Both the position numbers and the translations under genes were made by a program. The notes beneath the pieces were generated by a model, which saw only the letters and a program-made list of their open reading frames with translations, was not told the DNA's origin and did not search any database. A stretch of 64,000 nt of DNA from Spirochaetia bacterium (GTDB lineage: Bacteria > Spirochaetota > Spirochaetia > DSM-16054 > Sediminispirochaetaceae), in contig JAXHMY010000008.1 of the NCBI GenBank assembly GCA_034520965.1, positions 205,005-269,004 of the forward strand, read 5' to 3'. Shown piece after piece: positions 1 to 64,000 of the stretch; positions within the stretch are counted from its first letter, which is position 1, and each line of letters begins with the position of its first letter.

Positions 1-261
1 GTGCTGAAAGAGGCTTCAGTGGTGCAGCAGGGTCTCCGCGGGGCGGAGCTTGCCAAACAGACGCGACAGAATGCTGAATCAGTGAGGCAAACTGAAGAAG
101 TACCGGAGGAAAGTACACAAATACGGGAAAAGCAGTCTGAGGGAGGCGACCTCACGCATGAAGAGGCCGGAGGGGAAGAGTCTGAGCAGTCGGAAGAGAA
201 GAGGAAAAAGCACTATTTCGAGGATCCTGCCTTAGGAAAAAACATCGATATATCGGGATAA
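1..261 (+). CDS. Hypothetical protein, 3' part only (truncated by window start)
   Basis: Open frame from base 1; acidic low-complexity stretch ending in DPALGKNIDISG; stop 3 nt before next ATG. Confidence 0.6.
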   Translation: MLKEASVVQQGLRGAELAKQTRQNAESVRQTEEVPEESTQIREKQSEGGDLTHEEAGGEESEQSEEKRKKHYFEDPALGKNIDISG

Positions 262-264
262 CAT

Positions 265-864
265 ATGTATATTACTTCAATCATGGTGAGCACCGGAATA
301 AGTATAATGATAGCAGGGATAGTATATATACTGCTGGTAAAAAGAATAAACAGAGAAAAGTCGAGTACTGCAATAACAGAACAGGTAAGAAACGAAATAG
401 ATCGTATGGTTGTAGATTTGAATCAAACCGCCGACAGAAATATTGGATTGATCGAACAGCAACTCAAATCATTGACGGAGATGATTCAAGAGGCTGATCA
501 TAGGATTTCTCTACTTCAAAAACATTCGGAAAAACTGAACAGAAGCACTGATACTTATAATCAGATTCGTCCTGCCCAGATAGTGAAACCAAAGGCAACT
601 CCAGAACCAAAAGCATCACCAGCTCCACAGGCCAGTGAAGTCTCTCCACCAAATTCTCATACTGTGGATATTTCTGAGAAAATACAGCCCAGCACCTCCG
701 TTTCGGAGAGCGAGGATGCACAGGATTCAGTGACGACCTCAAAACGTGAGCGTGTAATCAACCTCCATCGACAGGGAATTTCACTTGATATTATCGCTTC
801 CAGGGTTGGTTCTACTGTAGCTGAGGTAGAGCTGATTATATCAATGACAGAGGGCCACCGATGA
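265..864 (+). CDS. Membrane-anchored coiled-coil protein with C-terminal helix-turn-helix-like domain (DUF6115/DUF2802-like, usually at the end of flagellar operons)
   Basis: N-terminal TM helix, coiled coil, Pro/Ser linker, C-terminal RQGISLDIIASRVGSTVAEVELII; stop overlaps next ATG (ATGA). Confidence 0.65.
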   Translation: MYITSIMVSTGISIMIAGIVYILLVKRINREKSSTAITEQVRNEIDRMVVDLNQTADRNIGLIEQQLKSLTEMIQEADHRISLLQKHSEKLNRSTDTYNQIRPAQIVKPKATPEPKASPAPQASEVSPPNSHTVDISEKIQPSTSVSESEDAQDSVTTSKRERVINLHRQGISLDIIASRVGSTVAEVELIISMTEGHR

Positions 865-2558
865 GCCGAATAATAGGGATAGATCTAGGCACCACAAATA
901 CTGCCGCTGCCTTTATGGATGATGATACTCCTCGTATAATACCTAATGATCGCGGTAAAATGCTAACCCCCTCAGTGGTAGCTTTAACTGATTCGGGGGA
1001 GCTTTTAGTTGGAGAAGCTGCGAAGAACCAGGCGATGGTGAATGCCGAGGGTACAATAAGTTCTATCAAGCGTCTAATCGGAAAAAAGACGGAAGTAAAA
1101 CTGCGGAATCGGTCATTTTCACCACAGGAGATAAGTGCGGAAATACTCAAAAAAGTGCGGCGGGATTGTGAAGCATATATGGGGGAGGAAATACGGGATG
1201 TTGTTATTTCGGTGCCCGCATATTTTAATGAGCTTCAGCGAAAGGCCACCCAGGAAGCTGGGCGTTTAGCAGGATTAAGAGTTCATCGCATAATCAATGA
1301 GCCCACCGCTGCTTCCCTGGCCTACGCATCTCAGATACATACTCGTAAGAATATTTTAGTGTATGATATTGGTGGTGGAACCTTTGACGCAACCGTACTT
1401 ACCAGTGATGGAAGCAATTTTGAAGTCCTGGCAAGCAACGGCAATAATCAGTTAGGCGGAATCGATTTTGATGCATTGCTGTTTCAGCAAATCTCCGAAC
1501 CCTTTAATCAGCAGGCAGGCTTTAGTGTGACTGAAGATCCATTTCTGCGTCAGCAGCTGCTCGACCAGGTTGAAAGGGCTAAAATTGAACTATCCGAAAG
1601 GGACACTGCCGCAGTCGCTCTGCCGTTTATCGATGTAGATCGTACACCGATACATCTGCACTACACTGTACAGCGGCAAGAGTTCAACAAACTCATTTAT
1701 CCGTTGATTGAAAAGACTATCGCCCTGAGCCGTGAAGCGGTTCACGATTCAAAAGTTGCGATCGATACCCTCATTTTTAGCGGCGGTTCCAGTAGAATCC
1801 CGCTCATCTCCCATTTAATGAACGAGCTCCTACAAGTACGTCCCCAGGCTAAGGTGAACCCCGATGAAGTTGTAGCCCTTGGAACAGCGGTGCACGCCTC
1901 CATACTGACCACCAATTCTACTGTGCAGCGAAGCCGGCTTCATTCACTGAAAGATGTCACTCCCTTGCCCTTAGGGGTTGAAATCGAAGGTGAAAGGTTT
2001 TTGCCGGTAGTCGAGAAGAATGCTCCCCTCCCGGCAGAAAGGAAACAGTTGTTCACCACGGTAGCCGATGGTCAGCAGAGTGTCGCGGTGCATATCCTCC
2101 AGGGAGAGAGCCAATCTGCTGTGGAAAACGTCTCTTTAGGACGTTTCCTTCTTTCCGGAATCAAAAAGATGGAGAGGGGGGCGGCAAAGATCGAGGTAGT
2201 GTTTAAGATTGATCTTGATGGATTGTTAAAGGTAGTTGCCCGGGATATAGATACCGGGATCGAAAAAAATGTCACGATCGACCGGGAAAGTGACTCCTCA
2301 AATACGGTATCCGAAGATGAACACTTCGAAAAACTCAAGAATTTGATACGTCGGACTGATACTTTAATCGAAATGGTCCCGGCGGACACCGCTCCTGCTT
2401 TTATTAAAGAGGTAAATGCAATACTTTCTGCTGCGCGTAAGGCTGCTGCGGACTCTCCAATTGAAGTACTGCGTCAGTACCAGGTTGCACTAGAAGCGGT
2501 TTTAGCCGAGATCCACGAACTTTTAAAAGAGCAGGAGGTTCAATGTGGAAGAGCTTAG
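861..2558 (+). CDS. Hsp70-family chaperone (specialised DnaK paralogue, 565 aa)
   Basis: GIDLGTTN, VPAYFN, INEPTAA, YDIGGGTFD, GGSSRIP, NPDEVVA, DVTPLPLG motifs; short lid, non-canonical linker. Confidence 0.93.
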   Translation: MSRIIGIDLGTTNTAAAFMDDDTPRIIPNDRGKMLTPSVVALTDSGELLVGEAAKNQAMVNAEGTISSIKRLIGKKTEVKLRNRSFSPQEISAEILKKVRRDCEAYMGEEIRDVVISVPAYFNELQRKATQEAGRLAGLRVHRIINEPTAASLAYASQIHTRKNILVYDIGGGTFDATVLTSDGSNFEVLASNGNNQLGGIDFDALLFQQISEPFNQQAGFSVTEDPFLRQQLLDQVERAKIELSERDTAAVALPFIDVDRTPIHLHYTVQRQEFNKLIYPLIEKTIALSREAVHDSKVAIDTLIFSGGSSRIPLISHLMNELLQVRPQAKVNPDEVVALGTAVHASILTTNSTVQRSRLHSLKDVTPLPLGVEIEGERFLPVVEKNAPLPAERKQLFTTVADGQQSVAVHILQGESQSAVENVSLGRFLLSGIKKMERGAAKIEVVFKIDLDGLLKVVARDIDTGIEKNVTIDRESDSSNTVSEDEHFEKLKNLIRRTDTLIEMVPADTAPAFIKEVNAILSAARKAAADSPIEVLRQYQVALEAVLAEIHELLKEQEVQCGRA

Positions 2559-3189
2559 GTACTACCGTGCATTAGGTCTTCCTGCAGGGGCAGATGCCGG
2601 ACAAATAAAATCTGCCTACCGGGTTCTGGCAAAAAAGTACCATCCTGATATGAGTAAAGATCCAGCTACGGGTGATGAGTTTAGAAAAGTTGCGGCCGCC
2701 TATAAAACTCTCCTCGCTCGCGAGGAGAAACGAAGTTACCTTGATTCAACTGTACGGCGTACATATAGAACGTCCCCGATACGGCCGGCCACACAGCCTT
2801 CTACGGGGGAGGCAAAAAAATCAATTTACGAGATTGGCCAACTCCTTCTGAGGGGAAAAACGGCGAGTATGCGTGCCTTTGCGGCGAGGCGTCTGGGTTT
2901 TTCTCAACAGAAAGGAGCTTATGTATATCTGCGGAAGTCTTTACAGGACCCTTCCGAGGCGGTAGTTCTTGCTGCTGTCGAGGCAATCGGCCGTCTACGG
3001 GTGAGCATCTCCGCTGAAGAGCTTGAAGCTCTGTTTGAAGGTAGTTCAAGGCCGGTAAAATTGGCAATACTCCAAACTGTCGAAATGTGTGGTACAAAAA
3101 ATGTTTTTCTCGGAATACTCGTCAAAGGAATGCAATCTTTAGACCGCAAAGTTCGCAGCAAGTCTTTGTCCCTGTTTTCACAAATTTGA
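2545..3189 (+). CDS. J-domain (DnaJ-like) protein with C-terminal HEAT repeats
   Basis: YYRALGL...IKSAYRVLAKKYHPD J-domain; HEAT-like MRAFAARRLG and LQDPSEAVVLAAVEAIGRL; AGGAGG SD before GTG. Confidence 0.88.
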   Translation: MEELRYYRALGLPAGADAGQIKSAYRVLAKKYHPDMSKDPATGDEFRKVAAAYKTLLAREEKRSYLDSTVRRTYRTSPIRPATQPSTGEAKKSIYEIGQLLLRGKTASMRAFAARRLGFSQQKGAYVYLRKSLQDPSEAVVLAAVEAIGRLRVSISAEELEALFEGSSRPVKLAILQTVEMCGTKNVFLGILVKGMQSLDRKVRSKSLSLFSQI

Positions 3190-3202
3190 AAGGAGTCTCG
3201 TA

Positions 3203-5140
3203 ATGGTAAAAGATAATCAAAACTCTCTGTTTCACTCCTTTCTGCGAGACAGCGAGGGTTTCATTAAAGGGCTCAATCGCAGTCTTCTGGCCCTGGAACA
3301 GAATCCAAGGGATCCAAGCCACATTGATGAGCTGTTTCGAAATGCTCACTCCTTAAAATCTGAAGCTGATTATCTCAATCAAACGGAAATTGCAGCTGAA
3401 GCCCATCAGATAGAAAGCGCTATACAGAATATTCGAGATCATTCTGAAGCGCCGAACCGTCGTCAATTTGATGCTTTTTTTTCCAGTGTAGATAAGGTTC
3501 AGGAGATGCTGGGCCAATTGCGACAGCATCGTATGCAAAGCAAGGGTCAAAGCAAGAACAAAGCTCAGGATGCTGCCGGGGATGAACTGCACTACAAAGC
3601 TGCGACAGGTTCAGAAAACGGGCCGAAGGGCTCCCAGGAACCCTTGATGCCGATCCTCAGTGATTTTGAGAAATCCCTGCTGCGGGAGTCAAGAAAAAGA
3701 GAGGAGCGCTTTTTCCGGGTGTATGTAGAGCTCTCGGATCAAGCTGAACTTCCATATGCCAAAGCCTACCTTATCTTGAGTAATCTGGAACAGCTGGTTC
3801 AAGTAATTCACAGGGAACCCCAATTTGGTGCGGCGGCAGAGAATGAGGACCCAAAGCGCTTTCTGCGGCTTATGTTTTTCTGTACGGGCAAGCTCCCTGA
3901 AAGTGAATTGTACCGGGCGGTAAATATTGATCAAATAAAAAAAATTAGCATCTCGCCGCTGGACTACAAAAGTGTGTTGGGTGAACAGGTTCAGAAAAGA
4001 GGCAGCCTCGATTTTACGAATGAACTGCAGGTGCACATAAACGGAGGTGATCTGGACGAGCTCAACGGCTATGTGGACGAACTGAAGATCAGGGCCCATC
4101 GCCTGAAACGTGAGCTATCCGCAAGCTTCGGCAAAGAAAGCGAGCACCTTTCCCTGTTCACTCGGCTAGTAGATGATCTTGAAGCATTTAGCCATAGAAT
4201 CAGCCTGGTACAGCTTGATGATGCCCTGCAGCCACACTACCGGCTAGTTCGTGACCTGGCAAGTTCCCTGGATAAAGAGGTTGAACTGCATCTTGAACAC
4301 TGCAATATTACCCTGGACCGCCGGGCAGCAGAGCTTATATCTGAAATTCTCGTCCACCTGGTGCGTAATGCGGTGAGTCACGGCATTGAAAAACCGATAG
4401 AGCGGGCGCAGAAGGGAAAGGCCTCTCTGGGTAGAATCACCATTGCCGCCGAAAAAGCGGATGAGCAGATCCGCATAACAGTTGCCGATGACGGTTCAGG
4501 TATTGACGAGGAAGGACTGAAACAGCAGGCTCGTAAAGCGGGTATAGAGACTGAGAGTAATGAGCTGCTTTCATATTTAGTGTATCCGGGTCTCTCAACA
4601 CTCTCTGAGGCGGACTCCCGTGCCGGTCGCGGATATGGTTTGGATTTAGTCTACCAAAAATTACAAGAGTTTGAGGGGGGAACACTGGAGGTTGCTTCCC
4701 ACCCCGGGCTTGGGACCAGTTTTATAATGACCTTGCCGGCGGGCTTTTCAATACTCTCCCTGTTGGTGATACGATATGAGAATAAATTGGTAGCAATACC
4801 GGCTAAGTATGTGGAGTCGCAGATAGAATTGAAAAGCGGCACGTTTTCCTCCGGTAAAAATGGAGAGTTATTCTGGAACGAATTACCGGTATTTAACCCG
4901 GAGGGGCAGCTTTTCTATACCGATACATATCCTCCTCAAAGCCTTGGGCTTGTCATCTCCTATCTAAAATATAAAGTCCTTGTATTAGTAGACGAGATGC
5001 TCTTTCACAAGGAAGTTGCCGAGGAGAGCATCACCCTGTATATTGCGGGCAGTCTTCATTTGCATAAGATGAGTCTGTATAATACGGAATCCGAACTCTA
5101 TTATTTGAGTCCTTCCATTGCCGTAACCGGCTCTCTATAG
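3203..5140 (+). CDS. cheA: CheA-like chemotaxis histidine kinase (HPt, P2-like, HATPase, degenerate CheW domain)
   Basis: DELFRNAHSLKS HPt; HLVRNAVSHGIE, DDGSGID, AGRGYGLDLV, GLGTSF ATPase boxes; AAGGAG SD. Confidence 0.85.
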   Translation: MVKDNQNSLFHSFLRDSEGFIKGLNRSLLALEQNPRDPSHIDELFRNAHSLKSEADYLNQTEIAAEAHQIESAIQNIRDHSEAPNRRQFDAFFSSVDKVQEMLGQLRQHRMQSKGQSKNKAQDAAGDELHYKAATGSENGPKGSQEPLMPILSDFEKSLLRESRKREERFFRVYVELSDQAELPYAKAYLILSNLEQLVQVIHREPQFGAAAENEDPKRFLRLMFFCTGKLPESELYRAVNIDQIKKISISPLDYKSVLGEQVQKRGSLDFTNELQVHINGGDLDELNGYVDELKIRAHRLKRELSASFGKESEHLSLFTRLVDDLEAFSHRISLVQLDDALQPHYRLVRDLASSLDKEVELHLEHCNITLDRRAAELISEILVHLVRNAVSHGIEKPIERAQKGKASLGRITIAAEKADEQIRITVADDGSGIDEEGLKQQARKAGIETESNELLSYLVYPGLSTLSEADSRAGRGYGLDLVYQKLQEFEGGTLEVASHPGLGTSFIMTLPAGFSILSLLVIRYENKLVAIPAKYVESQIELKSGTFSSGKNGELFWNELPVFNPEGQLFYTDTYPPQSLGLVISYLKYKVLVLVDEMLFHKEVAEESITLYIAGSLHLHKMSLYNTESELYYLSPSIAVTGSL

Positions 5141-5160
5141 TGCCTGAGCAGTGCGTGGGC

Positions 5161-5205
5161 AAAAAAAAACGGTATGCTTCTGGACGTTTCAAAAAGCATA
5201 CCGTT
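5161..5205 (-). terminator. Intrinsic terminator for the minus-strand lepB-PBP-maf transcript
   Basis: 12-bp stem AACGGTATGCTT (5168-5179)/AAGCATACCGTT (5194-5205) running into a T9 tract on the minus strand. Confidence 0.7.
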
Positions 5206-5229
5206 AAATAAATTAAAAAGGCTATTATT

Positions 5230-5297
5230 CTAATAAGAAAATAGCCGTATCCGGCTATTTTCGTCGTTTCGGTTGTCGCACAGCGGCATCCGAAACT
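5230..5297 (+). repeat. Family A 68-nt double-hairpin dispersed repeat, copy 1
   Basis: CTAATAAGAAAATAGCCGTATCCGGCTATTTTCGTCGTTTCGGTTGTCGCACAGCGGCATCCGAAACT; aligns without gaps to 36689-36756 and to the reverse complement of 51648-51715. Confidence 0.92.
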
Positions 5298-5397
5298 AGT
5301 TAATGCCCTATTTATCATTTCGGTAACAGTGAGGCATTCTTTAATAATTTTGTATAAAAAGTGCGAAAGGATTTAAGTGCTACCGGTTCTGCAGCCT

Positions 5398-7221
5398 CTA
5401 CTTGCTGTTACTAAATACTTCTATATGGAACTTCGCCGAATCTAAGAGGTGCTGATAAACCCGTTGGGAACTTTGTAGGTTTTCTTGTAGATTTTGGCTG
5501 GATGATAATTCATCTTGGATCTGCTCAAGTACGGGGTTAATCAAAAATCCGACTACATGACGGCTTGCGGAGAGCAGCAGTTTTTGATCCAGAGTATCCA
5601 GGGTATACAACGTTTCCTGGATTTTGGAGCGACTCAGCTGGTCATCGGAATAGCCTTCAACTCCGGCTATTACCCGTAAACCTTGTTGTGCAATGCTTTT
5701 CAGGCTGTGAAGTTCTTCGATAAGAGAATTGATCCGCCCCTGCAGCTGTTCTGCTCTTTTTTTTTGGTCCCGCTGCTGTTGAGCGGTATATAATTGAAGA
5801 GCGCGATCTATTTGCCGATCAATTACAGGACGGGATGGTGGGAGTTTCAGCAGCTGAGATATTGTGGCCAATTGTATCCCCGGTATTTTTACTCCCTTTG
5901 GCGAAAGGGTAAAAGTGCTGCCCGAGTCCTTTGCTATCTGTTCTTCAAACCACTGTCGATATATAATAAGCCGCCGGTCGGTTAAAGTAAGGCCGCCGCC
6001 GTAGTTTTCGTGGTAGAAGGGATCGCCGCTATGAAGGTAGTTAAAAATAAGTCCTTCGTAAGGCCTGAAGCGGTACGAGTGAGTAAACAGCAACTGTTCG
6101 AAAAAGCTGCCGCAATAGTGGGTCCGTTTTTCCGGAAAACCCAAGTCTAAACCGCTTAAATATATTTCATCGGCACCTATGTAGCGAGCAAAGTCCCAGG
6201 CGGTAGTGGTAACTGAACCACCGGCTCCCAACTTATGGGCTGCCTCATCTCCCGGCTCCAGGTATCCCCCGAGGGGAAACACCGAGCCGCTGAAAAAAAC
6301 AGCCCGGTAAGAATTTTGAAAAACCCGAGAATGAGTGGCGGATTCTGAAATAAGAATGGTTGCTTGTAAATCAAGTCCATCGAGATGGCGGGTGTTCCAG
6401 TACTGGGGGTCAACTACAAGGGTAAAGTCGGGGGTAACTCCATTGCGCAAAAGGGCTCGCAATGAGGTGTCTGTAGCGATTAAAACCATCCGTTGCTGCA
6501 GCTGCTTCAAATCGGGAAGCACTGCATCCAGAGTCGGCCCGGCCGCAATGACCAGAGCCGGTATTCCCCGAAGGAGATCCCTAAGCTGATTCAAGTTTCC
6601 AGCCATAGCCATTGTGTCCAGGTTTTGAGCGAGATTACGAATCCATCTACGTCCGAAACGCTTCACGGTGGTACTGTTCACTCTCTTTCGTGATCGCTCG
6701 GCTTCAACGATGCTGTGAGCAAGGGAGTAATAATCGGGAGCGGTCTGTGTAATCGGCAGCAGAGGGATAACCGCATGGTTTCTGCTGATCAGTGGCGAGA
6801 GAGCTGCTCTCAAATCCGTGACTCCCAGCCCAATGAGCAACGAGGTCTTTTCGTTGAACAGAGACGTATAGTCACGGGCTGTGAGGGCTTTCAGAAAAAG
6901 TTCGGGGCTCTGCTCAACAATAATTGCCTCGCCCTGGGGAAACCTGCGAAAAAACTCCTCAATTTGATAACCAAGGCCAAAACCAAAAAAGATACAGGCC
7001 GGCGTAAGAGGCTCACTATTGTTATCAAGCAGACGTGCCGCTTCCCTGCACGGATTATGCTTTGAATGGATCCATCGGCCCTCAAGTTGTGCGGTAGCTG
7101 CGTGCTGTGCCGATACGCCGATAGATAAACTTTCCGACGGATGGAATCGTGCAAAAACTTCTGTACTTAGTTTAGGAAACAGCTGTACCAGATGCCTGCG
7201 GTTCTGTTCAAAGAAGTTCAT
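5398..7221 (-). CDS. Motility-associated factor (Maf/DUF115) flagellin glycosyltransferase-family protein
   Basis: IHSKHNPCREA, FFGFGLGY, AAGPTLD, GVTPDFTLVVDPQ, GGSVTTTA, GLDLGF motifs. Confidence 0.82.
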   Translation of the reverse strand: MNFFEQNRRHLVQLFPKLSTEVFARFHPSESLSIGVSAQHAATAQLEGRWIHSKHNPCREAARLLDNNSEPLTPACIFFGFGLGYQIEEFFRRFPQGEAIIVEQSPELFLKALTARDYTSLFNEKTSLLIGLGVTDLRAALSPLISRNHAVIPLLPITQTAPDYYSLAHSIVEAERSRKRVNSTTVKRFGRRWIRNLAQNLDTMAMAGNLNQLRDLLRGIPALVIAAGPTLDAVLPDLKQLQQRMVLIATDTSLRALLRNGVTPDFTLVVDPQYWNTRHLDGLDLQATILISESATHSRVFQNSYRAVFFSGSVFPLGGYLEPGDEAAHKLGAGGSVTTTAWDFARYIGADEIYLSGLDLGFPEKRTHYCGSFFEQLLFTHSYRFRPYEGLIFNYLHSGDPFYHENYGGGLTLTDRRLIIYRQWFEEQIAKDSGSTFTLSPKGVKIPGIQLATISQLLKLPPSRPVIDRQIDRALQLYTAQQQRDQKKRAEQLQGRINSLIEELHSLKSIAQQGLRVIAGVEGYSDDQLSRSKIQETLYTLDTLDQKLLLSASRHVVGFLINPVLEQIQDELSSSQNLQENLQSSQRVYQHLLDSAKFHIEVFSNSK

Positions 7222-9089
7222 TCAAACTCCAAAATTAACTGCATGTTTTCAGTTACCGGAGTACCCGGCGGAGGGTTCTGGGACTCGACCCATCCTTCGC
7301 CTCGAAAAACAACATCAATATCTTCGTGGGAGAGCAAGGGCAGCAGACGGCGTTTGGATATTCCCCTAAGGTCAGGCAGGCTGCTTCCTATCTCAATCTG
7401 AGGCTGCTGCTTAAGTTTTATAACCCCCGAATGTCGGATAACTTCATCATTTTCGGTGGGTATCCCCATATAGGGGATCAGTTTTAGACCCAGCTCCTTG
7501 ATCATGGGGGCGGCAATTCTTCCCCCGTAAAACTCATCCCCTTGGGGAGTGTCGATTACGATATAGGTGATCAGTCTAGGATCGTCGGTCGGATAAATTG
7601 CCAAACAGGAGGCAACAAAAGAGCTTTCGGAGTAGTTCCCGGTGCGCGGATCAACTTTTTGGGCGGTACCGGTTTTGGCGGACATCCGGATACCATCGAT
7701 TCTTGCCCGGTGTGCGGTTCCACCATCGGCAGTGACAGTTTCCATCATCAAAAGAGTAGCTTCAGCAACCTCCGGCCGGACAGCCTGTCGGATAGGTTCA
7801 CGTTTGTTTTCCTGTATAATTTTCCCGTCGGGAGACACGATTTTTTTCACTATATGCGGCTGCAATAGCATTCCCCGGTTGGTGAACGCGCTCGCGGCGG
7901 TGAGCATTTGAACTGCTGTAACGGATATTTCCTGACCAATCGCAACGGTAGGTTTGGTACGCCCCGACCACCTTTCAGCTTCACTGAATATTCCCCTTGT
8001 TTCACCAGGAAAGGGTAAATGGGTTTTGCTTCCAAATCCGAATTCGGTGATTTGTCGGTGAAAATCTTCTTTACTCACCAGATCAGAGGCATAGGCAGCG
8101 CCGGCGTTGCATGAGTACTGCAGAATTTTCTGTGCATTGACTGTTCCGTGAGTTCCTAGACAGTTAATATGCACCGTCTCGGCGTTTGGAAATTCCCGTT
8201 CGTAATAGCCGTTGCAGTAAAACTCGGTATCCGGTGCCAGTGCCCCGAGTTCTAAGAGTGAGGCAATTGAGTAGATCTTAAATACCGATCCCGGTTCGTA
8301 CGCGTAAGTGATGGGGCGGTTTTTTTTAGCAAAAACATCAGTCCGGTTAAAGGTATTCGGATCAAAATCCGGTGAATTTGCCCATCCCAAAATATCTCCG
8401 TTACGGGCATCCATCACTAGGACCATCACTGAATTTGCATCGTGTTCTTCGTAGGTTTTCCGGGCAACTTCCTCAGCCATATACTGAATATTGAGGTCAA
8501 GGGTAAGAAAGAGTTGGTTGCCGTATTTTACCGGTGCGCTGTCTTCGGTTTCGGCCGGGGGGGCCAGAGTATCATTGTAGGTAAGTTCGATGCCATCCAG
8601 CCCGACATTGTCGGTACCTACAAAACCTAATACATGAGCAGCTAAATCTTGCTCAGGATAGTTACGACCGTACTCCGGTTCCAGGGAAATACCGGGCAGC
8701 TTGCGGGCGGCAATCAGCCTTTGCACTTTCTCATGGGTGCTGGGTGAGACTTTTCGTTTGATGTACAAAAAGCCTCGACTCTGCTCAATACGGCGTTTAA
8801 GCATTTCAGTGTCAAGTTTAAGAAGAGGGGCCAAAGTTTCGGCAGTATACGCAGGATTTTCTATGTTTGGAACCCAGGCGGTAACGGAGAACAGCCGGGT
8901 CTGCATAGCTAAGATGCGACCGTTTCTATCCAGAATCGGACCACGTTCAGATGAAGTCTGAACGGTCCGTTCAGGTGCTGCTTTATCCGGTTCTAATACC
9001 ATCACTTTAAAATATTGAGCAACCAGCAGAAGCACGAATACTGTAAAAAAAATTATAACTATTCCGAATCTTCTAGTAGCTTTCGACAT
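7218..9089 (-). CDS. Class B penicillin-binding protein (FtsI-like transpeptidase) with C-terminal PASTA domain
   Basis: RGPILDRNG, catalytic SVFK, SCN and KTG motifs; C-terminal SQNPPPGT PASTA signature; N-terminal TM. Confidence 0.92.
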   Translation of the reverse strand: MSKATRRFGIVIIFFTVFVLLLVAQYFKVMVLEPDKAAPERTVQTSSERGPILDRNGRILAMQTRLFSVTAWVPNIENPAYTAETLAPLLKLDTEMLKRRIEQSRGFLYIKRKVSPSTHEKVQRLIAARKLPGISLEPEYGRNYPEQDLAAHVLGFVGTDNVGLDGIELTYNDTLAPPAETEDSAPVKYGNQLFLTLDLNIQYMAEEVARKTYEEHDANSVMVLVMDARNGDILGWANSPDFDPNTFNRTDVFAKKNRPITYAYEPGSVFKIYSIASLLELGALAPDTEFYCNGYYEREFPNAETVHINCLGTHGTVNAQKILQYSCNAGAAYASDLVSKEDFHRQITEFGFGSKTHLPFPGETRGIFSEAERWSGRTKPTVAIGQEISVTAVQMLTAASAFTNRGMLLQPHIVKKIVSPDGKIIQENKREPIRQAVRPEVAEATLLMMETVTADGGTAHRARIDGIRMSAKTGTAQKVDPRTGNYSESSFVASCLAIYPTDDPRLITYIVIDTPQGDEFYGGRIAAPMIKELGLKLIPYMGIPTENDEVIRHSGVIKLKQQPQIEIGSSLPDLRGISKRRLLPLLSHEDIDVVFRGEGWVESQNPPPGTPVTENMQLILEFE

Positions 9090-9103
9090 ATTGTTTTGCC
9101 CGC

Positions 9104-9595
9104 CTAGTTATATCCCATTACCCGCCCCTCTATGCGACTTACATCTATAAGCCCATAATAACGGGAGTCCAGGGACACCTTACGGTTATCCCCGAGGAGA
9201 AATACTTTTCCCTCAGGTATCGCCTCCAAATTCAAAAGTTCAGTTGCATGAATTTCACTGATCGGAATGTGTATGTTACCAATTATAAACATATTTTCCT
9301 CACGCTGCACTGCTGTTCCAGCGGCTCCAACACAGCGTTTTACTACTGGAAGAGAGTGAGCCGGTTCTCTGAAGAATACAAGCTCATGCTGTTTAATTCT
9401 ACCCCACCGAATAATATATCCTTTGCTCCAAGGCAGTCTGGCCCCATACGCCCAGCGATATATAAAAATTGTCTGGTCTGACCTCAAAGTTGGAAACATA
9501 GAGTCCCCATCGATATACTTTACATCATAAAGTGAGATTGCTGCAAAGCAGACTCCAAGGGCTATAAGTACTATGTGTGTAAAGGGTGATTTCAT
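9104..9595 (-). CDS. lepB: Signal peptidase I
   Basis: GDSMFPTL (catalytic Ser), VKRCVG (Lys), LGDNRKVSLDSRYYG. Confidence 0.9.
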   Translation of the reverse strand: MKSPFTHIVLIALGVCFAAISLYDVKYIDGDSMFPTLRSDQTIFIYRWAYGARLPWSKGYIIRWGRIKQHELVFFREPAHSLPVVKRCVGAAGTAVQREENMFIIGNIHIPISEIHATELLNLEAIPEGKVFLLGDNRKVSLDSRYYGLIDVSRIEGRVMGYN

Positions 9596-9667
9596 AAACT
9601 GTCCTACAAAAGTGAGAACTAATATTAATATGTAAGTTCCGTTTTGTCGATATGAATATTAAGAGTT

Positions 9668-10900
9668 ATGAGCAAAACAGTTTTTACTAACCATGGATTA
9701 ACTATGCAGCGTATACAGAAAATAAGAAGAAAAACACGTCGAAATTCTTTGGTGGAGAAGGCTACACTTCTACGGCGGCAATCTGTTCGCAAGGGGAAGT
9801 TAAAAACGCTCATCCCTAAGCATAAGTGTAAGCCCAAAGCCAAAGCAACTAAAACAACCCGTATAACCCTCAAAATTCCTAAAATGAAGTTGCCGAAGTT
9901 GCCCAAGTGGTTGAAGCTAAAACTTCCAAAACAACTCAAAATAGATGAGCATAAGTTGTTTTTAACCGGTACAGGTGTATTAGTAGTAGGGCTTCTTGCC
10001 TTGGGGGCTCTGCAGCTGGACGGCAGTTTTTCCCAGGCGGAGGAGTTTCAGCTGAACTTACCTGAAAGCAGCGGTACTATAAGCGGTGAACTTCTTGCTT
10101 TTGCTTCTCCGGAATCTGAATCGCGTGGTTCTGGTGATATTACTTTTGGGGATCGTCCGATTGTGACTTCTGTAAGTACCAACTCTTATGTGGTGCAGCG
10201 AGGAGATACCCTGTCTGAGATAGCGGCGGAGAACAATCTGGATGTAGGGACGTTGATAAGTTTTAATAAAATCGATGATGTCCGGCGCTTGATTGCAGGC
10301 AGCGAAATTACTATTCCGGACATTGATGGGGTGCCTTATACGGTGCAGCGAGGTGATTCGCTGGAGAAGATTTCCAACCGCTATGAGGTTTCACTGGAAA
10401 ATTTATTAGATGCCAATGATCTGCAGACGGACCAAATTCAACCCGGTCAGAAGCTGTTTATTCCGGGTGCGGCGATAAGTGAATATGAGTATAAGAAGGC
10501 GATGGGTACTCTGTTTATTTATCCTACCTCCGGCCGGCTTACCTCCGGTTTCGGCTATCGATCCGATCCTTTTACCGGAGTGCGTCGCATGCACTACGGT
10601 GTCGATTTAGCCAACCGTACCGGTACCATTGTGAAAGCTACCATGGCCGGTCGGGTGGTAGCCGTGGGAAATCAGACACGGGGCTATGGAAAATATATAG
10701 TTGTTAAACATAACCATGGATATCAGAGTCTCTATGGACATCTGAGTACCATTGAGGTCAGTCAAAATCAGTACATCTCACAGGGGCAGCGACTTGGCCT
10801 GATGGGCAACAGCGGCCGCAGCACCGGCTCCCATCTGCACTTCTCGCTGTATAAAAATAATGTGCCGGTAAACCCTCTGGGTGGATACCTATATAAATAA
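9668..10900 (+). CDS. LysM-repeat M23 peptidoglycan DD-metalloendopeptidase (start uncertain)
   Basis: Two LysM (YVVQRGDTL, YTVQRGDSL); M23 HYGVD, YGHL, STGSHLHF; basic N-terminal extension and TM. Confidence 0.9.
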   Translation: MSKTVFTNHGLTMQRIQKIRRKTRRNSLVEKATLLRRQSVRKGKLKTLIPKHKCKPKAKATKTTRITLKIPKMKLPKLPKWLKLKLPKQLKIDEHKLFLTGTGVLVVGLLALGALQLDGSFSQAEEFQLNLPESSGTISGELLAFASPESESRGSGDITFGDRPIVTSVSTNSYVVQRGDTLSEIAAENNLDVGTLISFNKIDDVRRLIAGSEITIPDIDGVPYTVQRGDSLEKISNRYEVSLENLLDANDLQTDQIQPGQKLFIPGAAISEYEYKKAMGTLFIYPTSGRLTSGFGYRSDPFTGVRRMHYGVDLANRTGTIVKATMAGRVVAVGNQTRGYGKYIVVKHNHGYQSLYGHLSTIEVSQNQYISQGQRLGLMGNSGRSTGSHLHFSLYKNNVPVNPLGGYLYK

Positions 10901-10928
10901 GCCGGGCAAAGAAGCCCGGCTCTATTTT
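10900..10928. terminator. Probable bidirectional terminator between convergent M23 gene and secA
   Basis: AGCCGGGC-AAAGAA-GCCCGGCT stem with A/T-rich flanks. Confidence 0.65.
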
Positions 10929-10940
10929 ATTGTCCGTATT

Positions 10941-13670
10941 TTACTTTCCGTGGCAATGCTTGTATTTTTTTCCGCTTCCACAGGGGCAGGGCTCGTTACG
11001 GCCGACCTTCGGTACGGTTCGCTTTACCTGTGCCCCCTGGGGTTGAGACCCTCCCCCTGAAGGGGCTGCTGCCGGTACCCCTCCGGCGGCAAATTGACCC
11101 AACTGCTTATGACTGGCCGCTGCGGCAGCAACCGGCTGCCTTCTGCGGGCTTGCTCCGGCTGCTTGATTTCAACATTAATTATCATTCTAGCTATTTGGC
11201 TTCTGATGTTATAAATGAGGGTGTCGAATATATCGAAACCTTCCAGTTTGTATTCGAGTAACGGGTTTTTTTGTCCGTAGGTGCGCAGATAAACCGCTTC
11301 GCGCAGGGCTTCTAATTCATCCAGATGGTCCTGCCAGCGCTGGTCGATCTGCCGGAGGTAGTTGTACCGGATAAAGTCATTGAAGGGCTTTACTCCAACT
11401 GCATCTATCTTATCCTGAATCTCCCGGTCAATACGCGCTACAATCCTGTCTACTATATCCTCCTCCGAGTCCTTCAGCAGATCGATGTCGGAAAGATCCG
11501 GCTGATGGTACATTTTTGCCTGGAACTCCTGTTCCAGGTCGACTTTGGCGGAATCAAGGTCCCCTCTATTCTGGGTATAGTTGTACACTACCTCCTCGGT
11601 CAGCTGACGGATAGTGCCGACAACCCGCTCTTTCAGGTTTGAATCCTTTAGAATTTCGTCCCGCTGACCATAAATGAACTTTCTCTGCTCGTTGAGCACA
11701 TCGTCAAAATCAAGCAGATGCTTTCTTATTTCAAAGTTTCGTTCCTCAACACGGTTTTGGGCGCGCTCGATTGCCTTATTGATCAGCGAATGATAAATCG
11801 GCTCTCCGCTGTCCATCCCGATTCGCCCCATAAGGCTCTTCAGATTGTCCTTCGCAAACAGGCGCATCAAGTCGTCGTCCAGGGAGAGAAAAAAGCGGGA
11901 CTCCCCCGGGTCCCCCTGACGTCCGGAACGGCCGCGCAGCTGATTGTCGATTCGCCTGGATTCGTGCCGCTCCGTACCCAGAATGTAAAGACCGCCGAGC
12001 TGTTTGACTTCGTTGTAGTCTTTTACCCAGGACTGGTACTCTTTTTCATATGCTGCACGGAACTCCTCATGGGACGCTTCGGTGCCCGCTTTTCGGCGGG
12101 CCCGGAAATCGGGGTTTCCCCCCAGTTTTATATCGGTACCGCGTCCGGCCATATTGGTTGCAATGGTAACCGAGCCCTTGGCTCCAGCCTCTGCGATAAT
12201 GAGGGCCTCACGAGCATGGTTTTTGGCGTTGAGTACCTCGTGCTGAACTCCCTTTTTCTTGAGCAGTGATGAAAGATGTTCCGATTTTTCAATCGAAACC
12301 GTACCAACCAAGACCGGCTGTCCCTTCTGTTTCAGCCGTGCAATCTCATCACTAATCGATTCGTATTTGAACTTTTCATTGAGGTAGATAGCATCATCCT
12401 GGTCAAGACGTACCATCGGGCGATTGGTCGGAATCACTACCACTTCAAGGTTGTAGATTTTTCCAAACTCCCGCGCCTCAGTATCGGCGGTACCGGTCAT
12501 GCCGGAGATCTTATCGTACATTCGAAAGAAGTTCTGAAAGGTGATAGTGGCCAAGGTTTTATTACGTTTGGCTACTTTGATACCCTCTTTCGCCTCGATG
12601 GCCTGGTGCAGTCCTTCTGAGTAGCGCCGACCGGTGAGAATACGCCCGGTAAACTCATCGACGATTTCAACCTTGCCTTCCTGCACCACGTAATCTACAT
12701 CTTTCTGAAACATGCGATGGGCTTTTACCGCCTGGGTGAAATAGTGAATGTATTCAAAATTATTATCGGTAAACAGTGAATCCTGAATGACTTTATGCTT
12801 CAGCAGCAGCTGCTCAATGTGGTTCATACCTTCCTCGGTGAAGGTTACCCGTTTTCCCTTCTCATCCACCTTAAAATCACCCTCCGGCTCATCGGGGTAT
12901 TCACCGGTCTCAGGCTCTTTATCGCACTCTTTAAGAAAGGGAACCAGGCGGTTTACATCCATAAACTTTCGGGTATCGTCTTCAGCCTGACCGGAGATTA
13001 TCAGCGGAGTTCGAGCCTCATCGATGAGGATCGAGTCGATTTCATCAATGATACAGTAGTTGTGGTCCCTCTGCACCTTTTCCTCCGAGCTCCACCGCAT
13101 ATTGTCGCGCAGATAATCAAAACCGAACTCATTGTTGGTTCCGTAGGTGATATCTTGTTTGTAGGCACTAATCCGATTCTGATTGTCCATCTGGGGCAGT
13201 ACCGCCCCAACACTTAAGCCCAAATAGTTATAAACCGGTGCCATCCATTCGGCATCACGTTCGGCCAAATAGTCGTTTACGGTAACCACATGGACCCCTT
13301 TTCCGGGAACGGCATTTAGGTAGGCGGCGGTTACACTGGAGAGGGTTTTTCCTTCACCGGTTTTCATTTCCATGATTTTCCCGAAATGAAGGACAATTCC
13401 CCCTAACAGCTGTACATCGTAGTGTCGCTCGCCAAGTACGCGCCGGGCTGCCTCCCGGACCATTGCGAATGCTTCAGGAAGCATTTTGTCCAGGGCCTCA
13501 CCCTCCTGGTACCGTACGCGGAATTCCGCCGTTTTTTTTGGAAAATCATTCGGAGAGAGCTCCGCCGCCCAATTTTCCAGTTGATTGATTTGGTAAAGCA
13601 TTGGGAGCATAGTCTTTAGGTCCTTTTCATGCTGGGACCCCATAATTTTATTTGTAATCTTCTGTATCAT
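10941..13670 (-). CDS. secA: Preprotein translocase ATPase SecA
   Basis: [59 protein letters not shown]-terminal [17 protein letters not shown]; start placed at ATG 13670 after GCAGGA. Confidence 0.98.
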
Positions 13671-13777
13671 ATAGAAAAATCCTGCCTTGCATAGAACATT
13701 AAGTTTTAACAGCATACTATTTTACACAATAAGAGGGTATGTTTCTACCGGTGAGTTCAACGAATGACTTCATCGAA

Positions 13778-13807
13778 TTGACATTACTGAATTGTGAAGA
13801 GTACTAT
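13778..13807 (+). promoter_or_regulatory. Sigma70-like promoter
   Basis: TTGACA (13778-83) N18 TACTAT (13802-07), 8 nt before ATG 13816. Confidence 0.55.
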
Positions 13808-13815
13808 GGGGTAAG

Positions 13816-15052
13816 ATGAAACGACTAATTATTCTACTAACGCTGTTACCGGTACTATTTTTGTTATCCTGTCAGGTAGATGAGCAAAGGACCCTTGAAC
13901 GGGAAAAGCTTTTTGAGCTTGAGATTGGTAAGATGGAAGACCAGCTTGATATGCTTCAGCTAAGAGGGATTCCCTTTAGACAGAAAAGCCGTATTCTCAT
14001 GCGGAATGGACTGTTTTTTATCTCAAACGGAAGTTCGCAGAAAGTAATGGAGTTTACCAGTTACGGTGATATAGTATCGCTCTATTACAATCCCGACCAG
14101 AATCCCGAACCCTTTCTGCTGAATGAAAACGCCCCTGATGACCAGCTCTCTAACAGACGGGCCTTCAAGTACCCATTTAAGGAGGTTGGCGAAATCGCAG
14201 TAACCTCCAACAAAACTCTGTTGGTAGAAGACCGTGTCTCTGAAATGCAGCAGGAATATGATAAAGAGATTCAGGCTATGTTGAACCGGGTGGTGCTTCG
14301 CTTCGATCAAAATGGACAAATGATTGATTATCTCGGAAGGGAGGGCAGCGGTGGAACCCCTTTTCCCTATATAGAATCGATCCAGGTAACTAATTCTGAT
14401 CAAATTGTAGTCATATCCCGCTCAATTCAGCACTGGTTCGTGTACTGGTTCAATTCCCAGGGTTCACTTTTATACGAAGCGACAATCTCCCGGAGTAATC
14501 TCCCGGTGCCCGAAGGGCAAGAGCTTTTGCCCTCACTTGGATCCGTTTCTGCCGACACTGATGAACACCTGTTGTATTTAAAGATAGATTACTATGGTGG
14601 TGAAAGTACAGACACAGGGACTAAGCGAAATATTTATTTTCAACATTCCCGAATTTGGTGGTACGATCTTGAGAGCGAGAAATATGCGGGTTCTGTGACC
14701 GTGCCTGTCAGGACAGATGAATATCGTATATCAGAGTTTGAAGAGTCAAAAAAGATACGAAGCCTTTATGAATTAATGAGGTAATAGTCGCGGCAATGTG
14801 TTTTTTTTGATGACCCATGATCATAACGAATTGTTTGAACTGCTGCTGCTGAGGCGTGACGGTACAGTTATTCAGCGCAACTATATTGAGATTCCAGAAG
14901 AATCGATTATGTACCGCGATTTCCACTTGAATCATGATGGCGTGCTATCAGCTATGCTGGTGCATGAATACAGTGCCGATGTAGTGTGGTGGCGAACCGA
15001 CCGGTTTTTGGAGGAGAAAAATGAAGATAGTTCAACCGCAGATAATGGCTGA
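13816..15052 (+). CDS. Conserved spirochaetal lipoprotein (LIC_12708-like); split by a probable 1-nt sequencing insertion near 14779
   Basis: Lipobox LLSC; GREGSGGTPFPYI motif; removing one A joins YELM to GNSRGNVFFLM and the WWRTD C-terminus. Confidence 0.65.
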
Positions 15053-16604
15053 GATAGACCGGCTATCTGAGGAAGAATACGGTATACCGGGGCTTCTGCT
15101 GATGGAGAATGCCGGGATCAAAGCCTTCCGCCAGTTCTCTGTTGAGTGGGAGTTGAATCGTCCTTCTCAGAGGCGAGGGGGCTGCTCACTGGTATTTCTT
15201 GCCGGAGGTGGTAACAACGGGGGAGATGCATTGGTAATGGCCCGTCAAGCCTTCCTTGAGGCGACAGATGAAGTTACTGTTGTCTGTCGTGATGCAAAAA
15301 AAATGAACGAAGCTGCAGCTATTCACCTTGATATTGTGACAAAACTCGGTATACCGGTGCTGTTTTGGGCGGAAGATGAAAGTGAAGCCCGTTTGAAGAT
15401 TCGCAGTGCAGATGTCCTGTTTGACGGTATTAGCGGTACCGGCATACGCGGGGCGCTGCGCGGAAGTGCTGCCGATATGGTAAAGGCTGTGAACGAAGAG
15501 AGCACCGGATATGTGGTGGCAGTCGATGTCCCCAGCGGCCTGGGCAGTGACTTCTTGGGAGAATATCCGGCTGTAAAAGCACATCTTACTCTGACTATGG
15601 GCTTAGCAAAAGTCCCTCTATATACTCCTGCCGGTCGGCCTTATGCGGGGACTATTCGTACTGTAAAGCTTGGTTTTCCTCCACAGCTATTACAAAACCC
15701 TCCTAAGCTTGAAGGTGAGGGGAGCGGAGAATTGCTGGAGGGTCTTGAAAGGCCTGCCTTCCAGGCACAGGATTACAAAAATGTTCGCGGACACGCAGCT
15801 ATATGGGCAGGCAGTGTTGGAACGAGTGGGGCGGCGGCCTTGGCGGCGGAAGGGGCAGGTCGGGCCGGGGCAGGGCTAGTAAGCTTGTTCACAGATCAGG
15901 AAATCTATCCCGTCCTGGCAGGCAAGCTTTCCGAAACAATGGTCAGTCCTCATAAGCCCATGCAGGCCGCTGATCTGAAAAGTTGCTATTCAGCCCTTTT
16001 AGCAGGCCCTGGATGGGGACAAGACTCCCGCAGTTCTATACTGCAGACATTATTGAAGAGCGAACTTCCCGGAGTAATAGATGCCGATGGTATCGGGATA
16101 CTCAGGGAAATCTGGAATGAGCACGGAAGCAGCAAAGTGCAGAACTTGTCGGCAGGGCGCTGGATTCTCACTCCCCATCCGGGTGAATTCCTTGCATTAG
16201 TCAAGGATAGTCCCTTTGAAATTGATAAACCGGGCCTTCTCTCTAATCCTCTGACTGCAGTTGTACCTGTAGCTCGAGAGCTCCAAATGGTGATAGTCCT
16301 AAAGAGTCATGTGGTCTGGATTGTATCTCCTGAAGGCAGGTTCGCTGTGGTAGACGGAATGAATCCGGCAATGGCAACCGGGGGATCGGGGGATGTCTTA
16401 GCCGGCATTATTACCGGCATTCTCGCTTCGGGAGTTTTTACCTTTGAGGCCGCCTGCAGAGGTGCTTTACTTCACCAGGCAGCCGGGCGTTTAGCTTATC
16501 GGACTAAGGGCTGGTTTTTAGCCGGAGATCTGGCACAGGCAGTCTCCCAAGTCTGGGTTGATCAAGCACGGGGAGACAAAGATGAATTCGCCGGACAGTT
16601 CTGA
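15021..16604 (+). CDS. nnr: Bifunctional NAD(P)H-hydrate epimerase/dehydratase (NnrE-NnrD)
   Basis: LMENAG, GNNGGD, VDVPSG, GPGWG, IDADG, LTPHPGEF, ATGGSGDVLAG. Confidence 0.95.
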   Translation: MKIVQPQIMAEIDRLSEEEYGIPGLLLMENAGIKAFRQFSVEWELNRPSQRRGGCSLVFLAGGGNNGGDALVMARQAFLEATDEVTVVCRDAKKMNEAAAIHLDIVTKLGIPVLFWAEDESEARLKIRSADVLFDGISGTGIRGALRGSAADMVKAVNEESTGYVVAVDVPSGLGSDFLGEYPAVKAHLTLTMGLAKVPLYTPAGRPYAGTIRTVKLGFPPQLLQNPPKLEGEGSGELLEGLERPAFQAQDYKNVRGHAAIWAGSVGTSGAAALAAEGAGRAGAGLVSLFTDQEIYPVLAGKLSETMVSPHKPMQAADLKSCYSALLAGPGWGQDSRSSILQTLLKSELPGVIDADGIGILREIWNEHGSSKVQNLSAGRWILTPHPGEFLALVKDSPFEIDKPGLLSNPLTAVVPVARELQMVIVLKSHVVWIVSPEGRFAVVDGMNPAMATGGSGDVLAGIITGILASGVFTFEAACRGALLHQAAGRLAYRTKGWFLAGDLAQAVSQVWVDQARGDKDEFAGQF

Positions 16605-17208
16605 ACCGCAGAATGGCTCATCTTCAGAATCCCAGTATTCCGCCAAGGAACTGGCTGATCAGTCAATATTCGAGCAACATGTAGCTTCAGGGGAAATAAA
16701 GTTCCATAGCCGCGGGAGCGCCCCGGAGCCTGAACTGCCTGGGGCGAGTAGGAAACCGCGGTTTGGTACCGTGTTCCGGAGTAATCCCGGCCTCCTGATT
16801 ATTCTTGTCGATATCCTGCTGGTGATATTGGTTCTAACCCTGGTATTCCCGTTTATACGGCCTGGAAGCAGTGTGGACAACTTTGGGGGATATTCTTTCT
16901 CTTTGCATGGGTATCTCAACGAAGGAGCGGTATATACAAGCTTGATGCTGCAGCCGAATCCATCCGAGATTGAAGCGGGAAGCTCAGCCAAAGGGGCGTT
17001 TCAGATAGAGTTTAGAATATTGGAGAGCGATACACGAATACAGACCGAACTCGTACCGTTTACGGAGGAGGAAACGCTTGACACGCGGATTCTACGGAAA
17101 AAAATTGAGTTGCCTCACGAACTGCAGGGTACCCCCGCAGTGCGGATTAGAACTACAATAAGCTTAGGTGAAGAAAGCGTGACTTTAGAAAAAAAGATGA
17201 GACAATAA
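16582..17208 (+). CDS. Hypothetical single-pass membrane protein
   Basis: GGGGAG SD before ATG 16582; one strong TM (LLIILVDILLVILVLTLVF). Confidence 0.6.
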   Translation: MNSPDSSEPQNGSSSESQYSAKELADQSIFEQHVASGEIKFHSRGSAPEPELPGASRKPRFGTVFRSNPGLLIILVDILLVILVLTLVFPFIRPGSSVDNFGGYSFSLHGYLNEGAVYTSLMLQPNPSEIEAGSSAKGAFQIEFRILESDTRIQTELVPFTEEETLDTRILRKKIELPHELQGTPAVRIRTTISLGEESVTLEKKMRQ

Positions 17209-17268
17209 AGCTTGACGATGCTATATTGATTGTATAATTTGATAATATCTTACAGGTAGGGGAGTCCC

Positions 17269-17682
17269 ATGGTACAATTTTATTTACTTGCAGTTATATT
17301 GAATATTTTAGGCGGTCTTATATTGGCAGCCCCTCTCTTACAGGAAAAAATTCCTATGTTAGAGAAAATTCACGAAGGGCTGCGGATTAACATTGCCTCG
17401 CGTATGGTCTTTATTCTACTATCCCTTGTGGTCGGCATATTTAAAATTTTAAGTGTGACCAAGGGTGATGTAGCCGTAGTGGGTGATCTTTTACCGGCGT
17501 TGAGTCTGTTGCTGATGGCCGGGGTGTTTTTCCTCGATTACTATAAAGAACAGTCGGAAATCGGCTCTTCTTTTATAGATAAACTGCAGCGGATTTTCGT
17601 GGACAATAAGAGCGCCATCGGAATTATTCTGGTAGTTATTGGACTGCTGCATTTTCTTTTTCCCCGAGTTCTGTTTCTCTAA
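17269..17682 (+). CDS. Hypothetical integral membrane protein (about 4 TM)
   Basis: GGGGAG SD; four hydrophobic segments; VVGDLLPA and LHFLFP motifs. Confidence 0.7.
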   Translation: MVQFYLLAVILNILGGLILAAPLLQEKIPMLEKIHEGLRINIASRMVFILLSLVVGIFKILSVTKGDVAVVGDLLPALSLLLMAGVFFLDYYKEQSEIGSSFIDKLQRIFVDNKSAIGIILVVIGLLHFLFPRVLFL

Positions 17683-17715
17683 CGATACAGATAATTTCAG
17701 GAAATTTTAGGATAA

Positions 17716-18153
17716 GTGGAGCACACATCAGTGAAGCAGCAATCCGGTCCTACAACACGAGTCTCGACTGCGGGTATTGCCCGCAGGAGGGATAAATTTT
17801 TAGTAGCCCTCCGAAAGCCTGGCACCAGTATCGGTGAATCGTGGGAGTTTCCGGGTGGAAAAAAAGAGGATTCAGAGACGCCACAACAGGCCCTGAAACG
17901 GGAGTTTTTTGAAGAGTTCTCTATAGATATTCTGGTTGGCGAAAAACTCTGCAGCGATCAGTTTGTGAATCGAGATCAGGTGTATGAACTTTCGGCGTAT
18001 TCAGTGCGTTTGATAAGCGATGCTTTTGTACTGAAGGAACATCAAGAAATCAGATGGGTTTCATTGGACGATCTGATGCATATGCCGATGGCGGATTCGG
18101 ATAAAAAAATTGTGCGCTGTCTCAGAAAATCTAATCAGATGATAGTCCCCTGA
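17716..18153 (+). CDS. NUDIX hydrolase (MutT-like)
   Basis: WEFPGGKKEDSETPQQALKREFFEE Nudix box. Confidence 0.9.
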   Translation: MEHTSVKQQSGPTTRVSTAGIARRRDKFLVALRKPGTSIGESWEFPGGKKEDSETPQQALKREFFEEFSIDILVGEKLCSDQFVNRDQVYELSAYSVRLISDAFVLKEHQEIRWVSLDDLMHMPMADSDKKIVRCLRKSNQMIVP

Positions 18154-19418
18154 GGGATTATCCCGTTTTTTGGTATTATGATGATTCCATCTACAATCCA
18201 GTAATTACCGTAATCGCCGTCTTGGCGATCTATATGATCAATACCTATGCGGCATCCGTCTCCAATTCTAACGTTTTTGTCGATTATGGCACGCTTGACT
18301 ATTGTTCCGCGTCCTATTCCTATATTGGGAATACCCTTAGCTTGGTTTTCCAGTTTTTTCTCGTGGGTTTCGTAGTAATTTGCACCCATACAATATACTC
18401 CGTCCAGATTGGCCCCAGACTCTATCAGGGTGCGCACGCCCACCACAGAATTTACAATTGATGCATTGGTAATGATACTTCCTTCGCCGGTGAGGGATTG
18501 ACTGATAGTACAGAAATTGACCTTTGTTGCCGGCAGATGCCGCCGATGCGTATAGATAGGCATCTGCTCATCGTAGAAGTTAAACGCCGGCGTAAGAGAA
18601 GCCAAATTAAGGTTTGTTTCGTAGAAGGCCTTGATGGTTCCAATATCCTCCCAGAAGCCGTTAAAAACGTAGGTATTCACATGCCGTTCGCTGATTGCGA
18701 TCGGAATAATCTCTTTTCCAAAATCGGTATAATTGTTATCTAAAACCTTCTCCATGGTGTCGGCATTGAAGATGTAAATACCCATCGAGGCCAAATACTC
18801 TTTTGAAGTGTCCGCCTGCATACCTTGAGAATAGAGGATGCTCTGGGGTACCTTCATCTCCTCTATATTGGCTTCGGGAGTCGGTTTTTCAATAAAAGAA
18901 ACCGCCCTGCGGTTCTTGTCGGCCTTCATTATTCCTAAACCGGTTGCCTCGCTGCGTGAAACCGGAGTAGCTGCTACGGTAATTTCAGCACCGCTCTCAA
19001 TATGCTGATTCAGCATGTCGGAAAAATCGGTACGGTATAGTTGGTCGCCGGCTAAAATCAGATAGTGAGTCGGATCCTGATCGCGAAAATGAGTAAAGTT
19101 TTTACGCACCGCATCGGCTGTTCCTTCGTACCAGCTTGAGTTTTCAAAGGTCTGCTCTGCTGCAAGGACTTCGACAAAACCATGGGTAAATACATCGAAA
19201 ATATAGGTGTTTGAAATATGGTTGTGCAGCGAAGCGCTGTTGAATTGGGTTAAAATATAGATCTGCTTAAAATTGGCGTTTATACAGTTAGATATGGGTA
19301 TGTCTACTAACCTGTACTTCCCGCCAAAGGGGACCGCCGGTTTTGCTCTTTCTTTTGTTAAGGGATAAAGCCGTGTGCCCTTCCCTCCGCCAAGCACGAT
19401 TGATAGTACCTTTTCCAA
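18135..19418 (-). CDS. glgC: Glucose-1-phosphate adenylyltransferase
   Basis: GGGKGTRLYPLTKERAKPAVPFGGKYRL, GTADAV, ASMGIY, DFGKEIIP, WEDIGT. Confidence 0.97.
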   Translation of the reverse strand: MEKVLSIVLGGGKGTRLYPLTKERAKPAVPFGGKYRLVDIPISNCINANFKQIYILTQFNSASLHNHISNTYIFDVFTHGFVEVLAAEQTFENSSWYEGTADAVRKNFTHFRDQDPTHYLILAGDQLYRTDFSDMLNQHIESGAEITVAATPVSRSEATGLGIMKADKNRRAVSFIEKPTPEANIEEMKVPQSILYSQGMQADTSKEYLASMGIYIFNADTMEKVLDNNYTDFGKEIIPIAISERHVNTYVFNGFWEDIGTIKAFYETNLNLASLTPAFNFYDEQMPIYTHRRHLPATKVNFCTISQSLTGEGSIITNASIVNSVVGVRTLIESGANLDGVYCMGANYYETHEKKLENQAKGIPNIGIGRGTIVKRAIIDKNVRIGDGCRIGIDHIDRQDGDYGNYWIVDGIIIIPKNGIIPQGTII

Positions 19419-19445
19419 TGTGTTTTTCCTCTCTTTCTATGATTA

Positions 19446-19474
19446 AGGTTAGTAGATCATCCATTGAAGGTCAA
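19446..19474 (-). promoter_or_regulatory. Sigma70-like promoter of glgC
   Basis: Minus strand TTGACC N17 TAACCT. Confidence 0.55.
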
Positions 19475-19544
19475 GGAAATAATACACTTGAATTGTTGCG
19501 TTGTAAATGTTGCACAAATGAATGAGGAAAGGTAGTATCTTAAT

Positions 19545-20996
19545 ATGGCTTCAAACAATATTTTACCGCCGGATTTAAACACTGCTTCATTGTATTTTGT
19601 GGGGATTAAGGGTACAGGAATGTCCGCCCTGGCTGAACTCATGTTGGGCCACGGTGCAAAGGTATCCGGCAGTGATACGGAGGAGCAGTTTTATACTGAT
19701 GCAATTCTAAAAGAACTTGAAATTCAATATGCTGAAGGTTTTCGGCCTGAGAACCTCCCTCCGGAAACGGATTTAGTAATTTATTCCGCCGCATACAATC
19801 CGGAGACACATTCGGAATTGCTCGCAGCCCGGGAACGTGGAATCCCGCTGGTGGAATACACACAGGCCCTCGGAGAGCTGTCGCGGGATCTGCATGCTAC
19901 CGGCATCGCCGGAGTTCACGGGAAGACAACCACCACCGCGATGGCCGGTACAATCGTGAAAGAACTATCTCTTCCGGCGGGGGTCCTAGTGGGGTCGGCG
20001 GTGAAAGCTTTTCAGAATCGGGCTACATACTTTGGAGGTGATCGCTATTTTATTGCCGAGACATGTGAATACCGACGCCATTTTCTTGCTTTTCATCCCA
20101 ACCAACTGGTTATCACTACAGTAGATGCCGATCATTTAGACTATTATCGTGATTACGCTGATATCGAATCGGCTTTCGTTGAATATGCATTAAAACTTCC
20201 CCAAGGGGGAAAGCTGATTTACTGTGCCGATGACCCGGGGGCTGCCGTATGTGCTGCCAAGGTAGGCCAGTTGCGTTCGGATCTGCAGCTGGTTCCTTAT
20301 GGTTTTGAGGCCTCCGGGGATTTTCAGATCGTAAACTACCGGAATAGCCCTGGACTGCATACATTTCAGCTTGCCGGATGGCCTGCGGAGTTTCATCTTA
20401 AGGTACCCGGAGTGCATTCTGTGGTGGACGGGGCTGCAGCAGCAGCGGCTGTGCACGGTGTCTTGCTGGATGCGAAGGGAAAAGTGACTGAGTCGGATAT
20501 CAAGGCAATTGCCCGGGGGTTGGAGAGCTTCAGCGGCAGTAAACGACGTTCTGAGATACTTGGGGAGCGGGGTGGTGTGTTGTTTGCCGATGATTACGGT
20601 CACCATCCTAAAGAAATAAAAACTACACTCCAGGGCTTTCGCGAATTTTACCCCGACCGGCGTCTAATTGTCGACTTTATGTCCCACACATATACTCGCA
20701 CCCAAGCCCTGTTGCCGGAATTTGCAGCAGCCTTTTCGGATGCGGATATCGTGGTGCTCCATAAAATTTATGCCTCCGCCAGAGAGAAGGTCGGGACCGT
20801 AGACGGACGGACCCTTTATGATGCGGTCAGGCAGCAGCATCCTCAGGTGAGGTACTATCACGAATTAGAAGATGCAGAAACCGATCTAAAAAACTTGCTG
20901 CAGCCGGGCGATCTGTTTATCACTATGGGTGCCGGCGATAACTGGCGGCTTGGACTTGCGCTGTACAATACCTTTGGGTTGGAGAAAAATATATGA
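19545..20996 (+). CDS. murC: UDP-N-acetylmuramate--L-alanine ligase
   Basis: GIKGTGMSALA, GVHGKTTTT, DHLDYY, DDYGHHPKEI, MGAGD. Confidence 0.96.
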   Translation: MASNNILPPDLNTASLYFVGIKGTGMSALAELMLGHGAKVSGSDTEEQFYTDAILKELEIQYAEGFRPENLPPETDLVIYSAAYNPETHSELLAARERGIPLVEYTQALGELSRDLHATGIAGVHGKTTTTAMAGTIVKELSLPAGVLVGSAVKAFQNRATYFGGDRYFIAETCEYRRHFLAFHPNQLVITTVDADHLDYYRDYADIESAFVEYALKLPQGGKLIYCADDPGAAVCAAKVGQLRSDLQLVPYGFEASGDFQIVNYRNSPGLHTFQLAGWPAEFHLKVPGVHSVVDGAAAAAAVHGVLLDAKGKVTESDIKAIARGLESFSGSKRRSEILGERGGVLFADDYGHHPKEIKTTLQGFREFYPDRRLIVDFMSHTYTRTQALLPEFAAAFSDADIVVLHKIYASAREKVGTVDGRTLYDAVRQQHPQVRYYHELEDAETDLKNLLQPGDLFITMGAGDNWRLGLALYNTFGLEKNI

Positions 20997-21859
20997 TAAG
21001 CATGACCGGATACTCGTACCGAGAATATCAGGATGAACGGGTAAATCTTGCCCTTGAATTAAAATCCTACAATAATCGATATTTAGATATTGTGGTGAAT
21101 GCACCTCCCTTTCTCTCTCCTCTGGAGCCTGCGATACGTAACTATCTCAAATCAAGAATAGTCAGAGGCCGGGTTGAAATATCCCTGCGGGTAAAAGAGC
21201 TGGAAGAGGATTTGGAGGTGTATATTGATCAGAGTGCGGCCACGCAGTATGCTGCGGCACTGCGCCGACTGGCGGAAACAGTGGGCCTGCAAGAAGAGCC
21301 CCGGTTGAGCCACTTTCTGCGGCTGGAAGGGGTTATCAAGCCGGTAAAGAACCGTGACCTCGAATGGTTTGAAAAGTTGGTTCTCCAAGAGTTGGAAGAG
21401 GCTGCCACCGAATTTGTAAGATCTCGACGAACGGAAGGTGAATCTACCGATGCGGATATTCGTGCCCTCATGCAAAATATAGAAGCCGGCCTGGCCACGA
21501 TTGAAGCCCATTCGGTCAAGCTCGAAGAGTATATTCAGAACCAGCTTACTGAGCGCTTTAAAGAACTGGTAGGGGAGAACTACGACGAGAACCGCATTCT
21601 CTCCGAGACGGCGGTGATGCTGATGAAATACTCGGTAGGCGAAGAAACAGTACGGATGCGGAGTCATCTCGATCAGTTTATGAACTACATGCAGGAAAGC
21701 GGTGGTGTTGGTAAAAAGCTGGATTTTATTTGCCAGGAGATGCATCGGGAGATTAACACCATCGGTTCTAAAAGTACTATTATTGCAATAAACCAGGCTG
21801 TGGTTGAGGCAAAGGATTCACTAGAAAAAATAAGGGAGCAACTAAGGAATGTCGAATAA
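20993..21859 (+). CDS. yicC: YicC/YloC family endoribonuclease
   Basis: SMTGY N-terminus; GKKLDFICQEMHREINTIGSK; REQLRNVE. Confidence 0.94.
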   Translation: MISMTGYSYREYQDERVNLALELKSYNNRYLDIVVNAPPFLSPLEPAIRNYLKSRIVRGRVEISLRVKELEEDLEVYIDQSAATQYAAALRRLAETVGLQEEPRLSHFLRLEGVIKPVKNRDLEWFEKLVLQELEEAATEFVRSRRTEGESTDADIRALMQNIEAGLATIEAHSVKLEEYIQNQLTERFKELVGENYDENRILSETAVMLMKYSVGEETVRMRSHLDQFMNYMQESGGVGKKLDFICQEMHREINTIGSKSTIIAINQAVVEAKDSLEKIREQLRNVE

Positions 21860-22394
21860 GAACAACGGCTTAAAAATTGCAATTTCAGGCAAAAGCGGCT
21901 GCGGAAACTCGTCTGTAAGTCGTATAGTTGCGGAAAGGCTGAATCTACGCCTTATAAATTATACCTTTCATGATATGGCCGATGAGAAAGGAATAGATTT
22001 CGAGGAGTTTTGCAGTCTGGCTGAACAGGATTACTCTTACGATCGGGAGCTTGATAGAAAGCAGGTCGAAATGGCTGAGGAAGGGGACTGTGTGTTGGGC
22101 TCGCGGCTCGCAATCTGGCTGTTGGAAGATGCGGATTTGAAGGTGTATTTGAAGGCCTCGCTCGAAACCCGGGCTGCCAGAATTGCCGAGCGTGAGGGTG
22201 GAAGTGTGGAAGAAAAACTGAAGGAGACCCACCGCCGGGACCTGCGAGACAATGGGCGATACAAGAAAATCTACGGGATTGATAATGATAAATACGATTT
22301 TGCCGATTTAATTGTGGATGCAGATACCCAGAATCAGTTTCAAATAGCGGATATAATAGAACAAGCAGTTGATTCTTTACAGAATAAGGACTAA
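21849..22394 (+). CDS. cmk: Cytidylate kinase-like NMP kinase (archaeal-type Cmk family)
   Basis: ISGKSGCGNSS P-loop variant, DRELD, SRLAIW, RYKKIYGID. Confidence 0.8.
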   Translation: MSNKNNGLKIAISGKSGCGNSSVSRIVAERLNLRLINYTFHDMADEKGIDFEEFCSLAEQDYSYDRELDRKQVEMAEEGDCVLGSRLAIWLLEDADLKVYLKASLETRAARIAEREGGSVEEKLKETHRRDLRDNGRYKKIYGIDNDKYDFADLIVDADTQNQFQIADIIEQAVDSLQNKD

Positions 22395-22405
22395 TTTGCT
22401 ATACT
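22376..22405 (+). promoter_or_regulatory. Internal promoter candidate for rpoZ-miaA
   Basis: TTTACA N18 TATACT with TGn extended -10. Confidence 0.45.
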
Positions 22406-22463
22406 GCTACGCACAAAGTAATCTAACGTAAATAAACGACGTAAATAAATTAGGAGAAACTTG

Positions 22464-22655
22464 ATGATAATACCCCTCGATAAGCTTGTAAGCTGGAAAG
22501 GAAATATCTACGAAATGACCGCTGCCGCCATTAAGCGGGCAAATCAACTTACCATCACCGGTGATGAGGAAGTTGAAAGAAATAATGGAAAAGTAGTTCC
22601 CACCGCAATCAAACAAATTCTTGATAAAAAAGTTGAGTATAGAATCGAAGAATAA
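22464..22655 (+). CDS. rpoZ: RNA polymerase subunit omega
   Basis: 63 aa; NIYEMTAAAIKRANQL and KVVPTAI motifs; AGGAG SD; position after yicC-kinase. Confidence 0.85.
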   Translation: MIIPLDKLVSWKGNIYEMTAAAIKRANQLTITGDEEVERNNGKVVPTAIKQILDKKVEYRIEE

Positions 22656-23619
22656 TCGACCCGTCGTACTGCTGTTCGGTCCCACTGCGGTCGGCAAGAC
22701 CGCACTGGTGGAACAGCTCTTTGTTCATTCTGCGCATAAATTTGAAATAATCAATGCCGACTCAATGCAGGTATATCGCTCCCTTGATATTGGAACGGCA
22801 AAACCTTCTTCTGAACTACAGCGGCGTATCCACCATCATTTGATAGACGTGTGCAGTCCCTCTGAGCAGTATGATGTCGGGCAGTTTGTACGAGACGCGG
22901 ACCGTTTGGTACGGGATATTTGCTCCCGCGACTGCATTCCATTGATCACCGGCGGGACAGCCTTTTACTTTTACCACTTTATGTACGGCCTTCCCCCAAC
23001 TCCCGCGGCGGATTTGGAAATTCGAGAGGCCCTCTATAAAAGAGTGCGACATTCTGGCAGGGATGAACTGTTTCAGGAACTGCAGCAGTTTGATCCTGTG
23101 ACTGCCAAAAAGCTGCATCCAAACGATACTCAGCGTGTAATCCGGGCCTTGGAAGTGCTGCATAGTTCTGGGAAACCACTCAGCAGCTACCGGCAAACTC
23201 CGTCGCTGCGCCCCGGGTATGAGTACTTAGTTCTCGGCCTGTACCGTGACCGGGAGGAATTATACTCTCGAATCGATCGCCGGGTAGAGCAGATGTGGGC
23301 GGAAGGTCTGGTGGAAGAAGTGCGGGAATTGATAGCAGAAGGGTTTACAGCTGAGGATCCCGGGATGCGTGGCATCGGCTATCGCGAGTTTTTTGAAGCC
23401 CAAAGCTGTGGGTCCCAAAGCACTGAGCTTGGAAGTTTTACAAAAACTGTGGTCGATCAGATCAAAACTGAGATTAAAAAAAACAGCCGCCGTTATGCAA
23501 AACGACAAATTACTTTTTTTAAGCGGATGGCCGAGACCGAGTGGTATACTCCCGAAGAGTTTGAGGCCTTATCCGCACGGCTGTCGGAGTTCCTGCGCGA
23601 GTTTCTACGGCCCTATTGA
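22621..23619 (+). CDS. miaA: tRNA dimethylallyltransferase (start uncertain)
   Basis: GPTAVGKT, NADSMQVYRSLDIGTAKP, GGTAFY, HPND, GIGYRE, YAKRQITF. Confidence 0.96.
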   Translation: MIKKLSIESKNNRPVVLLFGPTAVGKTALVEQLFVHSAHKFEIINADSMQVYRSLDIGTAKPSSELQRRIHHHLIDVCSPSEQYDVGQFVRDADRLVRDICSRDCIPLITGGTAFYFYHFMYGLPPTPAADLEIREALYKRVRHSGRDELFQELQQFDPVTAKKLHPNDTQRVIRALEVLHSSGKPLSSYRQTPSLRPGYEYLVLGLYRDREELYSRIDRRVEQMWAEGLVEEVRELIAEGFTAEDPGMRGIGYREFFEAQSCGSQSTELGSFTKTVVDQIKTEIKKNSRRYAKRQITFFKRMAETEWYTPEEFEALSARLSEFLREFLRPY

Positions 23620-23632
23620 TTTGGTTTGATAT

Positions 23633-23808
23633 CAGCAATTCGCAATTTGAAAAATTTTGGAAATTTTTCAAATTGCGAATGCTTACATTTTGTTACGGCG
23701 TTTCAAAAATTTTTTGATTTTTGAAATCGCCTGAAGTAGTTTATCTTAAAGATATTGTGGGTATTCTCATTTTGGAAGTCCTAAGACTTCCAAAATGAGA
23801 ATTTCCTG
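23633..23808. mobile_element. Family B palindromic MITE-like element (three hairpins) flanked by 9-bp direct repeat GTTTGATAT
   Basis: Starts CAGCAATTC, ends GAATTTCCTG; perfect 20-bp IR 23638-23680, imperfect IR 23697-23731, perfect 18-bp IR 23763-23802; DR at 23624-23632 and 23809-23817. Confidence 0.75.
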
Positions 23809-23810
23809 GT

Positions 23811-23839
23811 TTGATATAAGGTTGGTTTTGCGGTACACT
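23811..23839 (+). promoter_or_regulatory. Sigma70-like promoter of FecR-domain gene
   Basis: TTGATA N17 TACACT; AAGGAG SD and ATG 23870 downstream. Confidence 0.6.
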
Positions 23840-23869
23840 TGTGAAAGTACAGATTAAAGGAGCCGAATA

Positions 23870-24892
23870 ATGCATGTGGCCGGTAGAACACTGAAAATAC
23901 GATTTTTGATAGCAGCCCTGTTGCTTTGTAGTGCTTTGATGCCCTTGTGGAGCCAGGCTTCTTCCGGTGCAGGGGCTATCGCGGGCAGTTTAATTTATGC
24001 ATCCGGTACCAGTTTCGAAGTTGTTCGGGAGGGGAAATCGGTCGAGTACGACCTTGCCTCCGACACTGTTGAGGGGCTGGAGTTTTATCCGGGAGATTAT
24101 ATAAACACCTACAAGGGTACTTTTTTAGAAATTCAGGTGGCAGGATCCAAAAATGTGCTCAAGATAGCTGAAAATACCAGTTTTATAATTGATGAAACCT
24201 CCGAACCGGACTCCTCCCGCTACAAAGTCTCCTATGGCCGGGTTCGGGCCAGGGTTAAAAAATTAGCAGGCTTATCACAGTTTGCAATAACAGGACCGAG
24301 TATGGTCGCAGGGGTACGGGGAACCGATTTTGGATATGATGTACTTTACAGTCCCGAAAAAGAGACCACGGTTGCCTCTGTGTACTGCTTTGAAGGGCAG
24401 GTGGAAGTTAAGCCTACTGTACAAATTGTTACCGAAGAGGAGAATATTGAACTCGCTGCGAATGAGATGATTTCGATCAGCGAAATAAGTGCGGGTACGG
24501 AACCTCGTTATGCCTTTCAAAGGGAGGCCCTTTCATTGGAAATAAAGACTTTCTGGAATCAGCACGATTTTCAGGCTACTCCCATTGAAGTTTCCCCTGC
24601 CGGCACAATTCCAACAGAGACCGAGGCTCCGTCAGGAACTGAAGACGAAGGCAAAGAGCCGCCTCCCGGGGCTCAGTTTAAGTTTACCCAGTCACAGCTG
24701 AGGCGAGGGTCGCTCTTGACCGCCGGTATAGGAGCCGTTTTCGGTGCAGCAGCACTCACCTTTGCCTATGCCGATCCCCTCGTTGGAGATATGAATCGGG
24801 ATGTGCGTGATAATTTAGCTCTGTCCATGAGCATTTCCAGTGGGCTCTTTCTCAGTACCTCCGTATTTACCTTTATTGCATCGCTGTTTTAA
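23870..24892 (+). CDS. Exported FecR-domain protein with C-terminal membrane anchor
   Basis: Signal peptide; KIAENTSF, YGRVRA, VAGVRGTDF, FEGQVEV FecR-like motifs; C-terminal hydrophobic helices. Confidence 0.75.
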   Translation: MHVAGRTLKIRFLIAALLLCSALMPLWSQASSGAGAIAGSLIYASGTSFEVVREGKSVEYDLASDTVEGLEFYPGDYINTYKGTFLEIQVAGSKNVLKIAENTSFIIDETSEPDSSRYKVSYGRVRARVKKLAGLSQFAITGPSMVAGVRGTDFGYDVLYSPEKETTVASVYCFEGQVEVKPTVQIVTEEENIELAANEMISISEISAGTEPRYAFQREALSLEIKTFWNQHDFQATPIEVSPAGTIPTETEAPSGTEDEGKEPPPGAQFKFTQSQLRRGSLLTAGIGAVFGAAALTFAYADPLVGDMNRDVRDNLALSMSISSGLFLSTSVFTFIASLF

Positions 24893-26429
24893 AGTCGTAC
24901 GGTTCATAGTGCGTACGCTCAATACGGTCTATCTTCCAGCCCTTGGATGTCTCGTTCATGCTCACCATTTCTCTTACCCGAAAAGCCTGTACTTCACCGG
25001 TGGAGGCGATTGCTGCCATTTCTTCTTCTGAAGTAAGCTCTTCAGCTTTAGGAGGCAGGGTCGACCATTGGATGAAAGAAACTTCGAACCGGTGGTTCTT
25101 GGCGGTGGGGTTTATTTTAAGATCAGAGACACCAAAGACAAAACTGCTGTCCTTCAATTCAGGCCTTCCGGCTGCAATCCACTCCGGGGCTGGAGTAAAT
25201 ACATCTTTCATCTCGATTCCCTGACGCACCCTTGAAATTACAAAGAGAGTCGTGACTTGGTTTATATACGCTTTTCCGGTTGAACTACTGGTACACTGAT
25301 TCATGGCCTCATGATCCAGGCTGTTTTGGCTTAGGTAAAAGAGTTCAATTACTTCTGTGGGAGCAAGACCTTCGGTAATATCAGGTTCAAACGCTTTTTT
25401 CACAAAGGGGGTCGCAAAAAAGGCCAGCACTATCAGAGCTGCTGCAGTTATAAAAACAGTAGAGCCGTGGTTTTTCTTGAAATTACGCCTTTTTTCTCTT
25501 TTACGTACAGCCTGTTCCGCCGCATCGGCATTTTTCCGGCGTTCTTCGGCCTGCTCCAGATGGATATTCTCAAAAATCGTATTGTCCCGCCAGGCGGAAA
25601 TTTCGTCTGCAAACTCCAAAATCTTAGCGGCTAGAGGCGAGCTATCTGCAGATTGGGAGCTTGAAGCCCGTGCGCCTCTGGTCCGCGAAGCAGAAGATCG
25701 AGCAGAAGATCGACCAGTAACTATCCTGTTATTCACTGTTTTGAATAGAAAATCAGCAATTCGTGGATTCAGTTGGGGCAGCTGTGAGTGTAGATGCAAT
25801 GCTGTCTGAGAACCCTGGGTGCTTCCGTCACTGTGAGGCGCGGCTTGACTGTAGCCATTGTTGCTGCTTTGAAGCAGTTGAAGCTGCAGGTGATGTGCCA
25901 ACACCGGTAAAATCTCTTGCTGCCCCCCTATAGCTCCTGTCTCTTCCCTTTCCGGTGTTGCGATCAGCTGCTCATAATTTTGCTGGGTGAGCTGGGCAAT
26001 TTGCGGATGAAGAAAGTAGAAGTTCCCGCTTTCATCATAGAAGCTCGCCGAAAGATACAGCGCATCGGCATCAAGCTGCTCACGACTTGCAAGGGCCTTG
26101 AGAGCCCGTAGATAACGCTCGAGCATACGAAGGGTCCCTTCTATCTTCATGTGGAACACATCGCTTATGGGACGCAGCTCCGGGGAGGTATCGGAGAAGG
26201 TCAGATAGAGCCATTTTTGGTGCTCCATGGTAGAGTTCCATTGCCAGGGGGAGATATCCTTTTCAGACACGTACCAGCCGCTTAAGTTCTGAGGATTTCG
26301 AATCGTTTTGTGAAGACCTGAATGGGCAGGTGCGATTCTAATACCGGTGTATGTATGCTCTCCACTGCTCAGGGATGTGACCAGGGGTGGAGAAATTTCC
26401 TTTGATCGAACTAGTGATGATGCCTGCAT
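24873..26429 (-). CDS. Hypothetical single-pass membrane protein
   Basis: 518-aa ORF; basic cluster then TM (TVFITAAALIVLAFF) and periplasmic C-terminal domain; 4 nt after amrA stop. Confidence 0.7.
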   Translation of the reverse strand: MQASSLVRSKEISPPLVTSLSSGEHTYTGIRIAPAHSGLHKTIRNPQNLSGWYVSEKDISPWQWNSTMEHQKWLYLTFSDTSPELRPISDVFHMKIEGTLRMLERYLRALKALASREQLDADALYLSASFYDESGNFYFLHPQIAQLTQQNYEQLIATPEREETGAIGGQQEILPVLAHHLQLQLLQSSNNGYSQAAPHSDGSTQGSQTALHLHSQLPQLNPRIADFLFKTVNNRIVTGRSSARSSASRTRGARASSSQSADSSPLAAKILEFADEISAWRDNTIFENIHLEQAEERRKNADAAEQAVRKREKRRNFKKNHGSTVFITAAALIVLAFFATPFVKKAFEPDITEGLAPTEVIELFYLSQNSLDHEAMNQCTSSSTGKAYINQVTTLFVISRVRQGIEMKDVFTPAPEWIAAGRPELKDSSFVFGVSDLKINPTAKNHRFEVSFIQWSTLPPKAEELTSEEEMAAIASTGEVQAFRVREMVSMNETSKGWKIDRIERTHYEPYDFKTAMQ

Positions 26430-26433
26430 ATAA

Positions 26434-26988
26434 TTATTGCTCCTTTTCTCCGAATACTATGGCAGTGAACAGATACAACTCGACCTGCGGGTTGGTCCAG
26501 CAGTCGCCTGGAAGACCTGCTTTTAGGCAGAGGTTGCTTAAATATTGTCGGCGGTTCCAGCCCTGTTCTAGTGGTACTTGCGGCAGTAATACTCCCGAAC
26601 GGGCTCCGGTTTTAATATAGACCCCGTGTACTCCCACTTCAACCTGTTCGGCCGATTCAGCCCGTTCAAGAGGGGTGAGCACGGAGATCTCTATATCCAC
26701 CGCATCTAATTCAGATAGGTTCAGGGGTGGAAAACGGGGGTCTTCAAATGCACTTGCCCGGGCCAACTCTTTCACCGCTTCGAACAGCGGCTTAGTGGCG
26801 ATTATATGACCGATACAGCCCCGCAGCTTATCTCCACTATGCAGGGTGACGAAGGCACCGCAGTCCTGCTGCAGGTTTTCATTTGCTTCGGGGTATTGCG
26901 GAGGCTCCCCGGTAAGTGCTCCGCGGATGCTCTCGCGGGCTGTCTTTAGCAAAATTGATTTTTCCTGAGAAGAAAGGGTAAATTTCAT
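26434..26988 (-). CDS. amrA: AMMECR1-domain protein (AmmeMemoRadiSam protein A)
   Basis: GAFVTL, LRGCIG, DPRFPPL, EISVLT, GVLLPQV, LCLKAGL. Confidence 0.93.
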   Translation of the reverse strand: MKFTLSSQEKSILLKTARESIRGALTGEPPQYPEANENLQQDCGAFVTLHSGDKLRGCIGHIIATKPLFEAVKELARASAFEDPRFPPLNLSELDAVDIEISVLTPLERAESAEQVEVGVHGVYIKTGARSGVLLPQVPLEQGWNRRQYLSNLCLKAGLPGDCWTNPQVELYLFTAIVFGEKEQ

Positions 26989-27881
26989 AATTCCTCCCTG
27001 TCAGTGTGTGTCTTTATAGGGGTATAACCGGCAAAACTTCCGTACCATACCTCTCTCTGCTCCGGCTGTATGATTCCTGAGCGTCCCACCTCTAAATTGA
27101 GGTAAGTAAGGCTCCCGTGGAACAGCTCCTGTACCAGCTGAAGCCCACCCCGGCCGCAGGCTGTAATTTGGCGTGACGCCAAAAAGTCAGGCGAGTTCTT
27201 CCCAAGTTCAGAGAGAAAACTCTGGGCTTGTTTCTGGGCATTCACTGAATCGGTAAAATTGCTGAGATTAGAACTGATGACAAAAAGGGTATGTGGGTCG
27301 TTAGTCAGCCGCAACTGTCCTAAAGCATGTGCAGTGTGCTGTATGAGCTCCCGTGAGTTTTGACCCAGCAGCAGCGGCAGAATAGTAGCCTTGGCTGCGG
27401 TCTGAGCAAGCATGGGCAGGAGTATCTCCTGGGAGTGCTCCTCTGCAAAGGGAATATTATTTATCTGAAAAGGGCTTCCGCCGTCGGAAAAACTGCCGTT
27501 GGAACTGTCATTAAGGCGGCGAATCAGCTGGGTATCCACTGGGAAATCGGCGAGGGGGCATCGGAATGCATCGAAACCCGGAAGCCACACCCGCTGCTCA
27601 AAATCCCGGTGCACTGTAGATACAAGTACTATCCGCTCAATAGCCCCGGCCTGAGATACAAGACGAAAGGCCCGGGCAAGGTAGCTTCCTATATGTTGAT
27701 ATGAGGCATGGGGTACAAGCAAAACCCGCAGTTGCTGGTCCGGTGGGGGACTTATCTGGTTGTCCTCTTCTGCAGATACCCTTTCCAGCAGATCCTGCAC
27801 TAGACGTGCAAGTTCATCCGCATCTTCCGGATAAAATATACCGCTTACAATTGGAGCACGAAGCTTTGATCCAGTTTCCAT
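26985..27881 (-). CDS. amrB: MEMO1-family protein (AmmeMemoRadiSam protein B), divergent active site
   Basis: RAPIVSGIFYP, PHASY, EEHSQE, SSNLSNF, ACG; start ATG 27881. Confidence 0.8.
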   Translation of the reverse strand: METGSKLRAPIVSGIFYPEDADELARLVQDLLERVSAEEDNQISPPPDQQLRVLLVPHASYQHIGSYLARAFRLVSQAGAIERIVLVSTVHRDFEQRVWLPGFDAFRCPLADFPVDTQLIRRLNDSSNGSFSDGGSPFQINNIPFAEEHSQEILLPMLAQTAAKATILPLLLGQNSRELIQHTAHALGQLRLTNDPHTLFVISSNLSNFTDSVNAQKQAQSFLSELGKNSPDFLASRQITACGRGGLQLVQELFHGSLTYLNLEVGRSGIIQPEQREVWYGSFAGYTPIKTHTDREEL

Positions 27882-27939
27882 AGCTGTATTATCTCGCACT
27901 TGGTCCACTCTTGCAATCCATGATGAGCTATTGCTCGTA

Positions 27940-29376
27940 TTAGCTGCCGAGTAGTCGCTGAATACGTTCCTCATCGAGTTCTATTGAGATGTTTTTTTCT
28001 TGTGTTGGAATGACCAGTCCTTGGGGCCCCTCTTTTGCCCGTCGCAGGTATTTAACCTGGGTGTAATAAAGTTCAGCCTTACCTCCGGTTCTTCCCTTAG
28101 AGTAATGCAAAGCTAAATTGCCGGCATCCAGCAGGGTCTCCAGGGGAACCGATTTACCGGAGATGTATTTTATAAAGACATATCCCCCGGGATAGTCACG
28201 GGTGTGCAGCCAGTAATCATTGCCCCGCACATAATGGCGGAGAAGTGCGTCGTTTTCCTTAGCGGTTCGCCCTACAAGAATTGTGAACTGTCCGGACTGA
28301 AAGCGCAAGCCCGGTGCGGCAGTGCCGGTTTTTTCCCCTTTTTTAGGACTGTACTGGGAAATAAATTCCTTTAGTGCCTGTAGCTGCTCTTCAGGGCCTT
28401 CGATTGCATCTATTTGTTTAGCCTGCTGCTGCAGTTGCCGTTTACTCTGTTTGAGGTTGGCTAGTTCCTCTGTAAGATGCTCTCTCTGGCGTTTTGCTTT
28501 TCTGTATTTGTTGTAATAGGCTTCACCGTTCTGCTGTGGGCTGAGGGTGGGATCCAACTCAATCTCGGTGGGGGCGTTTTCATGATAAAAATCATCCAAG
28601 CGCACCCATTTACTTCCCGGCTGAATTAAATGCAGATTGGCCATTATAAGATCTCCGGTCTGCTTCAAGCCCTCCAGCTCCTCATTGTCATAGGATTTTC
28701 GCTGCAGCTCGGCGAGTTTAGAATCGATATTAGCTATCTGTTTTTCATGCAGCGTCTCCGCCCGCTCTCTAAGGCTGCCTAACTCTTGTTCTATCTCGCG
28801 ATTGAAATACTCCTGCTCAATGAACTGATTGAAGCTCATTGAGGTCGGGTTTTCACGGGGGATAAACTTCTTGGGGGGAGTATCACCTGTGGTTTTGGCT
28901 TTGGCGGTTGCGATCAGCTCTTGGGGGTTAAAGTACTCTCCCGAGATTTCGTGGCGCTTGGGGCGACGGTAAAATGCGTCAAGGATGATATTGCTGCTGT
29001 CGGTGGCGATAATATTTGCAGCCCCTCCCCACAGCCGAATATACAGCAGCGTCGTTTCTCCTCCGCGGCTAATCTCCAATCGTACTATCCGCTCGCCGCC
29101 TATCTGTTCTGCAATGCGAATCTTCCCTCCCTTGATGCGCGAGCGCAGGAACTGGGCAAAACGCTGCAGGGGAACTTGATTTTTGAACGAACGGGTGAGG
29201 CGATGGAGACGGGTTTTCCCCTGGGCCAGAGATATGAACAGACTTTGTCGATTCCCGGGCGCGTAGAGGTCGAGCACGAGGGTCTTAAAATCGGGTTGAC
29301 GGATTTTCTGGATAGAGCTGTTTTCTAAGTGAAGCTCCTCCAGAATCAGGTCGATCTCTCTCCAGTTTAATGACAC
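27940..29376 (-). CDS. NFACT/RqcH (FbpA-like) ribosome quality-control family protein
   Basis: ERIVRL, ANII, coiled coil with YYNKYRKAK, NFACT-R VGRTAKENDAL and WLHTRDYPG. Confidence 0.88.
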   Translation of the reverse strand: MSLNWREIDLILEELHLENSSIQKIRQPDFKTLVLDLYAPGNRQSLFISLAQGKTRLHRLTRSFKNQVPLQRFAQFLRSRIKGGKIRIAEQIGGERIVRLEISRGGETTLLYIRLWGGAANIIATDSSNIILDAFYRRPKRHEISGEYFNPQELIATAKAKTTGDTPPKKFIPRENPTSMSFNQFIEQEYFNREIEQELGSLRERAETLHEKQIANIDSKLAELQRKSYDNEELEGLKQTGDLIMANLHLIQPGSKWVRLDDFYHENAPTEIELDPTLSPQQNGEAYYNKYRKAKRQREHLTEELANLKQSKRQLQQQAKQIDAIEGPEEQLQALKEFISQYSPKKGEKTGTAAPGLRFQSGQFTILVGRTAKENDALLRHYVRGNDYWLHTRDYPGGYVFIKYISGKSVPLETLLDAGNLALHYSKGRTGGKAELYYTQVKYLRRAKEGPQGLVIPTQEKNISIELDEERIQRLLGS

Positions 29377-29379
29377 AGG

Positions 29380-29931
29380 CTACTCCAGGTTGTGGGTTTG
29401 CAATGTCTCAAGAAATACCTGCTCGTCATCGCTGCTGAAAAAGACCAAATACACCTCCCTGGGGAGGCTGTGACGGCTGAGAAACTTCTTTAGAGTCTGA
29501 AATACAATAGTGGCGGCCTTTGATTTCGGAAAGCCGTATACTCCGGTACTGATAGCCGGAAAGGCGACTGTTTTTAATCCCGTTTCAGCTGCAACTGAAA
29601 GGGAATTGGTATACGCTGCTTCAAGCTCTTGTTCTTCATCCTGGCTACCCCCGTGCCATACCGGGCCGACAGTGTGGATTACATGGGAGGAGGGAAGTTT
29701 TCCCGCATTAGTAATCACTGCTTTGCCGGTTGGAAGCCCTTCCGGATACTGATGTTGACGGATTTCCTTGCACTCCCGTAGAATTGCATCCCCTCCACGA
29801 CGGTGGATGGCTCCATCAACACCACCGCCACCCATCAAACTGGAGTTGGCTGCATTTACAATAGCATCAACTTCAATTGAGGTAATATCTCCGGTTTGAA
29901 CAATCACACGATCCTGCAGCAGCTTTTTCAT
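29380..29931 (-). CDS. Macro-domain O-acetyl-ADP-ribose deacetylase (YmdB-like)
   Basis: GDIT, AIVNAANSSLMGGGGVDGAIH, VIHTVGP, FPAISTGVYGFP. Confidence 0.93.
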   Translation of the reverse strand: MKKLLQDRVIVQTGDITSIEVDAIVNAANSSLMGGGGVDGAIHRRGGDAILRECKEIRQHQYPEGLPTGKAVITNAGKLPSSHVIHTVGPVWHGGSQDEEQELEAAYTNSLSVAAETGLKTVAFPAISTGVYGFPKSKAATIVFQTLKKFLSRHSLPREVYLVFFSSDDEQVFLETLQTHNLE

Positions 29932-29941
29932 AAGATTCCTC

Positions 29942-29973
29942 CTATTAAGAAAATAGCCGAATACGGCTATTTT
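29942..29973 (+). repeat. Family A repeat, partial copy (first hairpin only, loop inverted)
   Basis: CTATTAAGAAAATAGCCG-AATA-CGGCTATTTT; contains hisC stop codon. Confidence 0.8.
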
Positions 29974-31043
29974 GAATAAAGCGCATCTAAGCCGGCTACT
30001 AAGCTATCCATCTGTTCATCGGTTCCTATGGTAATACGAACAAACTTTTTAATACCGGAATGATTAAAGTGGCGGACTAAAATTCCTCTCTGTTTTAAAT
30101 CGGAATACAGAGTATGTCCGTCAATTCCTGGAGCAGATGCAAAAATGAAGTTCGCCGATGAGGGCAACACATACCACCCCCGTGTACGAAGCCGGGCGGC
30201 CGTTTTCTCGCGGGTTTCGATTACCCTCTTCTGCATTTTCTCATAGTAGCTTTTATCCTCCAATGCGCGAAGGGCGAGCTGCTGGCTCAAGCGGTTTAAG
30301 GGATAGGAATTAAACGAGTCTTTTACGGTGAAAAGCGTGGCTATGAGATCCGGATTTCCCAGGGCGAAACCGAGTCGTAAACCGGCCAATGAACGGCCTT
30401 TGGAAAAAGTGTGTACCACCAGCAAATTGGGAAACTCACGAACCAGAGCGCTGCAGGAATCGGCACCGAAATCAACATACGCCTCGTCGATTACATACAC
30501 ACGGTCCCTGCGTACCGAGCGCAGAAAGGCGGCGATTTGATCCCGAGAAAGCGCAATTCCCGTAGGAGCATTTGGATTGGGGAAAATGACACCCGAAAAA
30601 GCATCCTGTTCACTGAAACCCGAAAGCTGGACTGAAAAATCTTCGCCCATTGGAATTTTCCGGTATTCCAGGCCGTAATAGGTGCAGTACACCGGGTAGA
30701 AACTGTACGTGTAGGCCGGAAAGAGAACCGGCCCGTTGTGAGGGTCAAAAAAGGCGTAAAAAGCAAACGAGAGAACCTCATCCGATCCATTTCCGACGAA
30801 GACCTCTTCTGCAGTCAGTTGATAGTGCTCGGCTAAAGACTCGCGGAGCTGAGTAGAGCTGGGATCGGGGTAGAGTCTGAGTTCTTCGGCGCTGTATTCC
30901 CTAAGCTGAGACTGGACAGCGGGGGCAGGAGGATACGGGTTCTCATTTGTGTTCAATTTGATATAAGTTTTATCCTGCGGCTGTTCCCCCGGGGTATACG
31001 GGGTCAGTCCGTGGGCTCGTGCTGAAACAAGTGCTGGGTTCAT
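29967..31043 (-). CDS. hisC: Histidinol-phosphate aminotransferase
   Basis: KLNTNENPY, GNGSDE, NPNAPTG, DEAY, TFSKGRSLAGLRLG. Confidence 0.94.
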   Translation of the reverse strand: MNPALVSARAHGLTPYTPGEQPQDKTYIKLNTNENPYPPAPAVQSQLREYSAEELRLYPDPSSTQLRESLAEHYQLTAEEVFVGNGSDEVLSFAFYAFFDPHNGPVLFPAYTYSFYPVYCTYYGLEYRKIPMGEDFSVQLSGFSEQDAFSGVIFPNPNAPTGIALSRDQIAAFLRSVRRDRVYVIDEAYVDFGADSCSALVREFPNLLVVHTFSKGRSLAGLRLGFALGNPDLIATLFTVKDSFNSYPLNRLSQQLALRALEDKSYYEKMQKRVIETREKTAARLRTRGWYVLPSSANFIFASAPGIDGHTLYSDLKQRGILVRHFNHSGIKKFVRITIGTDEQMDSLVAGLDALYSK

Positions 31044-32422
31044 ATAACCTCCTGGATGCCCGAATTGTGATCTGCCTGCAGAAGTGGCCGGATTTCGGCT
31101 ACCATGTAGAATGATCCGGTCACTAGAACCGGTCGTGTGCCCCCGGAGAGCTCTAGGGCCCTTTGAAGGGCAGTGCTCGGGTTGGTAATCAGCTCTGCTG
31201 ATGGAGAAAGCGTGCGAAATACCTTTGCCACCTCCTCCGGGGAGTTCGGTTTAAAGGTTCCGGGTTGTGAAATAATAATATCACTAAAGGCTTCAGTGAT
31301 AGCTTCGGCCATCCCGATGGTATTTTTGCCCTCTACCGAGCCGAAAATACATATGCCCTGTGAGCCGTATACCTGCTGAAAAGCGGCGATTGTACGTTGT
31401 ATCGATGAAGGGGTATGTGCCCCGTCAAGAATTACCGCAGGGGTGGATCGGCACTTTTCCATCCGTCCCGGCAAGCCGGCGGAAGCTACAGCCTCCAGCA
31501 CGCCGGAATGGCTGGGCGAGGAGAACTGTTCCGGCAGCATCTCCCGTATAACACTGAGAGCCAGTGCAGCATTTTCAGCCTGAACCTCTCCCTGCATTGC
31601 TAAACTTAGTGTGATGCCTTTGTTTTTAGGGCTGCGGGAATCATCCTCCCATTGAAGCTGCAAGCGGGTGCCCAGGGAGTCTACCGTGGCTGAGAACTCC
31701 TGGGGATATTCGGGAAAGTAAAACAATGGGCTCCGGCTCTGCTCCGCCTTTTCCCTGAGTACCCTCAGCGCTTTTTCCCTCTGGGGGGAGACAAACACCG
31801 GTACCCCCGGTTTGATAATTCCAGCCTTTTCGGAAGCGATCTGTTCCAGGGTCGAGCCTAAAATGTCGGTATGTTCCAGCTCTATCGGTGTAATGACCGA
31901 TGCCTGTGGTGTGATTACATTAGTGGCATCCAGGCGCCCTCCGATTCCCGTCTCTATCACCGCATAGCTGCAGCCGGCTTCTATAAACAGGAGAAACGCG
32001 AATAGGGTGAACAATTCAAAAGCCGTCGGTTCGGCCGCACCGGCCAGTACCGTACGGTTAAACTCCGGAAGGGCCTGTTTGATCCGACTGCCGACGGTGA
32101 GGTACATTTCGGTTGGAAAGAAACTGCCGGCCCTGGTGATGCGCTCGCGGTAGTTACTTATGTGGGGTGAACTGTATAAGCCGGTGGGGTAGCCAAGAGC
32201 CTCTAATCCGCGGGCCAGGTATATGGCGGTAGATCCCTTTCCCTTTGAGCCGGCAATATGAATAGTATGCAGCCGGGTATGGGGGCTGCCGAAAAACTCG
32301 AGGAGCTGGTGCATACGATCCAGCCTATATTCTCGGATAGTCTGCTTCTGCTTCTGTTCAAAATTTACAAATGATCCAAAATAGGCAAACAGCTCTTCCG
32401 CCGGGTTACTGGACTCGCTCAC
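31040..32422 (-). CDS. folC: Folylpolyglutamate synthase/dihydrofolate synthase
   Basis: HIAGSKGKGST, SSPH, ETGIGGRLDATN, EKAGIIK, LDGAHT, TGSFY. Confidence 0.93.
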   Translation of the reverse strand: MSESSNPAEELFAYFGSFVNFEQKQKQTIREYRLDRMHQLLEFFGSPHTRLHTIHIAGSKGKGSTAIYLARGLEALGYPTGLYSSPHISNYRERITRAGSFFPTEMYLTVGSRIKQALPEFNRTVLAGAAEPTAFELFTLFAFLLFIEAGCSYAVIETGIGGRLDATNVITPQASVITPIELEHTDILGSTLEQIASEKAGIIKPGVPVFVSPQREKALRVLREKAEQSRSPLFYFPEYPQEFSATVDSLGTRLQLQWEDDSRSPKNKGITLSLAMQGEVQAENAALALSVIREMLPEQFSSPSHSGVLEAVASAGLPGRMEKCRSTPAVILDGAHTPSSIQRTIAAFQQVYGSQGICIFGSVEGKNTIGMAEAITEAFSDIIISQPGTFKPNSPEEVAKVFRTLSPSAELITNPSTALQRALELSGGTRPVLVTGSFYMVAEIRPLLQADHNSGIQEVI

Positions 32423-33736
32423 TCTTCCCTCCGCATCTTAAGGGCATTTCCGTGGGTAATAAAGCCTTCATAGTCGGCAATGCGTACTACGTGCTCTTTT
32501 AACTGTCGATACCCGCTTTTCTCCGCATATACCACCGAGGAGAATTTCATAAAATCGCGGACCGATACAGGAGAGTAGCTCTTGGCCCAGCCGCCGGTAG
32601 GTAATACCGCGTTGGCGCCGGTACTGTAGTTGGCTGCCGAAAAGGGGAGGTGCTTTCCTAATAGGATTTCACCGGCATTGGTGATTTTATTCATAATGTG
32701 AAAGGGTTCACTGGTGTTAATCAGCAGGTGCTCCGGGGCAAAGTGGTTCACAATTTCCACCGCCTCATCGATAGACTCGGTGAGGATAATTCCCCCGTAC
32801 CGGTTAAACACATCCTGCACAAATCCGGCGCGCGGGGCGGAGAGTGACCCGCCTATTTCGGCCACATTGGAGCGGACCTGTTCTGCGAGGGCTGGTGAAT
32901 CCGTTAGCAGTAGAGCACAGGAGTCGGAGCCGTGTTCCGCCTCGACCATTAAATCCAGTGCAATGTTCCAGGCATCTGCCTGTTCGTCGGCAATAATCAT
33001 AGATTCGGAGGGGCCCGCCGGTAGGCCCGCATCGATTTTGGAGGCCAGCAGGCGTTTGGCGGCCGTGACGTAGCTGCTGCCGGGGCCGACTACTTTAAGC
33101 ACCCTCTGGATGCTTTCGGTGCCGTAGGCCAGGGCTGCAATTGCATGAGCACCTCCCACCCGAAAAACTTTTTCTATTCCGATAAGCTTGGCCGCGTACA
33201 GACACGCCGCATCGACACCTCCGTCCGGGTTCGGTGGGGTGACAATTTGAATTGAAGGTACCCCTGCGATTTTTGCGGGCACCGCCAGCATATACAGCAT
33301 CGAAGGAAAACTGCCGCGGCCCCGCGGAACGTACAGTCCGGCCGAATCAATCGGAAGGGCACGTTCCCCGGCTATAAGCCCGGGGTGCAGCTCCTTCATG
33401 TGCATGCTCTCCGGTTTCTGAGACAAGTGGTAGTTCCAAGTGGTGTTAACTGCAAACTCGATGGATTCCCTAAGTTTTTCATCAAGGGCTCGAGCCGCGG
33501 CTTCGAACTCTTCAGGCTGTACCTGCAGAGGGACGGTCCTAAGGTCGGCTTTATCGAAGCGTTGAGTATACTCTAGGAGGGCTTGGTCGCCCTTCAGGCG
33601 CACCTGCTCGAGGATTCTGTGCAATCGAATCCTCCACCTCGGAAATGTCCATTTCCGAGCGCTGGAACATCTTGCTCTTCTGTTCGTCGCTGTATTCTTT
33701 CCATTTTTGTATGTATATCTGCATTTCTCTTTCCAT
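32419..33736 (-). CDS. hisD: Histidinol dehydrogenase-family protein (variant ligands); probable 1-nt sequencing insertion near 33615
   Basis: GLYVPRG, GGAHAIAALAYGTE, AGPSE, APEHL; ORFs 33551-33736 and 32419-33624 join if one base is removed. Confidence 0.8.
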
Positions 33737-33761
33737 TTAGTAGCTATGTAGTAGTAAAAAT

Positions 33762-33790
33762 ACTGTAGTATACCAACCCAAGACAGTCAA
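33762..33790 (-). promoter_or_regulatory. Sigma70-like promoter of hisD-folC-hisC operon
   Basis: Minus strand TTGACT (33790-85) N17 TACAGT (33767-62). Confidence 0.6.
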
Positions 33791-33798
33791 TGTAAGTA

Positions 33799-33936
33799 CA
33801 GCTCATTTTGGATAGTGTAAATTACACTATCCAAAATGAGAATGCCTCCAAACGTTGAGATATATAAAAATTTGCAAAGAAATTGATGCGAATTCTAAAT
33901 TTGGAAGTCAAAAGACTTCCAAATTTAGAATCGCTG
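33799..33936. mobile_element. Family B palindromic MITE-like element (two hairpins) flanked by 9-bp direct repeat ATGTAAGTA
   Basis: Starts CAGC, ends GAATCGCTG; perfect 19-bp IR 33802-33840, perfect 18-bp IR 33892-33931; DR at 33790-33798 and 33937-33945. Confidence 0.75.
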
Positions 33937-34044
33937 ATGTAAGTAGTACTAGTTTTATTACCACGCTTCGAACCATCTGCAACTGCAGCCGGTTTTGAAG
34001 TTGAAACCCTTGAAAAAAGGGCTGATTTTGCCGAGTATTTTGGA

Positions 34045-34827
34045 ATGAATATCCAAGGCATCCCGATGGGTTTGTTTAAAACCCCTTGTCCCTATATTGA
34101 TGGACTCACATTTGAGAGTGAAACCATTGTTGTACGCGAGATCGACACTGAAGGCTTGAATTTTCTGCTTTCAATCGGTTTTCGGCATTTTGGAGAACAT
34201 TTTTTTCGGCCCCTGTGCAGTGAATGCAGCCAATGCATTCCAATACGCATTCCGGTAAAAGAGTTCACCTTCAACCGCAGCTTCAGACGCGTGCTGCGGA
34301 AGAACCGTCATCTGAGGTTTGTACTGAGTGACCTTGAGCCTACTGCAGAAAAGTACGAGCTGTACTGTGCCCACTCCGGACGTTTCGAGCAGAACGGAGA
34401 GCCCAGCTATGAGGACTTTAAACACTCCTTTTTCGAGAATGCTCCCTTCGGAAAGGAGCTGCAGATATATGAGGGTGAAAAAATGCTGGCAGTGAGTCAT
34501 ATGGATATGAACCCCACTGTGCTCTCTGCAATTTATTGCTATTGGGACCCAAACTACGCCCATTTGAGCCTCGGTACTTATGCGGTGTTGCGGCAGATAG
34601 CGTTAGCGAAGCAGCGGAGAAGTGAATATCTTTATCTTGGGTACTATATACATGAAAATGCCCACATGAACTACAAAGCGAAGTTTAAAAACATTGAAGC
34701 CCTGTTGACTGAATACAACTGGGTTCCTCTTTTAAATGAAGAGCAGCGGCATGTACGCGGGGAAGTGATTGAACACGGCTTTATTGCGCAGACTCGTCTC
34801 GGAACCGACACCGAATCAGGCCAATAA
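34045..34827 (+). CDS. ATE1/Bpt-family aminoacyl-tRNA--protein transferase
   Basis: PCPYI, GFRHFGEHFFRPLCSECSQCIPIR, LSAIYCYWDP, SLGTY, YLYLGYYI, MNYK. Confidence 0.88.
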   Translation: MNIQGIPMGLFKTPCPYIDGLTFESETIVVREIDTEGLNFLLSIGFRHFGEHFFRPLCSECSQCIPIRIPVKEFTFNRSFRRVLRKNRHLRFVLSDLEPTAEKYELYCAHSGRFEQNGEPSYEDFKHSFFENAPFGKELQIYEGEKMLAVSHMDMNPTVLSAIYCYWDPNYAHLSLGTYAVLRQIALAKQRRSEYLYLGYYIHENAHMNYKAKFKNIEALLTEYNWVPLLNEEQRHVRGEVIEHGFIAQTRLGTDTESGQ

Positions 34828-34837
34828 CAATCGACCG

Positions 34838-34887
34838 CAGGAATTCTCATTTTGGAAGACTTTTGACTTCCAAAATGAGAATCACTG
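34838..34887. mobile_element. Family B minimal element (single hairpin), no flanking direct repeat
   Basis: CAGGA-ATTCTCATTTTGGAAGAC-TTTT-GACTTCCAAAATGAGAAT-CACTG; arms near-identical to 23763-23802. Confidence 0.7.
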
Positions 34888-34900
34888 TTTCAAGTTTCAC

Positions 34901-34929
34901 TTGTGTTCTATGGGTCCATCCGCTATAGT
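34901..34929 (+). promoter_or_regulatory. Sigma70-like promoter candidate
   Basis: TTGTGT N17 TATAGT upstream of AGGAGG SD and ATG 34977. Confidence 0.45.
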
Positions 34930-34976
34930 AGGATTTAAAAGAATAGAAAATGTTCGGATAGACGAAAGGAGGAGCT

Positions 34977-36680
34977 ATGCGGGAAAAAGAAGCACCATGG
35001 AAGTTTTTAGATGCATATAGGGGCAGTCATTTTCAGGGTGAGTGGCCTACACTCCCTGAATTATTTTCCATCACCAGTGAGAGGTTTCCGGAGCGGCGCT
35101 GTTTCAGCATTTACGAGCCGGACAACATCTTTTTGAATTATGGGGAAACCCTGGCGACAATAAAATCGGTTTCAAACCATCTAGTGCATAGTGGTGTGAA
35201 AAAGGGCGACCGCGTAGCGGTGACCGGTAAAAATTCACCTGAATGGGCAATTGCCTACCTCGCGGTTCTCTATGCCGGAGGAGTGGTAGTTCCGATCGAT
35301 TATCAGCTGAGAAACAAGGATATTGCGGCCTTTATTGATTTCTCCGATGCAAAAATAGCCTTCATCGATGAGGAGAAATTCGAGGAAATCGAACAGGAAG
35401 GCAAGGTAAAACTAAAAGAGAAAATTTCACTTGCTCCTGGAAAAGAAAATTATATTCTGAATATAAAGGATCAGGATGCTCCTCCCCGGGAAATGCCCAC
35501 AGAAAATGATTTAGCGGCCATCCTATATACTTCAGGTACAACGGGAAATCAGAAAGGGGTTATGCTGACCCATAAAAACCTTGTAAGCGACTGTTTTCTC
35601 GCCCAGGCGAATATGTCGGTATACCATACCGACGTGTTTTATGCCCTCCTTCCGATCCACCACTCTTATACCATGTTAGCGGTTTTTATCGAAGCTATCT
35701 CGGTTGGAGCGGAAATTGTATTTGCCAAAAAACTGGTGATAAAGCAAATCTTAAAGGACCTGCATGAGGGGCAGGTTACTATGTTCCTCGGCATCCCTAT
35801 GTTGTTCAACAAACTGTTGAAGGGACTGCTGCGGGGAGTCCGTGAAAAGGGTATTGTGGTATACGGGCTTATCCGGGGCTTGATGTACGTGAGCGGTTTT
35901 ATTAAAAAAACCTTTGGAGTGAACCCCGGAAAGAAGATGTTCAAAGGTATTTTGAAGAAGTTGTCCCTCGATACCAACCGAATTTGCATTTGCGGAGGCG
36001 GGCCGCTTCCCTCCTCGACTTTCAGTATGTTTAACCAGCTGGGTATTGATTTTGTGCAGGGCTATGGACTTACCGAAACCTCACCGATTCTAACCCTGAA
36101 TCCGGTGGAACATTATAAAGAGACCTCCGTTGGCAAGGTTATTCCCCAGGCCGAAATGAAGGTGCTTGATCCGGACGAAGAGGGCATCGGAGAATTGATC
36201 GCCCGAGGTCCTATGGTAATGCAGGGCTATTATCATAATGAGGCGGCCACCAAGGAAGTCTTTACCGATGACGGATGGTTTAAAACCGGAGACGTCGGTT
36301 ATCTGGACAGCGAGAATTATCTGTACCTCACCGGTCGCCAGAAGAACCTAATCGTAACCGAGGGCGGAAAAAACGTCTTCCCCGAGGAAATCGAAGATTA
36401 CTTCCAATTGTACGATGAGATCGAACAGATTATGGTCAAGGGATATGTGACCGACGAAAAAATGAAGACCGAAGGAATTGAAGCTTTTGTGTATCCCAAC
36501 TACGAGGCCTTCAGCAACCAGGATATTGAAGCCAGGATCGATGCCATTATAAAAGAGGTGAACCTCGAACTCATGCCGTATAAGCGAATCGAGCGATTTA
36601 AAGTGTTGAATGAACCGATGGAAATGACGACCACCAAGAAAATTAAGCGATTCAAGGTGGACGGGGAGCCTAGTGAGTAG
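34977..36680 (+). CDS. Long-chain fatty acid--CoA ligase (AMP-binding family)
   Basis: YTSGTTGNQKG, QGYGLTETSP, WFKTGD, GKNVFPEEIE. Confidence 0.92.
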   Translation: MREKEAPWKFLDAYRGSHFQGEWPTLPELFSITSERFPERRCFSIYEPDNIFLNYGETLATIKSVSNHLVHSGVKKGDRVAVTGKNSPEWAIAYLAVLYAGGVVVPIDYQLRNKDIAAFIDFSDAKIAFIDEEKFEEIEQEGKVKLKEKISLAPGKENYILNIKDQDAPPREMPTENDLAAILYTSGTTGNQKGVMLTHKNLVSDCFLAQANMSVYHTDVFYALLPIHHSYTMLAVFIEAISVGAEIVFAKKLVIKQILKDLHEGQVTMFLGIPMLFNKLLKGLLRGVREKGIVVYGLIRGLMYVSGFIKKTFGVNPGKKMFKGILKKLSLDTNRICICGGGPLPSSTFSMFNQLGIDFVQGYGLTETSPILTLNPVEHYKETSVGKVIPQAEMKVLDPDEEGIGELIARGPMVMQGYYHNEAATKEVFTDDGWFKTGDVGYLDSENYLYLTGRQKNLIVTEGGKNVFPEEIEDYFQLYDEIEQIMVKGYVTDEKMKTEGIEAFVYPNYEAFSNQDIEARIDAIIKEVNLELMPYKRIERFKVLNEPMEMTTTKKIKRFKVDGEPSE

Positions 36681-37938
36681 TTTTTTTTCTATTAAGAAAA
36701 TAGCCGTATTGGGCTATTTTCGTCGTTTCGATTGCCGCGGAGCGTCATACGAAACTGTTAAAGCGGTCCTTTCGGCCTTACAAAGGAAGGGCGCCGCTGT
36801 TCTTTTTGTTATTCTGTGCATACTTGTGCCGGCCGGAAAGGGCTGGGCCGAGTATCTGCAGTTTGGAGAGGACCTGTTTGTGAACTTGCCGGCCAGCTGG
36901 CAGGTTCAGGGAATTGAAGAGAACAAGTTTTCGGCGGTGAACCAAGCAGAGGAAGCGTATTTTCTGCTTAAACAGCATGCGGGCGGACAGTTTCAGGATG
37001 TCAACCAGATGCATTCTACGGTTGCCGCCGAACTTGGCGCCCGGGTATATGCCGGCAGCAGCTACAGCCATTCCGGGATGGATGCCCACCTCTCACAGGT
37101 GGAGTTCCAGCAACAGGACCGTCGGTTCCAAGGATATTTACTCTGTATTGAATCCCACCGGATCGATGTGGTGGTAGTGGGGTTTGCTCTAAAGGGTAAA
37201 CTTTCCGCTTATCAGGATACCCTTTTCTCGGCGATGGATTCGCTGGCTGTCGGAGACCGCGGTCTGGTCGAGCCGGGACCTATCAGTCAATCGGTATCAC
37301 CCTATCCGGCTCAGGATGTTGAACGCTTTACAATTCAATTTGAGGGCCGTGAGGTTCCACTGGCCTTAAGTAATGCAGCTATTGATGCGACTCAGGATGT
37401 AATTGAACGGGAAGCGAGGGTTTTGTCGGTATACGGGGGAACCGAATATGCAGAAGCCGCCTGGAAACGGTATTACCGGCTTGTGTATCGCGACTTGTTT
37501 GTCCGAAGTCGTCCCCTCTATTCGGCACTGCAGACCTACCTCCCGCCACAGGATCACAGCCCCGAGGAGATTGCCGCCGCCCTGTTAGCATGGGTGCAGG
37601 GGTTTCAGTATGAGCGGCTGGAAAGCTTGTCCGACTGTTTATCCCCCTTACGGGCGGCGGTGGAGAGCCGCGGCGACTGTGATTCCCGGGGGCTGCTGTA
37701 CACGATACTCCTGCACCACTATCAGATTGATGCAATTTTGATGGTATCCTCGGTGTACAAACACAGCATGGCTGCGGTTGCAGTAGACGGTGAGGGAGCT
37801 CGTTTCACTCTCAATGAAAAACGTTATCTGGTTGCCGAGACAACCGACCAGGTTGAGCTTGGATTAATCGACCAAGCCATGTCCAACACCAATGCATGGA
37901 TTGGCATTGATTTCATTAACCCTCGTATAACAGATTAG
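36673..37938 (+). CDS. Exported protein with C-terminal transglutaminase-like (Cys-His) domain
   Basis: Signal h-region AAVLFVILCILV...GWA; GDCDSRGLL, HSMAAV, ETT motifs; GTG start overlaps upstream stop. Confidence 0.7.
   Translation: MSSFFSIKKIAVLGYFRRFDCRGASYETVKAVLSALQRKGAAVLFVILCILVPAGKGWAEYLQFGEDLFVNLPASWQVQGIEENKFSAVNQAEEAYFLLKQHAGGQFQDVNQMHSTVAAELGARVYAGSSYSHSGMDAHLSQVEFQQQDRRFQGYLLCIESHRIDVVVVGFALKGKLSAYQDTLFSAMDSLAVGDRGLVEPGPISQSVSPYPAQDVERFTIQFEGREVPLALSNAAIDATQDVIEREARVLSVYGGTEYAEAAWKRYYRLVYRDLFVRSRPLYSALQTYLPPQDHSPEEIAAALLAWVQGFQYERLESLSDCLSPLRAAVESRGDCDSRGLLYTILLHHYQIDAILMVSSVYKHSMAAVAVDGEGARFTLNEKRYLVAETTDQVELGLIDQAMSNTNAWIGIDFINPRITD
36689..36756 (+). repeat. Family A 68-nt repeat, copy 2 (inside coding frame)
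   Basis: CTATTAAGAAAATAGCCGTATTGGGCTATTTTCGTCGTTTCGATTGCCGCGGAGCGTCATACGAAACT. Confidence 0.92.
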
Positions 37939-37962
37939 AATCACGATAAGGGAGGACTGTCG

Positions 37963-39168
37963 ATGGGCCTGTTAAGCAGAATCCTGGAAGATGAAAAACT
38001 CGCCTTTGAAAATCCGCCCCTTCCGAGTTTAAAAGTTGGAGAAGGAGTTCTTTTTTCAGTTCCCGAGTATCTTCACCAGCAGGGTTTTTCCCGGGTAGCT
38101 CTCATAACCGGGGGGGATTCATATTCTACCGCTGGGTATCGGGAGCAGTTTGAAGAACAACTGAGGGCTGCCGGGATAGAAGCCCCCCGTTTTCCGGTCT
38201 CCGGGGAGCCCTCGCCAATAAAGGTGGACCAGATACGTGATACCGCCGCCGAGCTTCAGGTTGATGCGCTGCTCGCTGTGGGGGGAGGAAGCGTGATCGA
38301 TACTGCCAAGGCGGTAGCCGTCATGCTCCACCATCAGGGAAATGTGCGGGAATACCTGGAGGGAGTGGGAAATCGTACACCGAAACCCCTGCGTCATCCA
38401 TTGATCGCGGTGCCTGCGACCTCCGGCACCGGCTCGGAAGCGACTAAAAATGCGGTTATCAGCGAAGTAGGGGAACAGGGCTTCAAGAAGTCCCTGCGCA
38501 ACGACGCCTATGTGCCGGACATGGCCCTGCTCGATCCGCTGGTAATCAAGAGTTGTCCCTATGATGTGACGGCCGCATCGGGAATGGATGCGATAACCCA
38601 GCTCTTAGAGGCGTATGTGTCCACAAAAGCAACTCCCTTTACCGATGCTCTGGCGTTAAATGGATTGCAGCGCAGCCGCTGGTCGCTCCCGGCTTCCCTC
38701 CGGGATGGGGAAAACTTAAACGCCCGTGGCCAAATGGCCTATGCCGCTTATTTATCCGGAGCTGCCCTGGCGGGAGCCGGCCTGGGGGTGGTTCACGGAT
38801 TAGCCTCTCCCCTGGGAGCACTTCGAAACATACCCCATGGGGTGGTGTGCGGTACCCTGCTTCCGGCGGCTATCGAGCTAGTGGTGGCTAGGTTGTTGAA
38901 AAGCGATACCGAGAGCCGGGGTCTTGCAAAGTACTCCCAAGCGGCAATGGTATTTACCGGGAGTGATCACGGAAGTGCTGAGCACAACTGCCGAGCCCTG
39001 GTGGATGAGCTCTACAGCTGGGTTGAAGAGTTCTCCCTGCCCGTGCTCTCCGATTACGGGTTTACTACTACAGAGTTACGAGACATTGCCGACAGCAGCT
39101 CGGTGAAGGGAACTCCAGTCGAACTTACCCCGGATGAGATATATTCGATTTTAACCCGTCGGCTGTAG
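37963..39168 (+). CDS. Iron-containing alcohol dehydrogenase
   Basis: GGGSVIDTAKA, TSGTGSEATKNAVI, DAITQLLE, HGLA, HGVVC. Confidence 0.93.
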   Translation: MGLLSRILEDEKLAFENPPLPSLKVGEGVLFSVPEYLHQQGFSRVALITGGDSYSTAGYREQFEEQLRAAGIEAPRFPVSGEPSPIKVDQIRDTAAELQVDALLAVGGGSVIDTAKAVAVMLHHQGNVREYLEGVGNRTPKPLRHPLIAVPATSGTGSEATKNAVISEVGEQGFKKSLRNDAYVPDMALLDPLVIKSCPYDVTAASGMDAITQLLEAYVSTKATPFTDALALNGLQRSRWSLPASLRDGENLNARGQMAYAAYLSGAALAGAGLGVVHGLASPLGALRNIPHGVVCGTLLPAAIELVVARLLKSDTESRGLAKYSQAAMVFTGSDHGSAEHNCRALVDELYSWVEEFSLPVLSDYGFTTTELRDIADSSSVKGTPVELTPDEIYSILTRRL

Positions 39169-39181
39169 TTTGATGTCGGTA

Positions 39182-39234
39182 AGTTAGAAGCCTTTTAGTT
39201 AGAAGCTTTTTAGTTAGAAGCTTTTTAGTTAGAA
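39182..39234. repeat. Tandem repeat, 15-bp unit AGTTAGAAGCTTTTT x3.5
   Basis: Units at 39182, 39197, 39212, partial 39227. Confidence 0.9.
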
Positions 39235-39267
39235 AAAGAGCTGCCCAGCATGTGAGCAGCCCCTTTT
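39234..39267. terminator. Possible terminator between convergent ADH and pfp
   Basis: AAAAG-A-GCTGC...GCAGC-CC-CTTTT imperfect stem with A/T tails. Confidence 0.45.
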
Positions 39268-39270
39268 GCA

Positions 39271-40926
39271 TTATTGGTTTTCCAATGAGAGGGTTATGGT
39301 CGGGCGGTTACACAGTTCATCTGGTCCGAAGTATTGGATTGCACCTGGATAGGAAAATGAGGTTTTGATTCCCCACTCCTCACGCTTTGCTGCAAAGGTT
39401 TTAAAGGGTTTTTCCTTTAACTGTACTAATGCCTTTTTAATAACCGGTTTCATTTTACCGTGGCGCATTTCAAGGTTCATCATCATGGTGATGGGAATCC
39501 CGCCGGCTATCCACTCCTCCGCCGGAGCAGATAGATTTTGTATCGATGAGATATAACCTGAGAGTCCGAAGGAAATTAGTAGATAGGCATTGTACCCCAG
39601 GCTGTAGGTGTAATTCGCATCAAAGTTGGAAGGAAAGGCCGCACGACCCTCATACCCAAAGAAGTGATGCTGAGTACTGAACTTGCCCTTGTACTCACCC
39701 TTAGCTTTTAGCTCGTTCAGGTTATCTTCTACCATCTCGATCAGCAGTTTTTCTGTCTCTATTCTGGATACCTGCACATTACCGTGGGGATCACGGTCCA
39801 TCAGCAGCTGTCTCTGGATATTGTTCGGCAGGGTAGAGAATACATACGAGGCATCGCGGGTGAGATTCTTATTGATCCACTCGGATTGGTCTTCAAAAGT
39901 ATGGAGCGATGAAAAGTAGGATTCATGCTCGGCTAAAAGGGTATTTAGTTCGGAAATAAGAGTTTTCATCTCCGGAATAAATTCAATTAGCCCCTCCGGA
40001 ATCAGAACGACTCCAAAGTGCTCTCCATGTTCACTGCGGGTGACCACCTTTTTGACGATATCATCTACAATCTCGTTGAGGGTGGTATGTTTCTCTTCCA
40101 CCTCCTCGGAGATAATTGCCACATTCGGATGTGTCTGCAGAGCGCACTCCAGACAGATGTGCGAAGCACTGCGACCCATTAGTTTGATAAAGTGCCAATA
40201 TTTCTTTGCTGAGTTTGCATCGCGCTCGATATTTCCTATCAGCTCAGCATAAGTTTTGGTGGCGGTATCAAAACCAAAGGAGACTTCGATCTGTTCGTTC
40301 TTTAGGTCGCCGTCGATGGTTTTGGGGACTCCAATAACCGAAATATCGATACCCTGCCTGCGGTAGTATTCAGCCAGGACCGCTGCATTGGTGTTTGAAT
40401 CGTCTCCGCCAATGACTACAATCGCAGAAATGGAATGTTTTTTACACACCTCGGTGGTTTTGGCAAACTGCGCTTCGGACTCCAGTTTGGTTCGGCCGGA
40501 ACCTATCATATCAAAACCGCCGGTATTGCGGTACTGATCCACATACTGCCCGGTAATTTCTACAAGCCTGTCTTCGAGGATCCCCGCCGGACCGTTAAGG
40601 AAACCGTACAGCTTCGATTCGCTATTTGCGGCTTTCAGGGCGTCATAAATTCCGGCAATCACATTATGTCCTCCGGGAGCTTGTCCGCCGGACAGTACCA
40701 CCCCGATATTGATGGGCTCGTTCCGGTGGGAAGATTCTCCAGCGACAAATTTTACCGCCGGAAGTCCATAGGTATGGGGAAACAATTCCTTCATCTTTGT
40801 CTGGTTTTCGACCGATTCGGTTTGTTCACCGTATTCAACTCCAATGTTTTCTATGTTGTTTTGCAGCATCGCCGGTAGGGTAGGTGCAAATCGGTATCGA
40901 ACTGTTTGTAGGGGACTAGTATTCAT
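39271..40926 (-). CDS. pfp: Pyrophosphate-dependent phosphofructokinase (long clade)
   Basis: [21 protein letters not shown] (PPi-type Asp), [20 protein letters not shown]. Confidence 0.96.
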
Positions 40927-40975
40927 TGTGTCTTCACTCCTTTTTTATGCTGTTCTTATACGATAGACGTGCTGT

Positions 40976-42261
40976 TCAGTCAAGGAACTCCGCGTCTAGA
41001 TGGATAACTCCCTCGCCGCGGATTCTCAAAGCTGTAACGGCGCCTTCTCCGAATTGGGAATTCAGCTGTTCCTCCAGCTCTTTGAATTGCGACACGGGTA
41101 CATAGCCCTGCACCGTTCCGGCAAAGCCTCCGCCATGGACCCTGAAAACTCCCGCCGGGCACAGAGACTGCAGAAGCCCCAGTGAATAGGCTACTGACTG
41201 ATCCTGTACAGCCCCGGTGGGTATGCAGTTCTGCAGGAGGGTCCAGGATGATGTTCCCGACTCTTTGACCACCCGCAGGTAGGCGTTGATGTCCTCGAAC
41301 TGAAGCGCCTCCTGCAGCAGTCCGACCCGTCGGTTTTCCTGAAAATAGTGCAGGGCTCGTAAGAAGGGGCGGTCTCCGCAGTTTTGTCTGATATCATGTG
41401 CAGCTGCCGTCAAGCGTTCAAGATCCGCCTGCCGCAAAACCTGACAGCCGAGTTCTGCTGCAACGCACTGCATTTCCTGGGAATAGAGGCATACTCATGG
41501 GTTAGATCGGCATGATCTCCGCCGGTATCCAGAATCATAAGCTGATAGCCGTGGCTGCTAAAATCGAAATCGATCTGTTCCAGCCCGGGGGATTCACTAT
41601 CGGCAAAATCAATAGCGGCGATTCCCCCTTGAGCACAGGCAATTTGGTCCATCAGACCACAGGGTTTTTTGAAATATTGATTCTCCGCGTAGCGTCCCGC
41701 CTGAGCCAGTTCTATAGCCGACAGCTGGCCCTGATGATACAGGGTATTAAAAATTTGTGCGATTAATACCTCGATAGAGGCGGAAGAGCTGAGGCCGGAG
41801 CCCATTGCAACCTGACTGTGTACGTACGCCGAAAAACCGCCGTATCCGTATCCCCGTTCGGCAAAATAGGCGGCGATTCCGCGTACCAGCGCAGAGGCAC
41901 TGCCGGCTTCAGCCTCCTCGGGCTGCAGATGATGCAGATCGGCGGCAATATCCTTGGGAAAGCCTGCGGTAACTATTTCAACCCGCATATCATCCCGCGG
42001 AGTTACCGCGGCAATTTTGTCCAGTTGAATGCTGCCTGCCAGTACCTTACCGCGGTTGTGGTCGGTATGATTCCCTCCCAGCTCTGTTCGTCCGGGACTG
42101 CTGAACAAATGTGCTTGTTCTGTGGCAAAGCGCTGATGAAACTCATCCAGCAGGGAAGTATAGCGGAGGATCTGTTGCTGCTCTCCGGCGCTGCCGTACA
42201 GGCGTTGAATCGCCTTGTCCAGAGCCTTGTCGGCAACATCCTTCCGATTGATTGATCTCAT
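40976..42261 (-). CDS. galK: Galactokinase; probable 1-nt sequencing deletion near 41480
   Basis: SPGRTELGGNHTDHN, GSGLSSSA, KPCGLMDQ in the first ORF; RVHGGGFAGTVQ in the second. Confidence 0.85.
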
Positions 42262-42276
42262 ATAATGCTCCTTCTG

Positions 42277-43319
42277 CTATTCCTTATGAAGGAAGTGGGT
42301 TTCAGGTAATTCCCGTAAGCGGGCAGCTGCCGATTCTGCGGTTATGTCCCGCTGCACAGTCGCCAGCAGCTCATATCCGACCATAAACTTTTTCACAGTG
42401 GCCGAGCGCAGCAGGGGCGGGTAGTAATGAATATGAAAATGCCATTCACTGTGCTCTTGGGCGTCGGTTGGACGTTGATGCAGGCCCATGGAGTAGGGGA
42501 AATGGGTTTGAAACAGATTATCGTAGCGAATCCCCAGTCGCTTCATAAGAGAGGCCAAATCATTGCGTTCTGAATCGCTTAGATCATTTAAAGATGCGAC
42601 ATGGCGGCGCGGCAGCAGCATAGTCTCAAAGGGCCACACCGCCCAGAAGGGAACTATCGCCACAAATGAGTCATTCTCTACTACTATCCGCTCTCCGCGC
42701 TCGGTTTCCTTTTGTACATAATCGCACAGCAGGCAGCTTTGGTGAGTCTCTAGGTAGTGTCGCTGCATATTGGTTTCTTGCTGAGGTATCTGGGGAATAG
42801 TCTCGTTTGACCATATCTGGCCATGGGGGTGAGGGTTTGAACAGCCCATAGTTGCACCACGATTCTCAAAAATCTGAACGTAATTGATAAAATCTTCTTC
42901 ACCAAGCCGGCGGTATTCCTCCTCCCCAGACATCCACAACCCGTCGAATATCCTCTACTTCCATTAGCGGAAAGAGTAAGATCATGACGGGGCGAGAAAC
43001 AGATTACCTTACACACACCGCGTTCACTGTGTGCAATAAATAGGTTGTCCTCATCCATTCGGTCCGAGGGTGCGTCCTCCAGCAGCGCTGAAAAGTCATT
43101 CACAAACACAAACGTATTTTGGTAGTCGGGGTTTGTAATTCCACCTGCACGGGAGTTACCGGGACATAGATAGCAGTTTGGATCGTAGCTGGGTTTTTCC
43201 TCGACCTGTGCCTTCTCTTGATGTCCCTGCCAGGGACGTTTCGTTCGATGGGGGGACACCAGTACCCAGTCGCCGGTAAGCGGGTTGTACCGTCGATGGG
43301 GATAGTCGTTTAAGTTCAT
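42277..43319 (-). CDS. galT: Galactose-1-phosphate uridylyltransferase; probable indels near 42972 and 42926
   Basis: [52 protein letters not shown]. Confidence 0.9.
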
Positions 43320-43393
43320 GATTGACTCCTTAAAAGGTTATTCTATATTGAACAGTATGAAGGAAAGAGCACTTGGATTTCAAGGCACCTGCA

Positions 43394-43423
43394 TTGACCA
43401 GTGGTAAGGCTCTTCTATACACT
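43394..43423 (+). promoter_or_regulatory. Sigma70-like promoter of manA
   Basis: TTGACC N18 TACACT, 6 nt before ATG 43430. Confidence 0.55.
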
Positions 43424-43429
43424 TTTAAT

Positions 43430-44733
43430 ATGTGTGATATGTATAATCAGCTATTTAAATTAGAGAATTTAATCCAACATTATCCCTGGGGCTCAACAAG
43501 CCTCATACCGGAATTGCTTGGCATTCAGAACAAGCCTGGTACACCTTACGCAGAAATGTGGATGGGAAGTCACCCGCGGGGCCCATCAAAACTGGTTCTC
43601 TCGGAGGAGAATGAGAAGCGGATGGATTTAAAGTCTGCAATTGAGGAGTCGCCCTCCGACTTTCTGGGCCCAGAAGCTGGTCGCTTCTCAGAGGGCCTTC
43701 CTTTTCTGTTTAAGGTTTTAGCGGCAGCTCAGCCCCTCTCTATTCAAGCCCACCCGAGCCGCCGGCAGGCGCAGTCCGGCTTTGACCGCGAGGAGGCGGC
43801 GGGTATACCGATTGATGCCTTCGAACGGAATTACAGGGATAAGAATCACAAACCGGAGATTATCTGCGCCCTTACCCCTTTTACAGCCCTGTGCGGCTTC
43901 AGAGCCGCTGCTGAAATAGATGCATGGTACTCCCACATAGGCAACGCTCTAGAAAACGAATTATTTAAGAGCATCTATGAAGAGAAAATCGCACCGACGG
44001 ATGCGCCCGGCACAATTGACGATGCCGAGTGGGTGAAGAAATTTTTTGAGAATATTATGAACCTTGCAGAAAAGATCAGGCGGAGCTGATCGAACTGCTG
44101 TACACATGGGCCACATCAGCCTCAAAACAGCAGCCCTCAAAACAGCAGCCCTCAAAACAGCAGAAAGAGGCGGAACTGGTGGTTACTTTTTATGAGCAGC
44201 ACGGGGTAAATGTAGGTGTGCATGCTCCGCTGTATCTTAACGTGGTAGAGCTTTCTCCGGGGGAGGCCCTGTATCAGCCGGCCGGTGTGCTCCACGCCTA
44301 TGTTGCCGGCATGGGAGTAGAGTTGATGGCCAACTCCGATAATGTGCTCCGCGGCGGGCTAACCCAGAAGCACGTGGATGTTCCTGAGCTCCTGAGGGTG
44401 ATATCCTTCGAACCCCGTCCTGCGGATATACTGCGGGGGAAGAGTTCTGAATCTCACCTTCGCCGTTATCCGGTACCCATAGATGAGTTTGAATTACTGC
44501 AAATAGAAGCGGAAAAATCTACCTCCCGGAGGCGGGAAGACAGGACCTCTCTCGAAATTGGAATCTGCACAAAAGGAGATTTTGAGCTCCTTTCTGAGTC
44601 GGGAAACAGTTCCCTGCACATAGTTCGTGGTGAGAGTTTTATTGCCCCCTATGGGGCCGGTAATTACACCTTCTCCGGCCGGGGCGAGCTGTATCTTGCA
44701 ACTATCCCACCCGAAGCAGGTGGACAGGAATAA
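43430..44733 (+). CDS. manA: Mannose-6-phosphate isomerase type I; probable 1-nt deletion in A-run at 44070-44073
   Basis: YPWGS, AEMWMGSHP, LSIQAHP, NHKPE; HAYV, MANSDNVLRGGLT. Confidence 0.9.
44121..44163 (+). repeat. In-frame 15-bp tandem repeat in manA (SKQQP x3)
   Basis: CTCAAAACAGCAGCC at 44121, 44136, partial 44151. Confidence 0.9.
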
Positions 44734-45182
44734 TGGAAATACTCGTTGATGCCGACTCATGTCCCCGACGAGTGCGCAGTATTATCAGAAAGGCTGCCGA
44801 CCGTACTCGTATCAAAACGGTGTTTGTTTCGGACCGTAAATTAGCTGATGCCAAGGGAGACGGGATAGAAAATGTGCTGGTTGATCATGGCTCCGGGGAT
44901 GTGGATGACTATATCGTGGAGCATGTACAGCCGGGGGATCTTGTAATTACCCATGACATCCCCCTGGCCGCCAGGGTAGTAGAGAAAGGAGCGGTGGCGC
45001 TTGACGATCGGGGGAGTGTGTTTACCCGAGAGAATATCAGAGAGCGTCTCTCGGTGCGGGATGCATTAGCAGAGCTGCGGGAGGCCGGAGTGACACCGGC
45101 CGGCGGCGACACAATAGGCGATCGTGAGATACGCCTGTTTGCCGGAGCCTTCGACCGGGAGCTTACCAAGCTTCAACGATAG
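44733..45182 (+). CDS. YaiI/YqxD (DUF188) family protein
   Basis: ILVDADSCP, GDLVITHDIPLAARV, NIRERL. Confidence 0.9.
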   Translation: MEILVDADSCPRRVRSIIRKAADRTRIKTVFVSDRKLADAKGDGIENVLVDHGSGDVDDYIVEHVQPGDLVITHDIPLAARVVEKGAVALDDRGSVFTRENIRERLSVRDALAELREAGVTPAGGDTIGDREIRLFAGAFDRELTKLQR

Positions 45183-45200
45183 AAACTGTGCACTGTGCAT

Positions 45201-45246
45201 TGTATTAAAATGTATTAAAATATTGTATTAAAATATTGTATTAAAA
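45201..45246. repeat. Four copies of TGTATTAAAA, the last containing the asnS stop
   Basis: Copies at 45201, 45211, 45224, 45237. Confidence 0.85.
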
Positions 45247-46626
45247 CTCGGCGTTTTTAACAGTTCTTGGAAAAGGAATAACGTCCCGGATGTTATGCAT
45301 TCCGGTTACATACTGTACCAGCCTTTCAAAGCCCAGTCCAAAGCCCGAGTGGGGAACGCTGCCGTATCGGCGTAGATCAAGATACCACCAATAGTCTTCA
45401 GGATTTAGATTCATCTCCTCAATTCTTTTCAGCAGGGTATCGTAGTGATCTTCACGCTCACTCCCGCCGATAATTTCTCCGAGCCGGGGTACCAGCACAT
45501 CCATCGCCCGCACTGTTTTGTTATCTTCGTTCAGTTTCATGTAGAAGGCTTTTATCTCCTTCGGATAATCAGTGACAATTATCGGCCCTTTGAAAACCTC
45601 TTCGGTCAGGTACCGTTCATGTTCGGATTGCAGGTCTTCTCCCCATCCAATCGGATATTCGAAAGAGCGGTCCGCCTTCTCAAGCAGTTCAACTGCCTTT
45701 GAATAAGTGACATGCTGAAATTTTGAATCTACCACCTTCTGAATGCTTTCCTTCACGCCCTTTTCTATCCACTTACTGAAAAAGTCCATATCCTCCGGAC
45801 AATGATCAAGAACATACTTCAGAATATACTTGATAAACTCTTCCGCCAATTCCATGTCGCCCTCTAGCGTACAGAATGCCATTTCCGGCTCTATCATCCA
45901 AAACTCCGCTAAATGACGGCTGGTGTTCGAATTTTCCGCCCTGAAGGTGGGTCCGAAAGTGTATACGTCACGCATTGCCAGGGCGTATATCTCAGCTTCC
46001 AGCTGGCCGCTGACTGTCAGACTGGCCTGTTTGCCGAAAAAGTCCCGGCTGTAATCGACAGCTCCATCCTGGGTCGGCAGTTTCGCCATAGGGAGGGTGG
46101 TTACTTGAAACATCTCTCCGGCCCCTTCACAATCACTAGCCGAGATGATCGGGGTGTGGATGTACATAAAGCCCCGCTCCTGAAAAAAGCTGTGTATTGC
46201 AAAGCTTAATGCGTTTCTCACTCGTGTAACCGCTCCAAAGGTGTTGGTTCGCGGGCGCAAATGGGCAATTTCCCTTAAAAACTCAAAGGAGTGTCGTTTT
46301 TTCTGCAGGGGGTAGGAGTCCGCCGGAGCTTCTCCAATTATTTCTACCTGAGTGGCCTGGACCTCTACCGATTGGTTTTTTCCAGGAGATGCTACCAGTT
46401 TACCCTTGATTCGGGCGCTTGAGCCGGTAGTTGCCGCATCGAGGTGGTCAAAAGTTCCCTCAGCGTCGTGGTCGACAATTACCTGAATACCGCGAAAGGA
46501 AGACCCGTCGGTGATTTCTAGAAAAGTTAAGTTCTTTGAGTCGCGTTTGGTTTTAACCCAGCCCTCAACGGTCACATCCTGTTCTATAGGGTCCATTGTC
46601 AGTATATTGCGTATGCGTGATGCCAT
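45241..46626 (-). CDS. asnS: Asparagine--tRNA ligase
   Basis: [50 protein letters not shown]. Confidence 0.98.
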
Positions 46627-46838
46627 AGATAACTCCTTCTATATTAGTGCCCTAAAGAATTATCATAGTTTCCTTTTCAAGTCAAATAAGTGTAAAGAAG
46701 CTTCTTGCTTTTTTTGTGTCATTACTGGTTCTTTCTCATTAAGAGAATGTTCAAGAGAATGTTGATTAAACTTTTATTGCGTACTAAAGTGGATAAACTG
46801 TTCCTCAACATCCAAAATACTATATAAGAGGTGAGAAT

Positions 46839-48568
46839 GTGCGCTTAAAGGCTCTTACTTTAGAAAATTTACTGGTGGAAAGTACGGAGAAGTACGGACA
46901 CTACGACGTACTGTCTTATGTTGATGAAGATTCACTGTCCTATAAGGATTTCTATGATCGCGTGGTATCCTTACGCCTATATTTGAAGGACAAGGGAATC
47001 AAGAAGGGCGACCGGGTAATTCTGCTGAGTGAAAACCAGCCTCACTGGGCCGTGTGCTATTTTGCAGTAACTACATTGGGGGCGGTGGTGGTACCGATCC
47101 TCACCGATTTTCATACAGAAGAAATTGCCAATATTATTAACCATTCTGAGCCCTCAGCTTTTTGTGTAAGTGCAAAGCTGCTGGATAAGATTCGAACATT
47201 TCTCGAAGACTCCGCAAAGCCGGCGCTGTGCATTGACTTTCTATCGGAGATCCCCCGGCCGGTACCGGGTGCCGAACTAAAAACCGGAAGTAAAACCTGG
47301 GAACAGATTCCACTACAAGAACACGAGGTGGAGATGAGCGGAGTGGTAGCTGAGGATGATACTGCCACGATTATTTACACCTCCGGGACTACCGGAAAAT
47401 CTAAAGGAGTAATGCTGAGCCATAGGAATCTTGTGTATGATGCGGAAGCCTCTGCAGATATCCCGCGGCTAAAACCGGGGGATCGGCTGCTGTCGATTCT
47501 CCCCCTTGCACAGCACCTACTGAGTGTACCGTCGGCCTAATTACCCCGCTTTTGTTAGGGTCCCACGTTGTGTATCTTAAAAGGCCACCGGCCCCAGTGG
47601 TGTTGTTGCCGGCACTTAAGCAGGTACGTCCCCACACGGTCCTCTCAGTACCGCTTTTAATTGAGAAGATCTACCGCTCAGTCGTTCTGCCTAAAATCAA
47701 CAAAACCTGGTTAAGCCGTTCAGCATATAAACTGCCGCCCCTTCGGAAACTGATAAATCGGCTCATCGGGCGAGGGCTTGTGCGTATTTTCGGTGGGAAT
47801 ATTCAATTTTTCGGTATTGGTGGGGCTGCCCTGGCGGAGGACGTGGAGTTCTTTCTGCGGGAAGCCCGCTTTCCCTATGCTATCGGCTATGGACTCACCG
47901 AGACCGCACCGCTTATTGCCGGGTGCGGGCCTGCTTACACCCGGTATCGCTCAACAGGGCCAACGTTAACGGGAGTTACCGTTAAAATCGACCAACCCGA
48001 TGCAGCTACAGGTGAGGGTGAGATACTGGTGAAGGGACCAATTGTAATGCAGGGTTATTTCAAGGAACCGGAAAAAACTGCTGAAGTATTGACCCCTGAC
48101 GGATGGTTTCATACCGGTGATTTGGGCGTAGTAGATGAGGATGGGTACCTTTTTATTCGTGGTCGTCTTAAAAATATGATTCTCGGACCCAGTGGTGAAA
48201 ATATTTATCCGGAAGAGATAGAGGCTCTCATAAATGAATATGATTTTGTAAAAGAGTCACTGGTAGTTGAGGAGGAGGGTCGGCTGATAGCACGGGTAAA
48301 CCTCGATTACGAGTCCTTAAGGGAACAAGTAAAAGATTTAGCGGAGTCGGCGGTTGATATTTCTAAACAGGCTAATGAGTATCTGGCTCAGCTGAAGCAA
48401 AGGGTAAACAAACGTCTGAACGTATTCTCCAGGGTAAGTGAGATTTTTGAGGAGAATGAGCCCTTTGAGAAGACGCCTACCAAAAAAATTAAACGATACC
48501 TCTACACACATTTGGGCAATAAGCATAAAATTGAAACAAAGGAAAATAACAATGCGCAAGGTAAATGA
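46839..48568 (+). CDS. Long-chain fatty acid--CoA ligase (second paralogue); two probable extra bases at about 47513 and 47521
   Basis: YTSGTTGKSKG; removing two bases restores LPLAHTYECT; GYGLTETAP, WFHTGD, GENIYPEEIE. Confidence 0.85.
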
Positions 48569-49619
48569 TCTTCATATAGATAATGTACAGCCCCTGATTC
48601 CGCCGATCGAACTAAAGCAGCGGTTTCCCTTGTCCGATGAGTCGGCAGAACTGGTATACGAGAGTCGAGAAACGGTTAAAAGAATAATATCCCGCGAAGA
48701 CCCCCGGATTCTAGGTATAATTGGCCCCTGTTCTATCCATGATACCCAGGGAGCTTTGGAATATGCACACAAATTAAGTGAACTCCGTGAGCAAGTAAAA
48801 GATAGAATCTACATTATTATGCGTGTCTATTTTGAAAAACCGCGTACTACCATCGGCTGGCGGGGACTTATAGTCGATCCGCTGTTGGACGGTTCGTATG
48901 ATATTGCATTAGGCTTAGAAACCGCACGAAAGACCCTGCTTGAAATTACTTCTCTGGGGCTTCCGGCCGGCTCTGAGATGCTGGATCCTTATGTACCTCA
49001 GTATATTGATGACCTAGTTTCCTGGGCGGCAATCGGGGCACGTACAACCGAGAGCCAAACCCATCGAAATCTGGCCAGCGGCCTTTCAATGCCGGTAGGT
49101 TTTAAAAATGGTACCAGCGGTAACCTGGAATTGGCGGTGAATGCCATGGAATCGGCTACCCATCCGGCCAGCTTTATTGGAATTGATCCGGAGGGGAATA
49201 CTAGCGTGCTTAATACCACCGGAAACGATGTCTGCCACCTGATTCTGCGAGGCGGTAGGGGCGGGCCTAACTACCACGAAGAAGATGTAGAAAATGCCGA
49301 AGAAATGATGCGAAAGGCACAGCTTAGTCCGTCGGTGGTGGTTGACTGCAGTCATGAAAATTCCGGTAAAAAGTCGCCCCGCCAACAAAGGGTCTTGCGT
49401 TCTATAATAGACCAGGTGAGTCATGGACAATCGGTTTTATCGGGGTTCATGCTTGAGAGCAATCTGTTTGAGGGTTCCCAAAAAATTCCGGAAGATTTGT
49501 CCCTGCTTAAGTATGGAGTTTCAGTAACCGATGAGTGTATCGGCTGGGACGAGACTAAAAAGATTGTTATGCAGGCCTATCACAATCTTTCTAAAATAGG
49601 GGTTGCCGGTAAGGCCTGA
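48552..49619 (+). CDS. 3-deoxy-7-phosphoheptulonate (DAHP) synthase, class I-alpha (AroF/G/H-like)
   Basis: GPCSIHD, RVYFEKPRTTIGW, AIGARTTESQTHR, GFKNGT, DCSH, YGVSVTDECIGW. Confidence 0.95.
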   Translation: MRKVNDLHIDNVQPLIPPIELKQRFPLSDESAELVYESRETVKRIISREDPRILGIIGPCSIHDTQGALEYAHKLSELREQVKDRIYIIMRVYFEKPRTTIGWRGLIVDPLLDGSYDIALGLETARKTLLEITSLGLPAGSEMLDPYVPQYIDDLVSWAAIGARTTESQTHRNLASGLSMPVGFKNGTSGNLELAVNAMESATHPASFIGIDPEGNTSVLNTTGNDVCHLILRGGRGGPNYHEEDVENAEEMMRKAQLSPSVVVDCSHENSGKKSPRQQRVLRSIIDQVSHGQSVLSGFMLESNLFEGSQKIPEDLSLLKYGVSVTDECIGWDETKKIVMQAYHNLSKIGVAGKA

Positions 49620-49649
49620 ATCTGACCATTTTTAGTGTAAGGAGGTAAT

Positions 49650-50201
49650 ATGAAACGCGTAGCAGTTCTATTTGCCGAAGGATTTGAAGAGGTTGAGGGT
49701 TTAACCCAAGTTGACTTTCTTCGTCGAGCCGGCGTCGAGATTACCATGGTTGGAGTCACCGGAGAAATAGTGAAGGGCGGTCATGATATCACAATTAAAA
49801 CAGATACTACTGTTGATAAAATTGATCCACACAGGTTTGATGGGGTAGTTCTTCCAGGCGGAATGCCCGGTGCGGCGAATATGGCTTCGTCCGCCCATGC
49901 ACAAGACTTGATCCGCAGTGTCTTTCAAAGCGGGGGCTTAGTAGCCGCAATTTGTGCCGCTCCGGCGGTTGTGTTAGAACCCCTTGGAATTCTGAAAGGA
50001 AAAAGGGCAACCTGCTTTCCCGGTTTTGAGGGACGCTTTAAGCAGGCCTCTTTCAGCGAGGAACGTGTGGTGCAGGACGGAACTGTAATTACCAGCCGCG
50101 GTCCCGGAACTGCAGCTGAATTTGCGGTAGCTCTTATCGCCTATTTAGTAGACAGCGAAACTGCGGAGAAAGTAAAAAACAAAACCTTGCAGGCCTTCTA
50201 A
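49650..50201 (+). CDS. DJ-1/ThiJ/YajL-family protein
   Basis: GFEEVE, LPGGMPGA, AAICAAP, TSRGPGTA; AGGAGG SD. Confidence 0.93.
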   Translation: MKRVAVLFAEGFEEVEGLTQVDFLRRAGVEITMVGVTGEIVKGGHDITIKTDTTVDKIDPHRFDGVVLPGGMPGAANMASSAHAQDLIRSVFQSGGLVAAICAAPAVVLEPLGILKGKRATCFPGFEGRFKQASFSEERVVQDGTVITSRGPGTAAEFAVALIAYLVDSETAEKVKNKTLQAF

Positions 50202-50244
50202 AAAAACCTGAGCTTCCAGAAATGTATGAAAGCCGGCAAAAAGC

Positions 50245-50274
50245 TCTGTAAGGCCCTTAAGAGGGCCTTACAGA
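50245..50274. terminator. Hairpin between convergent DJ-1 and ackA genes
   Basis: 13-bp perfect stem TCTGTAAGGCCCT-TAAG-AGGGCCTTACAGA. Confidence 0.65.
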
Positions 50275-50282
50275 ATAACAAC

Positions 50283-51620
50283 TTATTCCGGTTTGGCAAC
50301 CACTTTTTGTAGATCGGGTTTTTTCTCCACCTGCTTTGCAAAGCGTGCAGCCCGGGCTTTATTCGAGTAGTCCCTGCTCTGGAATGAATAAGTAAAATTA
50401 GTATGAGCATCATAGGTTCCATTCATCAGCGCATAAGTGTCTTCCGTCATTACCAACTCTTCATCGGTGGGAACGACATAGATCTTTGTGGCTGAACCGG
50501 GAGCGGTGATATCGGTTTCAGCGTTAGGAGTAGAAGAGAGGTCGTTTTTGTCTAAGTCGGCCTTAATACCTAGGATATCCAAGCCGTCAACAATACGGCG
50601 ACGGATTGCCGGTGCCTGTTCTCCGACTCCGGCGGTAAATACCAGTGCATCAACGCGGCCTAAAGCCGCTGCATAGGCTCCTATGTATTTTCTCAGACGA
50701 TACACCTCCATCTGAATGGCAAGCTCGGAGCGTTCATCCCCATCTTTGGCGGCGACTTGGATATCGCGACGGTCGATGTATTTACCGGTGATTCCTAGGA
50801 TCCCGCTTTTTTTATTGAGCTGGGTTTCAATATCCTCCGCCTTCATTTTGGCATTTTTCATCATATGAAATACCACTGCCGGGTCAAAGTCGCCGCTGCG
50901 GGTTCCCATCACCAGTCCTTCCAGGGGAGTGAGGCCCATGGATGTATCTACTGAGACGCCGTCTTTTACCGCACAAATGCTGGCGCCATTGCCGATATGG
51001 CAGATAATAGCGTTTAGTTTTAGCGGGTCTTTCCCCATTAATACGGCAGTGCGTTTTGCGACATACAAAAATGAGGTCCCGTGGAAACCGTATTTACGTA
51101 CGCCGTGGTTTTCGTACCAGTCATAGGGAAGTGCATACAGAAAGGCATGTTTGGGCATAGTTTGGTGCCACGCGGTATCCATTACCGCGCAGTGAGGTAC
51201 ATCCGGCAGTAGTTTCTGGGCAGCTTCAATTCCCTGAATATTGGCCGGATTATGCAGGGGAGCCAAGTTTGAAACTTTCTTAAAAGTGTCCAACGCGTTT
51301 TTATCAATTATGACGGATTTGTTGAACTTGTCTCCTCCTTGTACTACTCGATGTCCCACCGCCTTGATGCTGCTCATATCATCAATAGCACCATAGGTTT
51401 TGTCGGTGAGGCTGTCGATAATTAGTTGAATAGCCTCTTTGTGGCTGGGGCACTGCTGTTCCTTTTCAAAGGTCTCCTTGCCGGGAGCGTGCTGTTCAAT
51501 AGACGACATCTCCTGACCGATTCGTTCTACAATTCCGTTTGCCAGGATTTCTTTGTTATCCCAGTTATACACCTGATACTTCACCGATGAACTGCCGCAA
51601 TTAAGTGTTAGTATATCCAC
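50283..51620 (-). CDS. ackA: Acetate kinase
   Basis: [51 protein letters not shown] before GTG 51620. Confidence 0.97.
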
Positions 51621-51647
51621 TGCATTCCTCCAATAGTTTTGAATAAT

Positions 51648-51715
51648 AGTTTCGTATGCCGCGTAGCGGCAATCGAAACGATGAAAATAGCCGAATACGG
51701 CTATTTTCTTAATAG
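51648..51715 (-). repeat. Family A 68-nt repeat, copy 3 (probable 5' UTR of ackA)
   Basis: Reverse complement CTATTAAGAAAATAGCCGTATTCGGCTATTTTCATCGTTTCGATTGCCGCTACGCGGCATACGAAACT. Confidence 0.92.
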
Positions 51716-51862
51716 TTTTTACAGCATATTTTCGCATGGCTCCCGCAAAAATTCAATAAACAAAGGGGAAACCGAATATTGTGCTATGTTAAGCCAATTT
51801 CACTCCATAAAAGATAGCTATTATTGAAGCAGGGCGACATAAATCAATGTTGTTACTAGTAT

Positions 51863-53281
51863 ATGCTCCGGCGAAAACTATTAACTCTAGGGTTTATCTC
51901 TTTTCTCCTGCTCTCCAGAATGCTCTCGGCAAGCCCAGCTGTCGAGTCTTTAACGGTAAAGCGTCTCGAAAGCCGGCTCGAAGAAGAGCTTCAGAAGCTG
52001 AAAATAGAGGTTTTACAACCGGGCTTTCGCTGCCTGCTGTTAAGCGAGGGGGAAAGTCCTCTGCAGCAGAGTGTGAGTATCGCTCTTCAGTGGGACTCCC
52101 TGGGAATTGGGCCCTTGCTTAGGAAAGGTGTTATTAAGGAAATCGAAAAGCCCTTTCAGTATTCTATCAACTCGCAGGTGTATCAACAGCCGGCGGGGTG
52201 TGGCATTGATTTTTCACTAAGCCCTGCTCGAAGCTACGGAGCTGTATGGCAGGGGGACTCGGAGTATGGTTTTTTTATAAGGGAGGAGGAGACTCTATAC
52301 CGTTGGGGCGGCTGGTTTTCTTTTGATATTGGTCAGAAGATTCTGCTTGAGCCCTGGATTTGTGAACTCTTACAGGCTTCTGCCTTTGATTACCTAGGGC
52401 TATCTGTGGATCAAGAAGAGGATCAAGAAGCGGATGAAGAGGTGGAGGCTGGACAGCCCCTGCAAACTAATTCTATGAACAGCATGCACTCACAACGTAT
52501 ACATACATTCGGTGTGAATATGATAGTTCGGGAAGGGCGGCAGGAGTGTCGCTTGTTGGTGGCATTTATGTATTCAGCCGCGGGTAAGCCCTCAAGCTTC
52601 TTCAGGAGTTATATAAACCTGCACAGTGCCGGACGCTTTGATTGGCAGCTGAGCATGCTCGGGCGCTGGATTGGTGAAGGGTTTGAAAATTCAAAGGGAG
52701 TTTTACCGCAGAAAAAGGCTTCCCTCTCCGGCTTGGCGGGAGTCAGTTTTGGTAGGAGTGGTCTCAGTATACATGGGGAAATTTCGAGGAACAGACTTCC
52801 GGTGGTTCCGCTGCGGTATGTGGAGTGTGAACGAGAAGTGGGCGGGAAGGTATATACGGGTTTTTCATTTTTCGATTGTAACAGTTCCTTTAGCCATAAC
52901 TGGGATTTTAATGAAGAAGGGCAGCTTGCCGGTAAATATAAGCAAGATGTAAATTTGAGTTTAAGACCCTCCGGGTGGAACTGTAAATTTCGGTTTGCAT
53001 CTCTTTTCCCGTATACATCGGTTGCAGAGCATTCCGCAAAGCTGGAGGCGGGAACTTCAGTTGGTTGTGTGAGTATGTCCGCCTCTGGAAAGCTGACCTG
53101 GGAACAGGATCTAAACCGGGAAGCGATAGACAGTTGGTCTGTAGCACTGCGGGGAGAGTATACACGGCGGGCAGATGATGTTGTGGAGCTTTGGGCTAAG
53201 CTTGTATGCGAGGGGAACCTGAGCGGTCGGGTGGCGTTTCCCCTCTCCCTTGGGATGAAGATAGAATCCACCAGGCCTTAG
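51863..53281 (+). CDS. Hypothetical exported protein, possibly beta-barrel
   Basis: 472-aa ORF with signal peptide; alternating aromatic/hydrophobic strands; no recognised motif. Confidence 0.55.
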   Translation: MLRRKLLTLGFISFLLLSRMLSASPAVESLTVKRLESRLEEELQKLKIEVLQPGFRCLLLSEGESPLQQSVSIALQWDSLGIGPLLRKGVIKEIEKPFQYSINSQVYQQPAGCGIDFSLSPARSYGAVWQGDSEYGFFIREEETLYRWGGWFSFDIGQKILLEPWICELLQASAFDYLGLSVDQEEDQEADEEVEAGQPLQTNSMNSMHSQRIHTFGVNMIVREGRQECRLLVAFMYSAAGKPSSFFRSYINLHSAGRFDWQLSMLGRWIGEGFENSKGVLPQKKASLSGLAGVSFGRSGLSIHGEISRNRLPVVPLRYVECEREVGGKVYTGFSFFDCNSSFSHNWDFNEEGQLAGKYKQDVNLSLRPSGWNCKFRFASLFPYTSVAEHSAKLEAGTSVGCVSMSASGKLTWEQDLNREAIDSWSVALRGEYTRRADDVVELWAKLVCEGNLSGRVAFPLSLGMKIESTRP

Positions 53282-53295
53282 ACTTCAGCCGCAGC

Positions 53296-54642
53296 TCAAA
53301 TACTCAGCAGATATCGGGCGGTCTCAAAATAGATGGTGAGTCCGCAAACATCAATGACCGTTGCCATTAAAGGGGTGGACATAACCGTCGGATCAAAGCC
53401 CAGGCGATGGATAAAGAGCGGCATGAGAGTCCCGATAAGATTTGAAATAAGAACAACAAATACTAAGGACAGCCCCAGCGCCAAGCCTTCAAAGGTTCCG
53501 ACTCCCGGGGGCATCAAGATGCTGCGTGCGATAATAACCAAGCCGGTAAACAATCCCATCATCAGACCAACCAGAATCTCCCGCAGAAAAATTATGCCGG
53601 TCTGCCTAAAGTGTATTTCCCCGGTTGCCAATCCGCGGATCATAAGGGTTGCGGATTGGCTGCCTGTATTACCTCCGGTTTGGGTAATAACCGGCATAAA
53701 CACAAACAGAAAGGCTGCGCTAAGAGCTAACTCTTCATAGTGATAGACCACATTGGTGGTTATGGTTCCAAAGAGGAGGAGGATGATAAGCCAGGGTACC
53801 CGCTTTTTAACTAAGCCCCACATTGAGGTGTCCATGTAGGAGCCAACCTCACCGGACATAGCACCCATCTTATAGACATCCTCAGTTTGCTCCTCCCGAA
53901 TGACATCGATTACATCGTCGAAGGTAACAACACCAAGCAGCAGGTTGTCATGGTCTACAACCGGAATAGAAATCAGGTCATGTTCTTCCAGGGTACGGGC
54001 TACCTCTTCTCTGTCGGTCTCATCAAACACGGAAACTACTTTTCGTTCCATGATCTCGGAAACCGAAAGAGTATCTTCGGATGAGAGTATATCCTTGATA
54101 GATACCGTTCCTATGAGGCGCTGAAGGTCATCGAGTACGTAGATGTAATACGGAATTTCAACTTTTTTTACATTATTGCGAATAAAGCCCAGGGCCTGAG
54201 AAACACTTATACTGGCGCGAATCGCAAGGTAACGCGGGGTCATCATACCGGCTGCATCATCTTCATCGAAACGCAGCAGAAAGAGCATCTCCCGTTTGGC
54301 TTCGTCGCTCAGGTTGTCCCAGACTGAGCGGCGCACTTCATGGCTGAGGGTTTGGACAAGGTCTACCAGGTCATCCGGTTCCATCGCCTGAAAGAGTGCT
54401 CTTTTCCCTTGGGAGGAGAGTGATTCTATGATTATCTCCTGCTCTTGATAGGGCAGCTCGATAATCAGATCTAGTTTTTTGCTGGGGTCCAGATGCAGAA
54501 AAATTTCGGTTTTTTCTTCTTCAGTTAATTCACGCCAATCGTTGACTAAGTCACTTACTGCAATCTCTGAAAACAGTGATCGCATTTCATTGCCTGTCAT
54601 CATCTCTCGGTAAGACCGATAATAATCGATATAGCTGCTCAT
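53296..54642 (-). CDS. mgtE: Magnesium transporter MgtE
   Basis: MgtE N-domain, AAGMMT CBS pair, GGNTGSQ, IRGLATGE, DPTVMSTPLMATVID. Confidence 0.95.
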   Translation of the reverse strand: MSSYIDYYRSYREMMTGNEMRSLFSEIAVSDLVNDWRELTEEEKTEIFLHLDPSKKLDLIIELPYQEQEIIIESLSSQGKRALFQAMEPDDLVDLVQTLSHEVRRSVWDNLSDEAKREMLFLLRFDEDDAAGMMTPRYLAIRASISVSQALGFIRNNVKKVEIPYYIYVLDDLQRLIGTVSIKDILSSEDTLSVSEIMERKVVSVFDETDREEVARTLEEHDLISIPVVDHDNLLLGVVTFDDVIDVIREEQTEDVYKMGAMSGEVGSYMDTSMWGLVKKRVPWLIILLLFGTITTNVVYHYEELALSAAFLFVFMPVITQTGGNTGSQSATLMIRGLATGEIHFRQTGIIFLREILVGLMMGLFTGLVIIARSILMPPGVGTFEGLALGLSLVFVVLISNLIGTLMPLFIHRLGFDPTVMSTPLMATVIDVCGLTIYFETARYLLSI

Positions 54643-54708
54643 AGGGTGACCTCGCTTTTCCACATTGGGTGTTATCGTTAAGTTTATTTTATCCGGTACG
54701 GCAGCTGT

Positions 54709-55623
54709 TTACCAGTCTCCAACCAGCCGAATCTCCGGTTCCAGCACGATATTTCGTTTTTCATATGCAACCTTCTGGGCGTGAAGAATGAGGCCCCTCA
54801 CATCCTCAGCCGAGGCTGTGCCGTTGTTGATGATAATATTAGCATGGAAGGGTGCTATTTGTGCTCCCCCCCGTCGGAACCCCCGCAGGCCTAACTCATC
54901 AAGAATTTTTCCGCTCGGCATACCAAAGCTGCGATTGTTCTTAAATACGGAACCGGCGGAAGGATGTTCAAAGTGTCCTTTACTACGGCGGTCTTCTTGA
55001 ACCTCCTGCATACGGGCCCATATTGCTGCGTAATCGGCTGTCTGCAGCCTCAAGTCAAGTGACAACAGAATAGCGCTACTGCCCTGGAAGGGGGACTTTT
55101 TATAGGCAAAGCGGGGGTCCGGAAGGGTGAGGTTCTGATGTGAAAGTGCGTCATCCAGGTAGTGTACAGTTCCCGGCACCTCCGAGATCGACTGCCCGTA
55201 ACAACGGGCATTCATCCAAAGGGCTCCGCCGACACTGCCCGGCATTTTGTAGATAAATTCTAATCCGCTTAGGGAGTGTTGGGCGGCAATCTCAGCGACA
55301 TGGCTGATTTCTGCTCCCGTTCCACAGTGCAATTGCTGTCCTTTTACCTCTATACCTGCAAACCGAGACATATCCAGCACCATCCCCCGCATGCCCTTAT
55401 CCGAGACCAAAATATTGGCCCCTGCCCCGAGGACAAACAGAGGCACTCCTTCGCTGTGTGCTACTCCGGCGATCAGTACAATATCGGCTTCATCCGCGGG
55501 GACGGTATAAATATCTGCCGGGCCGCCGATCTGAAAAGAGGTGTGCCGGTTCATAGGTTCATGAAGTTTGACCTGACCGCTTATGTTGATTTTTTTTACT
55601 ATATCTCCTACATTTATATCCAC
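54709..55623 (-). CDS. murB: UDP-N-acetylenolpyruvoylglucosamine reductase
   Basis: HTSFQIGGPAD, GAGANILVSD, PGSVGGALWMNA, PSAGSVFKN, LEPE. Confidence 0.95.
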   Translation of the reverse strand: MDINVGDIVKKINISGQVKLHEPMNRHTSFQIGGPADIYTVPADEADIVLIAGVAHSEGVPLFVLGAGANILVSDKGMRGMVLDMSRFAGIEVKGQQLHCGTGAEISHVAEIAAQHSLSGLEFIYKMPGSVGGALWMNARCYGQSISEVPGTVHYLDDALSHQNLTLPDPRFAYKKSPFQGSSAILLSLDLRLQTADYAAIWARMQEVQEDRRSKGHFEHPSAGSVFKNNRSFGMPSGKILDELGLRGFRRGGAQIAPFHANIIINNGTASAEDVRGLILHAQKVAYEKRNIVLEPEIRLVGDW

Positions 55624-55688
55624 GCGGATTATAATAAGTGAAAATGGCCGGATTTTCTACCGCTTATTCCAATTTTAGGGGGCTTTGT

Positions 55689-57098
55689 ATGCAACTTCGT
55701 TTATACAATACCATGGCAAGGAAAATTGAAGATTTTTATACTATCGAACCGGGTAAGGCGAAGATGTATACCTGCGGCCCAACCGTCTATAATTATGCCC
55801 ATATCGGGAATCTAAGAACCTACGTGTCTGAAGACCTCCTGCGCCGTACGCTGGAGTATGTAGGGTATGAAGTTGAACATGTAATGAATGTTACTGATGT
55901 AGGCCACCTGACGGATGACGCGGATGAGGGAGAAGATAAGATGGTAAAGAGCTCCCGTGAATCCGGCCGTTCCGTATGGGATATTGCTCAGTTCTATACG
56001 GATGCCTTCTTCCTGGATATCGATAATTTGAATATACGTCGTCCTTCCATTACCTGTAAGGCCACCGATCATATCGGGGATATGGTTGGGCTGATTAAGA
56101 AAATTGAACAGAACGGTCATACCTATGAGTCCGGGGGCAATGTCTATTTCAGCATAGATACTTTTCCGGAGTACGGAAAATTGGCCCGTCTTGACACTCA
56201 GGACTTGCAGTCGGGAGCCCGGATAGCGGTGGACAGTAATAAAAAGAATCCCCGTGATTTTGTGCTGTGGTTCACCCGCTCGAAATTTGAAAATCAGGCA
56301 ATGATTTGGGATTCTCCGTGGGGAAAGGGATACCCCGGCTGGCATGTGGAATGCTCAGCTATGAGTATGCGTTATTTAGGTGAGCATTTTGATATTCATT
56401 GCGGCGGGGTCGACCACATTCCTGTGCATCATACCAACGAAATTGCCCAATCCGAAAGCGCAACGGGAAAAAAATGGGTGAACTTCTGGATTCACGCTGA
56501 GTTCCTTGTCATGGGGCAGCATAAAATGGCTAAGTCGAAGGGAAACTTTATTACCCTGCGAACCCTTCAGGAGGAGAAGTACGATCCTCTAGATTACCGC
56601 TACTTTTGCTTGGGCGGGCATTACCGCTCACAGTTGCAGTTTACCTTTGACTCATTGGATGCAGCCAGAACAGCACGGCTCAATTTAGTAGACCGGGTTC
56701 GTGAATTGCGCGGTGAGGTCGATACAATACCGGAGCTCACGGATATCGGGAGTGAGGCGCGCAGATATCTGGAAGAGTTCCAGACGCAGGTGACCAATGA
56801 TCTGCATGTGCCCAAAGCCTTATCGGTCCTCTGGCCCTTACTTAAAGACAGTGCTGTACCGGCTGGGGAAAAACTGGCGGTAGTATTGGATATGGACAAG
56901 GTGCTTGGCTTGCAGCTCGCCTCAGTGGAAGAAGAAGCCTCACTTGATGATGAGACACACAAGCTTATCAAAGAGCGGGAAGAGGCCCGGGCAGCTAAGG
57001 ACTTTGCGCGGGCCGATCAAATCCGTGATCAATTGCTTGAGAAAGGGATTGAGCTCAAGGATACTCCAAAAGGGACGGTATGGAAGAAAAAAGTGTAA
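55689..57098 (+). CDS. cysS: Cysteine--tRNA ligase
   Basis: CGPTVYNYAHIGN, PGWHVECSAM, HHTNEIAQ, KMAKS. Confidence 0.98.
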   Translation: MQLRLYNTMARKIEDFYTIEPGKAKMYTCGPTVYNYAHIGNLRTYVSEDLLRRTLEYVGYEVEHVMNVTDVGHLTDDADEGEDKMVKSSRESGRSVWDIAQFYTDAFFLDIDNLNIRRPSITCKATDHIGDMVGLIKKIEQNGHTYESGGNVYFSIDTFPEYGKLARLDTQDLQSGARIAVDSNKKNPRDFVLWFTRSKFENQAMIWDSPWGKGYPGWHVECSAMSMRYLGEHFDIHCGGVDHIPVHHTNEIAQSESATGKKWVNFWIHAEFLVMGQHKMAKSKGNFITLRTLQEEKYDPLDYRYFCLGGHYRSQLQFTFDSLDAARTARLNLVDRVRELRGEVDTIPELTDIGSEARRYLEEFQTQVTNDLHVPKALSVLWPLLKDSAVPAGEKLAVVLDMDKVLGLQLASVEEEASLDDETHKLIKEREEARAAKDFARADQIRDQLLEKGIELKDTPKGTVWKKKV

Positions 57099-57125
57099 CT
57101 ATCGGATATAAGTGTTGTTTACAGT

Positions 57126-57653
57126 ATGAAGATACACAGTAATGACCCGGAAGCATTTCAAGGTATATACGATAAGACGTTTCATATAATCGTCAAGGTT
57201 GCATATCATATAACCCTGGATGCTGACGTGGCAGAGGACATTTGCCAGGAGGCGTTTATCCGTTTTTATCATCGGACCGTTCCTTTTCCCTCGGAGGACC
57301 AAGCTCGATATTGGCTGATTCGTGTAGCGAAGAACCTCTCTTTTAACTACTACAAACGAAAAAAGCGGGAGAGATCAGCTCTTGAACGTTATTCCTTCGA
57401 ACCCAAACCGCATCAGCACAATAGCGAAGAGCTGTTGATGCGCAGTGAGACTGAACAGCTCGTACACCATGCGGTAGAGCAGCTTCCCGATAGTCTTCGT
57501 TCGGTTATTGTATTGAAGGAGTATGGAAATCTTTCTTATCGCGAAATAGGGAGGGTTCTTCACATTACGGAAAACAATGTAAAGGTAAGGGTACATCGAG
57601 CCCGGAACATGCTGGGCACTCTCCTGAAGGAGGAGGAAGCACATGTGTTATGA
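57126..57653 (+). CDS. ECF (group 4) RNA polymerase sigma factor
   Basis: AEDICQEAF, WLIRVAKN (region 2); LSYREIG...NVKVRVHRAR (region 4). Confidence 0.93.
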   Translation: MKIHSNDPEAFQGIYDKTFHIIVKVAYHITLDADVAEDICQEAFIRFYHRTVPFPSEDQARYWLIRVAKNLSFNYYKRKKRERSALERYSFEPKPHQHNSEELLMRSETEQLVHHAVEQLPDSLRSVIVLKEYGNLSYREIGRVLHITENNVKVRVHRARNMLGTLLKEEEAHVL

Positions 57654-58245
57654 TGAACAAGTTATTTCTACGTATGTAGACGGTGAATTAGAAGAACCTC
57701 TTCACCGCGAGGTACAGAAGCATCTGGAAAGCTGTGCCTACTGCCGTAGTACACAGGCTGAGTACCGCTCTGTAAAAGAGCTCTTTTTGGCTGTGAGTAA
57801 CAGCCCACTACACGATACCATTGCCGGGCCACAGGCAAAGGCGAGGGTATGGCAGCAGGTTCAGCGGAAGACCCGACGTGAGACAGCTCAGAACTTTTGG
57901 CATCGGCAAATTCAGGTCCCCCTTCCCCTGGCTGCGGGCGTAATGGCGGCAGTGGCGGTACTCGTCTTTACTTTGATTTTTAGTCCCTTTTCTTCCGGTA
58001 TTTTTTCTTCTGATCAATCCGGTGCCCCCCTTGCTTTACGAGATGATAACAATATCCCGGAGGTATCTACAAACTATCCTGCTTCCAAAAACAGCATGCC
58101 GGAACTTGAACAGCTGCTTCGGTTTTTGAGTGATCAAGGGGCGGCGGTGGAAGTGAAGATTCAGCTCCCAAGCTCTTCCAAAATTCAGGTGACCGGAGAG
58201 CCCCAACTGCTGCGGGCGGCGGATTTCAGGAGGAGCGGCGAGTGA
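57643..58245 (+). CDS. Zinc-binding (ZAS) transmembrane anti-sigma factor
   Basis: YVDGEL...HLESCAYC (HxxxCxxC), single TM; overlaps sigma stop, AGGAGG SD. Confidence 0.88.
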   Translation: MCYDEQVISTYVDGELEEPLHREVQKHLESCAYCRSTQAEYRSVKELFLAVSNSPLHDTIAGPQAKARVWQQVQRKTRRETAQNFWHRQIQVPLPLAAGVMAAVAVLVFTLIFSPFSSGIFSSDQSGAPLALRDDNNIPEVSTNYPASKNSMPELEQLLRFLSDQGAAVEVKIQLPSSSKIQVTGEPQLLRAADFRRSGE

Positions 58246-58739
58246 AATTGAATGCCCTTTTTCCAATGCTGCTGATCTTATTGGGGCTGGTGCAGCCCCT
58301 TTTTTCACAGAACCATAGTGGTGCTTCAAGTGAAGAACTCGAAGAGGCGTTACGCTATTTGCAGGGTAAAGCTCTGGAAGTACAGATCCATGCGCGTTTA
58401 ATTGGAAAAGATCGGGAAAATGTCTGGAACACCGAAAGTCGAAAAATAACCGTGTCCGGCAAATCGATTTCGATCACCCTTCAAGGTGAGAACTTAGTTG
58501 TCAGTGCTCATATTCTTCCGTTTTTAAACGAAGGCGGTTCAATTTTTCTTGTTGCCAAGGGAGAGGTATGGGTTCAACAGGGTCCTGGTCAAGAGAAAAA
58601 GTATTACAGTACTGTAAAAAGCCTTCCCATCAAACCGGGAGAAAGTGTAATATTCTTTCCAACCGGAGTGCTTATGGATACAGAAGAGAACGACGTACAT
58701 ACCATCGAATTAGAAATACAAGTGGAGCCGCTTGAATGA
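58242..58739 (+). CDS. Hypothetical exported protein in ECF operon
   Basis: Signal peptide; GTGA and ATGA overlaps with neighbours. Confidence 0.7.
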   Translation: MKLNALFPMLLILLGLVQPLFSQNHSGASSEELEEALRYLQGKALEVQIHARLIGKDRENVWNTESRKITVSGKSISITLQGENLVVSAHILPFLNEGGSIFLVAKGEVWVQQGPGQEKKYYSTVKSLPIKPGESVIFFPTGVLMDTEENDVHTIELEIQVEPLE

Positions 58740-60385
58740 GCGCTCGTGGACATATATATACCATCTCAGTATTCTTACTTTTTATTCTTTTAGTTGCTGT
58801 AGCCATCTATTTGTCGGTTTTTACGGTAAAGAAGCCTCACATCACCAAGCTCTCTCCACCGGCAGCCTATCCACAGGAGACCCTGCATATTGAGGGCGAA
58901 GGATTCGGCCCTAAGCGAGAAAACGGAGACGTTATTATTGCCGGAATTCGCCTTACTGCTTCGCATCTTGAAGAGTGGACGGAAAATGAAATCCGGGTAA
59001 GGGTTCCCCAGGGAGTAGAATCCGGGCGGGTGTATGTAATCACTCAGAACGGTGAAAGTAATGGAATCCTGTTCAGTAATAGGGCTCATATACCGGTAAT
59101 TCTCTCCGGCCCGGTAGAACCGGGACATCCCTATATCGAATCGATCTCCCCTGAAAAAGGGGCTGTCGGTACCCGGGTTACAATAAGTGGTCGTAATTTC
59201 GGTCGACGACGGGGTGCAGGGAAGGTATATTTCCGTTTTTTAGCGGTGGACAAAACGGCCGGATCCGAGAATTCTTCAGGAAATATGGAATATGTAGAGT
59301 GCAGTGAATTTGATTTTGACTATGAGCTGTGGAGTGACCAGGAGCTGGTGGTGTATGTTCCGGACGGGGCAATTTCCGGGAGTGTTATGGTTGAAAACGA
59401 CCGTGGACGAAGTAACGCCCTCTATTTCGAGGTAAATACCCCGGCGGGGTCTAAACGCTTTGAACAGAAAAAGGGGTATCAGATTCAGCAGGATCTTCGT
59501 GTGTCAAATGTGCGAGCGGCGAACGAGGAGAGTGGACTTGAGCTCTGGGTTCCGAAACTGTTCCACGGCTACGCTCAACAGAATATTGAAGCGATACACG
59601 ATCCTGAACCCTTATGGCTTGATTATAAGGGGATTATGCGTTATTCCCTTAAACCTTCAGAGGATTGGTTTGAATATTCTCTGAATCATACTTACTGGTT
59701 TGACCGCTACTCAATTCGCACCGATATTGATGCGCGAGATGTGGGTGGGTATGATCAGGATAGAAAGCTGTATACTCACTACACCCAACCGAATATGTTC
59801 ATTCCTTCGGACAACGAGACTATTGCGGCGGTGGCAGCCTCTCGGGCAGGGCGAAGTGGAAATCCGTATCGCCGGGCATATGCTCTGTTTGAATATATTC
59901 TCGATCGAATAGAGTACGATCCGGGGTTTCGCTACAATAGCTTAGAAGAGTGTATCGACAGCGGACGAGGGGATGCACGGGATTACGCTCTGTTGTTTGT
60001 TGCGATGGCCCGCAGTATCGGCATTCCGGCCCGTCCGGTGGCCGGCCTTATAGTGTATGGAGATAAGCTTACCCGGAGGCATGTGTGGGCGGAGTTTTAT
60101 GTCCCCCAGTTGGGTTGGGTTCCGGTCGACCCGGCACTGGCTGATGGTACCGGGCTCCTCGACATTCAGGTTGAAGCTCCCGGCTCTTTTTATTTTGGAA
60201 ATCTTGAGAATCAACACATCAGTTTTACCAGGCATGTGGTGCAGCTTCCGAAGGTGAATCCCCATTCAAAAGTGAGTATACTTCCCAACCCCTACTCCCT
60301 ACAGACTATTTATGAAGAATACCCGCCTAATTTAGAGGGGTATCGAGTCCGTTGGGAAGATGTAAAAATAGTCGATTGGTGGTAG
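58736..60385 (+). CDS. IPT/TIG-domain, transglutaminase-like protein (catalytic Cys absent)
   Basis: Two IPT/TIG repeats (PHITKLSP..GEGFG; PYIESISP..GRNFG); GDARDYA...GIPAR...HVWAE...WVPVDP. Confidence 0.85.
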   Translation: MSARGHIYTISVFLLFILLVAVAIYLSVFTVKKPHITKLSPPAAYPQETLHIEGEGFGPKRENGDVIIAGIRLTASHLEEWTENEIRVRVPQGVESGRVYVITQNGESNGILFSNRAHIPVILSGPVEPGHPYIESISPEKGAVGTRVTISGRNFGRRRGAGKVYFRFLAVDKTAGSENSSGNMEYVECSEFDFDYELWSDQELVVYVPDGAISGSVMVENDRGRSNALYFEVNTPAGSKRFEQKKGYQIQQDLRVSNVRAANEESGLELWVPKLFHGYAQQNIEAIHDPEPLWLDYKGIMRYSLKPSEDWFEYSLNHTYWFDRYSIRTDIDARDVGGYDQDRKLYTHYTQPNMFIPSDNETIAAVAASRAGRSGNPYRRAYALFEYILDRIEYDPGFRYNSLEECIDSGRGDARDYALLFVAMARSIGIPARPVAGLIVYGDKLTRRHVWAEFYVPQLGWVPVDPALADGTGLLDIQVEAPGSFYFGNLENQHISFTRHVVQLPKVNPHSKVSILPNPYSLQTIYEEYPPNLEGYRVRWEDVKIVDWW

Positions 60386-60410
60386 TAAGACATTTCTTTT
60401 GCATTGACAA

Positions 60411-60452
60411 CGGCAATTTGAAAATTTTATTACGGCGTTTCAAAAATTACTG
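60411..60452. mobile_element. Family B deletion derivative flanked by 9-bp direct repeat CATTGACAA
   Basis: CGGCAATTTGAAAATTTT and TTACGGCGTTTCAAAAATT match the left arms at 23642 and 23693; ends AATTACTG; DR 60402-60410 and 60453-60461. Confidence 0.7.
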
Positions 60453-60454
60453 CA

Positions 60455-60484
60455 TTGACAAAGGGCAAGAGCGACCCATATACT
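60455..60484 (+). promoter_or_regulatory. Sigma70-like promoter of Crp/Fnr gene
   Basis: TTGACA N18 TATACT; AGGTGGGG SD before ATG 60515. Confidence 0.6.
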
Positions 60485-60514
60485 TTTAAGCACAGTATTA
60501 GATTTAGGTGGGGT

Positions 60515-61742
60515 ATGAATAACTCTTTACAGTTGGCTCTGGTAACATTCAAAAAAGGCGCATATATCATAGTAGAAGGCAAGCAGCAAGCTGATTGCTT
60601 TTATATTCTACGTTCCGGGCAGGTACAGATAAGTAAAGAGCTGGAAGTAGTTGAAGAGGAAGGTGGAAATATCCTTCAACCGGGTGATTTTTTCGGGGTT
60701 GTGTCGACCATGTCGTCACACAGCCATATTGAAACTGCCCGAGCCCTTACCGATGTAGCTTTAATCTCGGTTAAACGCGAACAATACGGAACGCTTATAA
60801 AAAATAATGCCCCCGTGGCGATGAAAATTATTCAACAGTTCTCCCGTAAAATGCGTTATCTTGACGATGCACTTACCCGGATAACCCTCAAGAGTAATGC
60901 CGAAACCGATACTTCCCATCTGTTCGAAGTAGCTGAATATTATGCCCGCCAAAGTCAGTACAATCAGGCCTACTACGCGTATCATCAGTACATTAAGCAC
61001 TGCCCTGGGGGCGATCAAATAAATGTCGCCAAAGAGCGGATGGCGAAAATCAGGCCCTATGCCAAGGTAGTGTATTTGAATGCCGGTGACGATGAGTTTA
61101 CCCGTACTTATCCCAAGGATACAATGATCTTCTCTGAGAGCCAGCCGGGTAAGGAGTTGTATATTATCCAGCAGGGGAGTGTCAAGATTACTAAAATTGT
61201 GAATGACAATGAGGTTCTGCTGGCACTGCTCAAACCGGGAGATATATTTTGGTGAGATGGCATTGCTGGAAGACAAGCCGCGAAGTGCATCGGCAATTGC
61301 CCATGAGGAAGCCGTGCTCCTAGCTGTAAATAAAGATAACTTTAAGCGTATGGTTGCCAGCCAGCCCCAGATTATTACTCGGCTTACGCAGCTTCTTTCC
61401 GAACGAATCTGGTTTATCTACAAGCAATTGGCCAATACCCAAATTAGCGATCCTGTAGGCAGAATGTTCGATTTTCTGCTTATTCAACTGGAAAAACAGC
61501 GGGTACCGATCTCGAACGAGTCTTATACCTTCGATTTCGGTCCCCAGGAACTGGTAAATATGGTTGGATTGCCGAAGGGTGAAGGAAACCTGGCCGTACG
61601 GAAAATGTTTGAGAACTCACACCTGAAGAGCATTGATAATCATATTTATGTAAGTGATATAGAAGAAGTTGAGAAACAGGCCAAATACCATCGTAAAATG
61701 GAGCGGATTGCCCGCTCGCGAAAAGCTGGAGCAAGAAAATAG
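60515..61742 (+). CDS. Crp/Fnr-family protein with two cNMP-binding domains and central TPR; probable extra T at 61247-61250
   Basis: GDFFG and GDIFGEMALLEDKPRSASA cNMP motifs; EYYARQSQYNQAYYAY TPR-like helix pair. Confidence 0.85.
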
Positions 61743-61766
61743 ACGCGGATATTCAGTTTCTCCATT

Positions 61767-62456
61767 CTACTCACCCAGAATGAGGGGACTGAGGGGAAAA
61801 AACTGATTCTGCAGCGTCGAGACCGACCAGCTTCTGCCGTCCTTTCTTAATTGCACCATTATTTGAGTATCCTGGAGGTTGGAAAGGGGCGCGATGACCA
61901 CTCCCTTTTCTGCCAACATATCGGTAAGTATCTCCGGAATTTCAGTTACGCCGGCATGGATAAGTATGGCATCGAAACTGCGGGTACCAAAGCTGTTTTT
62001 TAGCTCAGAAAAACCGATTTGAATTATCTCCGTCAGGCCCAGCTCTTCCCAGATTCCCCGGTAGCTGTCCGCGAGGGATGTTTCTTCTTCACTTACCGTT
62101 ACCTCCATGCCGTTTCTAGCGAAGTAGGCTGCAATAAAACCGGTAGCCCGCCCTAGGATGTACACTCTGGCTCCCGATTCAAGCTCTAAAGCTTCAAAAC
62201 AACTTTGAGCAAACCCAGCTGTAGGCACCACTGAATTCGGAGTGACCGGCAGAGGAACATTGGTATCTGCAAAATCTTGTAGGTACTCAGGCAGAAACAG
62301 TTCTCGCAGCTGTACGGGGGTCAGCGTCTGGCGGGAGCTGTGCGGGATTTCCTCCTGGGCCTCAACAAGTTGGCTCGTCAGGAGAAGGAAGATCACTGGC
62401 CACAGAATCTTCAATAGAGGTTTGCTGTAAGAATAGGAGCAATGTAAATAGTGCAT
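61767..62456 (-). CDS. Divergent protein-L-isoaspartate O-methyltransferase-like protein with signal peptide
   Basis: LESGARVYILGRATGFIAA, FDAILIHAGVTEIP, GVVIAPL, FFPL echo PIMT motifs; N-terminal KILWPVIFLLLTSQLVEA. Confidence 0.65.
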   Translation of the reverse strand: MHYLHCSYSYSKPLLKILWPVIFLLLTSQLVEAQEEIPHSSRQTLTPVQLRELFLPEYLQDFADTNVPLPVTPNSVVPTAGFAQSCFEALELESGARVYILGRATGFIAAYFARNGMEVTVSEEETSLADSYRGIWEELGLTEIIQIGFSELKNSFGTRSFDAILIHAGVTEIPEILTDMLAEKGVVIAPLSNLQDTQIMVQLRKDGRSWSVSTLQNQFFPLSPLILGE

Positions 62457-62513
62457 AGATGTATAATATAACACATCCTTCCCCTGATGTTGAGCCATTT
62501 TGGTCTGTATATG

Positions 62514-62542
62514 TTGCTCTGTTGTCGCTATTTTGGTAGTAT
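62514..62542 (+). promoter_or_regulatory. Sigma70-like promoter of valS
   Basis: TTGCTC N17 TAGTAT with TGn extension. Confidence 0.5.
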
Positions 62543-62579
62543 CCTGTTTAAAACGGATGTACATGTAAGGAGAGGAATG

Positions 62580-64000
62580 ATGAAAGCGGTTCAGCTGGAT
62601 ATAGCCTACAATCCCAAAGAGTTTGAAGATCGTATTTATGAATACTGGATGCAGAATAATTTGTTTGCACCTATCGAGGGAGATGAAGAACCCTTTGTCA
62701 TAGTCATTCCTCCCCCAAACGTGACAGGCGTCCTGCACATGGGGCACGGTTTGAATAACAGCCTCCAGGATATATTAATTCGCTATTACCGTATGCAGGG
62801 GCGCCCCACCCTGTGGGTTCCGGGCACCGACCACGCCGGAATTGCGACTCAACATGTGGTTGAAAGGAAACTGAGGGCTCAGGGAACTAACCGACTCGAA
62901 CTTGGTCGCGAGAAGTTTGTGGAAGAAACCTGGAAGGTAAAGGAAGAGCACCACACTACGATCAGTCGTCAGCTTCGCAAAATTGGTGCCTCCTGTGATT
63001 GGACCCGCGAAAGATTTACCCTTGATGAAGGCTTGAATACGGCGGTTCGGGAGGTGTTTGTATCACTCTACGAGCGGGACCTCATATACCGCGGACACTA
63101 CCTTGTGAACTGGTGTCACTCCTGCGGTACCGCACTTTCGGACGACGAGGTTGAGCACAAAGAGGTTCATGGAAACCTGTGGCACTACTACTACCCCCTG
63201 GCCGACGGCAGCGCAAAATTGAAAAATCGCTACCACCCGTCCAGAAACGATGCTGGGCGACACCTGTGTAGCAGTGCACCCGGAAGACCCGCGTTATACC
63301 GGTTATATCGGTAAGCAGGTTGCACTGCCCCTCTCCGGACGTACTATTCCTATCATTGCCGATGAGTATGTAGACCGGGAATTTGGAAGCGGGGCGGTGA
63401 AGATTACTCCGGGACACGATCCGAATGACTACGAAATTGCCGAACGTCACGACCTGGAGAAAATCAATATTCTTAATCCCGATGGAACTCTGAATGAGAA
63501 TGTACCTGAAAAATACCGTGGAATGGATGTTCTCAGCGCCCGCAAACAGGTAGTGGAAGATATAAAAGAGGCGGGGCTGTTTATCAAAGAGGAACAGCAT
63601 TCCCATCAGATCGGGCACTGTTACCGCTGTAATACCGTAATTGAACCCTATATGTCGGAGCAGTGGTTTGTACGGATGCGCAATATGGCCGATAAAGCCT
63701 TGCACGCCTGGCAGAAGAATGAAGTAAAGTTTTTTCCGAAGAAGTATGAAAATACCTACGCCAACTGGCTTAATAATATTCGTGACTGGTGCATAAGCCG
63801 TCAACTGTGGTGGGGACACCGTATCCCTGTCTGGTATTGTAGTGACTGTGGCGAAATGACCGTTTCCCGGGAAGACTGGCTGCGTGTTCAAAGTGCGGGA
63901 GCAGTAATATCCGCCAGGATGAAGATGTGCTGGACACCTGGTTCTCCTCGTGGTTGTGGCCTTTTTCTACTCTAGGCTGGCCGGAGAAAACCTCCGATAT
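62580..64000 (+). CDS. valS: Valine--tRNA ligase, 5' part (runs off window); probable indels near 63222 and 63876
   Basis: [58 protein letters not shown] across three frames. Confidence 0.95.

Follow-up and report, generated by a model that had tools for sequence, protein, structure and literature searches.

In this Spirochaetia genome, a family of short hairpin-ended elements is best explained, with a probability of roughly 0.6, as a non-autonomous MITE that generates 9-bp target duplications and prefers to insert 17 bp upstream of σ70-type promoter sequences. Its probable mover, acting in trans, is an ISNCY-labelled transposase with a predicted Tn5-like fold, and contact with RNA polymerase at the promoter probably sets the insertion point. 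Fixed-distance promoter targeting, newly observed here, is the more unusual property of the family.

Four copies are present in the window (the whole 64,000-nucleotide stretch that was analysed), all intergenic and all located where an earlier sequence-only reading had placed them (Table 1). Exact 9-bp flanking repeats, claimed in that reading for three elements, are confirmed for elements 1, 2 and 4, and element 3 has none. The suggestion that two of these repeats extend to 11 bp most likely reflects chance matches of the terminal TG, because the family duplicates 9 bp and because TT, not TG, precedes the single 9-mer in the empty allele of element 1. Element 1 is flanked by miaA (22621-23619) on one side and by a LipL45-like gene (23870-24892) on the other, and contigs of three further studies (runs X3, X4 and X12) have the site without the element. 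Element 2 lies between the divergent hisD and arginyltransferase genes and is skipped in one contig of run X12. Element 3 starts 10 bp past the arginyltransferase stop codon and is apparently absent from contigs of X3, X4 and X12, the aligned sides being short. By consensus match, the predicted promoter beside element 1 has a -10-like hexamer at 23834-23839, 17 bp past the -35-like hexamer, and faces the downstream gene; the one beside element 4 faces a CRP/FNR-like gene.

Table 1. Copies of the MITE family in the window and the sequences that flank them (promoters are predicted by consensus match)
Feature	Position	Strand	Remarks
Element 1, left 9-bp target duplication	23624..23632	.	Single copy in empty allele (contigs of runs X3, X4, X12)
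Element 1, 176-bp MITE variant	23633..23808	+	Left fold-back hairpin, extra (third) internal hairpin, right fold-back hairpin
Element 1, right 9-bp duplication	23809..23817	.	Contains -35-like hexamer at flank position 3
Element 2, left 9-bp duplication	33790..33798	.	
Element 2, standard two-hairpin MITE, 138 bp	33799..33936	+	4 bases lost near left end
Element 2, right 9-bp duplication	33937..33945	.	
Element 3, solo right-type hairpin, 50 bp	34838..34887	.	CAG...CTG ends, no duplication
Element 4, left 9-bp duplication	60402..60410	.	
Element 4, 42-bp deletion remnant	60411..60452	+	Derived from longer (element 1-type) variant
Element 4, right 9-bp duplication and predicted promoter	60453..60484	+	Consensus -35 hexamer at flank position 3, 18-bp spacer, -10-like hexamer

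The sequence-only reading had proposed a non-autonomous family built of hairpins, and the wider genome supports it. The family occupies 75 loci, 57 of them with two hairpins; in the standard form, which is non-coding and about 142 bp long, a ~40-bp spacer separates two hairpins of ~50 bp. Full copies carry one such hairpin at either end, CAG…CTG termini and a 9-bp target duplication. Of the left ends at 116 distinct sites, 104 begin with CAG; of the right ends, 75 begin with CAG and 40 with GAG. When end pairs separated by 100-200 bp and directly bordered by an exact 9-mer repeat are counted across the genome, CAG...CTG gives 38 cases and none of the other 63 trinucleotide pairs exceeds 7. At separations of 30-400 bp, repeats of 7, 8, 9, 10 and 11 bp give counts of 57, 16, 42, 1 and 0. 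With boundaries optimised, 43/75 loci have an exact 9-bp duplication, and the excess of such repeats sought in the sequence-only reading is therefore present. The empty orthologous sites that it also sought were found: among 41 flank-pair matches, nine have a gap of exactly -9, that is, an empty site with a single 9-mer, 26 are filled and 6 are of another kind. REP or IS200-type hairpin elements make no target duplication, and this identity is ruled out by the 9-bp duplication and the -9 empty sites. The family can be classed as a MITE by its short, non-coding, many-copy form, its terminal inverted repeats with a fixed-length duplication, its empty orthologous sites and the ends that it has in common with autonomous IS. 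No match to the window was found in Rfam, 124 loci picked up in metagenomes by their hairpin pattern had no transposase beside them, and the 14 matches of the end pattern in viral contigs were all unpaired.

The sequence-only reading also anticipated an IS whose ends match and which encodes a DDE transposase; such elements occur in this genome and in others. The candidate partner lies outside the window (C1:856108-857804; 1697 bp) and has an exact 9-bp repeat. It is a homologue of a complete 1886-bp IS in Nostoc mirabile that has the same end sequence as the MITE and a 9-bp repeat. Its end positions 2-16 are identical to those of the MITE copy at C1:340805, and the ends of an IS in a genome of the same family (G016) match another MITE arm type. 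The ends and duplication length common to MITE and IS suggest that the MITE is mobilised in trans. The candidate is the only full IS copy found in this genome; its ISNCY-labelled transposase is broken by one internal stop (95% identity to the intact protein P0012), and the most frequent MITE ends are unlike its own. With the query used, no transposase homologue was found in G008, a 68% complete genome that holds the youngest MITE burst. The 1636-bp element at C2:70606, which has CAG...CTG ends and a 9-bp repeat, seemed autonomous and is really a MITE with an IS110-family element inside, and the IS1634 copies of the genome were rejected as partners on their CC ends and 6-bp repeat.

The transposase is homologous to entries named ISNCY family transposase, and its family comprises more than 7,800 proteins from several phyla among the matches listed. 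Residues D128, D219 and E342 are invariant in 41/41 sequences. A predicted model of a homologue (pLDDT 90) has Tn5 transposase as its best structural match (E 8.8e-9, TM-score 0.45), the IS4_2 model matches 28/42 homologues weakly, and a sequence search of solved structures gave nothing significant. A Tn5-like DDE fold is predicted on the basis of the model, and a transposase of this kind is the likely mover of the MITE. The partner is possibly a member of the ISMae2 group of ISNCY in ISfinder, a group with CAG ends and 9-bp repeats.

Targeting was assessed at 116 distinct insertion sites (232 flanks), promoters being σ70-type consensus matches; all counts are of related copies, and some sites are possibly common by descent. 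Insertion points concentrate at 17 bp upstream of a -35 box, which may lie to either side of the element. TTG starts at flank position 18 in 34 of 232 flanks (background 4.2), and a -10 motif lies at positions 41-42 in 48 of 232 (background 6.2). Complete promoters are matched at this spacing in 35/116 sites versus 0-6 in seven shifted windows, with ~70% of sites lacking a strict match; within this genome the figures are 13/46 sites versus 56/5000 random intergenic positions. The gene is directed away from the element in 15/17 assignable promoter calls versus 39/67 other flanks. In a second register, seen in 14/232 flanks, the -35 hexamer lies inside the duplication (flank position 3) and the promoter is left whole. 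The window copies show the position-18 register in 0/4 cases; the hexamer is inside the duplication in two, at position 9 in one and absent in one. The fixed spacing extends to other phyla and to full IS copies. For instance, the TTG register is present in 19/152 cases (background 3.1) in a separate set of non-spirochaete ends carrying the same end sequence, in 9/40 flanks (background 0.9) of full IS copies in Microcystis, 7/20 of which lack the duplication, and in 10/39 flanks of full IS copies in G211/G358. The IS copy at C1:856108-857804 has no match at flank position 18.

The same pattern could arise if the transposase itself recognised a TTG(A)-like word lying 17 bp away from the cut and struck promoters for containing that word, with MITE and transposase unchanged. 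Some sequence reading does exist, as the duplication is biased to T at position 4 (60/116 sites) and A at position 6 (53/116), and the Microcystis flanks combine their TTG peak with little -10 signal (3/40 at position 41; 0/40 in the strict promoter test). Nevertheless, a correctly spaced -10 motif accompanies 33/53 TTG flanks versus 4.4% of 27,611 intergenic TTG, and the -10 excess at 41-42 persists in flanks without TTG at 18-19 (20/179 versus 3-10 in control positions), which makes word reading unlikely. Alternatively, insertion could be loosely intergenic and the spacing only apparent, selection having purged promoter-breaking copies. The intergenic position of all four window copies, the preference for divergent gene pairs (17/46 insertions versus 306/1463 intergenic regions) and the intact promoters of the position-3 register agree with such purging. 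Selection, however, predicts a broad plateau upstream of promoters, whereas the observed peak is 1-2 bp wide (TTG counts of 2, 34, 19 and 3 at positions 17-20) and recurs at the same position in other phyla, and we regard this explanation as quite improbable. Mobilisation by a Mutator-like ISKra4/ISLre2 transposase would turn promoter targeting into an already known property. The spacing and duplication length do fit the 13-17 bp and 8-9 bp given for those elements (PMC3942029), and one ISKra4 element is present in this genome. With its GGT ends and 8-bp repeat, that element was rejected as a partner, and the published ends compared from Table S1 of the same source start with G. Moreover, the IS copies that have the MITE ends code for the Tn5-like protein and themselves show the position-18 peak, and profile similarity between this protein and the ISKra4 protein is nil (probability 0.3%). 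Mutator-like mobilisation is thus already largely refuted and highly improbable.

The hairpins have a history of their own. Their arms match at 14.5 of 15 positions, while the two ends of an element match at only 11.2 of 15. Changes on both arms number 53 and 24, compared with 24 and 19 on one arm. Both loop orientations are seen, and this holds even for a young subfamily of nearly identical copies (27:2 and 24:2; assembly errors at palindromes could add to such flips). Arms changing in step and flipped loops suggest template switching. It is possible, but doubtful, that the hairpins are instead kept by selection for a function and not by template switching alone, whether in RNA processing, in insulating promoters from read-through or as extra transposase-binding sites. 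The inner arms lack the terminal CAG, as expected of binding-only sites, and strongly folding interiors recur in 15/22 unrelated MITEs with the same end sequence from other phyla (z < -3 versus dinucleotide shuffles). In none of those 22, however, does the end fold back on itself (best 11 of 15), so fold-back is not needed for mobility, and the AT-rich stems differ from typical intrinsic terminators. Loop inversions and both-arm changes in single copies also fit what template switching is described to produce (PMC5941160, PMC8604942).

In the preferred reading, the transposase would bind the outer ~17-20 bp of each end and move the element by cut-and-paste as in Tn5. We infer that RNA polymerase guides insertion: the transposase complex may dock on the polymerase-promoter complex, and such docking would place the 9-bp target at about -52 to -44 and leave promoter and gene intact. 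In the spirochaete lineage, each end would have gained an inverted copy of its own inner part, minus the terminal CAG. Template switching during replication would keep both arms alike and flip the loop, and deletion between arms would yield solo hairpins and short remnants. A broader reading, to which we give even odds, is that a Tn5-fold transposase family, widespread and unclassified, independently evolved docking on promoter-bound RNA polymerase, placing elements 17 bp upstream of housekeeping promoters; the spirochaete MITEs would add hairpins that repair themselves at that location. If so, transcription-machinery-guided transposition would have arisen a second time in bacteria, by convergence.

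Several consequences follow. With the same register found for an unrelated transposase that is a single protein with ~17-bp ends, the polymerase-contact proposal becomes testable in a second fold, and an insertion strategy that does little damage seems to have evolved convergently. An unclassified IS family thereby gains a defining property, and the MITE offers a clean natural record of palindrome repair. The system might also be put to use, either to place DNA immediately ahead of promoters or to map those that are active.

Among known systems, the IS4 family (IS50/Tn5) gives the best structural match to the partner transposase model, and Tn5 likewise makes a 9-bp duplication. Identity is 14%, though; the partner family has an invariant CxxC and His after the first Asp, and its score of 21 bits falls far short of the IS4 cut-off of 152. 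ISNCY-labelled IS of cyanobacteria and others (WP_013335080.1, WP_234711115.1) encode a ~440-aa transposase with 47-55% identity and have the end sequence and 9-bp duplication in common with the partner and the MITE; their ends lack the fold-back hairpin, whereas the MITE lacks a gene. No published report of target specificity was found for this transposase family. The MITEs Nezha, Chunjie, Correia and RUP are described as similarly short, non-coding and intergenic, with IS-shared terminal inverted repeats, a flanking duplication (9 bp in Chunjie) and empty and filled sites, and the descriptions compared mention neither self-folding ends nor fixed promoter spacing, which the present family combines (PMC3184786, PMC10969869). 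In the literature searched, promoter targeting of this kind is described only for the Mutator-like transposases of ISLre2, TnGBS and ISKra4. According to the account in PMC3942029, these p-MULT 3 and 4 elements insert at housekeeping promoters, 13-17 bp upstream of the -35 box, in both orientations in some members, with an 8-9-bp duplication, and RNA polymerase contact was proposed there for TnGBS/ISLre2 by analogy with yeast Ty3. The present family differs in its predicted Tn5-like fold, which has no detectable similarity to the Mutator-like transposases, and in ends that start with C instead of G. It has in common with them the insertion distance from -35 boxes and the duplication length, and since the transposases are without similarity, promoter targeting is likely convergent.

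The four MITE-like elements that the sequence-only reading had placed in the window lie where it put them, and the exact 9-bp flanking repeats claimed at three of them are present; element 3 has none. The window spans C8:205005-269004 of the source genome, which totals 3.35 Mb. The family is real. The source genome contains 38 CAG...CTG pairs that lie 100-200 bp apart between exact 9-mer repeats; no other trinucleotide exceeds 7. Around CAG...CTG pairs, repeats of 10 bp occur once and those of 11 bp never, so the proposed extension of two repeats to 11 bp is most likely chance. A profile of the ends (E < 0.01) identified 75 loci in the source genome, 57 with both hairpins, and with optimised boundaries 43 of the 75 carry an exact 9-bp repeat; element 4 is below the length needed for the profile and falls outside these loci. 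In the standard copy of ~142 bp, an outer arm that opens with CAG is joined by a loop of 2-5 bases to an inverted inner arm without the CAG; a ~40-bp spacer and the mirror image follow. Some 50-bp hairpins stand alone between 8-9-bp duplications of their own (loci L039, L068, L182 and L184, and one in the source genome); both ends of L039 are GAG, which simple deletion from a parent would not yield. A further family of ~40-bp hairpins resembles the extra internal hairpin of a 175-bp MITE variant.

Features and their coordinates (window positions, or contig:position in the source genome)
Feature	Coordinates	Remark
Element 1	23633-23808	
Element 2	33799-33936	
Element 3	34838-34887	
Element 4	60411-60452	
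Solo hairpin	C2:201059-201109	
~40-bp hairpins	C1:428615, C1:668262, C1:954788, C3:127279, C8:88959	
Likely partner IS	C1:856108-857804	exact 9-bp repeat; one internal stop
IS110-family element	C2:70606-72241, C9:264427-266078, C3:264241-265731	IS1111 type (sub-terminal inverted repeats)
ISKra4-family element	C9:278661-280155	GGT ends; 8-bp repeat
~1.3-kb element	C1:650394-651685	9 similar copies
~1.3-kb element	C2:308426-309720	4 similar copies
~70-bp repeat	window 5230-5298, 29942-29973, 36689-36756, 51644-51715	two GC-richer hairpins
Tandem repeat, 15-bp units	window 39166-39225	after gene ending at 39168

Element 1 has matches in 17 of the 41 related genomes, among them 12 of the 16 in the family, and the end pattern is found in 29 of the 401 genomes of the class, with no control matches. 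A Spirochaetaceae-labelled record bears the same hairpin end; genes in the window weakly match Leptospira-type lipoprotein models. Both observations point to a spirochaete as the source. Copies in the source genome are old (median nearest-neighbour identity 0.93); the subfamily typical of another genome, G008, is young (25 of 27 copies at 0.98 or above). From 242 profile hits, 184 were bounded and 135 had 8 or 9 of 9 repeat matches, giving 116 distinct sites with 60-bp flanks (232 flanks; 46 sites from the source genome). When both flanks of each site were searched separately against all the DNA gathered, the empty orthologous sites expected of a mobile element were recovered: the gap was exactly -9, a single target copy, in 9 of 41 paired matches, with 26 filled and 6 showing other gaps. 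In contigs from three other studies, position 23612 is followed by ten letters and then by 23809, which restores a single target 9-mer at the site of element 1; one contig skips element 2. The strains are related, and 4 of the 22 runs listed were aligned, at 85% likeness.

Across 114 copies, hairpin arms agree at 14.5 of 15 positions, but agreement between the two true ends drops to 11.2. Perfectly paired arms fall into 22 left and 8 right types. Distinct changes number 53 and 24 in both arms and 24 and 19 in one arm, counted against nearest neighbours by spacer, not a phylogeny, and with subfamily differences included. The reverse complement of a loop type is also present for 14 of 25 right-loop types (controls 4 and 8) and 4 of 7 left-loop types (controls 0 and 0), and both orientations occur even inside the young subfamily. 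Matched arms and flipped loops fit template switching, which yields arm homogenisation and spacer inversion (PMC8604942, PMC5941160); assembly artefacts may contribute. Among 22 MITEs with this end from other phyla, 15 show strong internal folding and none has an end that folds back on itself, and fold-back thus looks lineage-specific.

The 20-letter end was found in genome contigs at a minimum of 120 loci, in cyanobacteria, Desulfobacterales, Chloroflexi, Verrucomicrobia and others; many of the matches listed are 100-180-bp MITEs with 9-bp repeats. The sequence-only reading had supposed mobilisation in trans, and an IS with matching ends does exist: among the matches listed is a complete 1886-bp IS of Nostoc mirabile encoding a 444-aa protein. 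This protein is matched in 49 of the 401 genomes, at 47% identity in the source genome, where the partner copy, interrupted by one stop, is 95% identical to an intact homologue (P0012). The left end of this copy equals that of the MITE at C1:340805 over positions 2-16. Its ends are unlike the commonest MITE ends; several related IS therefore probably drove different subfamilies. The IS1634 and ISKra4 copies of the source genome were ruled out as partner by their differing ends. Database homologues of the transposase are named "ISNCY family transposase", and D128, D219 and E342 are invariant among those aligned. The homologues match family models of IS4, IS701 and IS1634 weakly and no Mutator-type model, and profile comparison with the ISKra4 protein gave no match. 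For a homologue from G288, the predicted structure resembles Tn5 transposase at E 8.8e-9 and piggyBac at 3e-6.

With positions counted outward from the element end, TTG peaks at flank position 18, in 34 of the 232 flanks (background 4.2), and a -10 motif peaks at positions 41-42, in 48 flanks (background 6.2). Of the 116 sites, 35 have a full consensus promoter match with this spacing, always on one side only; shifted windows give 0-6. This goes beyond mere intergenic bias, because 13 of 46 source-genome sites carry such a match versus 56 of 5000 random intergenic positions. The gene points away from the element in 15 of 17 assignable calls. Among non-spirochaete ends, 19 of 152 show the position-18 register. 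So do 10 of 39 ends from genomes G211 and G358, two of these perhaps representing a single site, and 9 of 40 flanks in a set of 20 full Microcystis IS copies selected from among 126 end matches. The -10 excess persists in flanks without the TTG (20 of 179), which speaks for recognition of a promoter complex rather than of a single word. Counting against this, most sites have no strict promoter match at the fixed spacing, the Microcystis flanks show almost no -10 signal (none of the 40 passes the strict test), and the window elements are themselves off position 18. In elements 1 and 4 the -35 box falls within the duplication, a second register (14 of 232 flanks) that a T4/A6 bias of the target duplication may partly explain. 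In the Microcystis sp. BLCC-F210 chromosome, many of the 126 exact end-sequence matches belong to full IS copies of 1.87-1.97 kb, and this large expansion suits comparing target choice with transcription-start data.

Other repeats accompany the family in the source genome. Two IS110-family copies sit at the same base of the MITE outer arm and one in look-alike sequence; the element's downstream non-coding region matches the left target half at 9 of 9 positions and the right half, on the opposite strand, at 7 of 8, arranged as a guide RNA would be. The ~70-bp family, unrelated to the MITE, has 43 pattern matches (both strands counted) and no obvious target duplication; one C3 copy is interrupted by a MITE. 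The ISKra4-family transposase is divided at an A run, a layout like that of programmed frameshifting, and the two ~1.3-kb elements have long terminal inverted repeats and open frames of ~385 aa.

The analysis establishes the ends, the duplication, the empty sites, the partner and the spacing. The most likely mechanism is a transposase with Tn5-like cut-and-paste chemistry that would be supplied in trans and whose complex would dock on RNA polymerase bound at a promoter; insertion would fall at about -52 to -44, so that the promoter would be spared. As a MITE, the family is ordinary. The literature searched, mostly titles, holds no mention of its end sequence and no report of promoter targeting by this CAG-end, ISNCY-labelled family, and an earlier description is possible. 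A study of TnGBS, ISLre2 and some ISKra4 elements describes fixed-distance promoter targeting, regards it as atypical for prokaryotic elements, and proposes that it involves polymerase contact (PMC3942029). On that account, the MITE family shares fixed-distance promoter targeting with these elements but differs from them in transposase and ends.
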